From: Lepidodermella squamata | Taxonomy: Eukaryota > Animalia > Gastrotricha | Length of the DNA: 64,000 bases | Assembly (NCBI GenBank): GCA_047495785.1 | Contig: JBLDXI010000054.1 | Span: 434,001-498,000, forward strand | Direction of reading: 5' to 3' | Shown here: positions 1-64,000 of the stretch, one piece after another | Numbering within the stretch: the stretch's first letter is position 1 | Layout: each line of letters opens with the position of its first letter | Made by a program: the position numbers and the translations under genes | Notes under the pieces: model-generated | Told to the model about the DNA's origin: nothing | Database searches by the model: none | What the model saw: the letters and a program-made list of their open reading frames with translations, nothing else

Positions 1-1324
1 GGCGAGTGGCAGCGTCTGCATCGGGGTCGACGTAGGGCGACATCGGTTTGACGAAATGATCAAGCAGTGCATCAGCAAGGGCAGTAGAAGGCGGCAGGAT
101 CAACAGGGGTAGGGCGAAACTTATCGAGACGACGGAGGCGGGCATAAGCCTCTCGGTAGCGGTGCTGGAACGACAGAGCTTCAACATATCGCAGGTTGGA
201 GATATCCCGCCGCAATTGCTGAGCCGCTTTCGCAGCGCGGAACTGGGCGTCCAAGGCGTTGATCCTATCGACAAGCCCGGCATCAACTCGATCGCCGAGC
301 CCACGTTCAAGAATCCTCTTTCTTTCGAGCAGGGTACGAATGTCGCGGGTCATTGAAACTTTCCTCAGCTGAGTGCGGTCGAGCAGAGGGACGGAACACG
401 GCGAGATTCGGCGATTGCCGCACCAACCTGGCGCCGATACGAGTCGATCCGAATAACTGGGTCGCCGACATTAGGCAGCGGGATTTCGGACAGCAGCCGG
501 ATCAGGGTACGAGAGAATCCGAAACGATCGGCTCTGGAGATTTCGTAGCGAGGAGCAGGGTCCACGAGTTCGTAGACGTGAGCAGGGCCAGAGCCGGACG
601 GAAGACGAACCCTGACAGACGTGCAGAAGTGATCGCTGCTGAGTCGGTCGCCAACAGACACGCCACCATCGAGAAGGCGAAGCGCCGCGTCGTTGACAAT
701 CCAGATATCGAGCGTAGACAGGGCCTTGTGAGCTTTCGACAGGTGCGTGGGAGGCGAGGAGAGAACAGTCAGACCGAGACGGGTGACGAACTGATGGACG
801 GAATAGCCGTGAGGGTTCCATAAATCGTGGGACTGTGAACCCCACAGTGGAGACTTGCCATTGAGATCCCCGCTAAAGATACAGGGGAGGCCGGAGGCGG
901 AGGCCCCAGCGAACTCGGTTTCCAAGAAGCTGAGATCCAAGGACGACGTCGGCGGACAACAGCCGGTAAGAAGACGAACAACAGACGAGCCAGCGAAAGG
1001 GACAGCATCCAAAGCGAGCCACTCACTAAGCTTGCGACCAGTCAGAGCCAGCCGCCGCTCGGCGACCACGAGAGCGCCCTCCCGAACAAACAGAGCAGCG
1101 CCGCCACGAGCGCCATTGAGCAACAGATCCTCGGAGTCCTGTACCCGATCACAACGAAAAATTGCATAATCCCTAGAGGTTACACGCAAAAGAGAGAAAA
1201 GAAAGGATTCACTTATGAAATGAGCAAAGGGTTTATAAGTCTCTAGCTGTTGACAAGCTTCAGCTTCCTTGCCGGGGAGGCCGCACGGATTCCATTGTAG
1301 TAGCGTACGCAGCGTATTAGCCAT
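1..1324 (-). mobile_element. Non-LTR retrotransposon ORF2, AP-endonuclease domain (frameshifted, runs off the window)
   Basis: MANTLRTLLQWNPCGL, ISES, GGAALFV, GDLNGK..WGS, DIWI and SDH are APE motifs. The frame breaks near 360. Confidence 0.9.
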
Positions 1325-2827
1325 TACGGGTCGAGCTGGTTTGTGGCGGCAGCGGGGAGGCGAAGAGCCGGTCGAATAAGCGTCCGACAGTGTCGAGTCG
1401 GCGCTCGAAAGCGGCTTCCATACGCTGGAACCGCTCTTCCATAAGACTAAAGAGCCGGGCGCCATCAGGCGACAGAAAGTGACCGCGGAGTGCAGGATTA
1501 ACAGGCGGAGTAGCAGGAGGCACCCACGACGGAGAAGGGGATGACCACGGAGCAGGCGTTGGTCCGCCGACAAAGTCACGGGTGGAGAGAAAGTGCGTGG
1601 GGCCACCCCGTAGGTGCTCGGGGACCTTCGCTTGTTGACGACGCTTTTCACGTTCGGCGGCTTTCGCTTCACGGGCGACGGCGATGGCACGGCGACGGGC
1701 CACCTCGTCAGCCTGGGCGGTCTTGAACGCAGGGCAGCCCCGCCACGAACCAGAATGATGAGGCTCACCGCCGCCACTGCAGTGGGGGCAACGACGATCT
1801 TCAGGCTCAGCGAGACAGGTGGAAATCGTGTGATCAGTCGCAGCACAGCGGCTGCATCGTTGCGTGGTGTCCGGAGAACAATCCACAGCGACATGGCCGT
1901 AAGCGGCGCACTTCAGACAGGTAGGCGGAGAGCCTTGCTTTTCAACTTGTGGACTTTAATGCGACGATTCAGAAACTTGACATCGTTAGCCATGGCATCC
2001 TCGTAATGCTCAGCCGTTCGAAAGACGAGCACCATCGCCGACGTCTGCTTACCAGGGAGCGGGGGAATCTCGCGGATTTCCTCGATATACTCGGGCCGGA
2101 AAAGTGGGCGCAGAGTATCGCCAGTGTAACAGGAGGGCAGGCGGTAGCATATGGCCGAGCGTTTGTCTTTCAAAATGCGATCTGATTCGGTCACAGTCGG
2201 GTCAGGCCGGCCCGGATAGTGAATGCGGAAGTCTGAGTCGCGAAACGCACCCTTAGGGAAGCCGGTACGCTTGAGTAGCTTGTCAGCGTCCGTCGCAGTG
2301 GCGCACTTCACGCGGAGGCCGCCGCTGCTCATGACATCGACAGCGACGGGCGCCGGCCATGGCGCAACGCGGACCAACTCTGGCTCGAGCTCTCCACGAG
2401 TCATGCCAGTGACGCGGTCGATTATCACGACCTTGCAGTTGACAGGCGCCTCTTGAGGTCCAATAGACGGGTGGGGAGCAGATGTACGAGTCGGGGGCGG
2501 AGGCGGCGGGTCTTCCTTGCGCGCCACTTTACGCTTGGGCGACGCTTGCTGCCAGGGCTGGTTCGACGCCCCACTGGAGGACGGGGGTGGGGAGGACGGT
2601 GGACTGTCAACAGACATCTGAAGGTCACCGAACGAAGACAGGTGAGGAGGGGACTGCCCAGTCGGCGGGCAGGGAGACGACGGAACGGTGTCAGCATTCT
2701 CCGAGCGTAACTGCTGGATTAGCTGCATGACTAGAGCAACCTGGTCGACCGTCAGATCGTCGACCCGCAGCTTCTTCGCTCTCTCTTCGACAGTCATTCC
2801 AAATGGCTTCTTCGCTGGTGTAGCCAT
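1317..2827 (-). mobile_element. Non-LTR retrotransposon ORF1 (gag-like, three zinc knuckles), frameshifted near 1915-1930
   Basis: ORFs 1913..2887 and 1317..1886 join across a 1-nt frameshift. This gives CLKCAAYGHVAVDC, CSRCAATDHTISTC and CPHC..H...C knuckles, typical of Jockey/I-group ORF1. The ORF1 3' end overlaps the ORF2 ATG. Confidence 0.85.
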
Positions 2828-3029
2828 ACTCCAGTAAACTTCCTCAAGGCTGTGGCGCGATGGGAAGCGTCGAGTAAATAATATCAATTAAAAAACCTCA
2901 GAAAATTTAATATTCAATCGCAAAAGATTTGAAATGCGGCTGTAACTTTCTTCCCCATAGTATTTATCATTATGAGTTTCAAGCTTGAAATGGAGATCGA
3001 ATGAAATGGGACCACATTCAACGGTTGTA

Positions 3030-3165
3030 AGACAGTTCAGCAAAACTTAGTTCAGCAAGCAACGTCAGTTCAGCAGTGATATTTGAGCAGGAGACTCTTC
3101 AGCAACCGCTACTTCAGCAGACGCTATTTCAGCAGACAGCACTTTAGCTGGCGACCATTCAACCC
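3030..3165. repeat. Short tandem array of ~15-16-bp units containing TTCAGCA (probable MITE subterminal repeat)
   Basis: About 8 degenerate TTCAGCA-containing units. Confidence 0.55.
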
Positions 3166-5359
3166 ATTGTGTCTTTGTGTGTATATTTGCCAGGATACAA
3201 ACGAAGATGTTTATGTTTTTATGTTTTATGCCCCTATTGATGTTAAGTTTTTCTGGGCTGTAATTTAGACGTATTTAAACGTATTGTCCTGCAGTTTTAG
3301 TGTTATAAATTGTTGAATTCGTTTGTGCGAAGCTGACAAATCAACAACTGGAAAGCTTAAAAAAGGTGAGATTGCGATACATCATACTTTGTAGAAGCGT
3401 ATCTGAATAGTTCGAACTGAAATGGCCGGCTGTAAAGCGCTTTTCTCCCAAAAACAGAAATCGGTTGTTACTGGTCGGAACTATCGAGAGAGGTCTTCGA
3501 ACTAGAGCTCAGCTTCTGACTTTTACCGTGCCGTAATTCCTTTGAAATAATCGGAAAGGATTTGATTCTTCGAAAGCTGCCTTTTTTGCGAATTCACCTT
3601 TTCCGGCGAGGTGAAAGTTGTCAACTGTCCCTGGTTTTGTTTCCCCGATTCAAATGCGAATTTCATTATATTGTTTGGTAACGATTTCTGTTTTGTAATA
3701 TCTAAAGGCATTGTTCATCTGAATTTTAAATTTTGTCTAACATAATGCCGCGAACTCCATTTCATGCCGATCAAGTCTCTCAATTGAAGAAGGTAACGCT
3801 GAGACTTTGCTTTTTTAACATTTCTTCTTATTGTATTAAGTGCCACTGATATTCAACACTTGCTCAGTGCTTGGAGTTGAGGCGAAATCGCAAGATTACC
3901 AAGGATATGGCTGCGTTTATAGCGAAAAACATCGGCACAACGGTTGTTAGAGTTCAAAACTGGTTTCACGCAAGAAGGAAAGGAGTTGAAGAGAAAACTA
4001 AGAAGAAGTTGCGAATCGAAGATATTCTCGGACAAGAAAATTTCAAATTGTTGATTTTGGAGGTGCAACATGATCCCAAGTTGGCAAAGGCGAGAAAGCA
4101 GCTGCTAGCCCGAAACTTTGGCCTTCCTGAGTGGCAAGTTAAAAGATTTTTCAGTATGCATCGCATCAAACAAAAGGCTGTTCGCACGATCATGACAAAA
4201 CAGCAGAAGGAAATATTCGAAAAAGTAAGCTTTGAAACGATGTAAAGTATATTTCATCTATCAGAAATTCTTGAACTATTAAGTTTGCTGTTTACTTTTT
4301 CCAATGTTTAACGCCAATATTTTCATGGGGAAATCTTGCTTGTCAAAAATTAATGCCTTGGTTGCTGCTAGAAGTTCTCAGTCGACAAAAAATATTCGGG
4401 CTATTTTCTGGTAGTGCTTCTCATATATTTAATCAATATTCTGGTTACTCTTTTATCAGGAATTCAGGAAGAATTGCAGCATGTCACAGCAGAGATTGAA
4501 CGAAATTGCCGAAGTTATGGGCATAACATCTCGTCAGGCCGGATGTCTTGTTGCTAAACAACGAACACGAGAGGGAATCCGTAGAATGGCGAAATCTGAA
4601 TCCATTCTATTCACGAATTCTCAACTGGCAGAACTAGAGGAAGCATTCCAGTCAACAGTGGCGATGGGCGATAGCTTTGACGATGTCCTCGTTCAAAGAT
4701 TGGCCATCAACACTGGATTGAAGAAAACCGTGATCAGAAATCGTTCGAGTTGCGACGTAAGAGACCTCGTTAGGCAGTACTTTCATGCGGTTTGTAATAA
4801 AATACTTGGTACTGGTATAAGCTACTGTTTATTCGTTAGTAATAGCATCATTATCGCGGCGCATCCGATACCGAGCGGTTGCAACGCCTACCAGAATGCG
4901 TACTGCGCACAAACGCTTCAGACAATTTCTCCGTTATCATGGCCAAATTCTTAAAATCAACCAAGTTTATCCTCTTCTTCCTTATTTCACCTTCGTTCAT
5001 TTCGAGCGTAGTCTAGGATAATACTTTTCTGTCTCTCTGTATCTATATTACTAAACGACGAAGGTCCTCAACGGCTAAATTTGAATTTTCCTTTGTATTC
5101 GGCGGCATGCTTAAATAGTATACTTCTACTCACTGGGTAGCCGAGTGCTTAGTGTCATTAGATAGAGAATAAAAAACTACTCGAGCGAAAAATGCCAGAT
5201 TTCGAATCCGTCAAATCCGCAGTGTCAAAAATGCCAAAAAACAAATAGAGCGCTTTCTGATTTTGAACGCAATTTAATTTAAAATACGAAAACATTTTTA
5301 AACTGTTAGTTAATTACTAAATCAAATTCTTATTAATTGAAATTTAAATATTTTCCATG

Positions 5360-6145
5360 GCGACGCGTTTGCGGGGAAATTCAAAAATTCCGGTCGCCGG
5401 GCGCCGCGTCGCCTGACCTTTGGGGTTCCATTATCTCAACCAAGGACACGTCCACGGGGTCGGGGCATGGCAAATTCGTGCTCAGCATGGTCGAATTGAT
5501 AATTACAGCATGAGAAAAGCAAATAAATCAAAAAAAAATTAATTATGTTGATCTCATGCATTGTCGTCACTATTCACAGGTACCATGATGGAAGACGCTC
5601 TAGATGTTACTCCTTGAGGGCGAATGGCGACTTTTAAAAGCTTTTACTACTGCTTTTCTATCTTAGATTTGTTGATTTCGTAGAAATAGATGGTTAATTA
5701 GTGTTTTCACATCTCATGAACGTCCTTTGCAAGATGTTGGATGTTCATGTTACGCATCCCTTTTAGGTTTAACCTCACTCATCTATTGCAAGATCTTCTG
5801 AGACTGGCTCAGGTCTGTAGAGCATCTACCAAGATCATTTTATTAATGAATCAACTATGCTGAGTAAGAAAAACAACAGTAAAACCTTCGGGGAGTAATC
5901 CATCACCTCAAGGACTGAACTAATTCGACTTAGCCATGTTACAAGTGTTCTTGCCTGTGCATGAATCAGATATGCTAACCCTTTCATATATTCACATTTC
6001 TATCTGGGCTTTCTAATCAAATCGACCATGTTGATGACGAATCTTAAGTGCGTTAACTTCAGGGACGTGTCTTTAGTTGAGATTTTAGAACCCATCAGTG
6101 TAGTCGACGCGGTTACCAGTGATCCGAAATTTGAGAAATTCCACG
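5360..6145. mobile_element. Degenerate foldback element (long imperfect inverted repeat)
   Basis: 5420-5500 (GGGTTCCATTATCTCAACCAAGGACACGTCC...CATGGTCGAATTGAT) mirrors 6016-6095. 5613-5660 mirrors 5868-5913. Confidence 0.65.
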
Positions 6146-6325
6146 GTGGGTATACATTGGGTTCTAATTCGCCTGTTATTTACTAGTTGTCTTGTTGAAC
6201 CATGAACCATGACCCATGACCATCACCACTTGTTGAAACATGACCAGAGTCTTCGAAAGGGCATACTTTGTTATTGAGTTTCTCATTCCCGGAGCAACAT
6301 TGCATGCAACCCACGAAAATGCATA

Positions 6326-6714
6326 CCGTATTTTGTGGATAAACGACGATTAGTGACGAAAAATCGCAACCTATCCAACTTAACCACTTACCCAGCAGGC
6401 GCTCATGTAAGCCACTTCATACAAGGCCCTGCCTATTAATACGGTTCTGCCCAGTGTGCGAAGTAGGACTTGGGACCTGAGGTGTTTTCTACCTGTTTTC
6501 TAGAACCCAGCCGAAGAAACCAAAGGGTCCCCCCTGTGGTTTTTTCAGCCTTTCTCTGGTTGGAGCCCTGGAGCTGGGGTGTCGCGACACCCCAGCACCC
6601 CTGTACTTCGCACCCTGGTTCTGCCCTTTATTATTTCAAATGACCATTACCCTCTGCCCTTTATTCCGGTTCTGCCCAATAATTGGGTCCTGCCTAATAA
6701 TTCGTAAAATACGG
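6326..6714. mobile_element. Tc1/mariner/pogo-type MITE (TA TSD)
   Basis: TA|CCGTATTTT...AAAATACGG|TA. Internal CTGCCC repeats are shared with the element at 53360-53773. Confidence 0.65.
6452..6617. mobile_element. hAT-type MITE nested in the previous MITE (8-bp TSD GTTCTGCC)
   Basis: CAGTGTGCGAAGTA...TACTTCGCACCCTG with GTTCTGCC on both sides. Related copies at ~21098-21260, ~61190-61283 and ~61790-61926. Confidence 0.85.
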
Positions 6715-7753
6715 TATTATGGAACTATGGACTAGATGAGCCAATTTTTCGACTATTCAGCCCCTAAATCCTGAAAATGCCAAGATAGCACTTATTACGC
6801 TATTATTCATAACCTATTTTGTGAATATCCTTCTCCATTATCTCGCAGATATTTCGTTATCCTTCTTAAATTCTATGACATGAAAAAGCGATCACATATT
6901 TTTCTGTTTCGATCACAGAATCAATCGCATTTCATGTTTTGTCAACTTTTTATGAGCCGTTGAGCCGTACGAGCTAAAGTGAACTACAACCTACAACCTT
7001 GTGCGAAGCACGTGAAATCACTGGAAGTAGATTCGCAGCCGCACAGGGTCTATAGTAGAATCGCACAATGTTTGCGTACTTGGTAGCATTCGAGAATTGC
7101 TAGGATGATTTGCATCCCTACATCCTAAGAAAGATAGCGAATGTTCTTGGTAATGTCATCTGGTTAGCGATTTAGCGATAATTGATGATTAGCAATTAAC
7201 AGCGATTCCGCCGTATTCGAGTAATGCTCGATTGGCTTGATTCCTATACGACAAATCCAGACCCACCATGCAAGTTTGGGTTTCACGATTTTTGCGCGGA
7301 CTTCGTAATGAAATACTACGTCTAGAGCAAAATGCCACGGACTAATTGTTATCAAAGAAAACAAAGAAAGTATATTTTACAAAGCGCATCCACTCGGTCA
7401 TTTTTGTTGGAATCCTATAATTAGGGCTATCAGGAATGCTGACGGCACTTCAAACCGATCTATTGGCGAGAATGTAGATTCTCCGGGGTTCAGAGTAAGT
7501 GAAGGCTAAAAAGTGGCGCGTACTTCACGATGAGAACGGGTTACGGGTAGATCTCTGGAGCAACTGGAGCGATTTGTTCTGCTTGGCAAGGATAAATCAA
7601 AGCGCAGCTTGTTAGAGACAAATCTGATCTGCTCTAGGTATTAAAATTTAACACTTAATGAGCTTAATTAGTCTCCAATAGACTAATTCTTCGTTTTGAA
7701 AGGGGAGAAAACAGCATTCAAAGCAGGATGCATCGCCATCACTACTCCGTAGT

Positions 7754-7939
7754 TGTTAGCGTCGTTGAATAACTCGGATTCGGGCTTGTTCACGTCAGTT
7801 ACAGATTACAGACAGTTGACGGGTGTCAAGTTTGCTTCCCCTCTTCATTTATAACGCTCCTATCACCTTTTACTTGTCACTATTCATCTTGTAACTGACG
7901 TGAACAAGCCCAGATCTGAGTTATTCAACGACGCTAACG
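7754..7939. mobile_element. Hairpin MITE, copy 1
   Basis: ~50-bp TIRs GTTAGCGTCGTTGAATAACTC.../...GAGTTATTCAACGACGCTAAC. Confidence 0.8.
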
Positions 7940-8273
7940 CTCCCGTTTCTGTGGCTTACGAAGTTAGTTATCGTTAGTTAGTTTGCTAGATACCCAATAG
8001 AGTATCGCCGTCCTCTATTCTTGAAAATTGTTACTTCACCTGTTTCGGTTTTAGGGGATACATTTTCAGAAAACTTTGAATACCGCTTGTTTTATGATTG
8101 CGACACTACAAAGATTATCCGCTACCTTCCAGCGGCGGGGTCTACTTTCAATAATATTACGTGTTCATAAATATCATTCTATAATTTTTCGCAGTAATCA
8201 GATGAACTTTCTATTTAGAATGGGTCATTTCTAAAATAGTTAGTAATGATTCATCAAAATCTTATCGCAATAT

Positions 8274-8458
8274 CGTTAGCGACGTTGAATAACTTTAATT
8301 TGGGCTTATTTAAATCTGTTTCAAGGTCACGGGTGACAAGTAAAAATGACATTTTTCAAAGTACAAAGAGGCAAAAACAAAATGCTTTTTACTTGTTACC
8401 TATCAATTTGAAATAGATGCAAACAAGCCTAAATCCGAGTTATTCAGCGTCGCTAACG
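8274..8458. mobile_element. Hairpin MITE, copy 2 (ATAT TSD)
   Basis: ATAT|CGTTAGCGACGTTGAATAAC...GTTATTCAGCGTCGCTAACG|ATAT. Confidence 0.8.
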
Positions 8459-9951
8459 ATATCTCTCAAAGCTATTAAAGTAGCAATAGTGCATCCTATT
8501 AGCTGCCGAATTGTTAAATTGAAAATGTTAAATTCTGCATTGTTGATAGGATTATTTTACTTCAACTTTTACGCGAAGTCGCCCCTTTATTTATAGCTGA
8601 TTGGATATTGATTGGGAATCAGAAATGGAAAATAGGCGAAATTCCGGCAAAAGGTCGCTACTAAACTATTGCTGAGTGCTGGCTATTTCGATACATTCAT
8701 AGCAATTTGAGATGCAACCGCTCCGCAGTTGTAAACAACCGCAATATAGCGGTATAATAATATATAGAAATATGCGCTAGCACTGGCGGTCCCTTACGTC
8801 GCAACACGAACGAAATTGGTTCCAGGACAGGCGCAAATCTGCTGGCCTAGTAAAGAAACAAAAAACTCTCGATCCAAGTAGTATTCGCGCTCTCAATGCC
8901 GTGGGTTCAATTCTTGATTAAAGGCTGCAGTGTTCCAAATATGTTGTAAACAGGAATTCGCTGTATCGAGCCGTTTGGAAGTAGAAAGAAGGCTAGAGAT
9001 AGTGGAAAAGTTTGGATTAAAACCCAGCCAGGTTCGTCACTTCTTCGTTAGAAAACGGAAACAATTAGGTATAGCGAAAAAGAAGCAATCCCGTCCTCGA
9101 ACACTGGTTAATTTCCAGAAAAAAACCTTGACTAAGGTGTGAAGAGGCTTATAATTCCAAACGGTGTAATTTTTTAATTTCTTCTTTTTGCACTCAGGAA
9201 TTCAATGAGAATCCAGATCTACTGGAAACTGGAATGAGTCGCCTTGCAGAAAGTCTGGAAATCCCTTTTAACATTGTGAAAGGTTTCTTCGAAAATCACC
9301 GCTCAAAAGCTCGAGGTCCTGCTAGACGTCGAGCAAGAAGAGCATTGACCTGGGAACAGCGGCTTCTTCTAGAAAAGGTGATTCCTGAAAAGTTTCAAGA
9401 TTCCAAGAATTGCTTTATATCATCATTGCGATTCCATTTATTTAGGAGTATAAAATCTCCGAATTCGTAACTCATGAGCAAGCTCAACGCCTAGCTTCTT
9501 CAATGGGGCATTCAATCGCGAAGGCAATTACTAATGCATTTTAATTATTAGTTATTTTTTCAATTCTTTTCATTTAATAGATAAAGAGGTGGTTCAATTC
9601 TAAACGGTTTTATGAAAAAACTAAGCAGAAGACAGTTGGTTCTTGAACATCTTGGTTTCTCCTGTTACAAACTACAGTTCATGGCGAATATTTACCTACC
9701 TTACGGAACGGTTACAAGCAATTTTATCGGGCTTGGAGGTTTCTCCATCCGTATCTGGTATTATTACAGTTTTGAATAGGGAATTCCCAGGCTAAATACC
9801 CAGAAATCGTGATGAATATCGTAATTGTACATTATAGAAATTGTAATGATCTTTTATCTCATCAATTGTGACCGATTTTTTCCGTAGGTAAAAAACATAA
9901 AACATAAAAATCTAAATCTAGGTGTAATCTAAATACTTCTAAATACGCGAT

Positions 9952-10176
9952 TTGAAAGACGTTTTTGCTAAAAGCGTAATGGAGAGTGGGAAATTCGATG
10001 AAGCTCGCTGTAGAAGCATAGCTGGCAAGGTCGGATTGAAATTGACAGCGGTGAAGATGAAGCGCTGGTTCGCCCAGAAACGGAAATTGGTTGGCATCGG
10101 TGCGAGGCGAATTTTTCAGAGTGATCTTTTAACTAGAGCTCAGCTTCATACGAAGGACCGCGCCAAAATTCCTTGA
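9952..10176 (+). pseudogene. Isolated, divergent HD4-like homeobox fragment
   Basis: LKDVFAKSVMESGKFDEARCRSIAGKVGLKLTAVKMKRWFAQKRK aligns to HD4 (LQEAFQSTV..GDSFD.ALY..LA.KTGLK..V..WF...RK). Confidence 0.65.
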
Positions 10177-10574
10177 AACTAATCGGAATATTCGAATGCA
10201 TAAAGAGCTGCCTTGTTGTGATTCTCCCCAGTGAAAGGAAAGAATCTCAGCCCATATCGCAGGGTGGTCGAAGGAACGATCTGCCTAAAATATATAAACA
10301 AATATATAAATAAATCTGCCTAAAATATAAACAATGCTTTAGATGCATAGAAAAAACTGGCTCAGTTTTTCCGGCAAGCGACTGACTTGGTCTAGATGCA
10401 AAAATATATTTTCCGCCATTTGTTTCTATTTTAGGCAGGTCGTGGGCAGTCGCCCACTCCGCGATATGTACCTGGCGCTCGCTGGCAGTTTCACAAAAGA
10501 GAAGACGGTAACAGACTTTGGTTTCACAGTAATCGGTCAGCATTCCTAATCAGACGTACATACTAATTTTAATT

Positions 10575-12211
10575 CACTTGAGAAGCCGGTCAGGTCTCTT
10601 ACTCGATGTAGATTATAAATATATTTTTTTAGCGTTCTTTATATTGTTAATTGCAATTTTTCAAACTCTTGCTCATCAGTGCTTCGATTTATTGCGGAGG
10701 CGTAATCTAAGCGCAACTAACAAAAAGGATATTGCTGCGTCATAGCGAGATTGGCCTATCCGTTTTAAAGTTGAAAACTGGGTTCACGCAAGGAAGAGAA
10801 AAAGTGTTGCGAAGATGATCAAGAATAGTCGGCGATTTCAAGATATTATTGGGGTCGAGAAATGCGAACTGTTGAAATTGGAAGTGAAACTTAATTCCAA
10901 GTTGCTCAAGGCGAGAAAGCAGCTGCTGGCACGAAAATTTGGACTTACCGAGCGTCAGGTTGAAAGATTCTTCAGCAAACATAGCACTCAACGAACGGCT
11001 CGCTTCAAGCTAACATCTCAGCAGAATGAAACATTCGAGAAGGTATAATCAAGATGCGATATTTGATTAATATTAGGAGTGATCGTTATAGGAATTCAAG
11101 CAGAATCCTTCCACTTCGTTGCAAAGACTCAACGAGGTGGCAGAAGCCTTGGGCATAACATTTTACCAGGCCACGCATCTTTTCAAAAAACGGCGAGCTC
11201 AATTGGGAATTCACGGTATAGCTGGGACATCTAAATCCGTTGGAATCACGGATTCTCAACTTGCCGAACTGCAGGAAGCATTCCAATCCACGTTGGTTAG
11301 GGGCGGAAGCTTTGACGATGCTCTCTATCAAGGTTTGGCCGAGAAAACCGGATTGAAAAGAACCGCGGTCATGAAGTGGTTCTTAGCCCAGCGCAAATCT
11401 GCTGGCCTCGTAAGGAAATACGAAACTCTCACTCGAAGTAGTATCAGCTTTCTGAATGCCGTGAGTTCAACTCTTGATCATAGTTTACAGTTTACAATGT
11501 ATATAAAATTGTGTGCCTCAGGAATTCGCTGTTTCGAGCCGAATAGAAGACGGCAGAGCGCTAGCAATTGCAGACAAGTTGGGATTAAATTTCAGAAAGG
11601 TCACATCTTTTTTCTATATGAAGCGGAGACACTTGAGAACTGTTAATAATGAGCAATCTCGTCTTGGCACACTGAAGCATGATCAACGAAATGCCTTGAC
11701 TAAGGTGTGATAGTGCTCATAATTCCTAACATTGACGTTTTGTGCTTTGTTATTTTGTTTTCAGGAGTTTCCTGAGAATGAAGATCCACAGAAAAATCGC
11801 ATGACTAGTCTAGCTGACAGAATGGAATCACCTTCTGATATTGTGAAACCTTTCTTCGAAATCCAAAATGGTAAAAAACGAGCTCCTGCTAGACGTCGAG
11901 GAAAAATCTTCTTTACCTTGGAGCAGCGTCTTCTCCTAGAAAAGGTGATTAACTCGATAAATTTCAAGATTCCATGATCGCTTTTATTCATCTTTCAATT
12001 TTCCAGGAGTATGAAATCTCTAAATTCGTAACACATGAGCAAGCTGAACGCCTAGCTACATCTATGGGATTATCGACCGAGAGGGCAATAAAGCTTTCAC
12101 TTTGTTTCCGAGTTCCTCATAAATTACTTCAATTTTTAGATACGCGGATGGTTCAGGTCGAAACGGTTTTATGAACAAGAGCAACATAAAAAACATAAGG
12201 AAGGATCATGA
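10575..12211 (+). pseudogene. Seven-homeodomain gene copy 2 (degenerate exon 1, frameshifted HD1)
   Basis: The exon 1 relic lacks an ATG and a GT donor. Exon 2 hits TAG at ~10742. Exons for HD2-HD7 are recognisable, with the GC donor after GAGAGG and last exon 12140-12211. Confidence 0.8.
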
Positions 12212-12329
12212 ACTCCAGATCTCACGAAGGACTTCCTAGCAATAAGTCAAGCAATATGCTCTGATTTTTGGTTTTTTAAACGTTTTTTTGATATTATTAG
12301 CCGTACTATATTTTTTAAGGCGAATACTT

Positions 12330-12950
12330 CTTTTTTAGTGAAGCGAAATACCCAGGATTAATATTGTAATTTTACCTGAGCAGTTGCGACGAGCTCTGAA
12401 CTTCTCCTGTTGAAATTTTACTCGTCGCGTCGAATGTTTACTGACAAACTGACTGCCTAATTTGTAGCATAATATTAATAAACGGCTATAAGGTTGATGG
12501 GCATTTTTCAGATTTATTAGATTTAGATTTTTCGCTGTTCTGTCGGTTTCTCGAGTGGATTCGGAGTTGAAACTGGTGTCGAGCTGCCGATCTTCTTGAT
12601 GATGTTCGCGGCGGTTCGTGGATCTCAAACCTCGATCGAATTTGTTCACTACCTTTGCCGGCTCCCACGATTTTGTGAAGGTACGTCATGAACCCAGCAT
12701 AACGTCTGAGTTTGAGGGCTGGGAGTTGCACCCCGGTAATTTTGCAAAAACGATCTTGAACTGAGTCCAGTCGATCCAGGATTGAAGGTGCCGCGTGGGC
12801 ATACGCAATCATTCCACCCTCCAATATGGACCAGCAGTAGGTTTTGAAGGCATTTCCAAGCTGTTTTTTGAGAGGTACGGTTGTAACCTGAATAGTTGCG
12901 TAACTACCGTGTTGGCTTGTGCAACTTATCCGAATACACTGATCCATGGT
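12330..12950 (-). mobile_element. LINE ORF2 C-terminal fragment (second family, CR1/L2-like)
   Basis: FKTYCWSILEGGMIAYAHAAPSILDRLDSVQDRFCK...LKLRR resembles the post-RT region of non-LTR ORF2. Confidence 0.6.
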
Positions 12951-12964
12951 TAGCCCCGAGTAAG

Positions 12965-13516
12965 GAATTGAATTGAATTCAAATATTTATTGTTCATTGA
13001 TATAATATGAATAAGGGAGACGAAATAAGTGAAATATATCAATGACGCGGGGTCGCAAGATTATATGCGCTCGCCGGCGGCAGTGCGATTGTTGACACAA
13101 GTGGGCGGGGTGATGGATTATTTATCGAAGGCAGACACACATGTAAACACAGCGAAGGAGAAGGGGAGGAAGAAGAAGGGTAGAGAGAGGAGAAAGCAAA
13201 GGATAGAGGGAGAGAGAGAGGCGGCAAGGTCAGACATCGAAGGACCCCGAGGAAGCCTGCTGGCGATCAAGGCCAGCGGGGAACGGGGCGGAGAGGCGGA
13301 GTCGCTCGATTTCTTCTCTAAGAGGGAGAACGAACCGGACGGCATTCGCAGCACAACGGCGCTGGGTCTGCTCGAAGAAGGCAGGCAGGCTCTTCACGCC
13401 ACAGCGGCGTTCCAGCTCTGAGACACGGACCCAGTCATCGCGGCGGATGTTTAGCAGGCTGCGCAGACAGTCGTTCTGAAACACATCAAGCTGCTCAGCT
13501 GCCTCTTGGGCGCGGT
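12965..13516 (-). mobile_element. 5'-truncated LINE 3' end with short tandem-repeat tail (reads (GAATT)n on the + strand)
   Basis: Near-identical to 52450-53010 (LDV.QNDCLRSLLN..., pyrimidine-rich 3' UTR, AATAAATATTTGAATT tail). Confidence 0.9.
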
Positions 13517-13985
13517 ATTTCATATTCAAATTATCAGACAGGCAGTTTTAGTGATAATCTTAGTTCTTAGGTGATCCTTGCGAAGAATATCGCTGAGTTG
13601 AGTGAATTTTTATGTTAGTTTAGCACTTACCAATCTTTGCGGATCTTTGGCTTAACTCAGGTTATGGCTCGAGGAATTTTACTGGAAGTTGGCATGTCGA
13701 TTCCTCAGGTTCGCAACTTTTCCCGAGTAAGGAAAAAAGTTGAAGAGAATGCTGATACCTCCTCATTTGATTTTCTTTTTGATTTTGAATTGAATTTTGG
13801 TTTCATGAATCGAGGATCTGGCGGCGTCACATTTTTTGTAAAAATAATGAAACTGTCATCTGTCACTGATATGTCAAGCCTCATTGCAAATGCGAATACG
13901 AATGATTAACAGGAAGTTTCGGTTGTATTGTCTGTAGGTGAATTTCCTATCTAAACACTTTGAATAATCAATTTTGTTTGACAAA

Positions 13986-15248
13986 ATGTTGCCAACCCAG
14001 CTGAAAGCCGATCAGCGCTCTTACTTGTTGAAGGTAACGCCATGAATAATGCTTCAAAATTATACTATTATTTACTAATTTCAAATCTTACTCAGTGCTT
14101 CGATTTGATGCGAAATCGTATTCTTACTAAAGATATAGCTGAGCTCATAGCGAAAAAGATTGGCACATCGGTTGTGAAAGTGCGAAACTGGTTTCACAAA
14201 AGAAGAACAAAAAAAGACGTTGATGGGAAAGCTATGAAGATCTTGCGATTGAAAGATATTCTCGGGGAAGAAAACAACGAATTGTTGATGCTCGAAGTGA
14301 AAAATGATCCTAAACTGAGCAAGGGCAGACAGCAGATGCTGTCACGACGATTCGGCTTGACTGAGAGCCAGGTTGAACGATTCTTCCGCAAGCATCGAAG
14401 CCAACGAAGGGCACGTGTTCAATTGAAGTTGACATCCCATCTAATTGAAGAATTCGAGAAGGTTAAAACGAGGAGCGCTATTTGTTTTATCTGGTGGTGG
14501 ATTTTTTTTACAGAAATTCAAGCAGAATCCTGGCGCTTCAAAGAAAAGGTGCCGCGAAATGGCTGAATCCTTGGGCATAACAGTTAATCAGGCCACACGC
14601 CTTGTCTTAAAGCGACGAGCCCAAGTGGGATTACGTGGTAGAAAAGCAAAATCTGAATCAATTAGATTTACGAATTTTCAGCTGGCGGAACTACAGAAAG
14701 CATTCCATTCAACAATGGCAAGGGGCGACAGATTTGACGATGCACTTTATGGAAGTTTGGCTGAACAAACCGGATTGAGAAGGTATTGGGTCAGGAATTG
14801 GTTTGTTACCAAGCGCAAATCTGTTGGCCTCGGAAAGCGATTAGCTCTTGATCAAAACACTGCCTGCGTTTTAAATGCTGTGAGTTCACCCTTGGTGGAA
14901 GGTTGAAATATTCCAGATGTATTATTCTTCAGGATGGCCGAGCGCAACTGACCTTGGAACAGCGACTTGTCCTGGAGAAGGTGGTTTTATTAGTTTGAAG
15001 AGTTGGAGATATTTATTCGCTCCATTATGCTAATAATTTAGGAGTATGCAACCTCAAAATTCGTAAAGCACTTGCAAGCTGAACGTCTAGCTGCCTCAAT
15101 CGGATATCCCACCGAGAAGGCAATAACGTTTACACTTTATTTCCGAGTTCTTTCTTTATTCCTTTCATTTTTGTAGATAAAGAAGTGGTTCAGGTTGAAA
15201 AGAGAGAATGAAAAAAAGAAACAGAAGGAAGAAGCATTAGGTTTGTGA
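13986..15248 (+). CDS. Multi-homeodomain gene copy 3, in-frame 5-HD variant (~325 aa)
   Basis: Exons 13986-14033, 14096-14461, 14514-14879, 14933-14980, 15042-15119 (GC donor), 15177-15248. The frame is open; the HD5 body and HD6 are deleted. Confidence 0.75.
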
Positions 15249-15659
15249 ACATCATGGTTTCTCCTGTAATATTTCGAAGCTAAGATCGAATTTCACAACT
15301 GCTGCTTTCACAACTTTGACATGACATCAGTTTTGAACAGCGCAGCTAAGCGACATTCATTTTCAGTAGAGCAAAACGATCGGGAATCTTGAGTTGATAT
15401 ACTTGGAATAAATATACTGTTATTAATTGATATTGAAATTTGAAATGACTATAACACAAGTATTTTATTTCCTTGGTAGGTGTAATCCTTTGAAGTATGA
15501 TGAATTCTGAATTCGTATCAAACGAGATTAGTAACAATTTCATACGAGCAGTTCTATTGCTTATAAAAGGTAATATTTCCGATATAATATCGAAATAGAA
15601 TCCTAACGTAGGTTGACAGTTGACATGTCAATTCAGCAGATCCAAAATTGGGCGTCCTC

Positions 15660-16030
15660 GAAAGCTTAAGACGGCTCTGGTTGCCTCGAAGAATTTCGGA
15701 ATGCCGTCGAAGGCGCAAATGAAGGGTGAACGCAGAGGAAGGGTGGGCCATGTCGAGGTCCTCGCACAGCGGCAGCTCGAATTGGTCAGCAGACAATGAA
15801 AGACCCGACACTGGGAACACGAACTCGGTCCTCGTTCCTCACAGTGGACGTTACAACGAGCAATCCATCTGTAAAATAAAGAGCCTGAGCAAATTATGCT
15901 CGGAGGCTGACGACATACAGACGAGGCCGAAGGCCCAGTTAGAGCGAACAGGGGTAAGATAAAGAGTCCGGCGCCAGCCTCGGGATAAGAGTAAAAGTTC
16001 GACAGCGCTCCCCACCACCGACGTCAATTG
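15660..16030 (-). mobile_element. Degenerate LINE ORF2 C-terminal fragment
   Basis: WRRTLYLTPVRSNWAFG...LPLCEDL matches WRRTLYLTLVRS...LPLREDL at 54767-55243. Confidence 0.7.
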
Positions 16031-16238
16031 GGGCCAGTGTGCGACTTTCAGGGGGGATGAGGGGATGGCCCCCCCCCCCCCTCCCAGCACTGGCAGCAAG
16101 CTTCGACAAAGTTATACGCGTCACTGATTTGCGTTCCCCCGATTCAAATCCAATTCCTTGAGAATGATTTACAGGAATCTTTTCTTTTGTGTTATCTGTA
16201 GGCATTCTTAATCCGAATCACCAATTTCGCTTGGCATC

Positions 16239-17873
16239 ATGTCGCCAACCCAGTTTTATGCCGATCAGGTCTCTTACCTTATAAAGGTAGCGCTTTATTA
16301 AACTTACTTGTTATTAGTGTTTTTTTTACAATTTTATTTGCTCAGTGCTTCGATTCGATGCGAAATCGCGTTCTTACTAAGGAAATCGCCGAGTTGATAG
16401 CAAACGAGATTGGCACATCGGCTGTTAAAGTTAAAAAGTGGTTTCACACAAGGAAGGGAAAACGTGTTGATAACATGAGCAGGAAGTTTCGGCGATACCA
16501 AAATATTATAGGGGAGGAGAAATACGAACTGTTGAAATCGGAAGTGAAACATGATCCAAAGTTGACCAAGGCGAGAAAGGGACTGCTGGTACGACGATTC
16601 GGCCTCACCGAGCGTCAAGTTGAAATGTTCTTTTACAAGCATCGTATTCAACGACAGCAACCTTTTTGCTTAACACCCCAGCAGAAAGAAATGTTCGGGA
16701 AGGTATAACTGAGAACTGATAATTGCTTTCCTATAATGTTCCCGTAATGAACTGATAATGTTCGCTATAGGAATTCAAGAAAAATCCTGTCGCGTCTCAG
16801 CAAAGATGCGGTGAAGTGGCTGAAGCCGTGGGAATAACATTCAACCAGGCCAAGCGGCTAATCGTTAAACGACGAGCTGAAGTGGGGTTGCACGGTAGAA
16901 TGGCGAAATCTGAATCCATTCGATTCACAGAATTTCAACTGGCAGCACTGCAGGAAGCATTCCAGTCCACGGTGTCAAGGGGCGACAGCTTCGACCTTGC
17001 CCTTTATCAAAGTTTGGCCAAGAAAACCGGATTGAAGAAGGCCGTGGTCAATAATTGGTTCTTAACCCGGCGCAAATCTGCTGGCCTGGTAAATAAACGA
17101 GTACGTCTCGAACCAAGTTCTATCCGCGCTCTTGATGCAGTGAGTGCAACTCTTGATCAAAAGTTGCCATGTTCCTAATATTTGTGCCTCAGGAATTTGC
17201 TTTATCTAGCGGAATGTTTCGCAACAGAATGCAAACAATTGCGGAAAATTTGGGATTAACTGTCAGACAGGTTGAACACTTTTTCGTAATGAAACGGAGG
17301 CAATTGAGAACTGCGAAAAAAGAGCAATCTTGTCTTCGCACGCTCAACAATTTTCAACGAAAAGCCTTAAATAAGGTGCGATGAGGCATTGAATTTAAAT
17401 CGATGTCGGTGTACGTATTGTTATTTTTGCAATCAGGAATTCAATGAGAATCCAGATCTCCTGGAAACTGGACTAACTCGTCTTGCTGAAAGGCTGGAAA
17501 TCTCGTTTAATACTGTGAAAAGTTTCTTCGAAATCCGCCGTTCAAAAGTCAGAGGGCATTCTAGAAGCCGAACGACCTGGGAACAGCGGTTTCTTCTTGA
17601 AAAGGTTATTGTTCGAGTGTGAAGATTGAATGGATTGCTTTGCTTTATCATTGTGCTTCAATTTATTCAGGAGTATGAAATCTCCAAATTTGTAACACTC
17701 AAGCAAGCTGAACGCCTAGCTACATCATTGAGATTATCGACCGAGAGGGCAATACAGCTTACACTTTTTCCGAGTTCCCCGAATATTTCTTCAATTTATA
17801 GGTACGGGGCTGGTTCAATTCGAAACGATTTTCTGAAAAAAAGAAAGAGAAGAAGCGGGAGACGATTGGATAA
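16239..17873 (+). CDS. Seven-homeodomain protein, copy 4 (intact, ~424 aa)
   Basis: Exons 16239-16286, 16346-16702, 16771-17139, 17193-17375, 17437-17604, 17671-17748 (GC donor), 17802-17873. All introns are phase 0. Seven helix1 (Q..L.K.F) / helix3 (WF/FF..RR) units. Confidence 0.85.
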
Positions 17874-18013
17874 TGAAAATGTTGAGTCTCCTGTCGTTAA
17901 TCTGACCCTAATTGATATTTTGTTTTCAAATAATTAATGAAGAATTCATTTTCAGTAAAGCAAAATTCCTAGTAATCGTGATTGAAATGTTAATTTTACC
18001 TTATTGAACCATC

Positions 18014-19688
18014 ATGTCGCCAACCCAATTTAATGCCGATCAAGTATCTCACTTGATGGAGGTAACGCGAAGGCTACGTTTATTGAACAGTTCTTCGTAT
18101 TGTAAATGAATGTTTGTGCTTACTCAGTGCTTCGAGTTGATGCGAAAGCACAACCTTACCAAGTATATGGCTGAGGTTATAGCGAGAAATATCGGCACAA
18201 CGGTTGTTCGAGTTCAAAATTGGTTTCACAGAAGAGGAAGGAAAGGAGTTGAAGAGAAAACCAAGAAGGTATGGCGATATGAATTTATTCTCGGGAACGA
18301 AAAGAGCAAATTGTTGATGTCGGAAGTGAAGCGTAATCCCAAGTTGTTCAAGGCGAGGAAGCAGCTGTTGGCGCGAGAATTCGGTCTCACCGAGCGCCAA
18401 GTTGAAAGATTCTTCCGCAAGCATCGTATCCAACAGAGCACATGCGTTCGCCCGAAAGTGACACAGCTGCAGAAGGAAATATTCCAGAAAGTATGTTGTA
18501 AGGCGATATGAGACCCTCCGCCATAAATACATAAACGAAAATCTTTATCCCGGATACTTTTTTACTGCTACCATTTTTTTGCCATTAGGAATTCATACAG
18601 AATACCAGCGCGTCGCAGCATAGATTTCGCGAAATTGCTGAGATTGCAGGCATAACATTCTGTCAGGCCAGACGTCTTGTCGTTCAAAGACGGGCAGAAG
18701 TGGGACTCCGACGCAGAAGGGCGAAATCTGAACCCCTTGAATTCACCAAGTCCCAACTAGCAGAACTGCAGGAAGCATTCCAGTCAACAATGGTGAGGGG
18801 CGATAGCATTGACGATGCCCTATATGAAAGTTTGGTTGGGAAAACTGGATTGAAAAAAACTGCGATCAAGAATTGGTTCTCCGACCAGCGCAAATCAGGT
18901 GGCCTCGCGAGGAAACAAAAAATGCTCGATACAAGTATTATCTGCGCTCTAAATGCTGTGAGTTTTTGCTAAAACGTTTCAATGATCCAAATAAGCTTTT
19001 CCTCAGGAATTCGCTGTATCGAGCCGAATGGAAGACGGCAGAGTGCAAGCAATTGCGGACAAGTTGGGATTAACTTTTGGACAGGTTACACATTTTCTCG
19101 CTATCAAGCGAAGGCAATTGAGGACTGCAAGAAATGAGCAATCCCGGTGCAGCGGACTGGAGCGTGACCAACGTAATGCGTTGACTAAGGTGTGATTAGT
19201 CTCTTAATGCCAATCGATAACTTTTTCTATGTTCAGCAATTCGATGAGAATCCAGATCTACAGGAAAGTGGAATAACTCGTCTGGCTGAACGATTGGAGA
19301 GCCCTCTTAATATTGTGAAACGTTTCTCCCAAACGCACCGTGCGGAAGCTAGAGGTCCTGGTGTATGTCGAGTTACCTGGGAGCAGCGGCTTCTTCTAGA
19401 AAAGGTAAACAAAAATTAACAAGTTTGATTTTTGAAGGGTGAAGGCGTTACTTTGTTTCATAATTTTGATTCAATTTTTTCAGGAATATGAAATCTCCAA
19501 ATTCGTAACACGCGATCAAGCTGAACGACTAGCAACGTCAATCGGATATCCGGCCGAGAAGGCAAAATAAACCCTACACTGTTATTTTCCTTAGAAAATG
19601 TTTTGATCATTTTTAGATACAGCGGTGGTTCAGTTGGAAACGTTATTCGAAAAAAGGAAACCGGAGAAAGAATCAATCGGTTTCATAA
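18014..19688 (+). CDS. Seven-homeodomain protein, copy 5 (intact, ~426 aa)
   Basis: Exons 18014-18061, 18128-18490, 18589-18957, 19007-19189, 19237-19404, 19484-19561 (GC donor), 19617-19688. No stop codons. Confidence 0.85.
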
Positions 19689-19918
19689 TATCTCATCTCA
19701 CGTCGAATGACGCAAAATCAACTTAAATGAATGATATTGAATTTTAAATTTAGCGATTCTCTCGACCCTGTCTAATATGACATCAGTGAAATGCCTGATA
19801 TGAAATAACTGTTCATAATTTGATGTCTTTATCAGAACGGGGAGGAAATTTTTATTTTGTTGCTGTTGAAACTAATTTCACTGCTTGGAAATTCCCAGGC
19901 TGTCGTTACTCGAGCATC

Positions 19919-20430
19919 ATGTTAGACCCAAAAAAGCAACTTTCACAAAATCAATCGTCCTATTTGCTAAAGGTTACAACTGACCAATTCCTTAATCGTT
20001 GTTAGTGATACTAATTTTGTGTCTACAAGAGCTTCGAAGTGATGCGCGATCGTATTCTCACTAGCGGTATTGCAAATCGCATAGCGAAGAAGATTGGCAT
20101 ATCGGTTTTTCAAGTTGGAAATTGGTTTTACAGAAGAAGAAAACATGAAAGGCATTGGCGCCCACCTCGATTGGAAATGATTAGCCAGTGGCAATGGCGT
20201 AGAATCATCAGGGTAGCTGAATCATGATTCGCATTCCTGAGAATTTGTCTGTAACCCTTATCCAGGAGGTCGATAATCACTACGTCCTTCCTCGGCATGT
20301 AATAACTAAGCTGATGGCCGAAACTGGACTGCATGCGATTCAAATCGGCCGCTGAGACGAGCTTCCACAAAATACCGCGCATTAATGATGGCGAAGAACG
20401 GATATCAAACGCCTTGCAAAAAGGTATTAC
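19919..20430 (+). pseudogene. B-type homeobox gene (HD1 plus a distinct second HD), stop inserted in helix 3
   Basis: MLDPKKQLSQNQSSYLLK|SFEVMRDR...VGNWFYRRRK...WRRIIR|EVDNHYVLPRHVITKLMAETGLHAIQ, then a foreign patch carrying TGA at 20353-20355. Paralog at 30412. Confidence 0.7.
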
Positions 20431-20624
20431 AGCCACAGCCAGAGGTTCGCAAATACCTTTCCCCAGATGCGCAAGAGTGGCGCACGCGACCGGTCCTACG
20501 TGCGCCACTCTTCCATATTGCATTCTCCTTAAGCCAGTTGAAAAACTAATATTCAGGGTGTTTTTCATGAATAATTTGGGTTTCTGCGAATTTTGCTTAG
20601 TTGAACTTCTTCATATTCTTCATA

Positions 20625-20870
20625 CCGGCCGTGGTGGACGCGGTGCGCGATTCGCAGCGGCACGTCAGGAGCGGATCGGTGAGCACGGAACGCGTACTGG
20701 TTGTCAGGCAGCAGGCTGAGATCCTCCATGAACCCACTTAACCAGCGCGCGATGATCGATTCGAGTAGCTTGCCGTCAACTGGGAGCAGCGAGATCGGCC
20801 GCTGAGATGAGATGGCGCCATCAGAAGAGTGGGGCTTGAAAAGGGGCAAGCGTTTGTGCGGAGTGCGCAC
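20625..20870 (-). mobile_element. Internal LINE RT fragment
   Basis: SSQRPISLLPVDGKLLESII...NQYAFR is the RT N-terminal motif; the sequence matches 51600-51740. Confidence 0.85.
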
Positions 20871-21097
20871 TCTGGTTGGCGTTGCTTCTACTATGTATGA
20901 GATGCGACGTAATAATGAAGTTATCCCGATAATACAAATTAGCTTGTCCCGGTACGAAGTATTTTATTACAAATATCAAGAAAGTACTGCCAAGGATCTT
21001 CCTTACTTCGCAACTCGTACGATAGGTGATGCGTTTGCAGCTGCATTGTTTTAAATTCTCGGTTGGCTTAACGTTTTTCCCTCTCTAGTTCGGGGAT

Positions 21098-21260
21098 CAT
21101 GGTGCGAAGAACAGGTGTGCTGCGGTGTCGTGACCCCAGCTAACGGGACATCAACCTGAGGAAGGCTAAAAAACCACAGGGGGATCCTTTGATATCTTCG
21201 GATGGGTCCTGGAAAACAAGTAGAAAACATCTCAGCTCCCGGATCCTACTTAGCACACTG
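21098..21260. mobile_element. hAT-type MITE (family of 6452-6617)
   Basis: CATGGTGCGAAG...CTTAGCACACTG; the body is the reverse complement of 6452-6617. Confidence 0.75.
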
Positions 21261-21488
21261 CGGGGGATTGTAGGATTGTTCCGCATTAGTCGTTTCGAGT
21301 TACGGGATTGACATTTGACACAAAACAACGGGGGCTCAGGTATACTCAACGAGGTTATCCGGGAAGCAAACCGCATGTGGGAATATTTCAGACGAAGCGC
21401 TCTGGTGTTGGCTCAATGAGCAGGGAAGCTTAGAAGATGGGATATAGCTGTTATCAACCTGTAATCCTCAGTTAGCTTCGATCCGTGC

Positions 21489-23795
21489 TCAATTCGTTGG
21501 CCGATTACGTTTGAGCACCGGGTGGAGCAGTAAAACCGATTCCATTATGGAGAATAATAGCGTCGTTAAGCTGATAGCTGATCGCTGATTGGCAGGATTT
21601 TCGGATAACAGTATGGCAATCAAAGCGCCAGCCGGTAACACAGTGGCACCGGTGATGGCCGCGATGCAAGACGCCGAAAACTCGGGGCAATTCTCAGATG
21701 CACCTCGAATATGTTTCAGTTGAAACACAGCCATCAGCGTGTAAATGAGCAGCAGCATTTGAATGGCCCCGATCGATCCCAACAGGGCTAAGCTAACACC
21801 CGACATTTCACATTCAACGAACCAAGTTTCTACTAAAGTGTCTGCATTTTCATCGTAAATGAGCCGCTGATTTGACTGTTCAACGCACTTTGAGTTGTAG
21901 CGCGTAATCAACCATGTGATAATCAGGGCTAAGCTAGGGCAAGCTGAAACAGGCCCGTAAATCACGGTTTTGTTGTCCAAAGTTCTGAACGTCGCAGGCG
22001 GGAATCGAACTAGTTTTTGTGATCGATTCTTCGGCGAGCCGTACACGCTGAGCGGGAAATGTGGGCTTGCGACGGCGATTCGCGATTTCCACAGGCCTTT
22101 TCTCATGTTCGTTCTAACAAATGCATTCACCAGCGACATCCTAGCTGTAATCAGGCTGCAAACTACACTCAAGCCGAGGCCCATAAGGAAAAACGAGGCG
22201 TTTTCGACTGCTGCGCTTCCGGCACTTAACTTCGTCACGGAAAGGGCTGAAGCTGCGTTTAAGCATAACAGGCCCATTAAGCCCAACGTTTTTGACCGTC
22301 CATAATTCCAGGTAACACATTTCTTGAAAGAAATCGCCGCTATACCAGCTAGCTGGAAAAAGGATGAGAAGATCACAAGGGCTACTACAATCGAAAAAAC
22401 TACAGTTGAAATTCGGAGAATTATTTTCCGAAAAACTGGTTGATCTAGCGGAAGTTTTATCGAGTTCGTGCCATATACCCTTTCTAGCGAGTAACTTCTC
22501 AGATCGAATTCTTCAAGAGATTTGTTCAGACTTTGCTTGACAAGGTATAGTATCTGCATACCAGCTGCCTGGCTCCACTGAGTCTCAACCTGAACATCCC
22601 CTAGAAATTGGCCAGTTTTGCTGTAAGAAGTTCTGCCAACTCTGATTCCATTCGGCTCACTGGCCAGAATAACTTCTTTGGCAATGGAAACCACGATTTC
22701 AGGGCGACTGTGATAGTCTCTGAGTGAGAGATTGAATTCAGCTTTCAGCCTGCGATCAGTCTCATTCAGAGCTAAAATGGCGCTTGTAAAGACATCGTGA
22801 ATGTGGAACGAAGTCAAGAATTGATCTACAGTGAAGTTTGTTGCTCTACCTATGAAAGTCTCAAACTGATCAGCTGTATCGCCAAGGTCTGAGATTCTGT
22901 CGCGAACCGTCGGTATTTGCGCATTTCCAAAGTAGAAAGTTTGCCTAGCTTGTTCTTTCAGGATTTCCGAACTGCAGCCAGGTGGAGGTAATAGCGAGAA
23001 AGCGTTTGAAACTGCTAGGAAAACAAATCTAGGCCCAGTTATCCCAGCCTTGTAAGCCTCACAAAGAAAGCGCGGGACAACTAGTGTGCTGAAGCTTGTG
23101 ATAACTAGAATCCTTAAGCCCGATCGCTTCAGACTCGCAATCACCTCCGACGCTTCGTCATCGATAGTGTTGAAAAGTGGAACTTCAACCCCGGCTGCTA
23201 CTGCTTGGTCGTTGAAAAACAGCCCGGTCAGCATGTCGTTGCTGTACAAGGTTGTCGCGAGTGTGGCGACCTTTTTCCATCCACCGACCTGCTTTATGAA
23301 AGTCAAAATCGCCATTGCAGTTGTTCTTGCTGTAGCCATTGTAAGGAACAAATTAGGGTACAGCTTTTTGTCGGTCAGCAGCTGAGCGACGCAAAAGCTC
23401 GGCAAAGAAACTGACTGAATGTGGCTTAGAAAAGTCCCGACGGCCTTGCAGCCCGTTGAAGTTGCCGGTCCTATGATGATTGGGGATTGCAGCCCGATCG
23501 AAGGGTCTTCTCTGCGGAAGCCAATCAAGCGCGAAGCTGCTTGTATTCCCATCATCTCATCCATTAGCTGGAACTCGATGAAATAGTCACTCAGCACATC
23601 GCTTTTTGAGTTCATTTTGTCTGCTACATAATGCATGGTTGCCACCCCGGCTTGACTTTGTTTTGGGTCGATCAATTCTATCGGGGACAGGAGTGCCACC
23701 CGCAGCTTTTGTGCCCTGTAGCCAGCCTCCATGCTTGACCGAATCGCAGAAATATACATTAGAAGCGTTATAATGATGAAGCTGTTTGAAACCAT
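21489..23795 (-). CDS. Intronless class C GPCR (GABA-B-like Venus flytrap domain + 7TM), ~768 aa
   Basis: Signal peptide MVSNSFIIITLL. VFT motifs IIGP.TS, L.DKKLYPNLF, GGWKKVATL and GITGPRFVF. Hydrophobic 7TM C-terminus. Inserted antisense within the homeobox array. Confidence 0.85.
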   Translation of the reverse strand: MVSNSFIIITLLMYISAIRSSMEAGYRAQKLRVALLSPIELIDPKQSQAGVATMHYVADKMNSKSDVLSDYFIEFQLMDEMMGIQAASRLIGFRREDPSIGLQSPIIIGPATSTGCKAVGTFLSHIQSVSLPSFCVAQLLTDKKLYPNLFLTMATARTTAMAILTFIKQVGGWKKVATLATTLYSNDMLTGLFFNDQAVAAGVEVPLFNTIDDEASEVIASLKRSGLRILVITSFSTLVVPRFLCEAYKAGITGPRFVFLAVSNAFSLLPPPGCSSEILKEQARQTFYFGNAQIPTVRDRISDLGDTADQFETFIGRATNFTVDQFLTSFHIHDVFTSAILALNETDRRLKAEFNLSLRDYHSRPEIVVSIAKEVILASEPNGIRVGRTSYSKTGQFLGDVQVETQWSQAAGMQILYLVKQSLNKSLEEFDLRSYSLERVYGTNSIKLPLDQPVFRKIILRISTVVFSIVVALVIFSSFFQLAGIAAISFKKCVTWNYGRSKTLGLMGLLCLNAASALSVTKLSAGSAAVENASFFLMGLGLSVVCSLITARMSLVNAFVRTNMRKGLWKSRIAVASPHFPLSVYGSPKNRSQKLVRFPPATFRTLDNKTVIYGPVSACPSLALIITWLITRYNSKCVEQSNQRLIYDENADTLVETWFVECEMSGVSLALLGSIGAIQMLLLIYTLMAVFQLKHIRGASENCPEFSASCIAAITGATVLPAGALIAILLSENPANQRSAISLTTLLFSIMESVLLLHPVLKRNRPTN

Positions 23796-24389
23796 GTTTT
23801 GTCGATATTGAAATGAACTGAGGGCAAACTGAAATCTGCGGATTCCATGGATATCCGCATGAATGCAGTCATGCTTGGTTTTATATTTCAAAATCGATAC
23901 ACCCCCGAAAAATGTTATCAGGACTTGATCGATAAGAGACGGGCTCGGACTCGTGCGTCACGTTAATCGGGACAAAAAATAGTCGTAAACATTGAGGTTG
24001 ATTCATCAATGCAGCATCCGCCCATTAAAGCGGAAAAATGACATTTGGTACAGTATCATCCCGAAAAACTATGACCGCTGATATGAAGTCATTTGTGAGT
24101 ATTTTAGGGCGAAAAAATCCCACATGGAAGTTTTACAGTGCTACTAATCATTGATGGTTGATAGTCATTTTCAAAATGTTCAAACGCAGCTGATTATCGT
24201 AGCCATTATGCGAACATAATATTAGATCAATTTGTAGATCACTGATAAAACAATTTTATGATATTTATTTATTTATTTATTTAGAAGCTATTACACCCAA
24301 AGAGGGAAGCTTGATACTTCTTATCAAATGTAGTCTAAATCAATATGGAATAAATTTGGAACAGGAGGCGCGTGCTAACAAGATGGAGC

Positions 24390-24960
24390 CATGTTCATCG
24401 TATCGATAGTGCAAGGAAGAGACTGAAAGAAAAAGGGCGAGGGTTTATCAGTTTCAGGGTAGTTATCGAGAGCAGAGAGAAACTTGAAACAGAGAATTGC
24501 GGTTACGTTAGCTAACGGATATAGGAATTCTATAAAACACAGGGCATCCAGACGGGTAGAGGAAAGACAAGCAACAGGGAAGATGAGTTGAAGAAAAAAA
24601 GAGATGACAGAGGAGAGAAGGTGGGAGAAGGGAGCAGAGCAGAAACAGCCTAGCCTATGAAGTCGGGAAAAGGACCCCGAAGAAGTATGTTGCTTAACAG
24701 CACGAAGGGCGAGCGCGGAGGGGGCGGGCCATCAGGCGGACGCTCTCGAGGTCCTCGCGCGTCAACTTGCGGATATAGATGTCGAGTTTTTAAAAAAGCG
24801 GGTATAGGTATACGCGTCCAAGTAAACACCGCAAAATAACCGAAAAACGCCTTTGCGTGTATACGCGCACATAGCACATAGACACGCGCATGTTATATTG
24901 TTCTTTTATATTTTTGTGACTAATGGACAAATAAATTTGAATTTACAATTTAGAATTTAT
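24390..24960. mobile_element. Composite of LINE 3' fragments in both orientations
   Basis: The minus strand reads RSPFVLLSNILLRGPFPDF plus a pyrimidine UTR. The plus strand has the tail GGACAAATAAATTTGAATTT, identical to 26317-26340. Confidence 0.75.
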
Positions 24961-25261
24961 TAAACACTGAAAATATATTTTTTACAAAAGGGAAATTATT
25001 CAGAATATTCAAGCATGAATAACGCCGTGTCACAACCTGTGACTAGGGGGAATAAATCGAGCCATTTTGAGCCCACAGTTTGAAAATCAACAGGGGGCCC
25101 TGACGTTGTTCAGAAATTTTCGAACGCCAGAGGGGTTTCTTTACCCCCTTATTCGGAATACTGATGTTCCCCGAGTTTTAAAGCGAATTTAAGGATTACC
25201 TGTAGATGGTAGTCCTTTAATATTTGCTGTGTTAACTGCAGGCATACAAATTTTTTATCAC

Positions 25262-25469
25262 CATAGCGCAGCCACTTTTTACCGAGGCCGAGAAAATCTC
25301 ACAATAGAGCCCGTAATTTGAATAAGGGAACGCGAACAGATTTTTCGGCGAATATTTTTCATTTAGGAAATAAAAAATATTGGCCCAAAAAGTTTGTCCT
25401 TTTGTGCGGGCAATTCGTTTGCTCTATTGTGCGATTTTCTTTGCTACGGTAAAAAGTGGCTGCGCTATG
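25262..25469. mobile_element. MITE immediately upstream of homeobox copy 6
   Basis: 23-bp TIR CATAGCGCAGCCACTTTTTACCG / CGGTAAAAAGTGGCTGCGCTATG. Confidence 0.8.
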
Positions 25470-25488
25470 ACTAATTTTGTTTGTAATC

Positions 25489-26625
25489 ATGTCGAAGCAG
25501 ACCCAACTTGATGCCGATCAGGTCTCTTACTTGATGAAGGTAACGCCAGGGCTTCGCTTTTTTTACAGTTCTTTTAATGTTAACTACTATTTTTCTCAGT
25601 GCCTCGAGTTGCTGCGAAAACGCAAGCTTACCAAGGATATGGCTGAGTTCATAGCGACAAAGATTGGCACAACGGTTGTTAAAGTTCGAAACTGGTTCCA
25701 AACGAAAAGACGAAGAGGAGTCGAGGTGAGAACTAAGATTTGGCGTTTCAGAGATATACTAGGGAAAGAGAAAAACGAGCTTTTAATGCTGGAAGTGAAA
25801 CATGATCCGCAGCTGTTCAAAAGCAGGCAGCAGAGGCTGGCGCAACGATTCGGCTTGACGGAAAGCCAGGTTGAAGTATTCTTCCGCAAGTATCGCGCCA
25901 AACGAAGGGCTCATGTTCGCCTGAGGTTAACGCCCCAGCAAAATGAGAAATTTGAAAAGGTTACTCGGCCAGCAGGCTTCCTCGGGGTCCTCTGCCCACC
26001 TTCGGTGTGTGATCGTTCCGTGTCTCTTCCGTCTTTCTACATCTTGTACGTCTTGTCTTGTATAATCCTGGTTCCTCTTCTCCTTTCTTTTCTTTTTCTT
26101 CCTGTTGCACTCCTTCTGTTCTGATTAACCCATTACATGTAATCTTCTGCATACGATAAATATTCCTTTAGCTCGCCCACTAGCGTCCTCAGCGCACTGC
26201 CGCCGGCAAGCGCTTGTCGTCTCGCAACCGCGTGCCATCTCTGTCACTTTGTATATATTGTTCGCAAGGAAGGAATTTATTATTTTATATTGTTCTTTTA
26301 TATTTTTGTGACTGATGGACAAATAAATTTGAATTTAGAATTTAGAATTTAGAATTTAACGAAGTTGCTGAAGCTTTGGGCATCACATTTAGTCAGGCCA
26401 CACGTCTTGTCTTAAAACGACGAGCTCAAGAGGGAATATGCGGTAGAAGAGTCAGATCTGAACCCATGAAAATCTCGAATCCTCAAGAAGCAGACCTTCA
26501 GGAAGCATTCCTGTCCACAGCGGTGGTTGGCGGCAGCTTTGACGATGCCCTCTATGAAGGTTTGGCCAAGAAAACTGGATTGAAAAAGTACGTGGTCAGG
26601 AATTGGTTCTCAACCCGGCGCCAAC
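25489..26625 (+). pseudogene. Seven-homeodomain gene copy 6, disrupted and truncated by LINE sequence
   Basis: Exons 1-2 are intact. Intron 2 and the start of exon 3 are replaced by a LINE 3' end (25965-26358). The gene ends after HD4 WFSTRRQ. Confidence 0.8.
25965..26358 (+). mobile_element. LINE 3' end with (GAATTTA)n tail
   Basis: GCCAGCAGGCTTCCTCGGGGTCC as at 52710, pyrimidine UTR, then AATAAATTTGAATTTAGAATTTAGAATTTAGAATTT. Confidence 0.85.
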
Positions 26626-27520
26626 TTGACCGGCACCACGTGCGGGCCCATGACGCTCCCTGACGGCAGTTTCCTCCACCCTTCCGTGGCTCTGGCCGAT
26701 CAGCTACTCACCCACTTTATCGCCCCGATGTATCCCTGCTGTGATCCGGCCACCGATGTGGCAACGCGTCAGCGGTGGTTCGAGCTGGAACATGCGATGG
26801 CCAACGACCCGGCCTTGCATCCCGTCGGTGCGATTCGGCTTCCTGGGCCTCAGAACTTCAACGTCAGCCAGCGAATGCTAGCGCGCGAGATCGATCGACT
26901 GCAGCCTTTCAAGGCACCTGGACTCGATGTCATCAGCAATGTCTACTACAAGTGGGGCGATGTTCCCCTGCAGATACACCTCAGGCGGCGGTACAACCTC
27001 CAAGAGTGAGGTTTTCGCATTCTCCTGTCGTCCCCCCGGTGCGAGGCTCGTGCTTGGAGGCGCCGTCATCCCGCAAGTCTCTGTAATGCGAATTCTGGGC
27101 ATTCTGTTCGATGACACGTTGACCTGGAACAAGTTGACATTGTGTTTGAGGTTGTAAGTTGAAAAAAATCCGCACGCTGATTGGTCAGTTGGCTTGTATC
27201 CATGACTCCGCCTTGCTACTTGATCGTGCGATCCATAAAATGTTTGCAAAAAATACTTCTTTTATGAATGGTTTTACGCATTTGTTGGAAACGCGTGCTA
27301 CGATACGGCCTTCATAAAAATAATAAAAGCGAATATTTATATGGATCGCACGATAAAGTAGCAAGGCGGAGTCATGGATACAAGCCAACTGACCAATCAG
27401 CGTGCGGATTTTTTTCAACTTACAACCTCAAACACAATGGACAAGTTGACCTGCCCCATATCGACCACGTGCTCAATCGCTGCCTGGACAGGCGCCTTGT
27501 CGTGCTGTGCCTGCGCCTTT
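26625..27520 (+). mobile_element. Internally deleted LINE ORF2 fragments
   Basis: LQPFKAPGLD (RT domain 0) and IPQVSVMRILGILFDDTLTW (RT thumb). Confidence 0.8.
27138..27439. mobile_element. MITE with ~100-bp TIRs inserted in the LINE fragment (~9-10-bp TSD ACAAGTTGA)
   Basis: CATTGTGTTTGAGGTTGTAAGTTG... / ...CAACTTACAACCTCAAACACAATG. Confidence 0.85.
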
Positions 27521-27699
27521 TTTCTTCCCTTCCAAACTGCATATTTTCGTTATGCATCATTCATCTGGAAGAAGGGACAAAATAAAAAGCTTTTCGTTTC
27601 CTTATTTCGGTGATGATGAATTAACAGGGATTTTCAGTTGTTTTACGTTTTACCTGGAGTGCATCTCTTATCTTTTAGAATTTAATTATATTTGGCAAC

Positions 27700-29691
27700 A
27701 TGTCTCAAACCTTTCTTGAAACCGGTCAGATCTGTTACTTGATGAAGGTATCGACCGGAACAGTTCTTTATATTGATAACAACTATTTTCCAACCTTTTC
27801 TCAGTGCTTCGAGGTGATGCGAAATCGTAATCTTACTAAGCAGATCGCTGAGTGTATTGCGGAAAAGATCGGCACATCGATTACTAAAGTTCGAAATTGG
27901 TTTCATACCAGAAGGAAGAAAAGAGTTGATGATAGGGCCCAGGTGATCTGGCGTTACAGAACTATTCTAGGGAAAGAAAACTACGATTTGTTGCTGCTGG
28001 AAGTGAAACGTGATCCTAAACTCTCCGAGGGAAGACTGCAGATGCTGGCACAGCGATTCGGCCTGACGGAGGGCCAGGTACAGAGATTCTTCTGCAAGCA
28101 TCGCAGCCAACGAAATACATATCTTCGTGCGTTGACATCCCAGCAAAATGAGAAATTCGAGAAGGTGAAACTGAGACGCAATATTTGCCTAATCTTGTTA
28201 TTGAATTTTACAGGAATTCGAACAGAATCCCGGCACTTCGCAGCAGAGATCCCGCGAGATTGCTGAAGCTCTTGGCATAACATTTAGTCAGGCTAAACGT
28301 CTTGTCGCTAAACGGCGAGCGCAAGAGGGAATCCGCGGTAGAACAGTGAAAGAGAATAGATTCACGAATTCTCAACTGGCTGAACTAGAAGAAGCATTCC
28401 AGTCAACGGCGGTGATGGGCAATAGATTTGACCTTGCTCTTTATGGAGGTGTGGCCAAGAAAACTGGCTTGAAAGGAACCGAGGTCAGGCAATGGTTCCA
28501 TATCCGGCGCAAATCTGCTGGCATCGGAAGGAAAAATATCGCTCAAGGTAGTATCCGCGCTCTGAATGCTGTGAGTTCAACCGTTGGTCAAACGTTGCTA
28601 TGATTAAAATATGTTTTGCCTTAGGAATTCACCTTATCTAGTCGAATGGAAGGCCGCAGAGCGCAGGCCATCGCGGAAACGTTGGGATTAACTTCCAGAC
28701 AAGTTATATGCTTTTTCAGAACCAAGCGGAAACAATTACCGTACTGCCCGGAACAAAAACCATGACATTTATTTTTTTCAAACATTGATGAACCCCTGAC
28801 ATTTAAAAGGGACTGACATTTATTTCGGGCCTGACATTTATTTATCCGAACCAACCAGTAATTGACTAGATAACCAAAATGGCATACATTTCCCTGAGAT
28901 TCTACATATTTTGACCCAAAATTTGGTCCCTGACCTTTCTAAGTGCCAATGGTAGAAATTATATCAAATCAAAAAGGCTAAAACTACCTTATTAGTGATC
29001 TTCAGTATTGTCCCCGCCACTGACCTGACATTTATTTCGGGCCTGACATTTATTTTTACGAACGACCTCTAACCTCTGACAATTATTTGAGGCTGCCATT
29101 TATTCGAGGCTGGCATTATTTTCGGGCAGTACGGTAAGAACGAAAAATGAGCGATGTCTTCCTCGCAGACTCAAACATGAGCAACAAAATGCCCTAACTA
29201 AGTTGTGATGAGGCTGTTTTAACATCCATGAATTTGTTTTATTGCGATCAGGAATTCAATGAGAATCCAGAATTGAATGAAACTGAATTTACTTGCCTAG
29301 CTGAACGACTGGAAGTCCCTTTCGATGTTGCGAAACGTTTCTTTCAAAAACTGAGAGCTGAAGCCAGAGGACGACTCAAAACCGTACTGACAAGGGAACA
29401 GCGGCGGTTTCTAGAAAAAGTGATTGACTCGAAAAACTTCAGAGGATTGCTTTGTTATATCGTTGTGATTCAATTGATTCAGGAGTATGAAATGTCCAGA
29501 TTCGTAACACGTGAGCAAGCTGAACGCCTAGGACTTTCAATGGGATATCCGCCCGAGAAGGCAATAAAGCTTATACTTTCTTTCTGACGTTCCTTTTTAA
29601 TATTTCGTCCCCTTTTCAGGTGCAGAGATGGTTCAGGTGGAGAAGGGTAAATGAAAAAAGGGATCTGAAAAAAGAAGTGGTCATTTCATGA
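27700..29691 (+). pseudogene. Seven-homeodomain gene copy 7, exon 4 interrupted by a MITE
   Basis: All 7 exons are recognisable. MITE at 28739-29134. The exon 4 donor reads AAG|TTGTGA versus AAG|GTGTGA in paralogs. GC donor retained. Confidence 0.8.
28739..29134. mobile_element. Tc1/mariner/pogo-type MITE (TA TSD)
   Basis: TA|CCGTACTGCCCG...CGGGCAGTACGG|TA with internal TGACATTTATTT repeats. Removal restores KRKQLRT. Confidence 0.85.
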
Positions 29692-30029
29692 ACAACTTGG
29701 TATCTTTGGTTAGATTTCCCATCTCACGAATGATTACTCTGACTTGCTCTGATTTTGGGATTGTCTTAGCCCCACAAGCCATCAGTGCTGAAGAGCTCAG
29801 CTAAGAGCCGTTCGTTTTCAGTGGAGCAAAATGTCCGGTTTTATGATATGCATTGATATAAATATACTTACTTGAAAGTACCATGAAATAGAAATTACCT
29901 TAACCCTGTCATTTGAAGCCGAATAATTTCGTGAGCGTAATCTTTCGTAGTACATGTATGATGAATTCGATTGAAGTTACGGACCTGTAATATTGCTTAT
30001 CAAAGGTAACTACACATTCATTTTTGTCA

Positions 30030-30235
30030 GGAATTGTCAGGAATCTCCTAATTCGTAACTCGCGAGCAAGCTTAACGCCTAGCAATTTCAACCGGATATC
30101 CGACCAAGATAAGCTTACACTGTGCTTTTTCTCAAAATACTGTTTGAATCATTGTTGAGATTCAGAGGTTGGAAACGATATTCGAAAAAAATAAACAGAA
30201 GAAAGAAGCCGGTTTCTGCACATCTCATCTCACGT
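30030..30235 (+). pseudogene. Relic of the HD7 exons (3' end of a further copy)
   Basis: Degenerate match to 19484-19710. The block 19480-20450 is duplicated at ~30030-30940. Confidence 0.7.
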
Positions 30236-30411
30236 CGAATGATCAGCGAGAATTTGGATTTTGGATTTTTAATTTAGCGATTCTCTCGACCCTGTCTGAT
30301 ATGACATCAGCAAATTGCTTGATATGAAATAACTCTTCAAGAAATTTTTATTTTATTGTTGAAACTAATTTCCCTTCGTAGATATTCACAGGCTGCTTTT
30401 ACTTGAGCTTC

Positions 30412-32485
30412 ATGTTGGACCCAACAGAGAAACGTTCAGACAATCAACTGTCTTATTTACTAAAGGTAACAACGAACCAATTGCTCAATGGCATTTAGGT
30501 AGTGATACTTATTTGTTCCAACAAGAGCTTCGAAGTTATGCGTGGTCGCATTCTCACTAGCGGTATTGCAAATCGCATAGCGAAAAAGATTGGTACGTCG
30601 GTTGTTCAAGTTCGAAACTGGTTTTACAACAAACGGAGAGCTGAAAAGCATCGCAGATCAACTCGGCAAGAATGGATAAGACCGTGGCAAAAACTTAAAA
30701 TCATCGAGGTAATTGAATATCATTCGCATTCATTTTCTTAAATTAGTCTGTAGGAGGTCGATAAGCACTACGTACTTCCTCAGCATGTGATAACTGAGCT
30801 AATGGCCGAAACTGGACTGCATGCGATTCAAGTAAAAGGAGTTTACAAGAAATACCGCAGCTCAATGATGGCGAAGAACGGTTATCAAGCGCCTTGGAAT
30901 AGGGTATTATAGCCACTATATTAGGTTCATCAATTAACTTTCCAACTTAGCTTCACGTTCCCAAAGTCGTCAAGGCTAAGGCTAAGCAGAAAGAAACGAA
31001 TGAAAAAAACGAGTCGTCGATGTTGGAAGTGAAACAGAATCCCAAGTTGGTCAAAGCAAGAAAAAAAGTTCATGTGAAATCTAAGAGGATTGGGCGATTG
31101 GAAGATATTCTCGGGGAAGACGAAATCAAATTTTTGATTTTAGAAGTGACACGTAATCCCAAGTTGTTCAAGCAGAGAAAGCAGGTGCTGGCTAAAAAAT
31201 TTGGCCTTACTAAGCGCCAAGTTGAAATATTCTTCAATAAGCATCGCATTAAACAAAAGACACATGATCGGGCCAGGCTGAAAAAGCAGCAGATGGACAT
31301 TTTTGAGAAGGTAAGCCGTGAGGCGATACTAAAATAATATTTTGTTTTGTTTTCATCAGGAATTCAAACAGAATCCCGGCACTTCGCAGCAAAGATTGCA
31401 CGAAATTGCTACAATCGTGGGCGTAACATTATATCAAGCCGCTTATCTTGTCCGTCGAAGACGAAACCAACTAGGAATCCGCAGGCGAACCGTAATATCT
31501 GAACCCAGTAGATTCTCGAATTCACAGTTGGCAGAACTGCAGGAAGCATTTCAGACAACAGTTACGAGGGGCGATAAGTTCGACGTTTCTCTCTATCGAA
31601 GTTTGGCCAAGAAAACTGGATTGAAATGGGAAGTAATTAGGAATTGGTTCTATAACCAGCGAAAATCTGCTGGACTTGAAGTCAAACCAATCAAGAAAAG
31701 AGAAACTCTCGGTCCAAGTAGTATCTGCGCTCTGGAAGCTGTGAGGTCTTCATCATATCGCTGACAATTTTTAATGTTGTGTCATAGGAATTCGGTGAAT
31801 CCAGCGGCATGAGCGATGTCAGACTTCAAGCATTAGCGGAAAAGTTGGGATTAACTATCTCCCAGTTCACTACTTCTTCGCAAGAAAACGGAAACAATTG
31901 GGTATAGCGAAAATTAACAAGGCGAGTCTTTTGTCACTCAAATTTGATCAACGGCAAGCTTTGATGAAGGTGCGCTCAGGCTTTGAAGGTGCTCAAATTT
32001 TTGAAGGTTAAACATGGTTTAATAGGAATTCGATAAGAATCCAGATGTAGATGAAGCAGATATGGCTCGCATAGCTGAGAGTCTGGAAATTCCGTTTGCT
32101 CTTGTTGAACGCTTTTTCGAATATCATCGCAGTAAAAAAAGAGGCCCCGCCACAAAGCGAGCAAAGAATTTCCAATACTTCAGTTGGGACCAGCGTATTC
32201 TTTTAGAAAAGGTTATTAAGCTAATAATTCAAAAACATTAATTAATTCATGGTTTTCGAATTCACTCAGGAGTTTCGAATTTCTGAATTTGTGTCTCACG
32301 AACAGGCTAAAGAGCTCGCAGCAACTTTCCGATGTTCCGCTCAGAAGGTATGGAGTAGGCCTTATACATAAATTTTCCAGGTTTTATGAAAGTTGTTCGT
32401 TATCTGTTAGGTGAAACAGTGGTTCAACACACAGCGATTTCTTGGAAGGAAGAAAGAATCGAAACATGAAATTGCATCATCATGA
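30412..32485 (+). pseudogene. Chimeric B-type/7-HD gene (8 HDs plus a partial HD2 duplication), 1-nt frameshift in HD5
   Basis: B-type exons splice (AGG|GTATTA...TTAG|CTT) in frame into ORF 31020 (HD2 onward). CAG-TTCACTAC at ~31865 lacks the G of the paralog CAGGTT. The last intron uses GT. Confidence 0.7.
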
Positions 32486-32559
32486 GGAAACAGTTTCTGT
32501 GGATTTTCTTGCAGTTCAATCCCTGTAAATTATCATTTCTCTTCCAGTTACTGCAGAAA

Positions 32560-32765
32560 ATTCGCAGCGGTACGTCCGGAGCGGACCGGTGAGCACGGAA
32601 CGCGTACTGGTTGTCAGGCAGCAGGCTGAGATCCTCCAGGAACCCACCCAACCAGCGCGCGATGATCGATTCGAGTAGCTTGCCGTCAACTGGGAGCAGC
32701 GAGATCGGCCGCTGAGATGAGACGGCGCCATGCGGTTTACCGGCTTTAGGCACAGGGATGACGGC
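32560..32765 (-). mobile_element. Internal LINE RT fragment
   Basis: PKAGKPHGAVSSQRPISLLPVDGKLLE...NQYAFR. Confidence 0.85.
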
Positions 32766-32945
32766 AGCCTCCTTCCATCCCGGCAGAACGCATCGGGAGC
32801 CGAGGCTGAGGTTAACCCTTTCATGGCCGAATTATTCATCTGCGGTGGAAAAAATATTTGATAGCATTTCTAGGGGTTTTCGCAGGCCCTGATCACGATT
32901 TTGAAACCCGTCTGTCTCTATCTATCACCGCTAAGGCCGTGCAAA

Positions 32946-33244
32946 AAGTGGTCGAAATCGCCCTATCGGCCCAGCTGATTTCAGCACATTTTTCAAACAC
33001 CCTAGTTTCAGCATTAGATGCTGTCAACATTGAATTGTCATGTTCTAAGCCTCTCCCTTAACGGTCCCTGAAATTCTTCCTTCATTATTCTGAGAAAAGA
33101 AATCAGTTAAACCCAGTTTTCAAATTCAGCATTTTGATCAGTATTCAGCCAAGTCAGCTTTTTCACACGCGGCCGTTTTGAAGCATAAAAAACCCGCATC
33201 TCGCCTGTATATCGTCTGGGCCGATAGGACGATTTCGACCACTT
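32946..33244. mobile_element. Inverted-repeat element (MITE-like)
   Basis: AAGTGGTCGAAATCGCCCTATCGGCCCA / TGGGCCGATAGGACGATTTCGACCACTT. Confidence 0.6.
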
Positions 33245-34031
33245 AACTAAAATCAAGGCAGCGCTGTTAGTTTTTGTCGAAATCAAATAAAAATTTACAC
33301 ACAGGTCAATGAGACTATGCTGAACATTGTAGTATTTTTTGTATGACCGGATAATGAGATGGAGTTACCTTGATTTTAATTTGAAAAAAATCGAAATTTC
33401 ATACCTCGGTTATCAATTTTAAAATGGTCATATTTTCAAAACGGTGTGAGATAGCGGTCGGATTGTTTCAAATTCTTGTAGCCAACATCAAAAAGTAGTA
33501 TTGCTTGAAGGGGCGATCAAAAATAAATCAAAATAAAATTTTGGTGTACTGTCAAAGTCAAAATTCCGAAATCGTCCTTATGGCCATACGGCCATACGGA
33601 CCCATAATATAACTAATAAATCATGGAAATTTTTAAATCGCAAGGCTTTAACGATATTACTACGATCATTATAGGTCGGTTATGGATGGTTGAAAGCGAC
33701 TGAACGCTGGACTGTACTGAGCCGTCGGACTTTGGCCGCTAGTATTAATTCAATTGTTGACAAATTGACCGATTGACGAAGCGACTCATCGACGGGGCAA
33801 TAAAAAAAACGAATGATAAACAGCAATGCACATACAAACATAAATCCCATAATTAGCAATGCTAACACGCCTAGTAGCAGCTGGTATTCGAAATTTCCAT
33901 CTCAGGATTATCTCCGCCCAATAAAGTTAGTCTGCTAGTTAATACCCAAGTCGTTAACTGCAAATCTTGGCAGCGAAAATAATAATTGCAGTGGCTTCGT
34001 TAACTAATCATTCGATTCTTTCCAAGTTGAA

Positions 34032-34379
34032 ATGTTGGCCAGGCTTCTTCTACTTGCTGCCGTTGCTGTTACCGTTAGCGTGTGCTGGGGACCAGATGAA
34101 TTCTACGCGTTATTTACAAAGCCAGGCAAAGATCTCAACACTGCAAATGACTCAGTTCGAGCCGAATACGCAAGGACGTCAAAAAGGTATTGCCCCGAAG
34201 GTAATTACTGCAATGCTGCGCTGCCCACCGGGCCGTACAGCGACTGTGATTGCAAGTCCGAGTACAAGAACAACATGACTTGGTGCCCGACTAATCGATA
34301 TTGCCATCACATATACCATCTAAGTGTGGAACAATGCAAGTGTCGCTACCGCGATCCTTTTGCTTGGCCAGATTCATAA
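34032..34379 (+). CDS. Secreted cysteine-rich peptide precursor (115 aa, 8 Cys in the mature region)
   Basis: Signal peptide MLARLLLLAAVAVTVSVC, propeptide ending in KR, and a conserved paralog at 36637. Confidence 0.8.
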   Translation: MLARLLLLAAVAVTVSVCWGPDEFYALFTKPGKDLNTANDSVRAEYARTSKRYCPEGNYCNAALPTGPYSDCDCKSEYKNNMTWCPTNRYCHHIYHLSVEQCKCRYRDPFAWPDS

Positions 34380-34601
34380 CTCCAACGTAAAAAACTATTT
34401 CACACAGAAAGCCAGAGCATCAACGTGTTTTATTCGGACACTATGCTATCACCCAAAATTTCTCAGAATGGTACGCTTTTTCATCGCTGAAAAAAAGAAG
34501 AAAGGATACATTTTTACGTAATACTGAAGAGCTTATTTCTAGAATTTTCCTTTGATGTCAGTACATATTAAATAAAATTTGCTTCCACCTTTGTTCAGCT
34601 T

Positions 34602-35723
34602 TCATTTGTAATTGATGAGGACGATGAGCGTTATCGTAAACAGTATAACAATAACGCCAAGAGATCCGAAAAAGGCGACATCCAACAAGCGGCATTTACG
34701 AATTTTCAGTCCACGAAACCTGATAGACTTGACTTTGAAAGTATCACAAGAATCGCACATCGCGCAAGTTACAGCAGAGTAGAAAGTTATGAGCATCGAC
34801 GATAAAATCTGCCCGAAAATAAGATCAGACAACAAAATATTTGCAGGCGTTTTCGGCACATTTTGTAGAATTTGAGTTTGCGCAACTGTGAAGGCCAAGA
34901 GGACTGTCATCGCAAAACTAGCTCGATCAGGTGAATCGGGCGGTAGAAATGCCCCAGCGAATTGCACGAAGGTCAGGACAAAACAGGGTGCTACAACGTT
35001 GAGGACAAAATAGTCCGGTTCTCGAATCAACTCGAAAAAGAACCGAATTTCGTAGTAATTCGCCTTCCCGAATGGTAGCAACTGAAAAGTCTCCCACCTT
35101 CGGCCAAGCTTCCATCCAACGTTCTTTGAAGTAAAGAGGCCGTTAGCAGATCCAATGAGGCTATACATGCTTCGAATTGAAACCGTAGCATTCGATAGCA
35201 GCATTTGAAACTGAATACTACAGGTTTGCTTGTCGACTGGGAATTTTTCGAAATTCATGTCGCAATAGATGTTGAAAATACCGGCGAAATTTATGCTGTA
35301 TAAGCCATCAAATGGGAAGGCGGTAATTGCGCTAGTGATAGTTTGACTCATACCGAAGTCGTTGCAGCTGTTTGAATTAACGATGCCCGGTTTCCAGTAG
35401 TTTTCTGTAGTAGTCATTGCCCAGTGGGGTGGGATAACTCGGGTTGCATTGTACTTCAATGCGGCGTTTTTGATACATTCCACCTCAGCACTCACTACCA
35501 GGGTACCGCTTAGAGAAATTGTCTCATCAAGATCGTTCACCTGAGCGAGTCTGAAGAATATAAAACCGATGTCTATTGGGTCAAGTGTGGCCTTTTGCAA
35601 GAACTCGTTGGGATGAGTAGCTCCTGGTATAACGTTGCATTCTGTTAGGATGATATTTTTGATGTCGCCATCTTGGGCGAAGGCTGGAACAAACACCAGC
35701 AGCTGGATATAAAATAAAATCAT
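34602..35723 (-). CDS. Cys-loop ligand-gated ion channel subunit, intronless subfamily A1
   Basis: Signal peptide, WKPGI, Cys loop CDMNFEKFPVDKQTC, and four TM helices (YFVLNVVAP, LPPDSPDRASF). Confidence 0.92.
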   Translation of the reverse strand: MILFYIQLLVFVPAFAQDGDIKNIILTECNVIPGATHPNEFLQKATLDPIDIGFIFFRLAQVNDLDETISLSGTLVVSAEVECIKNAALKYNATRVIPPHWAMTTTENYWKPGIVNSNSCNDFGMSQTITSAITAFPFDGLYSINFAGIFNIYCDMNFEKFPVDKQTCSIQFQMLLSNATVSIRSMYSLIGSANGLFTSKNVGWKLGRRWETFQLLPFGKANYYEIRFFFELIREPDYFVLNVVAPCFVLTFVQFAGAFLPPDSPDRASFAMTVLLAFTVAQTQILQNVPKTPANILLSDLIFGQILSSMLITFYSAVTCAMCDSCDTFKVKSIRFRGLKIRKCRLLDVAFFGSLGVIVILFTITLIVLINYK

Positions 35724-36636
35724 TATATATTAGAGATTTTCTGCGATTGTCAATCGTCATTGATACCAGTAGGTTATTATCGATCGCAGGACACTTGTAA
35801 GAAAATACTTCCATCTTGTTATAGTTATGCATTGGGTAAACAAATAATTACGAGGACGAACCACTTACTGTTTGCTCAACACTGCGAAAAAATGAAGCAC
35901 TCATTTTTAATTTTTTAATTTTTGATGCGTACCGCTAGGCCAAAAAAGTCAACAACAAGCTGGAATCGACGCGCCGGTGTTTATTTATCATTTTCTAAGA
36001 TAAAAGGCAAGAGAAGACAACTGGAATATCTTGAAGTAATAAAACGGGAGCTGGTGCTCTATATTCAAAGCCACCCGAAGAAAGGGCACTGCCAATACCG
36101 AATGCCATTCGCCGTGTTCCCAAAGGGAAACTTAGTCGTATAAAGCTCAAGCTCGAGCCGTACCTGAAAATTGAAAATTACTCCTTTTCTGTAAGTAAAT
36201 TCATTCCTTATTTCTCAATCATCGACTAGCTGTGTTGCGCAGACAGCAAAGTAAGACCGGTGACCTGGAAAGCTAAGGAAAATCGACAAAAGGGCCCCCA
36301 TCCGGTCAACTGTGCAGAACGATTGAACTAGTAGGGATGATCCTCACAATCCCTAGCGGTACTTCGCTCTCTTAAAATTGTGAAGAAAATATTGGAAACG
36401 GAACACTGTCATAAAACGAGAAAAGTGTTGAGCCTAAAATTTATTGGTACTTAATTTGTAATTCGACAGATGGAAAAACCTACATCATCACATTAACCTC
36501 ACCCGATTGCTGTCTATCAACTAATGCTTACATCGTTAACGGTATTACAGCAAATCTCCTTGGTGTATTTAACAATCGTTGTTCCACAATCGTGAAATGT
36601 TCTCATTTCATCAAATCCCACATATTTCAGTCGAAA

Positions 36637-36948
36637 ATGGCAAATAGGCTTCTCCTCCTCGCTTTTGCTGCTGTGGCTGTTGCGTACGCCGATCCGCTGG
36701 ATCTCAACACCGCAAGCGACGCAGTTCGAGCCGAATACGCGAGGACTGCCGGCAGGTATTGCCCCGAGGGCAACTACTGCAACGCTGCGATGCCATCCGG
36801 ACCCTACAGCGACTGTGATTGCTATCCTCAGTACAAGAACAACATGACTTGGTGCCCTACCGATCGCTTTTGTGTTCACATTTACCATCTAAGTTTAGCC
36901 CAATGTAAATGCAACAACGACCCTCCAGGAACATATGGCCAGTGGTGA
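36637..36948 (+). CDS. Secreted cysteine-rich peptide precursor (103 aa), paralog of 34032
   Basis: Signal peptide MANRLLLLAFAAVAVAYA; YCPEGNYC...DCDC...WCP..R.C...QCKC conserved with the paralog. Confidence 0.8.
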   Translation: MANRLLLLAFAAVAVAYADPLDLNTASDAVRAEYARTAGRYCPEGNYCNAAMPSGPYSDCDCYPQYKNNMTWCPTDRFCVHIYHLSLAQCKCNNDPPGTYGQW

Positions 36949-37352
36949 CCTGCTTTCGATACAGAATTGTGAGGTTCATACAAAATGGGAAATATTCAAT
37001 TGATCGAAATCTGCATCTCGCAAGAAATCAAATAAATTTCTTTCTTTATGTTTAGTCGTATAGATTTGTGCTCCGTTCGTTGGCAAATTCAATTATTTAC
37101 ATGAGAAAAATTATAGACAAATGTTGATTTTTCTCTCAATAATCGCAATTCGCAATGTGGCCGTTCGCGTGCATTTATGTTCGCATCGCGCACAACAAAT
37201 CGCGCCATAGCAACCTGCTCACCGTCAATAGCCGGCTATTAACTCGCACGATCTGAATAGCCGCAGTCTTCTAGAAAGTTAGAAAGAACCCACACAGCTA
37301 ATAAAAGTCATTAAAGACCACAGATTTTCCCACAGCTCATCAATCTTCAAGA

Positions 37353-37723
37353 ATGCCGAGGAAGATTGATAATGAAGATCACTCTGTTAGACAGATGAAG
37401 GAGAACACCTTTGCTCGGAAGCAACGCCGGCATTACCCTGAAAAGGTAAGAAAGTACTTTTTGGTACTTCCTCCGACTCCTAATGAGTCATATTTCAAGG
37501 CCATGAGCGCTTCTTTTGATGTTATCCGAAACAACGTAGCTGAAGTTGGTGGACTACCCCCGAAACACCGCCCTTGCAAGATTCGGATTGGCCAGCCCCC
37601 AAACCAAAGGCGCCACTACCCAACAGTTCACAGTAAGTTCAACTTTAATTCAACTTGGAATTGAAGCCAACTTGTTTTTCCTCACTATCCTTAGATCGGT
37701 CTGTTGATGGAAATTATGGCTGA
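37353..37723 (+). CDS. Small basic 3-exon protein (~84 aa) of unknown function
   Basis: Exons 37353-37445, 37500-37632, 37695-37723 with strong GTAAG donors and a consistent frame. QRRHYP occurs twice. Confidence 0.45.
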
Positions 37724-37831
37724 TGAAATATTTTGAAAAAGCGATGAACAATATATTACATAATCTTGTCATTAATTCCTCGGTTTTATTGGTTAATCAG
37801 TAAAGAAATATATTATTCTCTGTTAACACAT

Positions 37832-39868
37832 TCACGTGGCTTTTTCAGTAAATTCAACATTTGGCTTTGCTTCACTAGCCTGTTTGAGAAATTCAACAAT
37901 TTCAGTATGACCATTCTTAGTTGCTCTTTCGATAGGCAGCATGCGTTCATCGTCTCGAATCTCCGCAGCTTTTGGGAACTGCTCATACAGGAATTTCACA
38001 ATTTCAAGGTGGCCATTGTGAGCAGCCCAGCAAAGAGGAGTCCGGCCGTAGCAATCGTCCTCAATTTCGATGGCGAGAGGAAATTTTTCGTACAAAAACT
38101 TGACGAAATCATAGCGACCGATTTCCGCAGCAATGCAAAGCGGCATCCGACCGATAATATCGTCGATCCTAACTGAGGTGTTACATTGCTCCCACAGGAA
38201 GTGAAGGACGGCGATATCGCAGTACTCGACCGATAGGCTAAGGGCAGTTTGTCCGAAAAATACGTCCCTAATTTTAACAGCTTCCGGGTATTTGCTGTAG
38301 AGAAATTTGATCATATCCAGCGGAGCGTTGTTAGCAACCGCCCATAGCAACGCCGTCTGGCCCAGCCGTTTGTCCGGCAATTTCACGGCATCAGGGAATT
38401 TGTAGTATAGGTACATAGCTAGATCGAAATTACCCGTTTTTATCGCCATCAGCAACGCAGTCCGGCCAGCCGGGTCTTGAAGTTGAACAGTATCGGGGTA
38501 CTTATCATAGATGACCCTCGCAAAGGTATCGCATCGCATTATTTTCTCCCAGAGAGCAGGTCTCTCCAAACTGACGACCCTTTGGATCACCGCCAGAAGA
38601 TAGGAATTAGGATCCAGCTTTTCAATATCGATTTTCAGAGGCATTGTCTCTAACTTGATAGCGAGGAGCAGGGCAGGTCCTGTGAGCGATTGATATTCCT
38701 CAGTTTCGAGTTTTTCAACAATCCGCTTATGCTCCATCGCCATGATAATTTGATGGCAGGTGGAGATGGTCACATACCGATTTGACCGCTCAAGGACCGC
38801 GATTGGTTCGATTTTTCGTATCAGAGCGAGATTCTCAAGTTCCACGCAAATTTTTTCAGCCTCTTCCGGGGTTTCAAAGGACCAAAGTATCGACAGATCA
38901 ACCAAAGAAACTGGCTCTTCAGGTGAGAAGAACATGAAAATAAGAAAGTAGTCCAGTAAGCGATCGCTGATTCGCTCGAGGATGAGGTTGATTAGCAATT
39001 TTAAGCAGATCCTTTCCTCATTATCTCGGTAGATTTCACGAAGCTCGAAGTGGTTCTCTTTAGGTTCGAGTTGGAAAGTTGCAGCCATTAGAGCGCCATT
39101 CAAAGAGTTGCCCCTACAGGTTCTTACCAGTTCTTTCAGCTTTTCCTCTGGGCAATCGCCTTCTTCCTTTATTTTTGCGAAAAATTCCCAAGCGATCTGC
39201 TCGTTTCGCAATGGGCTGACGATCAACGGCTCAGGGCGGAATAACCGGCGTCTGAAATTGGGGTTTTCGGTGATTACGCAACACGTGATTTGTTGCTTGA
39301 TTTCCTCGCAGCTTTCCAGCATGTACTCCAAAGGTCCGATGTTGAAGAATCCGTCGAGGATGAACAGAATCCTTGCCCTTTTCTGCTGTTGAAAATGGTT
39401 GACAATGTTCGCAAAACTGTGAAATGGCGCCGATTGGTCGTAAGCAGCCTTCCGAGCTAGGTCGATCATTTTAGCCGTGAAATAGTGCTGAGCTTCAGCA
39501 TCAAACTCAGCATGGGCTGGCCATTCGCTACAGTTAAGCCACATGGCGACTTTAAGCTGACATGTTTTGACGAAAAAGTCGTTGTTCGCTGCATCGGTGA
39601 GGACGTGGGCAAAGAGGGAAGTTTTCCCAACTCCATCAGGGCCATTTATTAACAGAACACCTAAAACTATGTATGAAAGCTGATTTTACAGAAATTTCTA
39701 AGAATTACCTTTCTCAGGGGTCTCAGCCAGCTCCTTCAGTCCATTCTTAAAATTGTCGATGTCCACTGATAAGCGAGTGATTTTTGAGGCGAATTTCGGC
39801 ACCCCGACAGCGATGAAATTTCTTGGCTTCTCGGGTTGTTTCTGAGATAACGACGGGCCCTCGGCCAT
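37832..39868 (-). CDS. STAND-type P-loop NTPase (NB-ARC-like) + ankyrin repeat protein, ~662 aa
   Basis: A 48-bp intron (39661-39708) joins exon 1 to Walker A GPDGVGKT. Walker B ILFILDG, winged-helix-like LSILW...LENLALI, and ~6 ankyrin repeats (GRTALL.A, GRTPLCWAAHNGHLEIVKFL). Confidence 0.8.
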
Positions 39869-40529
39869 GGCAAACAGTCCAAGGGCAGTAGTATCGATTA
39901 AAACCTAGTTTTGTGAGTTAATTCGGAAAATATTCGTGTTAAATATAAGTATTCAGTCGTCTGCGCTTTACGCTACGAAAATCTAATTTGTTAACAGCTC
40001 GCTCTTGATTTGCATTTGTATGCAGCAGTGTATTACGCGATATAAAAAGCAATCTCCGGCCGCGCAACGCATAATATTCAGAACAAAAGTGATCAAACGA
40101 GCTATTGTGAGCGGAACAAAATTTATTGGCTTTAATTTCCGAGACATTCTCTATAAGAATTAGGGCAGAACGAGTACTTGCGTAAGAATTGGACTCGTAT
40201 CTATTAAAATGAATCTCGATAAAAATTCAAATTTATCACAGAAAAGGGAGAGATTACTGAAATTTTGCCTTGATTTGCGTGGTAGGGAATCGATAAATAT
40301 CGTCAAGAGGAAAATCGATAACTCTTAGTTTCAAAGCATTCTCACTCATGAATCCTGCATCAAAATCTCGAATTAGCAACACTTTGCAACTCGAAATACG
40401 AAATAATACGCTTTATTTACTATATCGATGAAAATTAAGAAGAAATCAATGAGAAGATACATTTTTCACAATGCTGAGAGCTTATTCAAGATTTTTCTGT
40501 CGTCTGCATTCTCGAGTTTTCAGGTTCGT

Positions 40530-41651
40530 TCAGTCGTAATTGATGAGAGTAATTAGCGTTATCGTGAACAGTATTACAATGAATCCAAGAGTTCCGAAAA
40601 AAGCGGCATCCAACAAGCGGCATTTACGAATTTTCAGCCTACCAACCCTGATACACTTGCCTTTAAAACTTTCACGGGAGTCGCACATGCAGCAAGTTAC
40701 GGCGGAGTATAAAGTTATAAGCATCGATGACAAAATCTGCCCGACAATAAGATCAGACAACAAAATATTTGAAGGCGTTTTCGGTACATTTTGCAATACT
40801 TGACTTTGCGAGACGGTAAAGGCCAGCAGAACAGTAACCCCAAAACTAGCACGATCGGGTGAATCAGGCGGTAGAAATGCCCCAGCGAATTGCACAAAGG
40901 TCAGAACAAAACAGGGGGCTACGACATTCAGGATGTAGTAATCTGGCTCTCGAATCAACTCGAAGTGGAACCGAAATTCGTGGAAATTCGCCTTTCCGAA
41001 AGGAACTACCTGGAACGTCTCCCATCTCCGGCCAAGCGTCCATCCAACGTTCTTTGAAGTAAACAGGCCGTTTGCAGATCCAATTACACTGTACATGCTT
41101 CGAATAGAAATCGTGGCATTCGACAACAGCATCTGGAACTGGATACTACAATTTTGCTTATCGACCGGGAATTTTTCGAAATTCATGTCGCAGTAGATGT
41201 TGAATATGCCAGCGAGATTTATGCTGTAGGAACCATCGAATGGGAATGCAGTAATCGCGCTAGTTATGCCTTGACTCATGCCGTAGTCATTACAGCTGTT
41301 AGAATTGACGATGGCCGGCTTCCAGTAATTGCCCGCATTATTCATTGCCCAGTAAGGTGGGATACCTCTTGTTGCGTTGTACTTCAATGCGGCGGTTTTG
41401 ATACAATCAAGCTCAGCAGTTACCACGAGATTGCCGCTAAGAGAAATTGTCTCATCAAGATCGTTCACCTGAGCGAGTCTGAAGAACATAAAACCGATGT
41501 CTATAGGGTCCAGTGTGGCCTTTTGCAAGAACTCGTTGGGATGAATTGCTCCTGGTAAAACGTTGCATTCCGTGAGGATGATATTTTTGATGTCGCCATC
41601 TTGGGCGAAGGCTGGACAGATCGCTAGGAGCGCGAGATGGATTGAAATCAT
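40530..41651 (-). CDS. Cys-loop ligand-gated ion channel subunit, subfamily A2
   Basis: Close paralog of 34602..35723; intact 373-aa ORF. Confidence 0.92.
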   Translation of the reverse strand: MISIHLALLAICPAFAQDGDIKNIILTECNVLPGAIHPNEFLQKATLDPIDIGFMFFRLAQVNDLDETISLSGNLVVTAELDCIKTAALKYNATRGIPPYWAMNNAGNYWKPAIVNSNSCNDYGMSQGITSAITAFPFDGSYSINLAGIFNIYCDMNFEKFPVDKQNCSIQFQMLLSNATISIRSMYSVIGSANGLFTSKNVGWTLGRRWETFQVVPFGKANFHEFRFHFELIREPDYYILNVVAPCFVLTFVQFAGAFLPPDSPDRASFGVTVLLAFTVSQSQVLQNVPKTPSNILLSDLIVGQILSSMLITLYSAVTCCMCDSRESFKGKCIRVGRLKIRKCRLLDAAFFGTLGFIVILFTITLITLINYD

Positions 41652-42289
41652 TTTTGCCAGTGATTTGATACGACTGATTCAAGACAATTCAAAACAATTG
41701 TCAGTGATAGCAGTAGGTTATTATCGATCACAGGACACTTGTAAGAAAATACTTTCATCTATTAATGAATTTGCGTCAGGTAAACAAATAATTACAAGGA
41801 CCCGAGACTTTCTGTTTACTCTCCAAACGATGTAGCGGATTTTCGAATTTTCGCTGCGCAGCGGCAGTTGAAAAACTTCCGTCAGTGTCGCAGATCTCGA
41901 GCGGAGCTGTCGCCTGCCTAGGCTTTCAGAGTTTTTCTCCCAATTTCAAGTCCGGTACGTTGGGAATGGCTGCCGCCATGTCCTACCACTTCGCGAGCAA
42001 ATCGAAGGCGTCTGCTTACGTCCGCCAACGACGATGAAATCGCCAGTGGTCGTCCTCCATGATCGCCGGTCGTCGGACCCGTTTCCTGTCTTCGTCACCT
42101 AGTTCACCCTTCATTCCTTGTCTTCGCCATCCTTCAGTTATTCTCTGTTCTGTTTCTGTCTAAAATGTTGTTGGTTTTTGTTTTTCCTAGCTACGTCTCT
42201 CTTACGACGACTCAATTATAGCGGATACTTTTCAAGTTGACATTTTGACTTTTTCTTACACTTTGGATCATTTTAAAATACTGATTCTG

Positions 42290-45200
42290 CTAACTAGTCG
42301 GTTCCTCGAAGTGTCTGCTTTTAGAATCAATTACAGCTGTGGATCGATTCGAACGAGCTGAATTTGCAGTTCCCGGGGCTTGAGAAGATAGCTTATACAA
42401 TTTCCCCCATAACAATCCAGCAGCGAATGCAGTAGTGCTGATAGAGGCCAGGCATAGCAAAACTATGGTCACTGTTAACATGAGACTTCGCCCGTCAGCA
42501 GCCTGGGTTATGCCGACCAAAATCCCGCCGACAACCACGCTCGCAGAAGAAATTATACTGACTGCCAGCGGCTTGTTGCCATAGCAGCCTTTCTGTTTTG
42601 TTAGCAACAGCGATCTTATCACAATCAACAGAACTGTGATAGAGATAATGGCTAGCAAAACCTTCCCGCTAATTGAAGTTGTGAGAGAATCGAGAACTGA
42701 GGCTTCGTTGCGAATGATTCGTTTGAAAACATCATCATCCGATATGTAGTCGACGTGCGCTAAAACGTCTAGTTTCGATATAGGATTCAAAATTAAAAAT
42801 CGCCTCAACTGATGCGAAAACCAGAGCCTCCATGATATGCATCGAGGTCACCTTTTGAACAAATGAGCAATCAACCTTCATCGGTCGGGGTTAGGAAACT
42901 GAACAATTGACGTCGCCACGCTATGTGCCTGAGTTACAAGTTCAAGAGTTTCAAGGTCAAACATGTTTGCTATCCAAATCGTTGAAAATCCTGAAATTGC
43001 GAAAAAAATTATTGCTGAGAAGTATTTCCCATTATCCTCCGACCAGCTGGAAGGTATTAGGAAAATGTGACTGACCATGAGAATATTCCCGCAAATACCC
43101 ATTTTTCTGATTGCATGCGGTTGATTCACAGCCATAATAACTAAATTAACCGAAATAAGAAAGCCGGCGGTTGTTTTTAAAGCTATATTAGCCTCTCTAT
43201 TCAACAGGGACTCCTTAACTTCAATCACCAATATTTCACCCCTCGGTGGCAATTTTGACTTGGTCAGCCATACGAAGGGACAATCAATCTTCAGTAAAAT
43301 AGAACCATTCAACCAGGATAGATAGTTCGCCCCGACGCATTGAATGGATTGGTTATTCTCGAACCGAATCTGAGAAAACGCAATTGGCTGCCCACCGGTT
43401 GACAACATAGTGTCAGAGTCGAATCTGTAGATTCCTTTCAAGCCCGTGAATTCAGTTTGCAGAATAGCCTGTTTCATAACAGAAACGATTTCCGAACCAT
43501 TCTGCTGAAACAAAGCTTGGTTTGTTGTCCAATCCGATAGAGTTTGACCTTTCTTAGCAAGAATAGCCTCTGTATGGTTGAGAATTAGTCCAATGAACAT
43601 TATTCGGTCATAAAAAGGATACGGCAGGGTAGAACGCTGATAATCTTCGATTCGAGACATCAGATCTATCTCATAGTCTGATGCAGTGTAGCCTGTGAGG
43701 TCATGGGTCGAATTCGCCCCGTATACGTCTTCCAGAGTTAAATCAGCATAAACCAAACAACACTACAATATTTCAATCAGCGACTCTCTGTCACACCAAC
43801 GCAGGGCTTCTGGTATTGAGGAGTTTTCATCAAATTTGGTCCAGCTTCCAAAGATGATTACAAAATTGGGACCATACAAGCCGAATCGGTGAAGCCAGCA
43901 GCTGACAAAAACGTTGTCCCAAACCGCTGTTAGGATAACCCGATCATGGCTTGCTTTCAACTCGGCGAAAGCCTCCTCTGTATTCTGTAAATCCTCTGGC
44001 CAAAATTTTGGCTCAATTCCGGGCCCATATTAGTTCCGTCCGGCCCCCAAGCGTTGGTTGCGCAATTGGAGGGTAAAAGTGGACTTAGCGCAAAACGCCA
44101 AGTCGAAATTTTAAACAACATGTTGGGGGCGCGCGCTGATGTCAAAGGGCTATTTTCGAATATCCTAGCGGTTTTTATTCCAAAATGAAGCTTAACTAAT
44201 TATCTATCAAATGAATATGGGTTTCTGGCGAGAGACATTTGAATTAACAGGTTTTACGAGCACTCCAACTTTTCATTTACGCGTGTGCACGTTCCTGGTC
44301 AACGCGCGGAATTTAGAGTGCAAGTGCAAAACTTTTTTATTTTAATTTTTTCGAGCGAGAACCCCATATTCAATCGATAGAGAATTGTCTGAAATATTTT
44401 TGTTAAAAATCAGGACTTGGCTTTTGCGAATATGTTGAATTATTTTTAACAAATTTAAAACCGCGCGCAAAGATGCTAAAGGGTTACTTTGAAATATCGC
44501 GTCGGTTTTTATACCAAAACATATTTCAGACAATTCTCTATCGATTGAATATGGGGTTCTCGCTCGAAAAAAATTAAAATAAAAAAGTTTTACTTGCACC
44601 TAAAATTTTGCGCGCGAGTTGAGAGCGCGCGCACTCGCGTCTCAAAAGTTAGGATGTGCGGTAACCGTTTTTTCGTTCATTTTTCACGCTAGGAATCCAT
44701 ATCTATTCTATAGAGAATTTTCTGAACTTTCTTTTAGTATAAAAACCGCCTAAATAATCAAAACTTGCCCTTTGACTTTACCGCACGCGGCCTTGAAATT
44801 TCTAAAAATTTCGACTTTTGCGCGTTTTGCGCTAAGTCCACTTTTACCCTCCAATTGCGCAACCAACCCTCCGACTGGACGGAACTAATATGGGCCCGGA
44901 ATTGAGCAAAATTTTGATATCGGCGAGACCTTAGCGTTGTCGGCCTCGAAGTACTGAACAAACCATCGGTCGAACAAGTTCCAGGTCGGGTCGATTTCAG
45001 AGATAAGCCCAACGGAGTTCCAGTTCATTTTTCGAGCGAAACTCGCCACCCCGGCGCAGAAATAATCAGCCTTCTCGCCGAGCCCGAAGAAATTTCTGAA
45101 TTTTGATCGTTCTGTTGTCAGCTTAAGAGAACTTAGATAGTTCGACACCTTAAATTATTGAAATGCATGTTCGCCTCTCAGAAATAAGTTAGCAACTTAC

Positions 45201-45629
45201 GCCGACAAAATTGAGAGGCAATACCATCAATGCTTGCAATTCTTGTACTTGACCCACCATATCTTGTATTGCCATTAAAGGGAAAGTTTCTTCCGTTTCA
45301 GAATCGAAATACAGCCGCTGCGTGAACTGTGAAATAGCAATAGAGTCGTTGCCTTGATCGTCCAAAAGTTCGATCTCTATGTCGTAGATCGGCAGCCAGT
45401 TAGGCATCAAGCGCAACCGATCGAGGGCTATTTGAATCGATTCGTCAGCCCAAATTCCGCTGCCTAATGGTCCGGAATTGGTATCCTGGAAAAGTAGCCG
45501 TATTTTATTGGGCCTATCTGCATCAGCTGAGTATATGCTACTCGATTTGATCACGTGTTTCACAGGAGCATGGATAGGTTCACTCGCGAGGAATTTCAGA
45601 AGGCTCAACATCAATATTACTGCTATCAT
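42290..45629 (-). pseudogene. Class C GPCR (GABA-B-like) pseudogene
   Basis: Signal peptide and VFT motifs (WLPIYDIEIELLDDQG, MNWNSVGLIS, CWLHRFGLYGPNFV, FTGLKG). Short intron near 45150-45197, MITE insertion, stops at 43763 and ~42880. Confidence 0.8.
44011..44907. mobile_element. Palindromic Mutator-like MITE/foldback element (9-bp TSD AAAATTTTG)
   Basis: TIR GCTCAATTCCGGGCCCATATTAGTTCCGTCC; the mirror symmetry extends to the centre. Excision restores SPISKFWPEDLQNTEEAFAELKAS. Confidence 0.9.
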
Positions 45630-46403
45630 TTCAGAGAGAATTGTTCTAATGAGCTAGAGCGGCCGCATAGCAAAGAGGATGGCAAATTTCCGTTATTAGC
45701 CTTGTCATATGTTCTAATGAGTGCGGTACAGAGACATGGGCGGCGTTTCGTTCATTAGCAATATCACAACTCTTTTCGCGAAACTGGTGAACTTCAATGA
45801 ACATTTCAATCAAATATTTTGCAGTGAAATGAGAAGACCGAACTGCCGGAGCTAGTTTTTTCTTTATATTACAAAGTCGATTTTGAAATATGAGACAAGG
45901 TTCATACCGATTCTCCCGCCACTATAAGACATCTTCCTAATATCATTTCAGCAAATTGAAACTTATATTTAGATTCAAGTTTTACACACAGCTCCAGATA
46001 TTCAAAGTCGGCTTATCATCAGCGATAGGGGTTCGGTTTGATCTGGTTTGTCAGCGGAAGGCTGTGCTTTGGCATTATTTATTTGTTTGATATTCATCCT
46101 AGTTGACTTGCATTCGTTTAACATTTTTACCGATTAGGTCGGCCCCTTTACTGTTGACACTGTAGAAAGCAAATGCATTTTGAATCAATTTGTAAAAAAG
46201 ATGAAAACGATGGTTTATGCCAAATTGCCGTGGTCGAAAGAGCATTATCAACTTCAACTTGGAAATGGCGATTAGATAGACACCTAAGCCTAAAACTAAT
46301 GAGGAGACGCAAAATACAATTTACTGATATTATCATTCAGAGATTTTAATGGGATGTCTGCAGATATTTTATACCCCTTGCCTTAATGACTCTTCAGCTT
46401 CAT

Positions 46404-47528
46404 TCAGTTGTAATTGATGAGGACTATGAGTGTTATCGTGAACAATATTACAATGAATCCAAGAGTTCCGAAAAAAGATACATCCAACAAGCGGCATTTT
46501 CGAATTTTCAGCCTACCAAATCTAACAGACTTGACTTTGAAAGTATCACAAGAATCGCACATCGCGCAAGTTACAGCAGAGTAGAAGGTTATGAGCATCG
46601 ATGACAAAATCTGCCCGAAAATAAGATCAGACAACAAAATATTTGAAGGCGTTTTCGGTACATTAGCTAAGACTTGGCTCTGCGCAACTGTGAAGGCCAA
46701 AAGGACTGTAACACTAAAACTGGCTCGATCCGGTGAGTCAGGCGGTAGAAATGCCCCAGCGAATTGCACGAAGGTCAGAACAAAACACGGCGCTACAACA
46801 TTGAGGACGAAGTAATCCGGTTCTCGAATCAACTCGAAGTAGAACCGAATTTCGTAGAAATTCGCCTTTCCGAATGGTACCACTTGAAACGTCTCCCATC
46901 TCCGGCCAAGCGTCCATCCAACGTTTTTCGAAGTGAACAGGCCGTTAGCAGATCCAATGAGGCTATACAAATTTCGAATTGAAACGGTAGTATTAGATAA
47001 CAGAGTTTGAAACTCGATGCTGCAGGTTTGCTTGTCGACTGGGAATTTTTCGAAATTCATGTCGCAGTAGATGTTGAAAATGCCGGCGAAATTTATGTTG
47101 TATAAGCCATCGAATGGGAAGGCGGTGATCGCGCTGGTGATGGTTTGGCTCATACCGTAGTCATTACAGCTGTTAGAATTGACGATGCCCGGTTTCCAGT
47201 AGTTTCCCGTGGTAGTCATTGCCCAATAAGGCGGAATAAATTGGGTTGCGTTGTACTTCAATGCGGCGTTTTTGATGCAATCCACCTCAGCAGTGAATGC
47301 GAGAGTGCCGCTTAATGAAATCGTTTCTTCCAGATCGTTCACCTGTGCTAGTCTGAAGAATATAAAACCGAGGTCGATAGGGTCCAGTGCGGCTTTTTTC
47401 AAAAATTCGTTGGGGTGAGTAGCTCCTGGAAGAACGTTGCATTCTGTGAGGATGATATTCTTGATGTCGCCATCTTGCGCAAAGCCCGAGATTGATAGAG
47501 CTAAGAGCGCGAGATGGATGGAAATCAT
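46404..47528 (-). CDS. Cys-loop ligand-gated ion channel subunit, subfamily A3
   Basis: Intact paralog; ATG at 47528. Confidence 0.92.
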   Translation of the reverse strand: MISIHLALLALSISGFAQDGDIKNIILTECNVLPGATHPNEFLKKAALDPIDLGFIFFRLAQVNDLEETISLSGTLAFTAEVDCIKNAALKYNATQFIPPYWAMTTTGNYWKPGIVNSNSCNDYGMSQTITSAITAFPFDGLYNINFAGIFNIYCDMNFEKFPVDKQTCSIEFQTLLSNTTVSIRNLYSLIGSANGLFTSKNVGWTLGRRWETFQVVPFGKANFYEIRFYFELIREPDYFVLNVVAPCFVLTFVQFAGAFLPPDSPDRASFSVTVLLAFTVAQSQVLANVPKTPSNILLSDLIFGQILSSMLITFYSAVTCAMCDSCDTFKVKSVRFGRLKIRKCRLLDVSFFGTLGFIVILFTITLIVLINYN

Positions 47529-47589
47529 TTTCACCTAGGATTTGATAAGACTGATTCAAGTCAATTCATGATAATTGCCAATGATGTCA

Positions 47590-47700
47590 GTAGGTCATTT
47601 TCCATCGACGGACAACTGTAAGAAAATGCTTACATCTATTAATAAATATGCGTCGAGTAAACAAATAATTACGAGAACTCGCGACTTACTGTTTACTTAA
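47590..47700. promoter_or_regulatory. Conserved upstream block of subfamily-A channel genes, with forkhead-like GTAAACAAAT / TGTTTAC sites
   Basis: The same block lies at 35770-35875, 41712-41820 and 55337-55820 (split by MITEs). Confidence 0.5.
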
Positions 47701-48674
47701 CGCTTTTAAAAATGAAGCAACGCATTTTTTGCATTTTCGATGCGCAGCTGGAGTCAACATCGACACGCCGGATTGTCACTCCGGTATTTATTTTTTATTT
47801 CTGCGCAAAAAAACAGCCGATGACAACAAGAATATCTTGAAGTAACAAAACCGGAGCAATGCCATCGGAGCAATGAATGCCGATTTACAAAAGGTGAAGT
47901 CGAAGGCGCTGTGCAACCTTGGTACTGAATCGTGAGCTTATTATGTTAAACCTTAGATATTTCCGCCAAGTTTGGCCGAAAGACTATTAGATAATCCGAC
48001 ATTTTTATTTCAATATTTAGTTGAAGTTTTTTTTATTTTACTTGGCACTCGGTACTTTCGGCAACATTTGCGCTATCAGTGACACTCCAGTATCAGGAAA
48101 CGTTTCCATTTCGGCTGGAAGCTGATGATAAAAAAACCACGAGAATTTCAACGTTCAAACCATAGCTAGTCACAGAAAGAAAGGTGCCAGTTAGAATACA
48201 CGATCCAATTAAACAAATATTCGATGCTTTATTGTTTATTTTTGTTCGATTCTGATAGCAATTATCGCGCTGAGGCAAAAACACAGCAAACTAAACACAG
48301 CAGGGGAAATATTGAAATAGGTTAAAGATAAATATTAGAACGTCCCCACGCCAACGACGTTGCATCACTTCATAAGGTTTTTGAAATATTTTTAGCAAGG
48401 CGAGATATTTTTATCTTTCCTACATTATCTCTTGCATGTCTTCAGCATTAATTTTCACGATTCAAGGGTTAATTGATAGAAAAGTATTTTAGGGAACGAA
48501 AAAGAACAATTAATTACTCATGTTACAGCTGGGTATAGCTGGTTGAGGATACACAGACTAAATGGGCCTATTGCCTATTTCATGGTTAAATTTAGCCGTT
48601 CACACGTATTCATAGCTTATATGTGATACTTTCCGCCAATCGGGAAACGCCATGCTTCATTTTTTTCAAATGAA

Positions 48675-49838
48675 TCAACTTAATATTTTCGCAGTGATAA
48701 CGATTGCGAAAACCATATCGATCGTAGCTAGGGTGCCGAAAAATACGACATCAATGTATCGGCTTTTGCTGCAGCGGAACACACAAACCGAGATTTTTCT
48801 CGAATGCGAATCTTGCGATGCACACCACGCACACATAATAGCAGAGTAGCAGGTGGTAAGCATTGCAGAAATGATAAGACCGAATATGAGGTCAGACAGC
48901 AAGATATTAACCGGAGTTTTGGGAACACTCGCTAAAACCTGGCTCTGAGCCACGGTGAAAGCTAAAAGTACGGTCACAGCGAAACTAGCTCGATCAGGGC
49001 TGTCCGGTGGTAGAAAAGCACTCGCGAACTGAACAATCGTCAAAATAAAGCAAGGCGATATGATATTCATAACGTAGTAGTCATGCATTCGTAAGAGCTC
49101 AAAGTGGAAAAATATGTTGTGGTAATCAATAGCCAAAAAAGGTAGAAGGGTGTAATTTTCGCGGGTCTCACCTACTTTCCAACCGACATTCACCGACGCG
49201 AATTTGTCTTTTTCGATGTAGCTTGTCAAGCTTTGAAGATTTACGGCTGAACTTGATAGCCAGAGACCGATATTTATGAAGCAGGATTGCTTGTCGATTG
49301 GAAATTTCTCGAAGACCATGTCGCACAGAATCGTGAACATCCCACTGAAGGTCAGCTGAATCATTCCTTCGAATGGCATCGCATTGATGACAGGGTATAC
49401 ATTCGTGCTAAGTCCATAGTCATTGGCACTAAGAACACTGGTTAACCTTGGAATCTGGACCGGTTGCGAAATCATTTACCTGTTCTCATTGACAAATCCC
49501 GGTCGCCAGTAATCGTCCGTATTTGTTATTGCCCAAAAATCAGGCATTTCCCTTGTTGCGTTGTACCTTAGCGCTGCATTTTTCACACACTCAGAGTGAA
49601 CTCTTATGTAAACCAAGCCACTCATTGTGACTGTCTCTTGAAGATCGTCGACGTTGATCAGCTTGCTGTAGACAAATTTGATTTCTATCGGTTGGGGACC
49701 AGTTGATTTGTTATACTCGTTGGGATAAGTAGCACCTGGAACAAAGTTGCATTCAGTAAGAATTAGGGTTCGGATATCATCGTCTCGGCTGATACTCGAG
49801 GCTGTTGATATAAAGAGCATTAACATGGAGAAAATCAT
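48675..49838 (-). CDS. Cys-loop channel subunit, one-intron subfamily B1 (~370 aa)
   Basis: 51-bp phase-2 intron at 49429-49479 (NEN S|AND). Cys loop CDMVFEKFPIDKQSC and four TM helices. Confidence 0.9.
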
Positions 49839-50119
49839 TGCGATATATTGAAATGGTTCATTCATTTATATACAAAATGATGCCAAAGAATCTCATAACA
49901 GTATCACCGGATTTTCATCGTTTCGAACGCAAACAGCAAACGGATCGTCGAGCGTCGACAGTGATTCCTGAGCACGTGAGGAAAATATGATGGCAAAAAG
50001 GTCCTATCACCAGGGGCTTTTCAGTTTCCTTGTTGACACTCTAGCAGCGCTGCAGATCTATGTGTACTTCGTTAAACAACGCGTTTCAGGATATTACCAC
50101 TATGTTCAATGATCTGATC

Positions 50120-50618
50120 AGGCTCGAGTGTACAATATGAAGCTACGCTCGTCGACGATGGTGCGTAAGAGAAACAGTAAATGGGGAAACAAGGGGTTTA
50201 TCATGGACAGGGTAGTTATCAGAGTCGGGAGGGTGAAACACAGATAACATGGCAGGAGGGGGCAGTTACATGGGTGTGATCCAGAGGGTGTGATGTCGCA
50301 GATCAACGGGTATTGCTGTCCGTGTCGGCGTCCATCTTTTGCACCATAGAACGTTTGCACCGTGCGACAATGCAAGCTCCATTGGCACCGTACCGACCTA
50401 GACGAGTGTCATGAATTCGCTCGTCTATTGCTGACCGAGGTGATTGCGTGATTGGTTGATCCCGGCGAAGGATCGACGACCGAGGGTATTGCTGCCACCC
50501 AGCCGGAGCAGTAGGGGTTAAGTGCTCTGCTCAGTTACACACGCGCCGTGACTTGAAGACGAACCACTGACCTTCTGAGAAAGCACAGCGGACGCTTAAC
50601 CACTAAGCCACGTGCTCC
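50120..50618 (-). mobile_element. tRNA-derived SINE-like element
   Basis: The head GGAGCACGTGGCTTAGTGGTTAAGCG...GGTTCG has Pol III A and B boxes. It is followed by GAGCAGAGCACTTAACCCCTACTGCTCC, resembling CORE/V-type SINE bodies. The 3' limit is uncertain. Confidence 0.6.
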
Positions 50619-50639
50619 CCCTTCAGGCAGGTGAGATGC

Positions 50640-51090
50640 ATGGCAGACATGGAGAGAGATATGAAAAGATAAAAAAAGAAGAAGGTGTTCGACAACCCAA
50701 AAGTTAGAAGTCGGGTAAAGGACCACGAGGAAGTTTGTTGCTCAACAGCACGAAGGGCGAACGCCGACGAGGAAGGGGGGGGGGGGGAAGCGGGCCATCA
50801 GGCGGACGCTCTCGAGGTCCTCGCGCAGCGGCAGGACAAACGGAGCAGCGTTTGCGACATACCGAGAACTCGTATCGACTCGACCTGCGCTGTTGAGCCG
50901 AACATCGACGGACGCGCTATCAAAGGGCATAACTTGGCTCCTCGCGGGATTAAACTTCTGGCGCCACTTCTTGGCCCAGTCGGAAATACGGGTGATCTCC
51001 AATTGGATGCGGCGCTGAGCAGCAGGGAACATGCCACCCTCGCCGACGACAGTCAAATCGTCAGTCGTCAGGGTAGGCCTGCAGCAACGT
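50640..51090 (-). mobile_element. Internally deleted LINE RT/3' fragment
   Basis: DDLTVVGEG...WRQKFNP..., fused to FVLPLREDL. Confidence 0.85.
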
Positions 51091-51349
51091 GCCATCCACG
51101 CTTGGGGCGGAAAACAAATCGGCGGTATACAGAATGTAGAGAAGAGGCGACAACGGGGAACCTTGCGGCCCCAAAATTAAAAAGAAAAAATTGTTACTCG
51201 CTCCGCTCGCTAGCCATCATTTCAATCTGAAAAGAGACAGTGGTGCGCACAATACCGACGAGACGCGCAACACTCTTTTATTGTTCATCGTGATCATTTA
51301 AGGAGGATGCGTGAGGAGGCTATTTTTTATCAGTGTACCGCCGTATGAA

Positions 51350-53010
51350 CGCCGTATGAAGACCCGGCTGCCGATGCTGCGACCAGACAACGTTGGGCCG
51401 ATATAGAGCGATTCGTTTCCACCGATCCTGATCTTCAGCGTACCGATACCCTGCAGCTACTCGGCCCGGGTGAGTTCTCCGTCAGCCAGCGCATGGTGGC
51501 TGATGCCATCGGGCGCCTCCAGCCGTTTAAGGCGCCTGGGCTGGACGGCATCAGTCCTATATTCTACAAATGGGGCGGGCCGCTACTCGAATCGAACTCG
51601 ACGGCAAGCTACTCGAATCGATCATCGCGCGCTGGTTGGGTGGGTTCCTGGAGGATCTCAGCCTGCTGCCTGACAACCAGTACGCGTTCCGTGCTCACCG
51701 ATCCGCTCCGGACGTACCGCTGCGAATCGCGCACCGCGTCCACCTCGGCCGGTCGCGTAACCGTAAGGTCATCGTCGTCGGTGGGTCGTCGTTCCGTGTG
51801 GAGTGCCGGCCTTGCCTTCAAACTCGCCGAACTGCCACTACCTCGAAACCTGGCTGCCTGGCTTACCGATTTCCTGCGAGACCGGAAGCTTCAAGCGCGC
51901 GTCGCCGGCTTCCTCAGCCAGCAGCGGACTGTGAACTGCGGGGTACCGCAAGGGTCGCCCCTGTCGCCCCTGCTGTACATCGTGTACACTGCTGACCTTC
52001 TAACTGCGCCGACTGCCCCCGGCTGTTCCCTAGACGCCTATGCTGACGATCTCACAGTCGTCGGCGAGGGTGCGAATTTCCAGGAGGCCGAACGCTGCAC
52101 CCAGGCAGAGATCGATCGCATCTCGCATTGGGCCCGCGAGTGGCGCCAGAAGTTTAATGCGTCGAAAAGCGAAGCAATGCCGTTTGCCTGGCGCTCGTAC
52201 CAGACCCGTCTGCACCTCGGCGGCTCGATGACCCCTCAAGTTGCCGTGATTCGTGTCCTCGGCGTGCACCTTGACGCCAAGCTGACTTGGAAGTCGCACG
52301 TCGACCAGGTCATCAACCGCTGCACCCGGAACCTGTCCCAATTTCGCCGTATTGCCTGCACCCCTGGCCTCTCTCGCCGGTGGCGTCGCACCGCCTACCT
52401 CAGCCTTGTCCGCTCCGCCGCCACTTACGGCAACGTCGTGTTTTGTACCGCGCCCAAGAGGCAGCTGAAGCGGCTTGATGTGTTGCAGAACGACTGTCTG
52501 CGCAGCCTGCTAAACGTCCGCCGCGATGACCGGGTCCGTGTCTCGGAGCTGGAACGCCGCTGTGGCGTGAAGAGCCTGCCTGCCTTTTTCGAACAGACCC
52601 AGCGCCGTTATGCTGCAAATGCAGTCCGGTTCGTCCTCCCTCTTAGAGAAGAAATTGAGCGACTCCGCCTCTCCGCGAACCCGGTGCCCCGTTCCCCGCT
52701 GGCCTTGATCGCCAGCAGGCTTCCTCGGGGTCCTTTGCCCACTTTCGATGTCTGATCTTGCCGCCTCTCCCTCTCCCTCTATCCTTTGCTTTCTCTTCTC
52801 TCTACCCTTCTTCTCCCTCCCATTCTCCCTCGCTGTGTTTACGTGTCTGTCTGCCTTCGATAAATCATCCATCATCCCGCCCACTTGTGTCCACAGCGCA
52901 CTGCCGCCGGCAAGCGCATGTAATCTTGCGACCCCGCGTCGTTGATATCTTTCAATTATTTCGTCTCCCCTGTTTATATGATGTCAACGAACAATAAATA
53001 TTTGAATTTA
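51350..53010 (+). mobile_element. 5'-truncated, rearranged LINE (Jockey-like RT) with 3' UTR and tail
   Basis: KAPGLDG, GVPQGSPLSPLLY, YADD and LGVHLD motifs; ends AATAAATATTTGAATTT. Confidence 0.92.
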
Positions 53011-53056
53011 GTACCTCTTTGTGACAACTCAAAACATCAAAGCATAACAATATAGC

Positions 53057-53260
53057 CAGGGTGCGATCTTGGATCCCCGAGCTGCCAGGGATAAAAAAAA
53101 TTTTTTTCCTGTATTTGCCAAAATTTTGGATATTTTTCACTAAAACACGCTCTAGAACCTTCAAAGATTAACAAAACAGTGGGATAAATTCTCGTTTTGT
53201 CGTCTGGCCCGGCCGAGCTGGGGGGATGATCCCCCCATCCCCCCTGAAAGTCGCACACTG
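53057..53260. mobile_element. hAT-type MITE (8-bp TSD AATATAGC)
   Basis: AATATAGC|CAGGGTGCGA...TCGCACACTG|AATATAGC. One end also occurs at ~16035-16085. Confidence 0.85.
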
Positions 53261-53359
53261 AATATAGCAGCCTAACAAAGAATCACCATAAACCCAGTTG
53301 CAAAAGGCAATATTTCTTGTAATATTTTTGCTATTTGCTATAAATCATGCAATAATATA

Positions 53360-53773
53360 CCGTATATACCGGTTTAGAAGGCAGGACCGAAATACAGGGC
53401 AGTCCCATTTATAAGGCAGGGGTTAAAGGTCATTCGATCAAAATAAAGGGAAGGGCCCGAATATAGGGCAGTGCCCTTGAATGGATCAGGGCAGGAGGAG
53501 AGAAATTTCTTGGGAATGGATAGTTTCCCCTCTTAAAATCGTTCGCCGCATGTAAATTAAGCGTGATTTTCATCTACCTTGATAATTTGCATATTCGAAA
53601 ACGTGTGTGCATACGCTAATGAGCGTGAATATACACATGCAAGTGCGCGCGCCTTTGGTTGCAACAAATTATAGGGCAGGGCCCGAATAAAGGGCAGGGC
53701 TCGTTTATAAGGCAGGGGTTGCGGGTTGATTGATAAAATTATAAGGCAGAGCCTTCTAAACCGGTATATACGG
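53360..53773. mobile_element. Tc1/mariner/pogo-type MITE (TA TSD)
   Basis: TA|CCGTATATACCGGTTTAGAAGGC...GCCTTCTAAACCGGTATATACGG|TA. Confidence 0.85.
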
Positions 53774-54269
53774 TATTCGATTTCTTGCAGAAGGTTTTCG
53801 CAATCCGAGACACTTTCCATTATGTTATATTCTTAGAGTTACTTGGGTTTACAGAATTTTATCCTCAAACCTTCAACCTTCAAAATAAATCCACTCTCAC
53901 CGGAAATATTGAAACGCTAATAAACAACAGTGAAATAAATAAGTAACATAATTTGAATGAATATAACATGAATGTACTTATGAATAGGTGAATGAAAATT
54001 GTTAAATTTTCCAATATCGTCTTGAAACCTAAATTCTTAAATTCAAATTTATTTGTCCATCAGTCCGAATTGATTAAAGTCACGCGGCTAAGATTGCCAA
54101 TGAAAAGCTATTGCCAATTAAATGCCGATTACTTAAGGAGCCAGTGTAACCTTCATCGTCATCTTTTGCGAAGAGTTTCGATGAAGTTCTTAGTTTTGAC
54201 AGTCGTTCTATTTGGCATTTGTCATGCCAATAACAACAGCCAAAACAACAGCAGTCAGAAGACGAAGTT

Positions 54270-54797
54270 GATGAATACTCCAGGAATGTACCTTTCGTCC
54301 GAAGAGGATCGGTATCCGACAGGAATGGTCGATCGAGGCGAACGCGCCAACTTCCGCCGTTCAGCTAACCGATTCATCATCGACAATGGCATGCTTTTCT
54401 ACGTGAAACACAGGCCGAACGACGAGCAGCTGAGACTGGAGGTAGTGCGAAGTTTTGTTCAGCATCAAGAAATTCTGAAGTCAGTCCACGAGAACATCGG
54501 GTCAAGCATTCAAGGTCGAGCCATGGCTGGTCATATTGGGCGTGATAGGATGGCAGACATCATTGGCCGCCGCTACTATTGGAAGGGCACGACTCGGGAC
54601 ATCGCCGAACTTGCGAAACTTGCCCAAAGGCGAATAGCCAACGAATCAAAATCGCCCCCGAACTTCACTCGGTGCCAGTTCCGAAACAAGTATTCAAGCA
54701 GGTCGGGGTCGACATGGCTTTCCTCCCGAAAGTGAACGAATTCATTTGCATTTGCATTGTCATTGACTATGTACTTCTCCAAATGGGTGGAGGCTCA
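54270..54797 (+). mobile_element. Gypsy/Ginger-type integrase relic
   Basis: H..GHIGRD...YYW, then (frameshifted) CETC, VGVDM...IDYFSKWVEA: an HHCC zinc domain and the start of the integrase core. Confidence 0.8.
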
Positions 54798-54798
54798 T

Positions 54799-54923
54799 CC
54801 CGAAGTCGTTGCAGCTGTTCGAATTCACGATGCCCGGTTTCCAGTAGCTTTCCGTAGTAGTCATTGCCCAGTAGGGCGGGATAAATCGGGTTGCGCTTTA
54901 CTTGAACGCAGCGTTTATGATAC
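54799..54923 (-). pseudogene. Fragment of a fourth subfamily-A channel gene
   Basis: Matches 35353-35480 (WAMTTT..YWKPGIVNSNSCNDFG). Its upstream region survives at 55310-56400. Confidence 0.8.
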
Positions 54924-55243
54924 ATCAGGCGGACGCTCTCGAGGTCCTCGCGCAGCGGCAGGACAAACTGAGCGGCTTTGGCGACATAACGGCGCTGGCA
55001 CTGTTCCAGAAACCGAGGGACACTCGGGATACGGCAACGAGATTCCAACTCCGACACGAGGACCCTGTCGTCCCGACGAATGTGGAGCATTGCACGCAGG
55101 CTATCATTTTGGATGACTGCGAGACGATTAACCGGCTGCTTCGAGGCGGTAGCCAGACAAATGGTCCCATAAGACCAGCACGAACGGACCAGAGTCAAGT
55201 AAAGGGTGCGGCGCCAGCGGCGCGACAGCCCAGGGGTGAACAT
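54924..55243 (-). mobile_element. LINE ORF2 C-terminal fragment
   Basis: TPGLSRRWRRTLYLTLVRS...QNDSLRAML...LPLREDL. Confidence 0.85.
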
Positions 55244-55411
55244 GAGATGTTTAAAAAAACCTAGATTTCTGCGGCAGCGGTCAGAGATCTTGTCAACATG
55301 AACTTACCACGTCAGTTTAGATTTAAGTCAATTCGTGATAATTGCCAATGATGTCAGTAGGTCATTATCGATCGACGGACACATGTAAGAAAATGCTTAC
55401 GTAAGTATATA

Positions 55412-55769
55412 CAGTACTTATTGAATAAACCGGACAAAGAGCGCGCCACAGAAATTCGTCCGTATTATGCGAAGTCCGGATAAAGCAATGCTGTTTATAT
55501 GTAAAGTCCACGGCACGAGCTACCCGAATCCGTCCGAATTAGGCAAAGTCCGGCCTATGCAAGTCCGGACAAGCCCAAAAGTACTGTATTTATAAATACA
55601 GTTGAACCCCGATTTCCCGTCTTCTGCGGTTCCACGAAAATCCTGACGGGAAATCTAGGTAGTTCTGCGTGTAATTGCCCTCTGCGAGTCCAAGTCGCTC
55701 CTAAATATTTACATGTCGCGATTTCCCGTCAGACGGAAAATCAGGTGACGGAAAATCGAGGTTCCACTG
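55412..55769. mobile_element. Two adjacent TA-flanked MITEs (55412-55586 and 55599-55769)
   Basis: Termini CAGTACTT/AAGTACTG and CAGTTGAACC/GGTTCCACTG. Both are absent from the paralogous site at ~47630-47650. Confidence 0.8.
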
Positions 55770-56817
55770 TAAGCGTCGAGTAAACAAATAATTACGAGAA
55801 CTCGGGACTTACTGTTTACTTAACCCTTCTAAAAATGAAGCAACACATTTTTTGCATTGTCGATGCGCAGCTGGAGTCATCATCGAAACGCCGCAATTGA
55901 CACGTCGGTATTTATTTTTATTTCTGAGAAAAACAGCAGAAGATAACACAAATATCTTGAAGTAACAAAACCGGAGCTCTGTATTCAAAGCCTCTCAACA
56001 CAATGTAACTTCGAAGGCGCTTCGCTGTGCAACCTTGTCCCTGAATTTAAAGCTGAAAAATGTGGTCCGCTAAGTTTGGCCGAAGGTCAATGTTATATTT
56101 TCTCTTTTTGAATTTACACATTACTCGGTAGTCATTGTGAAGCTGTGTTGTTTTCCAGTTCTCAGATGTGCCAGTGCAGAAGGTGCCAGTTAGAACATCC
56201 GATCCAATTAAACAAATATTCCACGCTTCTGTGTTTATTTATTGTTTGATTCTAACAGCAATTCTGGCGCTGAGGCAAAAAAAGACAGGGGAAATTAGGT
56301 TAAAGATAAATATTAGATATTAGAACATCTCCACGCCAACGACGTCGCATCACTTCATAAGGTGTTTGGAATACTTTTAGCAAAACGGGCTATTTCTATT
56401 TTTAATACATTCATACAAAGTTTAACGGCTCTGGGACCTAGCGGCTGCACATTTTCTATTCTTTTTTTAGAGCTTCCAAACTTGGATATCATTCATGCTC
56501 TTTAAATAAATAATCGACATTGCGTGTCTTTGGCAGTCGTTTTCGCGATTCAAGGGTTAATTGATTATAAAATTAGTTCAAGGAACGAGAGACAACAATT
56601 AATTATTCACTTTACAAACAAAAGTACACAGATATAGGTGGCCGATGATGAACAGACAAAATTGGCCTATTTCATAGTTAAAATTTTAGCCGCCTTTCAC
56701 ACGTATTCACAGCGTATATGTAATACTTTCCACCGACGAATTCTGAACGACGCATCCACTCAAGTTTTCAATTAACCGGAAATCGACGAAAGCCATGCTT
56801 CACCGTTTTCGAATGAA

Positions 56818-57981
56818 TCAACTTAATATTTTCTCAGTGATAGCAATCGCGAAAACCGTATCGATCGTAGCTAGTGTGCCAAAAAATACGACATCTATGA
56901 ATCGGCCTTTGCTGCAGCGGAACACACAAACCGAGATTTTTCTCGAATGTGAATCTTGCGACGCACACCACGCACACATAATAGCAGAGTAGCAGGTGGT
57001 AAGCATTGCAGAAATGATAAGACCGAATATGAGGTCAGACAGCAAGATATTAACCGGGGTTTTAGGGACATTCGCTAAAACCTGGCTCTGAGCCACGGTA
57101 AAAGCTAGAAGAACAGTCACAGAGAAACTAGCTCGATCAGGGCTGTCCGGTGGTAGAAAAGCACTCGCGAACTGAACAATCGTCAAAATAAAACACGGCG
57201 AGATTATATTCATAACATAGTAATCGTGCAAGCGGAAGAGCTCAAAGTGGAAAAATATGTTATGGTAATCATTAGCCAGAAAAGGTTCAAGAGTGAAATT
57301 TTCGCGAATCTCACCTAATTTCCAACCAGCATTCACTGAAGCGAATTTGTCTTTTTCGATGTAGCTTGTCAAGCTTTGAAGATTTACGGCTGAACTTGAT
57401 AGCCAGAGACCGATATTTATGAAGCAGGATTGCTTGTCGATTGGAAATTTCTCGAAGACCATGTCGCACAGAATCGTGAACATCCCACTGAAGGTCAGCT
57501 GAATCATTCCTTCGAATGGCATCGCATTGATGACAGGGTATACATTCGTGCTAAGTCCATAGTCATTGGCACTAAGAACATCTATTTACCTCGTAATCTG
57601 GACCGGTTGAGAAATAAATTACCTGTTTTCGTTGACAAATCCCGGTCGCCAGTAATCGTCCGTATTGGTCATTGCCCAATAATCAGGTATTTCTCTTGTA
57701 GCATTGTACCTTAGCGCTGCATTTTTCACACACTCAGAGTGAACTCTTATGTAAACCAAGCCACTCATTGTGACCGTCTCTTGAAGATCGTCGACGTTGA
57801 TCAGCTGGCCGTAGAAAAAGTGGATTTCTATCGGTTGGGGTCCAGCTGATTTATTATACTCGTTCGGGTATGTAGCGCCTGGTACAAAGTTGCACTCAGT
57901 AAGAATGAGGGTTCGGATATCATCGTCTCGACTGATACTCGAGGCTTCTGATACAAAGAGCATTAAAATATAGAAAATCAT
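56818..57981 (-). CDS. Cys-loop channel subunit B2
   Basis: 51-bp intron at 57572-57622; intact. Confidence 0.9.
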
Positions 57982-58329
57982 TTCGATTTATTGAAATTGT
58001 TTCAATACACTGTGCATGTATTTTTTGTACGAAATGATGTCAAAGCGACTCATAACAGTATCACCGGATTTTCGTCATTTCGAACGCAAATTGCAAACAG
58101 AGCGTCAATAGTGATTCCTACGCAAGCGGGAAAAATATGGCCAAAAGGTCCATCACAAAGGGCTTATTCAGTTTCTTTGTTGGCAGAATATTGTGTATCA
58201 GCAGCGCTGCAGGGTTACGTATACTTCATTATAACAACGCGTTGCAGGATATTGCCTCTGGTAGGTTCAATGTTGAGCAAATAGTAATCAGTATGAGGAT
58301 CATGCTCGAAACTATGCACCGATGAGACA

Positions 58330-59290
58330 GCGGCAGTGAATGCTGGATGCAAAATTTGACATTATTCTATAGCCTCTAATTCAGAGTGAAATGAGACCAA
58401 GTTAATCGAATTATATTATATATGATGAGAGACGGGGACATCCTTGCAGACCGACAATTTGAATTCCCCAAACAGGGTCCATCCTTAGCAAGGAAATGGC
58501 CAAGCACAGATGGACAGCTTTCGATACGCGACCAAGCTTTTATCGGCGAGCAAGATTCAGTCTAGAAGTGAAGCGAGAGTTCAGATATTTCCGACAATAC
58601 ATCGTTAAGTTCGCCCAGAAGTTCGTCAGGCTTCGAAACAGGTCGCTAAGCACCTCGTGACGAGTTTCCAGTTGTGAGTGGGCTGAAGATCTCGATCTAT
58701 TAAAAATAAGTTTTCATTAGACTTCCAAGTAGTTGACTAACCTGGTCGATTTCAAGCTTTTGCGAGCTCCTTGTTTCAGCTCACATACGCGTAAATACAA
58801 GGCCGGGAGGTCGTGTAGCAAAGAGTTTACAGATGTGAATTTCGAAAAGGCCCATATAATGTCGAACACGGGTTTTATGGCTTTGATCGTGATCGCTAAT
58901 GTCTCCGCGGTTTTTTCCAGCAACCATCAGCTCGAGGCGATGTGCGAGTCGATAAATCAGGTTGAGATTTTTGAATTTCTCACCAGAATGGCACCTGAAA
59001 ATACCAATAATAAGAAAAAGTAATATCATACGAAAGAAAGTTGCCTACGCCTCTCAACCGTCCATACATCGCAGCAACACCATCCGTAGCCAACGCGATC
59101 CAGTGCTACTTATTGAGATAGGACTCGACGAACCCAGCGTTCAAGGTCGTGTCAATAATGGTCCTGGCTATTGCCTCGGCATCGGTGAACATCATTTCAG
59201 GCATTCCAAGTAAGAAATTACTGGGTTCACCGTTGATGTCCATCATTGTGGTTTCCTTTGCAACCGAGGCTGATTCATCGGCCATTAGTC
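58330..59290 (-). mobile_element. Degenerate hAT transposase relic
   Basis: The minus strand reads ADES..., ATDGVAAMYGRLRGVG and LAHRLEL, which are hAT catalytic-core motifs. Multiple stops. Confidence 0.7.
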
Positions 59291-59586
59291 GCGAAGTGCA
59301 TACTCGTCATTTTTTTCTGAATGAGCAAAATAGTCGAAAAATACATCACTATGCAGATATTCACGCGGTATCACGTGGTAAAACATTAAACGCAACTAGA
59401 CATACATTTTTTCATTATGTAAATATATAAACCTTTTTAAACATGTGTAAACAGGTCCGAAATGTGAAATATCTGTATGAATCCTAACCTTGAAGTAAAT
59501 TCGCTTTTTAGTTTATTTCATAGTCTTTTACTCACTCCTTGTCACAATAATTACAGGATCACAGGATCGTCCACACCATCGCTTAA

Positions 59587-60750
59587 TCAGCTAACAATTT
59601 TTGTGGCAATAAAAATGACAAAGACTACATCGAATGCGGCCAGAGCGCCGAAAAAAATTATATCCACGAGTCTGCTTTTGTTTGTCCGGAACACACAAAC
59701 GGATATTTTTCTCGAATACGACTCTTGCGACCCACTCCAAGCGCACGTAACTGCAGCGTAGCATGTAATAGTCATCGATGAAATGATGAGGCCGAAAATC
59801 AGATCAGACAACAAAATATTATCCGGTGTTTTGGGAACGCTTGCTAAAACCTGGCTCTGAGCCACGGTGAAAGCAAGGAGGACAGTAACAGCAAAACTAG
59901 CTCGATCAGGGCTATCAGGTGGTAGGAAAGCCCCAGCAAATTGAACAATAGTCAGCACGAAACATGGCGCGACGATGTTTAGAACATAATAATCTGGCAC
60001 TCGGATTAGCTCGAAGTGGAAAAAAATGACGTAGTAGTGAATCGTCATGAAAGGCGCAAGAAAATAATGTTGACGAGTTTCACCTACCCCCCAGCCGACA
60101 TTCACAGAGGCGAATTTGTCTTTTTCGATGTCGCTATTCAAGCTTTGAAGTGTTACGGTTGAATTAGACATCCAGAGTTCGATGTTGATAAAACAGGATT
60201 GCTTATCGATTGGAAATTTCTTGAAGACCATGTCACACATGACTGTGAACATCCCGCTGAAGGTCAGTTGAACCACGCCTTCGAATGGGAATACATTTAG
60301 GATGGAATAAACTTTCTCCATAAGTCCGTAGTCATTCGCGCTAAGAAGTAACGTTTGCCTAAACATTTGGTAAGTGTGGCAAAGTTGTTACCTGTTCACA
60401 TTCACGAATCCCGGTCGCCAATAATCGTTTGTATTAGTGATTGCCCAATATTCTGGTATATCTCTGGAAACGTTGTACTTCAATACAGCGTTTTTCACGC
60501 ATTCAGAATAAATTCTTAGGTAAACTAGGCCGTTTATTGTGACTGTCCCTTGGAGATCGTCAACGCCAATCAGTTGGCTGTACTGAAACCCGACTTCGAT
60601 CGGCTGGGGGCCAGCTGATTTGTTATACTCGTTGGGATAAGTAGCGCCTGGGACAAAGTTGCATTCAGTAAGAATTAAGGTTCGGATATCGTCGTCTCGG
60701 CTGATACTCCAGGATTCTGATATAGAGAGCATCAAAATTAAGTAAAACAT
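59587..60750 (-). CDS. Cys-loop channel subunit B3
   Basis: 51-bp intron at 60341-60391; intact. Confidence 0.9.
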
Positions 60751-61789
60751 TGCGGTAGATGAGCTTCAGTAATATTCGCAATAATCATCGGAATTTTCGT
60801 TTTCATGCGAATAAAAACCGACGCTATTCGGAACTATCGCGACTTACTGTTTACTTAACGCTGCTAAAAATGGATCGAACGCATTTTTTGCATTTTCGAT
60901 ACGCAGTGGGAGTCATTATCGACACGCCGGTAATTATTTTTTCTGAGAAAAAAGCAGCAGAAGATAACAGAATAATCTTGAAGTAACAAAACAGGAGCAC
61001 GTGCTATCGGCTGGTCGGAGGCGCTTCGAAGTGCAAAACCTCGTCCCTGAATCTAGGGATGAAAGATGTCAAACCTTTCATATTCCCGTTTGGCCGAAAT
61101 TCAATGTTATAAGCGAATATTCCCTCTTTTTGAATTGTTACTCGGTTGTAAGTGTGGAGCTGTTTTCCGGTCCTCAGACGTCAGGCGGAGAAACCAAATG
61201 TCCCCGTTTTTCAGCCTTCTTGTGGATTGTATCTCGAAGCTGGGGTCTCGCGACTCCCGAGAACCTCTGTACTTCGCAACCTGTCGGTAGTTTCGGCAAA
61301 ATCTCCGTTATCAACGACATACCGACGTTTCAAGCTCGGCTGAAAGCTGAGGATAAACAAACAACGAGAATTTCAACGTTCAAACCATAGCATATCACAG
61401 AAAGAAAGGTGCCAGTTAGAATATCCGATCCAATTAAACAAATATTCGACGCTTCTGTGTTTATTTATCGTTTAAGTCTAATAGCAATTATAGTGCAGGT
61501 GCAAAAAAGCAAAACACTGGGTAAAGAATGAGGCAGGGGAAACCCTAAAACCCCCTAGAAACAAGTCAAATACTTTTTCTACTGGAGATAAATAATTCGG
61601 TCATGAAAGGGTTCGCTATTTTTCCTACATCTCTTGCGTGTCTTCGGTAGTCACTTTCACGATTCAACACAAGAAAAAATATGGTCCGAATTCTGGGGAT
61701 GCATAATTGATTATTGGCAACAGCAGCAGCACACCTGCTACAGTAGCGCCGTGGGAACCCATTGTACACCTTTCCGTGAATTTCTTTTT

Positions 61790-61926
61790 CATTGTGCAAA
61801 GTAGGATCCGGGAGCTGAGGTGTTTTCTAGCACCCTGCCGAAGAAACCATTTTTTTCAGCCCTCATCTGGCTAAAGTCCCGGAGCTGGCGTGTCGAAACC
61901 CCAGCACCCCCGTTCTTCGCACCCTG
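61790..61926. mobile_element. hAT-type MITE (family of 6452-6617)
   Basis: CATTGTGCAAAGTAGGA...TTCTTCGCACCCTG. Confidence 0.7.
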
Positions 61927-62246
61927 CCTAGTTTAACATTAAGTAGAAGTGACACTGAAAAAAACGAGTTATCGATACTATGTGGAAGAGACCACATGTT
62001 ACGTTTTATATATCAGTTAGTTCTGAGACAGCTATGACGCCGTCGCCGAGGGAAGAAGCGTCCGAATTTGGCTCGGTCACGGGTCAAAAAAATGCGGCTT
62101 TCCTCGACCTACTTTACGCGGGGAAGTAAGCCCTAAAAGTGCATCATTTCAAACCAACAGCGGCAACGTTGTTCAGGTATATATCTGGTAGCATTGCACC
62201 TCCTTCGTGAATCTTCATGGTGATTTTCTCCACACCATCGCGTCAA

Positions 62247-63687
62247 TCAGCTAGCTATTTTTGCGACGATAAAAATGACAAAGAATATATCGATTGCAGC
62301 TAGAGCACCGAAGAAGAGCATGTCCACGAGCCGACTTTTGTTGGTTCGGAACACACAAACGGATATTTTTCTCGAATACGACTCTTGCGACCCACTCCAA
62401 GCGCACGTAACTGCAGCGTAGCATGTAATAGTCATCGATGAAATGATGAGGCCGAAAATCAGATCAGACAACAAAATATTATCCGGTGTTTTGGGAACGC
62501 TTGCTAAAACCTGGCTCTGAGCCACGGTGAAAGCAAGGAGGACAGTAACAGCAAAACTAGCTCGATCAGGGCTATCAGGTGGTAGGAAAGCCCCAGCAAA
62601 TTGAACAATAGTCAGCACGAAACATGGCGCGACGATGTTTAGAACATAATAATCTGGCACTCGGATTAGCTCGAAGTGGAAAAATATGTCGTGGTAGTGT
62701 ATCTTCATGAAAGGCGCAACGGTAGAATATTCACGAGTGTCACCGACTTTCCAGCCGACATTTACTGAGGCGAATTTGCTTTTTTCGATGTCGCTACTCA
62801 AGCGTTGAAGTGCTACGGTTGAATTAGACAGCCAGACTTCGATGTTGATATAACAGGATTGTTTATCGATGGGAAATTTCTCGAAGACCATGTCACACAT
62901 GACTGTGAACATGCCGCTGAAGGTCAACTGAACCACGCCTTCGAATGGAAATACATTGAGGATGGGATATACATTCTCCAGAAGTCCGTAGTCATTTGCA
63001 CTATGGAGAAAAAGTAGTCTCAAAATTAGGTACTTAGTGGAACCAACGAATCGACAAAACCGCTATTGGCTGGACTAAAACTTGTAGAGGCACGCGATTG
63101 GTTAGATATTCCAGCATCTTAGCGTGTTATTTCTTGACCTGAATTTCCCGGGTTCGACTCGTGGTGACCGAGCAGCGTTTTTCTGATACTTTTTTTTGCT
63201 TTTCAAGAAATAACATGCCAAGATGCTGGAAAATCTAACCAATCGCGTGCTTCAACAAATTTTAGTCCACCCAATAGCGATTTTGTGGATTCGTTGGTTC
63301 CACTAAGTATGAGTAGCAAAGTCGTTACCTGTTCTCATTCACGAATCCCGGTCGCCAATAATCGTTTGTATTAGTGATTGCCCAATAATCAGGTATATCT
63401 CTGGTAGCGTTGTACCTCAGAGTAGCAGTTTTCACGCATTCAGAATGAATTCTCAGGTAAACTAGGCCGTTAATGGTGACTGTCTCTTGAAGATCGTCAA
63501 CGCCGATTAGGTGGCTGTACTGAAACCCGACTTCGATCGGCTGGGGGCCAGCTAATTTGTTATACTCGTTGGGATAAGTAGCGCCTGGTACAAAGTTACA
63601 CTCGGTGAGAACCAGGACACGAATATCATCGTCTCGGCTGATACTCGAGACCTCTGAAATGAAGAGCATCAAAATAAAGTATAACAT
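62247..63687 (-). CDS. Cys-loop channel subunit B4
   Basis: Intron at 63001-63328 (51 bp + 275-bp MITE + TA); intact frame. Confidence 0.9.
63033..63307. mobile_element. Intronic MITE with ~105-bp TIRs (TA TSD)
   Basis: TA|CTTAGTGGAACCAACGAATC...GATTCGTTGGTTCCACTAAG|TA. The length arithmetic matches the 51-bp paralog introns. Confidence 0.9.
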
Positions 63688-64000
63688 TGCGGTGGATGAG
63701 CTTCAGCAATATTCGCAATGCACATGGGCTCATGCGAACAATCACCGACGCTATTCAGAATTATATTACCGGAAATCAGTCATTTCGAATGCAAACAGAG
63801 TTTTAATGCTACAACATCGATTGCTCGTCATCACACGGGGAAATTGGACAATCGAAATTCTAGTAAATTCACTCATCGCGATAAACAATGTTAGTTGTAT
63901 AATTTCATATGTAATAGCATTTGTTCAGGATATTACCGTACACTGATTTGCTGCCTTTTTAGAGCTGTATCTGTGGTGAATCATAATCCCTAATATAAAC

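What the first reader, a model, noticed from the sequence alone, without database searches (positions are those of the whole stretch)
3745..32485. Tandem array of genes encoding proteins made almost entirely of seven homeodomains
Seen: splicing the short ORF pieces (e.g. 16239-17873, 18014-19688) gives ~425-aa proteins, about 7 x 60 residues. Each unit has helix-1 (Q...L.K.F) and helix-3 (V..WF/FF...R) signatures, and there is no other domain. About nine copies plus relics lie head to tail in 29 kb; three have open frames and the rest are disrupted. Known: most homeobox proteins have one HD. Multi-HD proteins exist (DUX, ZHX, ZFHX, some nematode CEH proteins), but I do not recognise this family. 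Inference: a lineage-specific poly-homeodomain array evolving by rapid birth and death. It could be a modular long-site DNA reader analogous to poly-zinc-finger families (TE control) or to DUX-type early-embryo/germline arrays.
Basis: partly seen in the sequence, partly recalled or inferred. Interest (0 to 1): 0.92.

Follow-up and report, generated by a model that had tools for sequence, protein, structure and literature searches.

The report
Tandem array of seven-homeodomain genes
An unidentified invertebrate genome carries about nine head-to-tail copies of a gene whose roughly 425-residue, very basic protein is nothing but seven tightly packed homeodomains; it is a previously unseen sequence family of a rare but already known kind of protein.

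Summary
Between 3745 and 32485, all on the + strand, lie eight gene copies (A-H), a 5' stump of a ninth and one small relic.

The gene has 7 exons and 6 phase-0 introns of 47-98 nt at identical positions in all copies. D (424 aa) and E (426 aa) are intact. C is an open, in-frame 5-homeodomain deletion form. A is broken only by a 4.07-kb transposon. B, F, G and H are pseudogenes.

The protein is seven homeodomains back to back with no other domain (pI about 10.5). This rests on Pfam hits, AlphaFold models that superpose on solved homeodomains at about 1 Å, and exactly seven hits to an outside homeodomain model.

Coding constraint is real: dN/dS is 0.3-0.5 overall and 0.16 at core positions, and exons are more alike than introns. 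The seven units are about 20% identical to each other but about 58% identical between copies, so the architecture predates the array.

No close relative exists among 1.84 billion representative proteins (best E 4.6e-16, other multi-homeodomain proteins, no collinearity).

Asn51 is absent from 43 of 46 units, so a canonical long-site DNA reader is doubtful. The closest precedent is C. elegans CEH-99/CEH-100. Function is untested.

The parts
3745..9646 (+). Copy A. Exons 3745-3792, 3868-4224, 4460-4741 | 8814-8900, 8954-9136, 9198-9377, 9446-9523, 9581-9646. All exons are open (425 aa if the insert is ignored). Exon 3 is split inside helix 3 of homeodomain 4.
4742..8813 (.). 4.07-kb non-coding DNA transposon with about 25-bp terminal inverted repeats and a duplicated AAAT. 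It interrupts copy A.
9949..10110 (+). Relic of homeodomain 4 (exon 3, profile positions 59-110).
10680..12211 (+). Copy B, a pseudogene. Exon 1 has degenerated (no ATG or donor) and exon 2 has an in-frame stop. Exons 3-7 are open.
13986..15248 (+). Copy C. It is open at 309 aa. Exons 4 and 5 are deleted in frame, so exon 3 joins exon 6 across a 162-nt intron. This gives a 5-homeodomain variant with a chimeric fifth unit.
16239..17873 (+). Copy D, intact, 424 aa. Exons 16239-16286, 16346-16702, 16771-17139, 17193-17375, 17437-17604, 17671-17748, 17802-17873. Introns are 53-68 nt; the last is GC-AG.
18014..19688 (+). Copy E, intact, 426 aa. Exons 18014-18061, 18128-18490, 18589-18957, 19007-19189, 19237-19404, 19484-19561, 19617-19688. 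It starts only 140 nt after D's stop.
19919..20155 (+). 5' stump of a ninth, H-like copy: exon 1 and the first 42 codons of exon 2. It is followed by the same inserted sequence as in H's exon 2 and then by LINE fragments.
25489..26657 (+). Copy F, truncated. Exon 1, exon 2 and codons 15-123 of exon 3 remain. Repeat-derived insert, including a LINE-like piece, in intron 2; nothing downstream.
27700..29691 (+). Copy G, a pseudogene. A 396-bp MITE (28739-29134, 12-bp perfect inverted repeats, TA duplication) sits in exon 4, and the exon-4 donor is TT instead of GT. The other exons are open.
30412..32485 (+). Copy H, the most divergent pseudogene. It has a 425-bp insert in exon 2 (30637-31061) and a 1-nt frameshift in exon 4 near 31865. 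Its last intron has a GT donor.

Best explanation
This is a lineage-restricted, tandemly duplicated family of real protein-coding genes in an unidentified animal genome.

Each gene (7 exons, 6 short phase-0 introns) encodes a protein of about 50 kDa with pI about 10.5. The protein consists solely of seven homeodomain folds with no linkers and no other domain.

The seven-unit architecture arose long before the array. It was probably built by exon duplication, because five of the seven units carry an intron at the same homeodomain position, 18/19. The whole gene was then amplified as a unit of about 1.78 kb. The array is now being eroded by transposon insertions, point lesions and unequal recombination (birth and death).

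Inferred, not shown: the protein is nuclear and binds nucleic acid multivalently. Each unit would dock helix 3 mainly through backbone contacts (conserved Arg53, basic residues at 52, 55 and 57). Readout would be non-canonical or relaxed, because Asn51 and Arg5 are missing and positions 47, 50, 51 and 54 differ freely between units and copies.

The confidence given is for the whole statement. The structural and evolutionary part is near 0.9; the binding mode is near 0.5.
For: Gene structure. Splice sites are conserved at identical codons in all copies. Homeodomain 7 is only reconstituted after removing the GC-AG intron, and it then scores second best of the seven units.

Coding constraint. Pairwise dN/dS is 0.3-0.5. 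Pooled values are 0.16 at core positions and about 1 in the N-terminal arm. Exons are 74-75% identical against 50-61% for introns.

Homeodomain identity. This rests on Pfam, PDB sequence hits to engrailed, aristaless, DUX4 and ZHX, and AlphaFold models (pLDDT about 72). The models' three-helix units superpose on solved homeodomains at 0.8-1.6 Å, and all top Foldseek hits are homeodomains. Positions 16 and 48 are invariant within each unit across copies, and positions 20, 34, 45, 49 and 53 are strongly conserved.

Architecture older than the array. Units are 20% identical to each other but 58% identical between copies, and every unit class is monophyletic.

Charge. Net charge is +38 to +50 and K+R is 20-24%.

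Decay and recombination.
Against: There are no transcript data, so splicing and expression are inferred from sequence only.

Asn51 occurs in only 3 of 46 units. DNA binding itself is therefore not assured.

No activation, repression or localisation motif was identified.

Only 2-3 of about 9 copies are open, so the locus as a whole could be on its way out.

The species is unknown, so 'lineage-restricted' rests on absence from libraries. Those libraries also lack this species' other genes.
Confidence: 0.6

Rival explanations
1. It is a canonical sequence-specific transcription factor that reads one long composite site with seven homeodomains. This would make it analogous to poly-zinc-finger repressors of transposons or to DUX-type early-embryo activators.
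For: The units have the homeodomain fold. Multi-homeodomain proteins such as DUX4 bind DNA with both domains, and DUX4 is the top Foldseek hit. The recognition positions 47, 50, 51 and 54 are the most variable between paralogues while the scaffold is fixed, a pattern also seen in fast-evolving zinc-finger families. The genes form a tandem array with rapid turnover.
Against: Asn51 is absent from 43 of 46 units and Arg5 is mostly absent. Pooled dN/dS at 47, 50, 51 and 54 is 0.41, not above 1. There is no effector domain. No target data exist.
Confidence: 0.2
2. The homeodomain folds no longer bind nucleic acid. The protein would be a protein-protein scaffold or has some other role, as proposed for some divergent homeodomains. 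From my own knowledge, HOPX and the dimerising homeodomain of ZHX1 are examples.
For: The key base-contacting residues are lost. Selection acts mainly on the hydrophobic core.
Against: Net charge is extreme and conserved at +38 to +50. Arg53 and basic residues at 52, 55 and 57 are retained, which is what backbone contacts need.
Confidence: 0.12
3. The whole array is a decaying, non-functional remnant. The open copies would simply not have been hit yet.
For: Six or seven of about nine copies are broken. The array sits among transposons.
Against: dS between copies is 0.5-0.7 while dN/dS is about 0.4 and 0.16 in the core. All splice sites are conserved, and even the broken copies keep most exons open. 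The family was therefore under purifying selection for most of its history.
Confidence: 0.06
4. The gene is cargo of, or derived from, a mobile element, and its copies spread by transposition rather than by tandem duplication.
For: An unrelated 5-homeodomain library protein (P0001) lies directly upstream of a piggyBac-type transposase on six contigs.
Against: All copies are head to tail on one strand in one 29-kb block, with a 1.78-kb period at D-E. No transposase ORF and no copies elsewhere in the window; terminal repeats around the unit were not searched for.
Confidence: 0.04

Closest known systems
C. elegans CEH-100 (12 homeodomains) and CEH-99 (4) (Hench et al. 2015, PMC4448998; Bürglin & Affolter 2016, PMC4901127)
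   Same: The proteins consist of many tightly packed, divergent homeodomains, some shorter than 60 residues. They are lineage-specific and fast evolving, lie in duplication-rich regions, and have no known function. The eight-unit C. nigoni proteins that were among the best library hits also lack Asn51, carrying Asp51 instead.
   Different: There is no collinear or unit-to-unit similarity to those C. nigoni proteins. Here there is a fixed count of seven units, a conserved intron at homeodomain position 18/19 in five units, and a head-to-tail array of about nine paralogues rather than two dispersed genes.
DUX4 / D4Z4-type double-homeobox arrays (mammals)
   Same: Homeobox genes are repeated head to tail, more than one homeodomain sits in each protein, and evolution is fast. 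The DUX4 double homeodomain is the best structural match over two units.
   Different: From my own knowledge, DUX has two PRD-class homeodomains with Asn51 plus a C-terminal activation domain, is intronless within its repeat, and is mammal-specific. Here there are seven units without Asn51, six introns and no extra domain.
ZHX1-3 / HOMEZ and ZFHX (ZF-class multi-homeodomain proteins)
   Same: They carry three to five homeodomains per protein, some of them divergent. There are weak sequence hits to ZHX1 and ZHX2 homeodomains.
   Different: Those proteins carry C2H2 zinc fingers and long linkers (PMC7144352). Here Pfam finds no zinc finger, there are only 3-6 Cys per protein, and there are no linkers.
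Amphioxus Muxa / Muxb (orphan multi-homeobox genes, cited in PMC6118893)
   Same: They are orphan, lineage-specific genes with several homeoboxes.
   Different: The window shows no CpG depletion and has 50-70-nt introns. Nothing in the 1.84-billion-protein library scored better than E 4.6e-16.
Unnamed poly-homeodomain array on ENA contig ERZ26273096:ctg154794 (locus L002)
   Same: It has at least four head-to-tail genes of about 510 aa, each made of eight packed homeodomains. The copies are about 51% identical to each other, and most units lack Asn51.
   Different: The three complete genes are single ORFs. The contig has GC 36.6% and comes from a different, unknown organism. There is no collinear unit similarity to the window's family. 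It is undescribed, so it is a parallel case rather than a known family.

Membership tests
Homeodomain superfamily (Pfam PF00046) | Profile match above the curated cut-off | tested here: met
   Exon 2 (homeodomain 2) scores 32.8 and 37.3 bits, and exon 3 (homeodomain 4) 30.2 and 27.7 bits, against a cut-off of 22.9. Copy D's exons 4 and 5 are borderline at 21.8 and 22.7; copy E's gave no Homeodomain hit. A home-made canonical homeodomain model finds all 7 units at 9-32 bits.
Homeodomain superfamily (Pfam PF00046) | Three-helix fold of about 60 residues | tested here: met
   The AlphaFold models of exons 2 and 3 put helices where expected. Units 2 and 4 superpose on engrailed, aristaless and ALX4 at 0.8-1.6 Å with target TM-scores of 0.75-0.9. 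Units 5-7 were not modelled. Unit spacing is 56-66 residues.
Homeodomain superfamily (Pfam PF00046) | Hydrophobic core signature L16, F20, W48, F49 (or the allowed substitutes listed in PMC4901127) | tested here: met
   Position 16 is L or F, 20 is F, V or Y, 48 is W, F or L, and 49 is F, I or V in all seven units. Positions 16 and 48 are invariant within each unit across copies.
Homeodomain superfamily (Pfam PF00046) | Asn51 in the recognition helix (near-invariant base contact; my own knowledge) | tested here: not met
   Asn is present in only 3 of 46 units: A unit 6, H unit 1 and H unit 4. The units are homeodomain folds, but canonical DNA readout cannot be assumed.
CEH-99/CEH-100-type poly-homeodomain proteins | Protein made of many tightly packed homeodomains with no other domain, and lineage-specific | tested here: met
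   Seven units fill 424 aa. There is no close relative in the libraries.
CEH-99/CEH-100-type poly-homeodomain proteins | Sequence orthology (unit-to-unit collinearity) | tested here: not met
   The unit-by-unit score matrix against two C. nigoni multi-homeodomain proteins (P0002, P0005; their relation to CEH-100 was not checked) shows no diagonal. CEH-100 itself was not available.
DUX (double homeobox, PRD class) | Two PRD-type homeodomains plus a C-terminal activation domain | tested here: not met
   There are seven units and no C-terminal domain. Similarity is only at fold level.
ZF-class multi-homeodomain proteins (ZHX, HOMEZ, ZFHX) | C2H2 zinc fingers together with the homeodomains | tested here: not met
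   Pfam finds no zinc-finger hit on any exon. There are 3-6 Cys per protein.
Amphioxus Mux | Orthology to Muxa/Muxb | not testable with these tools
   No Mux sequence was on hand. Indirectly, no library protein scores better than E 4.6e-16.

The most novel reading that the evidence does not exclude
Poly-homeodomain proteins that have given up Asn51 may form a recurrent, convergently evolved class. They would be encoded in fast-turning-over tandem arrays in several invertebrate lineages: this window, the L002 array and the Caenorhabditis multi-homeodomain genes. They would act as multivalent binders of repetitive DNA (satellites or transposons), with variable helix-3 surfaces tracking their targets. 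That would be a homeodomain counterpart of KRAB zinc-finger arrays.
Probability: 0.15. Interest if true: 0.8.

Novelty: new variant of a known kind. Interest (0 to 1): 0.55.

Why it matters
Almost all homeobox genes encode a single homeodomain. Proteins that are nothing but packed homeodomains are rare curiosities with no known function; the published extreme is CEH-100 (PMC4448998, PMC4901127).

This locus adds a clean, well-resolved example. The 7-unit architecture is fixed. Intron positions record how it was built. About nine paralogues are caught at every stage from intact to dead.

It also points to a possible rule: in the window's family and most other poly-homeodomain proteins examined here, the near-invariant Asn51 is missing. 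If that holds, it suggests a distinct way of using the homeodomain fold. It would also give a tractable system (D, E and the 5-unit C) for testing what multivalent homeodomains bind.

As it stands, this is a new family of a known kind. It is useful to homeobox evolution specialists but does not change a paradigm.

Tried and rejected
Species identification. None of these named the species:
- Exact-protein look-ups of two single-exon neighbours found nothing.
- The Cys-loop ORF has only a 29% hit, to an oyster receptor.
- The LINE reverse transcriptase matches only unnamed metagenome contigs.
- Rfam and tRNA scans are empty.
- No telomere-type repeats were found.

What can be said: it is an animal, because it has canonical Cys-loop receptors. 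CpG observed/expected is 1.12 and introns are 47-98 nt.

Homologue searches:
- The word-indexed search with exon 2 found nothing.
- The exhaustive profile search found only 94 weak hits.
- The metagenome-contig scan found nothing.

Collinearity with other multi-homeodomain proteins: there is none.

Positive selection on recognition positions: not detectable with pooled Nei-Gojobori counts. Site models were not available.

Tandem Repeats Finder reports nothing because the copies are only 65-75% identical.

A 0.5-kb GT-less 'intron' reading of the inserts in A, G and H was rejected. They have inverted terminal repeats and target duplications (A, G), or lack splice sites and recur elsewhere in the window (H).

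The spliced full-length protein was not submitted to the remote tools, because it has no single reference. Exons were used instead, so units 5-7 were not structure-predicted.
Full report
**What is there**

The window is animal DNA, about 42% GC, with GC-rich LINE islands.

All are on the + strand between 3.7 and 32.2 kb. tblastn with its exons resolves eight copies, A-H. Exon HMMs add a 5' stump of a ninth copy (19919-20155) and a relic of homeodomain 4 (9949-10110). There is nothing on the minus strand and nothing beyond 32.5 kb.

**Gene model**

Copy D reads as seven exons:
- 16239-16286
- 16346-16702
- 16771-17139
- 17193-17375
- 17437-17604
- 17671-17748
- 17802-17873

In D the introns are 53-68 nt and all are phase 0. 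In every copy the same codons are flanked by AG and GT.

The last intron lies inside helix 3 of the seventh homeodomain, at position 44/45. It has a GC donor in A, B, C, D, E and G and a GT donor at the same place in H. Only after its removal does unit 7 read as a homeodomain. It then scores second best of the seven units against an outside homeodomain model. That is good internal evidence for the junction.

Five of the seven units (1, 3, 5, 6, 7) carry a phase-0 intron at homeodomain position 18/19. Exons 4 and 5 therefore each encode 'helix 2-3 of one unit plus helix 1 of the next'. This is the footprint of growth by exon duplication.

**State of the copies**

| Copy | State |
|---|---|
| D (424 aa), E (426 aa) | Intact |
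| C | Lost exons 4-5 in frame; remains open at 309 aa with five units |
| A | Every exon open, but a 4.07-kb non-coding element with about 25-bp inverted ends and an AAAT duplication sits in helix 3 of unit 4 |
| B | Lost exon 1; has an in-frame stop |
| F | Truncated after exon 3, with a repeat-derived (partly LINE-like) insert in intron 2 |
| G | A 396-bp MITE in exon 4 and a TT in place of that exon's GT donor |
| H | A 425-bp insert in exon 2 and a 1-nt frameshift in exon 4 |

The H-type insert also follows the ninth-copy stump, so those two copies share ancestry.

The best partner of a copy changes from exon to exon. A pairs with E in exons 2-3 but with D in exon 5. B pairs with D in most exons but with E in exon 4. 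This mosaic fits recombination or gene conversion within the array.

**Is it coding and constrained?**

- Pairwise dN/dS is 0.40-0.48 over the full length for A, D and E, with dS 0.5-0.7. Per exon it is mostly 0.3-0.5.
- Pooled over units and copies, dN/dS is 0.16 at core positions, 0.41 at helix-3 positions 47, 50, 51 and 54, and about 1.06 in the N-terminal arm.
- Exons are 74-75% identical and introns 50-61%.

The family has evolved as a protein for most of its history.

**Are the units homeodomains?**

- Pfam Homeodomain passes its cut-off on exons 2 and 3. Copy D's exons 4 and 5 are borderline; copy E's equivalents gave no Homeodomain hit.
- PDB sequence searches return only homeodomains, apart from one designed repeat protein. 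The hits are engrailed, aristaless/ALX4, DUX4, ZHX and CDX.
- AlphaFold models of exons 2 and 3 have pLDDT about 72 and helices where expected.
- All top Foldseek hits to those models are homeodomains. Single units superpose at 0.8-1.6 Å, and the DUX4 double domain covers two units.
- A model built from 76 canonical units of unrelated library proteins finds exactly seven domains in A, D and E and five in C.

In homeodomain numbering, positions 16 and 48 never vary within a unit. Positions 20, 34, 35, 39, 45, 49 and 53 are strongly conserved. This matches the accepted core signature (PMC4901127).

Units are 56-66 residues apart with no linkers. Unit 4 has four extra residues in loop 1 and unit 1 has two.

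**Age of the architecture**

Units are about 20% identical to one another, with a maximum of 35%. Equivalent units in different copies are about 58% identical. Each unit class is monophyletic. The seven-unit gene is therefore much older than its amplification, and relatives should exist in sister species.

**What argues against a canonical DNA reader**

Position 51 is Asn in only 3 of 46 units. Elsewhere it is T, K, M, I, S, D, A, R or W. Positions 50 and 51 are the most variable of all, and Arg5 is mostly absent. From my own knowledge, Asn51 is the near-invariant adenine contact.

Arg53 and basic residues at 52, 55 and 57 are kept. The proteins carry a net charge of +38 to +50, with pI 10.4-10.8.

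I therefore favour multivalent nucleic-acid binding driven by the backbone, with relaxed or unconventional specificity. This step is inferred, not shown.

**Relatives**

- The word-indexed search found nothing.
- An exhaustive profile search of 1.84 billion representatives gave 94 hits. The best E-value was 4.6e-16 and none was below 1e-30. Nearly all hits were matched in several stretches, as multi-homeodomain proteins would be.
- Among them were two C. nigoni proteins and unnamed metagenome proteins.
- Unit-by-unit scoring shows no collinearity with any of them.
- JGI metagenome contigs hold no relative.

Two side results matter. One hit, P0009, lies in its own head-to-tail array of at least four 8-homeodomain genes on an unrelated contig. 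Those copies are about 51% identical to each other. In addition, most of these other poly-homeodomain proteins also lack Asn51.

**Comparison with the literature**

C. elegans CEH-100 (12 packed homeodomains) and CEH-99 (4) are lineage-specific and of unknown function (PMC4448998). CEH-100 is called the most extreme case (PMC4901127). Other multi-homeobox genes listed are Hdx, dve/Compass, Zfhx, Zhx/Homez, amphioxus Muxa/Muxb and Dux (PMC6118893). The kind is therefore known. This sequence family, its fixed seven-unit plan, its intron pattern and its nine-copy array are not.

**Verdict**

The 'birth-and-death, lineage-specific poly-homeodomain array' reading is supported. The functional analogy to zinc-finger or DUX arrays is untested and is weakened by the missing Asn51. 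This is a new variant of a known kind, of moderate interest.

Noticed in passing
window 34602-63687, minus strand: A second tandem family of at least seven nAChR-like Cys-loop receptor genes. Three are single-exon ORFs of 373-376 aa (34602-35723, 40530-41651, 46404-47534). They have a canonical C-x13-C loop but almost no M3-M4 loop. Four more are split into two ORFs each (48675-49865, 56818-57981, 59587-60750, 62247-63687). The best library hit is only 29% identical.
   Followed up: partly
window 21489-23891, minus strand: An 800-aa single-exon ORF with an ANF_receptor domain followed by hydrophobic segments (class-C GPCR-like by my reading). It lies inside the homeobox array, between copy E with the ninth-copy stump and copy F.
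   Followed up: no
window 17874-18013, and after the stops of copies B, C, D and G: D's stop and E's ATG are only 140 nt apart. A conserved TTCATTTTCAGT motif follows the stop of several copies by about 70 nt. This may be an operon-like trans-splice acceptor or an initiator-type core promoter. It cannot be decided without RNA data.
   Followed up: partly
window 9524, 12085, 15120, 17749, 19562, 29561; compare 32348: The GC-AG intron is conserved in six paralogues at homeodomain position 44/45, while the most divergent copy, H, has GT at the same site.
   Followed up: yes
window 4742-8813 and 20848-21260: A 4.07-kb non-autonomous DNA transposon with no ORF over 66 aa, about 25-bp inverted ends and an AAAT target duplication. 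Other fragments of the same element lie near the GPCR-like gene.
   Followed up: partly
window 28739-29134: A 396-bp MITE with perfect 12-bp terminal inverted repeats and a TA duplication, which is Tc1/mariner-like by my own knowledge.
   Followed up: partly
window 365-2887, 20128-20870, 50100-52900, 54700-55300: Fragments of a GC-rich (about 58%) non-LTR retrotransposon family in a 42% GC genome. The reverse transcriptase ORF 51493-52755 is 44-63% identical only to unnamed JGI and ENA metagenome contigs.
   Followed up: partly
whole window: CpG observed/expected is 1.12, so there is no CpG depletion. With 47-98-nt introns this points to a small-intron invertebrate without germline methylation. 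The species was not identified.
   Followed up: partly
L002 10001-18479 (ENA ERZ26273096:ctg154794): An unrelated eukaryotic contig (GC 36.6%) has its own head-to-tail array: three intact single-ORF genes of about 510 aa with eight homeodomains each, plus one copy in pieces. The copies are about 51% identical and mostly lack Asn51.
   Followed up: partly
L003 431-3395, L004 432-3396: A 405-aa protein with five homeodomains (P0001) lies 230 nt upstream of a 505-aa piggyBac-type transposase ORF, on six contigs. It may be transposon cargo.
   Followed up: no

What the first reader, a model, noticed from the sequence alone, without database searches (positions are those of the whole stretch)
4730..31670. 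Hypervariable DNA-contact residues and loss of Asn51 across paralogs
Seen: HD4 helix 3 reads WFQDRRKS, WFLAQRKS, WFVTKRKS, WFLTRRKS, WFSDQRKS, WFSTRRQ, WFHIRRKS and WFYNQRKS in eight copies. Positions 50-52 change in almost every copy while the flanks stay fixed. HD1 (HA, TQ, HK, HT, HR, QT, YR, YN), HD5 (VR, YM, VM, AI, RT, AR) and HD7 (NS, RS, RL, SW, RW, NT) behave similarly. Known: residues 47/50/51/54 read bases, and Asn51 is near-invariant in homeodomains. Inference: diversifying selection on a recognition code (as in zinc-finger arms races), or a switch to non-TAAT, RNA or protein ligands.
Basis: partly seen in the sequence, partly recalled or inferred. Interest (0 to 1): 0.85.

Follow-up and report, generated by a model that had tools for sequence, protein, structure and literature searches.

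The report
Tandem seven-homeodomain genes lacking Asn51
A cluster of nine copies (two intact) of an unknown animal-type gene encodes very basic proteins made of seven homeodomain folds that have given up the usual DNA-reading asparagine, and residue 50, the classic specificity residue, is the only position that changes faster than neutral drift.

Summary
Window 3.7-32.5 kb (+) holds nine tandem copies of a 7-exon gene for a ~425-aa protein (pI 10.5) made of seven homeodomains (HDs). All eight quoted HD4 helix-3 strings are present. Asn51 occurs in only 2 of 50 HDs.

Paralogs are old (dS 0.5-1.0, ~55-62% protein identity). About half of the codons are under purifying selection (omega 0.18) and half are near neutral. 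The outward face of helix 3 (43, 46, 47, 51, 54) evolves at about omega 0.8-1, so it is released, not accelerated.

Residue 50 is the exception. It is the top site in my M2a and M8 fits (HD4:50, posterior 0.92/0.96). As a class its omega is 1.8, with P about 0.002 against a simulated neutral null. Deleting the seven residue-50 codons abolishes the whole positive-selection signal.

Support is modest: eight paralogs, M1a/M2a p=0.052 on the full gene, and no significance when the class gets its own synonymous rate.

Only C4 and C5 are fully intact. The others carry transposon insertions, a stop codon, a frameshift or truncations, all apparently recent.

No relatives were found in the databases. 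The nearest known kind is the lineage-specific divergent multi-HD genes described in nematodes.

The parts
3745..9646 (+). Copy C1. Exons: 3745-3792, 3868-4224, 4460-4741 plus 8817-8900, 8954-9136, 9198-9377, 9446-9523, 9581-9646. Exon 3 (HD4) is split just before W48 by a 4-kb transposon.
   Evidence: tblastn with C4 exons; splice sites and translations
4742..8813 (.). Non-autonomous terminal-inverted-repeat (TIR) DNA transposon inserted in HD4 of C1. The inverted repeats are 26 nt and the target duplication is about AAAT. Removing the element and one duplicate restores the reading frame.
   Evidence: arms 4741-4766 / 8788-8813, 92% complementary
9943..10095 (+). Orphan HD4-like homeodomain fragment (helix 3 reads WFAQKRK) between C1 and C2
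10680..12211 (+). Copy C2. Exons 2-7 are present. Exon 1 is degenerate, with no ATG, internal stops and no donor site. There is an in-frame stop in HD1.
13986..15248 (+). Copy C3. It is in frame but lacks exon 4 and most of exon 5 (the second part of HD5, and HD6), so it may be a five-HD gene.
16239..17873 (+). Copy C4, intact, 424 aa, seven HDs. Exons: 16239-16286, 16346-16702, 16771-17139, 17193-17375, 17437-17604, 17671-17748, 17802-17873.
   Evidence: Pfam
18014..19688 (+). Copy C5, intact, 426 aa. It starts only 140 bp after the C4 stop codon.
19919..20224 (+). Copy C6: a fragment with a variant exon 1 (starts MLDP) and HD1 (WFYRRRK). Its 5' module is shared with C9.
25489..26624 (+). Copy C7: exons 1-2 plus an exon 3 truncated on both sides by inserted repeats. 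A LINE reverse-transcriptase fragment follows from 26625.
27700..29691 (+). Copy C8: all seven exons are present. Exon 4 is interrupted by a miniature transposon (MITE-like element), and the exon 4 splice donor reads TT instead of GT.
28739..29136 (.). Insertion of about 400 bp, MITE-like, with terminal inverted repeats and a TA target duplication, inside exon 4 of C8
   Evidence: arms 28736-28762 / 29111-29137
30412..32485 (+). Copy C9, the most divergent. It has the variant 5' module (30412-30786), a rearranged exon 2, and a 1-bp deletion in HD5 after 31865. Its HD4 keeps Asn51 (WFYNQRKS).
17056..17076 (+). HD4 helix 3 (residues 48-54) in C4. The same element lies at 8817-8837, 11377-11397, 14799-14819, 18874-18894, 26604-26624, 28493-28513 and 31645-31665 in the other copies. 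Residue 50 here is the top positively selected site.

Best explanation
This is a birth-and-death tandem array of a lineage-specific gene. The product is a ~425-aa, very basic (pI 10.5) protein made of seven homeodomain folds.

Shown:
- Every HD has a phase-0 intron after helix 1, so the exons are modular.
- Fold-determining residues (Q12, L16, E19, F20, R30, G39, V45, W48, F49, R53) are held by purifying selection.
- The canonical base-reading residues are not held. Asn51 is present in 2 of 50 HDs, and Arg5 only in HD3.
- The outward face of helix 3 evolves at about the neutral rate.
- Residue 50 evolves faster than neutral in HD2-HD5 and carries all of the gene's positive-selection signal.
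- The lesions in the broken copies are recent.

Inferred: the HDs no longer read a fixed TAAT-type core. They keep a basic [KR]-R-[KR] patch at the C-terminal end of helix 3, consistent with nucleic-acid backbone contact. The proteins probably act as nuclear nucleic-acid or chromatin binders, or possibly as protein binders. The contact surface around residue 50 has diversified among paralogs, which would give each copy its own ligand preference. The ligand itself is not known.
For: Gene structure and copies.

HD identity: Pfam, AlphaFold2 model with pLDDT 77-89 over HD4, Foldseek with all top hits homeodomains, PDB profile search hitting Aristaless, Paired and ALX4.

Basic protein.

Conservation pattern by HD position.

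Selection analyses:
- Pairwise dS 0.5-1.0, omega 0.32-0.60.
- M0 omega 0.53, with the likelihood reproduced exactly by IQ-TREE.
- M1a: 49% of codons at omega 0.18 and 51% at 1. M2a: 2.9% at omega 3.0. M8: 11.7% at omega 1.8. LRT p values 0.052, 0.0012 and 0.007.
- Top sites HD4:50, HD3:50, HD5:50, HD2:50. Four of the seven residue-50 codons are among the top 16 of 441 sites, hypergeometric P=4e-5.
- Class tests: residue 50 omega 1.80, residue 51 omega 0.86, residue 52 omega 0.38, outward face 1.0, buried face 0.23.
- Neutral simulation P=0.0017.
- Still omega 1.65 (2dlnL 5.7) with a local rate taken from helix-3 neighbours.
- The signal vanishes when the seven residue-50 codons are removed, and persists or strengthens when C9 and/or C2 are dropped.
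- No omega difference between broken and intact lineages.
- No recent gene-conversion tracts.
Against: - There are only eight paralogous sequences and no orthologues, and terminal branches are long.
- The conservative M1a/M2a test on the whole gene is borderline (p=0.052). The 3' half shows no signal.
- When the residue-50 class is given its own synonymous rate, omega falls to 1.43 and the test is not significant. The excess would also vanish if the local mutation rate were 1.3-1.5 times the gene average.
- Multi-nucleotide mutations and undetected old recombination can inflate site-model tests.
- Six or seven of the nine copies are broken, so current function is unproven for most of them.
- Without Asn51 and Arg5 there is no direct evidence that any of these HDs binds DNA.
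- There are no expression data.
Confidence: 0.5

Rival explanations
1. Pure relaxation. The helix-3 outward face lost its ligand-reading role long ago and simply drifts. Residue 50 is merely the least constrained position, and its apparent omega>1 comes from noise, local mutation-rate variation or model misspecification. The proteins work through other conserved surfaces: helix 1, helix 2 and the basic tails.
For: - Half of all codons sit in the omega=1 class.
- Residues 43, 46, 47, 51 and 54 have omega 0.74-1.13, none different from 1.
- Asn51 and Arg5 are absent.
- The residue-50 test is not significant when its synonymous rate is free.
- Full-gene M1a/M2a gives p=0.052.
- Helix 1 of HD4 (QLAELQEAFQST) is far more conserved than helix 3.
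Against: - M7/M8 and M8a/M8 are significant, as is M1a/M2a on exons 1-3 and after dropping C2 and/or C9.
- Neutral simulation gives P=0.0017 for the residue-50 class.
- Residue 50 stands out even among 56 outward-facing helix-3 sites (permutation P=0.013).
- Local synonymous divergence in HD4 helix 3 is below the gene average, not above it.
Confidence: 0.35
2. The array is a graveyard of decaying pseudogenes, and the variability is simply loss of all constraint.
For: C1, C2, C6, C7, C8 and C9 carry transposon insertions, a stop codon, a frameshift, a lost splice donor or truncations. Transposon fragments lie between the copies.
Against: - 49% of codons have omega 0.18.
- Splice sites, including an unusual conserved GC donor, are kept.
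- C4 and C5 are fully intact.
- Terminal-branch omega is 0.56 for broken copies against 0.51 for the others (p=0.49), and the free-ratio model is not better than one ratio. The lesions are therefore recent relative to the divergence.
Confidence: 0.05
3. A zinc-finger-style arms race. The seven HDs form a modular recognition code that tracks fast-evolving DNA targets such as the transposons that litter this region. New copies arise and die as the targets change.
For: - The array is tandem and shows birth and death in a transposon-rich region.
- The positive-selection signal sits at the classic specificity residue in several HDs of the same protein.
- The protein is very basic.
Against: - No repressor or effector domain was found.
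- Asn51 and Arg5 are missing, so canonical DNA reading is doubtful.
- Only residue 50 is accelerated, not 47 or 54.
- Paralogs are old (dS 0.5-1), not recently and repeatedly expanded.
- No targets are known.
Confidence: 0.1

Closest known systems
Divergent lineage-specific multi-homeodomain genes of Caenorhabditis (ceh-99 with 4 HDs, ceh-100 with 12 HDs, ceh-83 with 5 HDs, and others; Hench et al. 2015, PMC4448998)
   Same: Both have many tightly packed, highly divergent HDs in one protein. Both lack recognisable orthologues outside close relatives. Both lie in regions full of other rapidly duplicating gene families. The best database hits to this window include Caenorhabditis nigoni multi-HD proteins. 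In a rough motif count, only about a third of helix-3 motifs in the 94 best hits have Asn51.
   Different: Similarity is only at the generic HD level (best 75 bits, E=5e-16). Shared ancestry is not shown and the source organism is unknown. This locus is a nine-copy tandem array of one seven-HD architecture, with a phase-0 intron after helix 1 of five of the seven HDs (all but HD2 and HD4). A residue-50 selection signal has not been reported for the nematode genes in the paper read.
ZF-class multi-HD proteins (ZHX1-3, HOMEZ, ZFHX) and the other recognised multi-homeobox families (Hdx, dve/Compass, amphioxus Muxa and Muxb, Dux), as listed in PMC6118893 and PMC7144352
   Same: Several HDs sit in one polypeptide. 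ZHX1 and ZHX2 HDs appear among the weak PDB sequence matches, and DUX4 double HDs among the fold matches.
   Different: No C2H2 fingers or other accessory domains are present. Those families are conserved across phyla, whereas this one has no detectable relatives.
Fast-evolving tandem homeobox arrays of mammals and insects (ETCHbox genes LEUTX, ARGFX and TPRX, PMC8208926; Rhox, PMC3214919; lepidopteran Shx, PMC4207634)
   Same: Tandem duplication, gene loss, a mixture of relaxed and positive selection, and some selected sites inside the HD.
   Different: Those genes have a single HD (two in DUX). ETCHbox selected sites are mainly in the N-terminal arm and at S43, not residue 50. I recall that these HDs keep Asn51 and bind DNA, but I did not check this here.
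KRAB zinc-finger gene clusters (from general knowledge)
   Same: Tandem arrays of modular nucleic-acid-binding repeats, with birth and death of copies and diversification at base-contact positions.
   Different: The fold is different, there is no KRAB-like effector domain, only one position per module is accelerated, and no target is known.

Membership tests
Homeodomain superfamily (Pfam PF00046) | Profile match above the curated threshold | tested here: met
   Exon ORFs containing HD2 and HD4 score 32-45 bits against a 22.9-bit cut-off. Exon-split HD5 and HD6 score 21.5-21.9 bits, just below it.
Homeodomain superfamily (Pfam PF00046) | Three-helix homeodomain fold | tested here: met
   The AlphaFold2 model of exon 3 gives helices 54-70, 76-86 and 90-103, with pLDDT 77-89. 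All top Foldseek PDB hits are homeodomains, with target-normalised TM-score up to 0.87 and rmsd 1.3-2 A.
Homeodomain superfamily (Pfam PF00046) | Core residues L16, F20, W/F48, F49, R53 | tested here: met
   These are invariant or nearly so in all seven HD types. HD3 has L48 with V/I49.
Canonical DNA-reading homeodomain | Asn51, the highly conserved residue of the recognition helix (PMC3460184) | tested here: not met
   Asn is at residue 51 in 2 of 50 HDs. K51 is conserved in HD2 and HD3.
Canonical DNA-reading homeodomain | Arg5 in the N-terminal arm (minor-groove contact; from general knowledge) | tested here: not met
   Position 5 is Arg in most copies only in HD3. Elsewhere it is S/P, Q, E/Q, P/L or variable.
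Canonical DNA-reading homeodomain | Sequence-specific DNA binding | not testable with these tools
   Needs protein-binding microarray, SELEX, EMSA or DAP-seq.
ZF-class multi-HD proteins (ZHX/HOMEZ/ZFHX) | C2H2 zinc fingers next to the HDs | tested here: not met
   No zinc-finger family appeared in Pfam scans of ORFs covering exons 2-7 of C4. Exon 1, which was not scanned, encodes only 16 residues.
ZF-class multi-HD proteins (ZHX/HOMEZ/ZFHX) | Specific sequence relationship of the HDs | tested here: inconclusive
   ZHX1 and ZHX2 HDs match at E=0.006-0.009, weaker than PRD-class HDs such as Aristaless at E=5e-5.
Nematode-type divergent multi-HD genes (ceh-99/ceh-100 kind) | Many tightly packed divergent HDs, no orthologues beyond close relatives, and a position among fast-duplicating gene families | tested here: met
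   Seven HDs in 424 aa. No close relative in 1.84 billion representative proteins or in metagenome contigs. The neighbours are arrays of Cys-loop receptors, a NACHT-ankyrin gene, a class C GPCR and LINEs.
Nematode-type divergent multi-HD genes (ceh-99/ceh-100 kind) | Common descent with the Caenorhabditis genes | tested here: inconclusive
   Caenorhabditis nigoni multi-HD proteins are among the best hits, but only at generic HD level (74 and 68 bits summed over 8 and 5 HD stretches).
Arms-race arrays of modular DNA binders (KRAB-ZNF-like) | omega>1 concentrated at specificity-determining residues | tested here: inconclusive
   Met for residue 50 only. Not met for residues 47, 51 and 54. Statistical support is modest.
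Arms-race arrays of modular DNA binders (KRAB-ZNF-like) | Effector (repressor) domain and fast-evolving genomic targets | tested here: not met
   No additional domain was found. Targets cannot be tested with these tools.

The most novel reading that the evidence does not exclude
The seven Asn51-less homeodomains form a modular recognition array. Residue 50 of each module is being diversified among paralogs by positive selection. This would be a homeodomain counterpart of the zinc-finger 'fingerprint residue' arms race, aimed at DNA, RNA or transposon-derived targets by a non-canonical reading mode.
Probability: 0.15. Interest if true: 0.8.

Novelty: new member of a known kind. Interest (0 to 1): 0.45.

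Why it matters
Homeodomains are usually cited as extremely conserved DNA readers. Position 50 sets their specificity and Asn51 is nearly invariant.

This locus shows the opposite regime. The fold is kept in seven tandem modules and in nine gene copies. Asn51 is dispensable. Residue 50 is the only position with evidence of faster-than-neutral change.

If that signal holds up in orthologues and in binding assays, it would offer a natural experiment. It could show how a homeodomain surface is re-used for new ligands, and whether multi-homeodomain proteins can evolve like zinc-finger arrays.

If the signal does not hold up, the locus is one more example of the lineage-specific, fast-evolving multi-homeodomain genes already described in nematodes. 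Their function remains unknown.

Tried and rejected
Searches for relatives:
- A profile of exon 3 searched against 1.84 billion representative proteins gave only generic multi-HD hits, best 75 bits.
- Two metagenome-contig scans, with exon 3 and exon 2 profiles, found nothing.
- A full-length spliced protein could not be submitted by reference, so the length-limited word-indexed search was not used on the HD gene.

Identifying the organism:
- The class C GPCR gave one 31% hit.
- A Cys-loop receptor gave none.
- The LINE reverse transcriptase gave only unnamed metagenome proteins at 44-63% identity.
- Rfam and tRNA scans found nothing.
- The source therefore remains unknown. It looks like an animal-type genome with short introns and a CpG observed/expected ratio of about 1.1.

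Explanations rejected:
- Recent gene conversion as the cause of the fixed flanks. The longest identical runs are 13-27 bp, close to the permutation expectation.
- Long-dead pseudogenes.
- An alignment artefact at helix 3. That region is gap-free in HD2-HD7 (HD1 has gaps at positions 42-43 and 53-54) and is anchored by residues 48, 49 and 53.

A crude Nei-Gojobori count gave omega 0.64 for residues 50 and 51 pooled. It underestimates at near-saturated sites and was superseded by the likelihood analyses.

PAML and HyPhy are not installed. I wrote the M0, M1a, M2a, M7, M8, M8a and branch models myself and checked M0 against IQ-TREE.

Full report
WHAT IS THERE

The window is eukaryotic DNA of animal type. 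GC content is 44%, the CpG observed/expected ratio is about 1.1, and introns are 47-98 bp apart from one of 235 bp.

Between 3.7 and 32.5 kb on the + strand, tblastn with the exons of one intact copy finds nine tandem copies of the same gene.

The intact copy C4 (16239-17873) has seven exons with canonical splice sites, and its product is 424 aa. C5 (18014-19688) gives 426 aa. Both proteins have pI about 10.5 and a net charge of +38 to +46.

Each protein consists of seven homeodomains (HDs).
- A phase-0 intron lies after helix 1 (HD position 18/19) of HD1, HD3, HD5, HD6 and HD7. An exon therefore runs from helix 2 of one HD to helix 1 of the next.
- HD7 has a second intron at position 44/45. 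In six copies this intron uses a conserved GC donor, and in C9 it uses GT.

HOMEODOMAIN IDENTITY

- Pfam PF00046 scores above its gathering threshold for the exon ORFs containing HD2 and HD4.
- An AlphaFold2 model of exon 3 gives a three-helix HD4 with pLDDT 77-89.
- All top Foldseek matches in the PDB are homeodomains, including DUX4, Aristaless, ALX4 and Dlx5, with target TM-scores up to 0.87.
- A profile search of PDB sequences puts PRD-class HDs first (Aristaless, E=5e-5). ZHX1/2 and DUX4 are weaker.
- HD4 has four extra residues, and HD1 two, in the loop between helices 1 and 2.

STATE OF THE COPIES

Only C4 and C5 are fully intact. C3 is in frame but lacks the second part of HD5, and HD6.
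- C1 has a 4-kb terminal-inverted-repeat transposon inserted exactly before W48 of HD4. Its arms are 26 nt, and removing it restores the frame.
- C2 has lost exon 1 and carries a stop codon in HD1.
- C6 is a fragment.
- C7 is truncated by repeats on both sides of exon 3.
- C8 has a ~400-bp MITE-like insertion in exon 4 and a GT-to-TT change at the donor site.
- C9 has a 1-bp deletion in HD5 and a rearranged 5' end that it shares with C6.

A class C GPCR gene on the opposite strand (21492-23957) and LINE fragments interrupt the array.

THE OBSERVATION

The HD5 and HD7 residue pairs are also correct. The HD1 list is right except for 'TQ'.

W48, F49 and R53 are fixed, and Asn51 occurs in only 2 of 50 HDs.

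Residues 50 and 51 have mean pairwise differences of 0.73 and 0.71, against 0.46 for all columns. Positions 42, 43, 46 and 47 are equally variable, while 44, 45, 48, 49, 52 and 53 are conserved. The variable positions are therefore the outward face of helix 3, which is the face that lies in the major groove in canonical HDs.

Residues known to hold the fold together are conserved. The salt-bridge partners E19, R30 and R52 are identified as such from general knowledge. Arg5 is present only in HD3.

SELECTION ANALYSIS

I built a 441-codon alignment of eight copies, masking breaks.

Gene-wide picture:
- Pairwise dS is 0.5-1.0, dN is 0.22-0.41, and omega is 0.32-0.60. The tree is star-like with long terminal branches.
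- No long identical tracts suggest recent gene conversion.
- My own codon-likelihood code reproduces IQ-TREE's GY+F3X4 likelihood exactly, at -7686.1665.

Site models:
- M0 gives omega 0.53.
- M1a puts 49% of codons at omega 0.18 and 51% at omega 1.
- M2a adds 2.9% of codons at omega 3.0 (LRT 5.93, p=0.052).
- M8 adds 11.7% at omega 1.8 (against M7, p=0.0012; against M8a, p=0.007).

Where the signal lies:
- The top site in both M2a and M8 is residue 50 of HD4 (posteriors 0.92 and 0.96). Residue 50 of HD3 (0.89 under M8), HD5 (0.76) and HD2 (0.64) follow. Four of the seven residue-50 codons are among the top 16 of 441 sites, P=4e-5.
- In the 5' half analysed with its own tree, M1a/M2a gives p=0.009. 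The 3' half gives no signal.

Class tests, with branch lengths fixed at the M8 fit:

| Class | omega |
|---|---|
| residue 50 | 1.80 (2dlnL 7.7) |
| residue 51 | 0.86 |
| residue 52 | 0.38 |
| residues 47/50/51/54 | 1.0 |
| outward face of helix 3 | 1.0 |
| buried face of helix 3 | 0.23 |
| all codons outside positions 42-54 | 0.54 |

Robustness of the residue-50 result:
- Six hundred neutral simulations give P=0.0017.
- With a local rate taken from helix-3 neighbours (1.08), omega is still 1.65, one-sided p=0.008. The excess would disappear if the local rate were 1.3-1.5 times higher.
- It is not significant if the seven codons are given their own synonymous rate.
- Removing just those seven codons reduces the M1a/M2a LRT from 5.93 to 0.74 (full gene) and from 9.37 to 1.51 (exons 1-3).
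- Dropping C9, C2 or both gives LRTs of 7.5, 7.4 and 12.8.

Branch models show no omega heterogeneity (p=0.47). Broken copies (0.56) do not differ from the rest (0.51), so their lesions are recent.

ASN51

Residue 51 evolves neutrally in HD1, HD4, HD5, HD6 and HD7, and is a conserved Lys in HD2 and HD3.

Marginal reconstruction at the deepest node gives Asn for HD4 (0.52, against Asp 0.36) and HD6 (0.73). It gives Thr, Lys, Lys, Arg/Ile and Ser for the other five. Most of the 'loss' therefore predates the array. Parallel loss within the array is possible for two HDs, with low certainty.

INTERPRETATION

The fold is maintained. The canonical reading residues are not. The former DNA-reading face is released, and one position on it, residue 50, changes faster than neutral.

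I consider a paralog-specific diversification of a contact surface centred on residue 50 slightly more likely (0.5) than pure relaxation (0.35). This would sit on very basic proteins that probably still bind nucleic-acid backbones. Decaying pseudogenes (0.05) are unlikely. A full zinc-finger-like arms race is possible but untested (about 0.1).

COMPARISON WITH WHAT IS KNOWN

Recognised multi-homeobox families are Hdx, dve/Compass, Zfhx, Zhx/Homez, Muxa and Muxb, and Dux (PMC6118893).

The closest described situation is the set of divergent, lineage-restricted multi-HD genes of C. elegans (ceh-99, ceh-100 with 12 HDs, ceh-83 and others). These lie in fast-duplicating regions and lack orthologues (PMC4448998).

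An exhaustive profile search found only such proteins, and only at generic HD level (best E=5e-16). By a rough motif count, about one third of their helix-3 motifs keep Asn51.

Mammalian ETCHbox arrays show a similar mix of relaxed and positive selection, but at other HD positions (PMC8208926).

The roles of residues 47, 50 and 54, and the conservation of Asn51, are taken from PMC3460184.

The locus is therefore a new member of a known kind. The residue-50 signal is the one feature that would be new if confirmed.

LIMITS

- The organism is unknown.
- No orthologues were found.
- There are no expression data.
- Only eight paralogs were available.
- The site models were home-written, with the M0 model (only) validated against IQ-TREE.
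- Recombination and multi-nucleotide mutation were not modelled.

Noticed in passing
window 4742-8813: A 4-kb non-autonomous DNA transposon with 26-nt terminal inverted repeats and internal nested inverted repeats (7755-8488). It sits inside the coding exon of C1 exactly at the HD4 recognition helix. No long ORF lies inside it.
   Followed up: partly
window 28739-29136: A MITE-like insertion of about 400 bp with terminal inverted repeats and a TA duplication in exon 4 of C8. The same exon also has its splice donor changed from GT to TT.
   Followed up: partly
window 9524, 12085, 15120, 17749, 19562, 29561 (donor sites); 32348 in C9: The extra intron in HD7 (position 44/45) uses a GC-AG splice pair (donor GCAAT) in six copies and GT-AG in C9. 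A conserved non-canonical donor is retained across old paralogs.
   Followed up: partly
window 17874-18013 and the ~120 bp upstream of each ATG: Only 140 bp separate the C4 stop from the C5 start. C1, C3 and C4 share a conserved upstream block with an acceptor-like TGTAG|G about 45 bp before the ATG. C5 has TTTTCAG about 60 bp upstream. This may be a 5'UTR intron, a trans-splice site or an operon-like arrangement. It was not tested.
   Followed up: partly
window 34605-63702, minus strand: A tandem array of at least seven very divergent Cys-loop ligand-gated ion-channel genes. Single-ORF copies lie at 34605-35729, 40533-41678 and 46407-47534. Two-piece copies lie at 48678-49865, 56821-57987, 59590-60765 and 62250-63702. 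Pfam Neur_chan_LBD and Neur_chan_memb match weakly. The word-indexed protein search found no homologue.
   Followed up: partly
window 37835-39685 (-) and 21492-23957 (-): A NACHT-ankyrin ORF (617 aa), and a class C GPCR-like ORF (822 aa) whose single database hit has 31% identity. The GPCR lies inside the HD array between C6 and C7.
   Followed up: partly
window 1-3000, 50600-53000; fragments at 12300-13600, 20300-21000, 26600-27300, 32400-32900: GC-rich (56-59%) LINE copies with a gag-like CCHC ORF, an endonuclease and a reverse transcriptase, set in a 42% GC background. The nearest proteins are unnamed metagenome sequences at 44-63% identity.
   Followed up: partly
window 34008-34376 (+) and 36415-36945 (+): Two paralogous ORFs encoding small cysteine-rich, apparently secreted proteins with a shared motif (RAEYART..RYCPEGNYCNAA..DCDC..KNNMTWCPT). 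The one scanned (34008-34376) has no Pfam match.
   Followed up: no
window 9943-10095 (+): A solitary HD4-like homeodomain fragment (WFAQKRK) between C1 and C2. It may be a remnant of a tenth copy.
   Followed up: no
window 19919-20300 and 30412-30790 (+): C6 and C9 share a variant 5' module. It has an exon 1 starting MLDP, an HD1 with Y50, and then a further HD-like stretch (..VLPQHVITELMAETGLHAIQVKGVYKKYRS). This may be a second gene subtype fused to, or adjacent to, C9.
   Followed up: partly
codon alignment of the HD genes (e.g. window 16270-16360, 17100-17139, 17360-17450): Synonymous divergence dips to pS 0.17-0.27 (gene mean 0.47) around several exon junctions and to 0.27-0.33 in HD4 helix 3. 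This suggests nucleotide-level constraint, such as splicing signals, superimposed on the coding constraint.
   Followed up: partly

Follow-up and report, generated by a model that had tools for sequence, protein, structure and literature searches.

The window analysed here, a stretch of 64,000 nucleotides from the gastrotrich Lepidodermella squamata, carries a tandem array of genes predicted to encode tightly packed, divergent homeodomains (HDs). In the focal gene, the A-type copy g4 (positions 16239-17873, plus strand), the predicted protein is made up of seven such HDs, and five of its introns interrupt an HD at one and the same place, between positions 18 and 19, in phase 0. This architecture is real, and it marks the route by which a large, hitherto undescribed superfamily of multi-HD genes was assembled. 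Taken together, the evidence makes it probable that the family is lineage-specific, that it was built by duplicating an intron-bearing HD unit, that it has evolved by birth and death, and that its cassette design is a by-product of this history.

Several elements of the pattern were already known, namely packed divergent multi-HD proteins (CEH-100), an intron within each homeobox (DUXA) and isoforms with one or two HDs (DUXC), and the exon architecture alone is the expected outcome of tandem duplication of an intron-containing repeat. The 18/19 phase-0 intron provides a clean marker that links several large multi-HD families in one poorly studied phylum and shows the construction of these families from one intron-bearing unit. 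The pattern is like that of fast-evolving zinc-finger arrays, in which the scaffold is conserved, the contact residues vary and units can be gained or lost without a change of frame, and the multi-HD family may be a second, independent case of modular DNA-reader diversification.

Exon architecture of the focal gene and its copies

The gene model, obtained by translating candidate exons, comprises seven exons and six introns (Table 1). The product computed from it has 424 amino acids, a mass of 49.8 kDa and a pI of 10.5, with 91 lysine and arginine residues against 45 aspartate and glutamate residues. Because every exon length is a multiple of three, all six introns are in phase 0. Introns 1-5, which have GT-AG borders and lengths of 59, 68, 53, 61 and 66 nt, fall at the 18/19 site of HD1, HD3, HD5, HD6 and HD7, with the junction residues LIK/CF, FGK/EF, LDA/EF, LNK/EF and LEK/EY, respectively (a slash marks the junction). 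The site in HD1 is 18/19 only if a two-residue insertion in the loop between helices 1 and 2 is accepted; counting back from W48 gives 16/17. In the Pfam PF00046 alignment, where profile position n is HD position n+1, residues 2-39 of exon 4 correspond to profile positions 19-56 and residues 1-39 of exon 5 to positions 18-56, and by this register both exons start at HD position 19. HD2 (residues 50-103 of exon 2) and HD4 (residues 51-101 of exon 3) are uninterrupted, each lying inside a single exon. When the units are anchored on W48/F49, the distances from one W48 to the next along the protein are 63, 54, 66, 57, 61 and 56 residues. Splicing out intron 6 restores the W48-F49...R53 recognition helix (V-R-G-W-F-N-S-K-R), and read-through of this intron leads to an unrelated tail.

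An earlier note on this DNA had placed introns 1-5 in phase 0 at the 18/19 site of these five HDs, had described HD2 and HD4 as free of introns, and had reported the second HD of the B-type genes as cut at the same site. All of this agrees with the model: exon lengths and the PF00046 register give the site (in HD1 with the loop insertion), HD2 and HD4 lie whole within exons 2 and 3, and the B-type junction reads E/EV or R/EV in the copy g8 and in the 5' fragment. Two of its other statements need amendment. Its rule that each internal exon encodes residues 19-60 of one HD and residues 1-18 of the next describes exons 4 and 5 and the B-type exon 2a, but exons 2 and 3 each contain an extra complete HD; and its list of introns was right as far as intron 5, but overlooked the sixth.

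Table 1. Predicted exons of the focal gene (g4), other copies in the window and parts of these copies.
Feature	Position	Strand	Description
Focal exon 1	16239-16286	+	ATG and N-terminal part of HD1, 16 codons, ending LIK/gt; ATG and donor conserved in paralogues
Focal exon 2	16346-16702	+	119 codons: C-terminal part of HD1, whole intron-less HD2, N-terminal part of HD3
Focal exon 3	16771-17139	+	123 codons: C-terminal part of HD3, whole intron-less HD4, N-terminal part of HD5
Focal exon 4	17193-17375	+	61 codons, pure shifted cassette: HD5 19-60 and HD6 1-18
Focal exon 5	17437-17604	+	56 codons, pure shifted cassette: HD6 19-60 and HD7 1-18
Focal exon 6	17671-17748	+	26 codons: HD7 19-44
Focal intron 6	17749-17801	+	53 nt, GC-AG, phase 0, at HD7 44/45
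Focal exon 7	17802-17873	+	HD7 45-60, basic tail, TAA stop
g1	3745-9649	+	exon 3 split by a 4.07-kb element at 4741-8813
g2	10680-12208	+	pseudogene: stop in exon 2, exon 1 decayed; exon borders retained
g3	13986-15248	+	open, 325 codons; without exon 4 and most of exon 5
g3 mini-exon	14933-14980	+	48 nt, remnant of the deletion, flanked by cag/ and /gt; predicted usable splice sites
g5	18014-19688	+	intact A-type, 426 codons, same seven exons
B-type 5' fragment	19917-20352	+	exon 1, exon 2a (20030-20212), truncated exon 2b (from 20266)
g6	25492-26687	+	broken: exon 3 disrupted, exons 1-2 intact
g7	27700-29688	+	A-type, exon 4 disrupted
g8	30412-32479	+	B-type; extra HD between HD1 and HD2; exon 4 frameshifted; intron 6 donor GT
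g8 exon 2a	30526-30708	+	C-terminal part of HD1 and N-terminal part of the extra HD; phase 0-0
g8 exon 2b	30754-30903	+	C-terminal part of the extra HD; phase 0-0
g8 exon 2c	30951-31310	+	HD2 and N-terminal part of HD3; phase 0-0

The splicing of the focal gene and of the other copies is predicted from comparison between copies. The window holds eight full or broken copies and one fragment, all on the plus strand between 3.7 and 32.5 kb, and in a search of the assembly (121.2 Mb, 151 contigs) exon 3 was found at least 36 times, on the contigs C54, C23 and C24. In about 30 modelled copies, ag and gt borders flank the exons at homologous codons and the junction residues are conserved, in paralogues that share only 50-65% protein identity; most introns contain in-frame stops or have a length that is not a multiple of three, while the exons are open. 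How likely is it that the introns share a site by coincidence? An HD offers 180 codon-and-phase slots, so that four further coincidences would have a p of about 1e-9 by simple arithmetic, and from this value and the retention of the borders in about 30 paralogues it follows that the common 18/19 site is not due to chance. Of 20 distinct copies, 17 have a GC donor at intron 6 (AG/GCAATA or GCAAAA) and the other three, all of them B-type, have GT (GTATGG); a non-canonical GC donor has thus been retained through many gene duplications. Comparison of the copies revealed no special conserved elements in the introns besides the splice sites.

The B-type set consists of g8, the copies L017 and L024 and the truncated fragment at about 19.9-20.35 kb. 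Relative to A-type genes, its members have two additional phase 0-0 exons and one more HD, eight in total. This extra HD is nearest to HD2, at only 26% identity, and the exon 3 tree, which is unresolved and lacks an outgroup, does not decide between its gain and its loss. At the start of exon 2c of g8 (30951-31070), part of HD2 forms a short internal repeat, MLEVKQNPKLVKARK and then LILEVTRNPKLFKQRK. A search of the long introns for hidden cassettes yielded no more than parts of neighbouring gene copies and the g3 mini-exon. An isolated HD-like ORF at 9943-10173 (plus strand), which includes the motif RWFAQKRK, lies between g1 and g2 and is more divergent than the genes of the array. In the copy L027 (C23:1454391-1457759, minus strand), a second block of exons 5-6-7 directly follows the first and stems either from a partial duplication, in tandem, of the gene's 3' end or from a neighbouring copy that is truncated. 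The element that splits exon 3 of g1 has terminal inverted repeats of 26 nt that are 92% complementary and no long ORF; the 99%-identical counterpart on contig C23 lacks it, which marks it as a recent DNA-transposon insertion.

Homeodomain identity and known multi-homeodomain systems

Family scans, database searches and fold prediction were run exon by exon, and joined sequences were used for alignments, trees and dN/dS. Exons 2 and 3 score 34.0 bits (HD2) and 32.8 bits (HD4) with PF00046, above the gathering cut-off of 22.9 bits, and for exons 4 and 5, each with two-thirds of an HD, the scores are 21.2 and 21.9 bits. A Pfam scan with E-values up to 1 detected neither a zinc finger nor any other domain family in any exon. 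The AlphaFold2 model of exon 3, made with 20 paralogue sequences, has the three helices of HD4 at residues 54-70, 76-86 and 90-103 with pLDDT of about 90, preceded by helices 2-3 of HD3. The top Foldseek matches of this model are all homeodomains (the DUX4 double HD, tandem Engrailed and Aristaless), and the Aristaless and Engrailed HDs superimpose with an rmsd of 1.1-1.5 Å (1.2 Å for Aristaless) and target TM-scores of 0.77-0.9. Helix 1-2 loop insertions occur in HD1 (two residues) and HD4 (four residues) and in no other HD; the TALE superclass, with its three-residue extension of this loop, can be ruled out.

The core residues L16, F20, W48, F49 and R53 are present, apart from HD3, which has L-I at positions 48-49. 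Among paralogues, positions 16, 20, 48, 49 and 53 have entropies of 0.12-0.47 bits against a mean of 1.07, and positions 34-35 and 45 are likewise almost fixed. The most variable positions are 47, 50 and 51, at 1.8-2.1 bits against the same mean; these are the positions that normally contact DNA bases. In DNA-binding HDs, position 51 is almost always Asn, which contacts bases; this Asn51 is absent from all seven focal HDs, which have T, K, K, T, M, I and S there (HD1-7), and among paralogues N at position 51 is often found only in HD4 (10 of 23 copies). Since every focal HD lacks Asn51, DNA binding is not assured. From the distribution of fixed and variable positions, the family would appear to consist of fast-diversifying, putative nucleic-acid-binding proteins.

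A HMMER search with exon 3 against 1.84 billion representative proteins found no close relatives. It gave 13 hits, the best with E = 1.6e-8, at 27-39% identity, and all of them are multi-HD proteins from unrelated sources (Caenorhabditis nigoni, Peromyscus and metagenome contigs); the C. nigoni protein (E = 8e-6, 30% identity) is the only Caenorhabditis match. Among the closest systems by published description are CEH-100 and CEH-99 of C. elegans, which have 12 and four HDs, respectively (Hench et al., 2015, PMC4448998; PMC4901127). They are lineage-specific, have no orthologues in close relatives, lie in duplication-rich regions and have some HDs about 55 residues apart (PMC4448998). Like the present proteins, they combine many divergent HDs with little or no linker; however, they are single genes, whereas the present family forms arrays of tens of copies.

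Double-HD genes of mammals share a different feature. DUXA has one intron within each homeobox (PMC2211742), so that a middle exon of a DUX gene links the last part of one HD to the first part of the following one, and the DUX double HD is said to derive from a duplication within an intron-containing single-HD gene, with some members in tandem arrays (PMC13558733). With DUXA, DUXB and DUXC the present genes share only the principle of one intron per homeobox. Although the DUX4 double HD is the best Foldseek match to exon 3, identity in the structural alignment is 24-27%, and membership of the DUX family is ruled out by seven or eight HDs in an invertebrate genome, as against two PRD-like HDs found in mammals only. 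ZF-class proteins, Zhx and Homez also have several HDs in one protein (PMC7144352; PMC2211742). They carry C2H2 zinc fingers and long linkers, and they were ruled out because no zinc-finger family was detected in any exon. Homeobox intron positions named in the literature include 44/45 and 46/47 (PMC2211742); in a non-systematic survey of homeobox literature, we found no mention of an 18/19 position.

Constraint, decay and possible recombination in the array

Are these genes still maintained, or is the exon pattern a fossil in decaying, non-functional DNA, with the focal gene merely not yet broken? We regard the latter as unlikely. Decay would fit the state of the array, in that stops, frameshifts or interruptions affect five of the window's eight full-length copies, as well as many that lie elsewhere. 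It would also fit a dN/dS of 0.8-1.0 in recent pairs, and no protein of this family was found in public collections, including assemblies of sequencing runs. In older paralogue pairs, however, dN/dS is 0.37-0.51 at dS values of 0.17-0.72 over 300-420 codons, which indicates protein-level constraint on the exons. Splice sites have been retained across a dS of about 0.7, the structural core is nearly invariant while the contact residues vary, and several copies (g4, g5, L002, L011, L013 and L019) are fully open; all of this argues against simple decay.

Different parts of the gene give conflicting trees. Protein trees of exons 2-3 and of exons 4-7 each reject the topology of the other (AU p = 0.0009 and 0.004), and a compromise protein tree is not rejected (AU p of about 0.12). 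In nucleotide AU tests, the overall tree fails on the 3' part when the breakpoint is set at 465, 738 or 921 (p = 0.006, 0.007 and 0.03, respectively), and the 3' tree fails on the 5' part (p of about 1e-5). The partner of the focal gene changes with the exon: it is g2 in exon 2 (95%), none in exon 3 and L013 in exons 4-5 (92%), and g2 itself pairs with L011/L019 in exon 3 (94%). The earlier note had proposed to compare exon-wise trees for signs of shuffling. The trees do conflict, yet the conflict is not arranged by exon: in a two-tree breakpoint scan by AICc, two trees are better than a single tree everywhere, there is no peak at exon borders, and the best breakpoints lie inside exons 2 and 3. 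A sliding window of identity likewise places a switch of partner inside exon 2. Gene conversion among tandem paralogues would produce a mosaic ancestry of this kind, which does not point to exon-wise shuffling.

These results bear on a more far-reaching idea, according to which the cassettes are used combinatorially, so that regulated exon skipping or exchange of exons between copies yields many HD numbers and hybrid HDs. The design would permit this. Exons 2-5, and in B-type genes also 2a and 2b, are phase 0-0 and have their borders at one and the same codon of the HD, and simple arithmetic agrees with the earlier note that, whichever of exons 2-5 is removed or added, the frame is kept and helix 1 of one HD joins helices 2-3 of another to rebuild a whole HD. 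The number of HDs differs between subfamilies, the partners of the focal gene differ by exon, in AU tests the tree from one half of the gene fails on the other (p from 1e-5 to 0.03), and there is a precedent in dog DUXC, for which single-HD and double-HD isoforms have been described (PMC13558733). The breakpoints, on the other hand, lie inside exons 2 and 3 and not at their borders, the similarity switch within exon 2 is what ordinary gene conversion would leave, and the introns carry no conserved elements beyond their splice sites.

The one clear deletion, that in g3, removes 303 nt, or 101 codons in frame. It begins 2 nt inside exon 4 and stops 46 nt short of the exon 5 donor, leaving the mini-exon, and it is also present on contig C23 in L007 (the counterpart of g3) and in L009. 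Its ends thus lie inside exons; the loss is in frame, but recombination between introns did not cause it. Copy-number variation in exon units, as foreseen by the earlier note, is accordingly found in part: HD number has changed in frame, in the B-type genes and in g3, but the g3 deletion ends inside exons 4 and 5 and not in introns. Combinatorial use of the cassettes is therefore decidedly unlikely in our judgement. Still less probable is the stronger version, in which splicing, or somatic or germline exchange among tens of copies, would generate a large repertoire of HD numbers, orders and hybrids. Combinatorial splicing is speculation, and a combinatorial mechanism an unsupported extrapolation. 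If the stronger version were true, the family would be the homeodomain counterpart of cassette-based diversity systems, in proteins whose base-reading residues are already the most variable.

Origin of the exon register and genomic setting

How did the exon borders come to be shifted against the domains? The same HD position is 57-70% identical between copies, whereas the seven positions compared with each other are 15-32% identical, which indicates that the internal duplications long predate the spread of the gene and that their order is no longer readable. Consistent with this, alignment of the HD N-terminal and C-terminal parts in register revealed no pairing of exon 2 with exon 3 or of exon 4 with exon 5. 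The suggestion of the earlier note that the protein arose by tandem exon duplication is thus upheld in one respect, as the shared phase-0 intron fits a duplicated intron-bearing HD unit, and limited in another, as 15-32% identity hides which exons were duplicated. A different, eight-HD family at C54:621-638 kb, 123-140 kb downstream on the same contig, shares the K/E[FY] phase-0 intron, which is present in part of its HDs and absent from others; examples are EILEK/gt..(51 nt)..ag/EYAFN and LLNK/gt..(56 nt)..ag/EFEAN.

The preferred reading, duplication of an intron-bearing unit, can be outlined as follows. In a founder HD, a phase-0 intron would have separated positions 18 and 19, and repeated internal duplication of this unit would have produced an exon register shifted by 18 codons against the domains. 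In HD2 and HD4 the intron would have been lost, or was never present; as these two HDs lack it, the founder-intron account needs an extra event. The finished multi-HD gene would later have been copied many times and have undergone birth-and-death evolution; most copies are broken, and moderate purifying selection acts on the intact ones. The phase 0-0 design would then be a historical by-product, through which gain or loss of a whole unit is frame-neutral, and such changes have happened in evolution. The exon borders with their phases, the HD fold, the structure of the copies, the selection and the conflict between trees are established by the analysis; the order of the duplication events and the loss of introns are steps that we infer, as are nucleic-acid binding and the splicing itself.

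Repeat proteins encoded by symmetric-phase exons, with an intron inside the repeat, have exons of the length of a repeat, a register shifted against it and frame-neutral gain and loss of units. The present genes share all three features, namely the exon-unit length, the shifted register and the frame-neutral gain and loss. For homeodomains at such a scale, no description of symmetric-phase exon repeats was found in the literature searched.

That each HD instead gained its intron independently at a favoured proto-splice site (AAG/GAAT), as the fit of the AAG/GAATT junction to the MAG/R motif in nearly every unit and the intron-less HD2 and HD4 might suggest, is highly improbable, because introns would have had to arise in parallel at least five or six times in this family, always at one codon boundary and in one phase, and further times in the eight-HD family, because HD4 carries CAG/GAA at the same site with no intron, and because inheritance by duplication is far more parsimonious.

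The published L. squamata genome, from one amplified animal, has 122 Mb in 157 contigs with 43% GC; its authors analysed only the Hox genes, and the multi-HD arrays are unmentioned (PMC11660948). The G+C content of the window is about 42-43%, and a search for COX1 showed that the present assembly contains no mitochondrial contig. The interval C54:411900-449349 is collinear with the end of contig C23 (C23:1352089-1479936) at 95-99.4% identity, and within the collinear region C23 has extra sequence of 13.8 kb, with four more gene copies, and of 11.3 kb, so that the two contigs differ in copy number at the level of genes. Beyond this, C23 ends in an inverted duplication whose paired genes are identical (L002=L003 and L015=L016). 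The relationship between C23 and C54 in this region is that of haplotypes, of a recent segmental duplication or of an artefact of the amplified single-animal library. Collinearity stops at position 15349 of the window, just upstream of the focal gene, and for this reason the focal gene has no near-identical partner on C23.

Other genes and elements share the window with the array. Fragments of retroelements are found at 0.1-3 kb and at 50.6-55.3 kb. On the minus strand, an 822-aa single-exon ORF with an ANF-receptor domain (21492-23957) has one public match, at 31% identity, and a series of Cys-loop channel genes, in which an N-terminal module is repeated, extends over 34605-63062. A NACHT-ankyrin ORF is also found on the minus strand, at 37835-39685.
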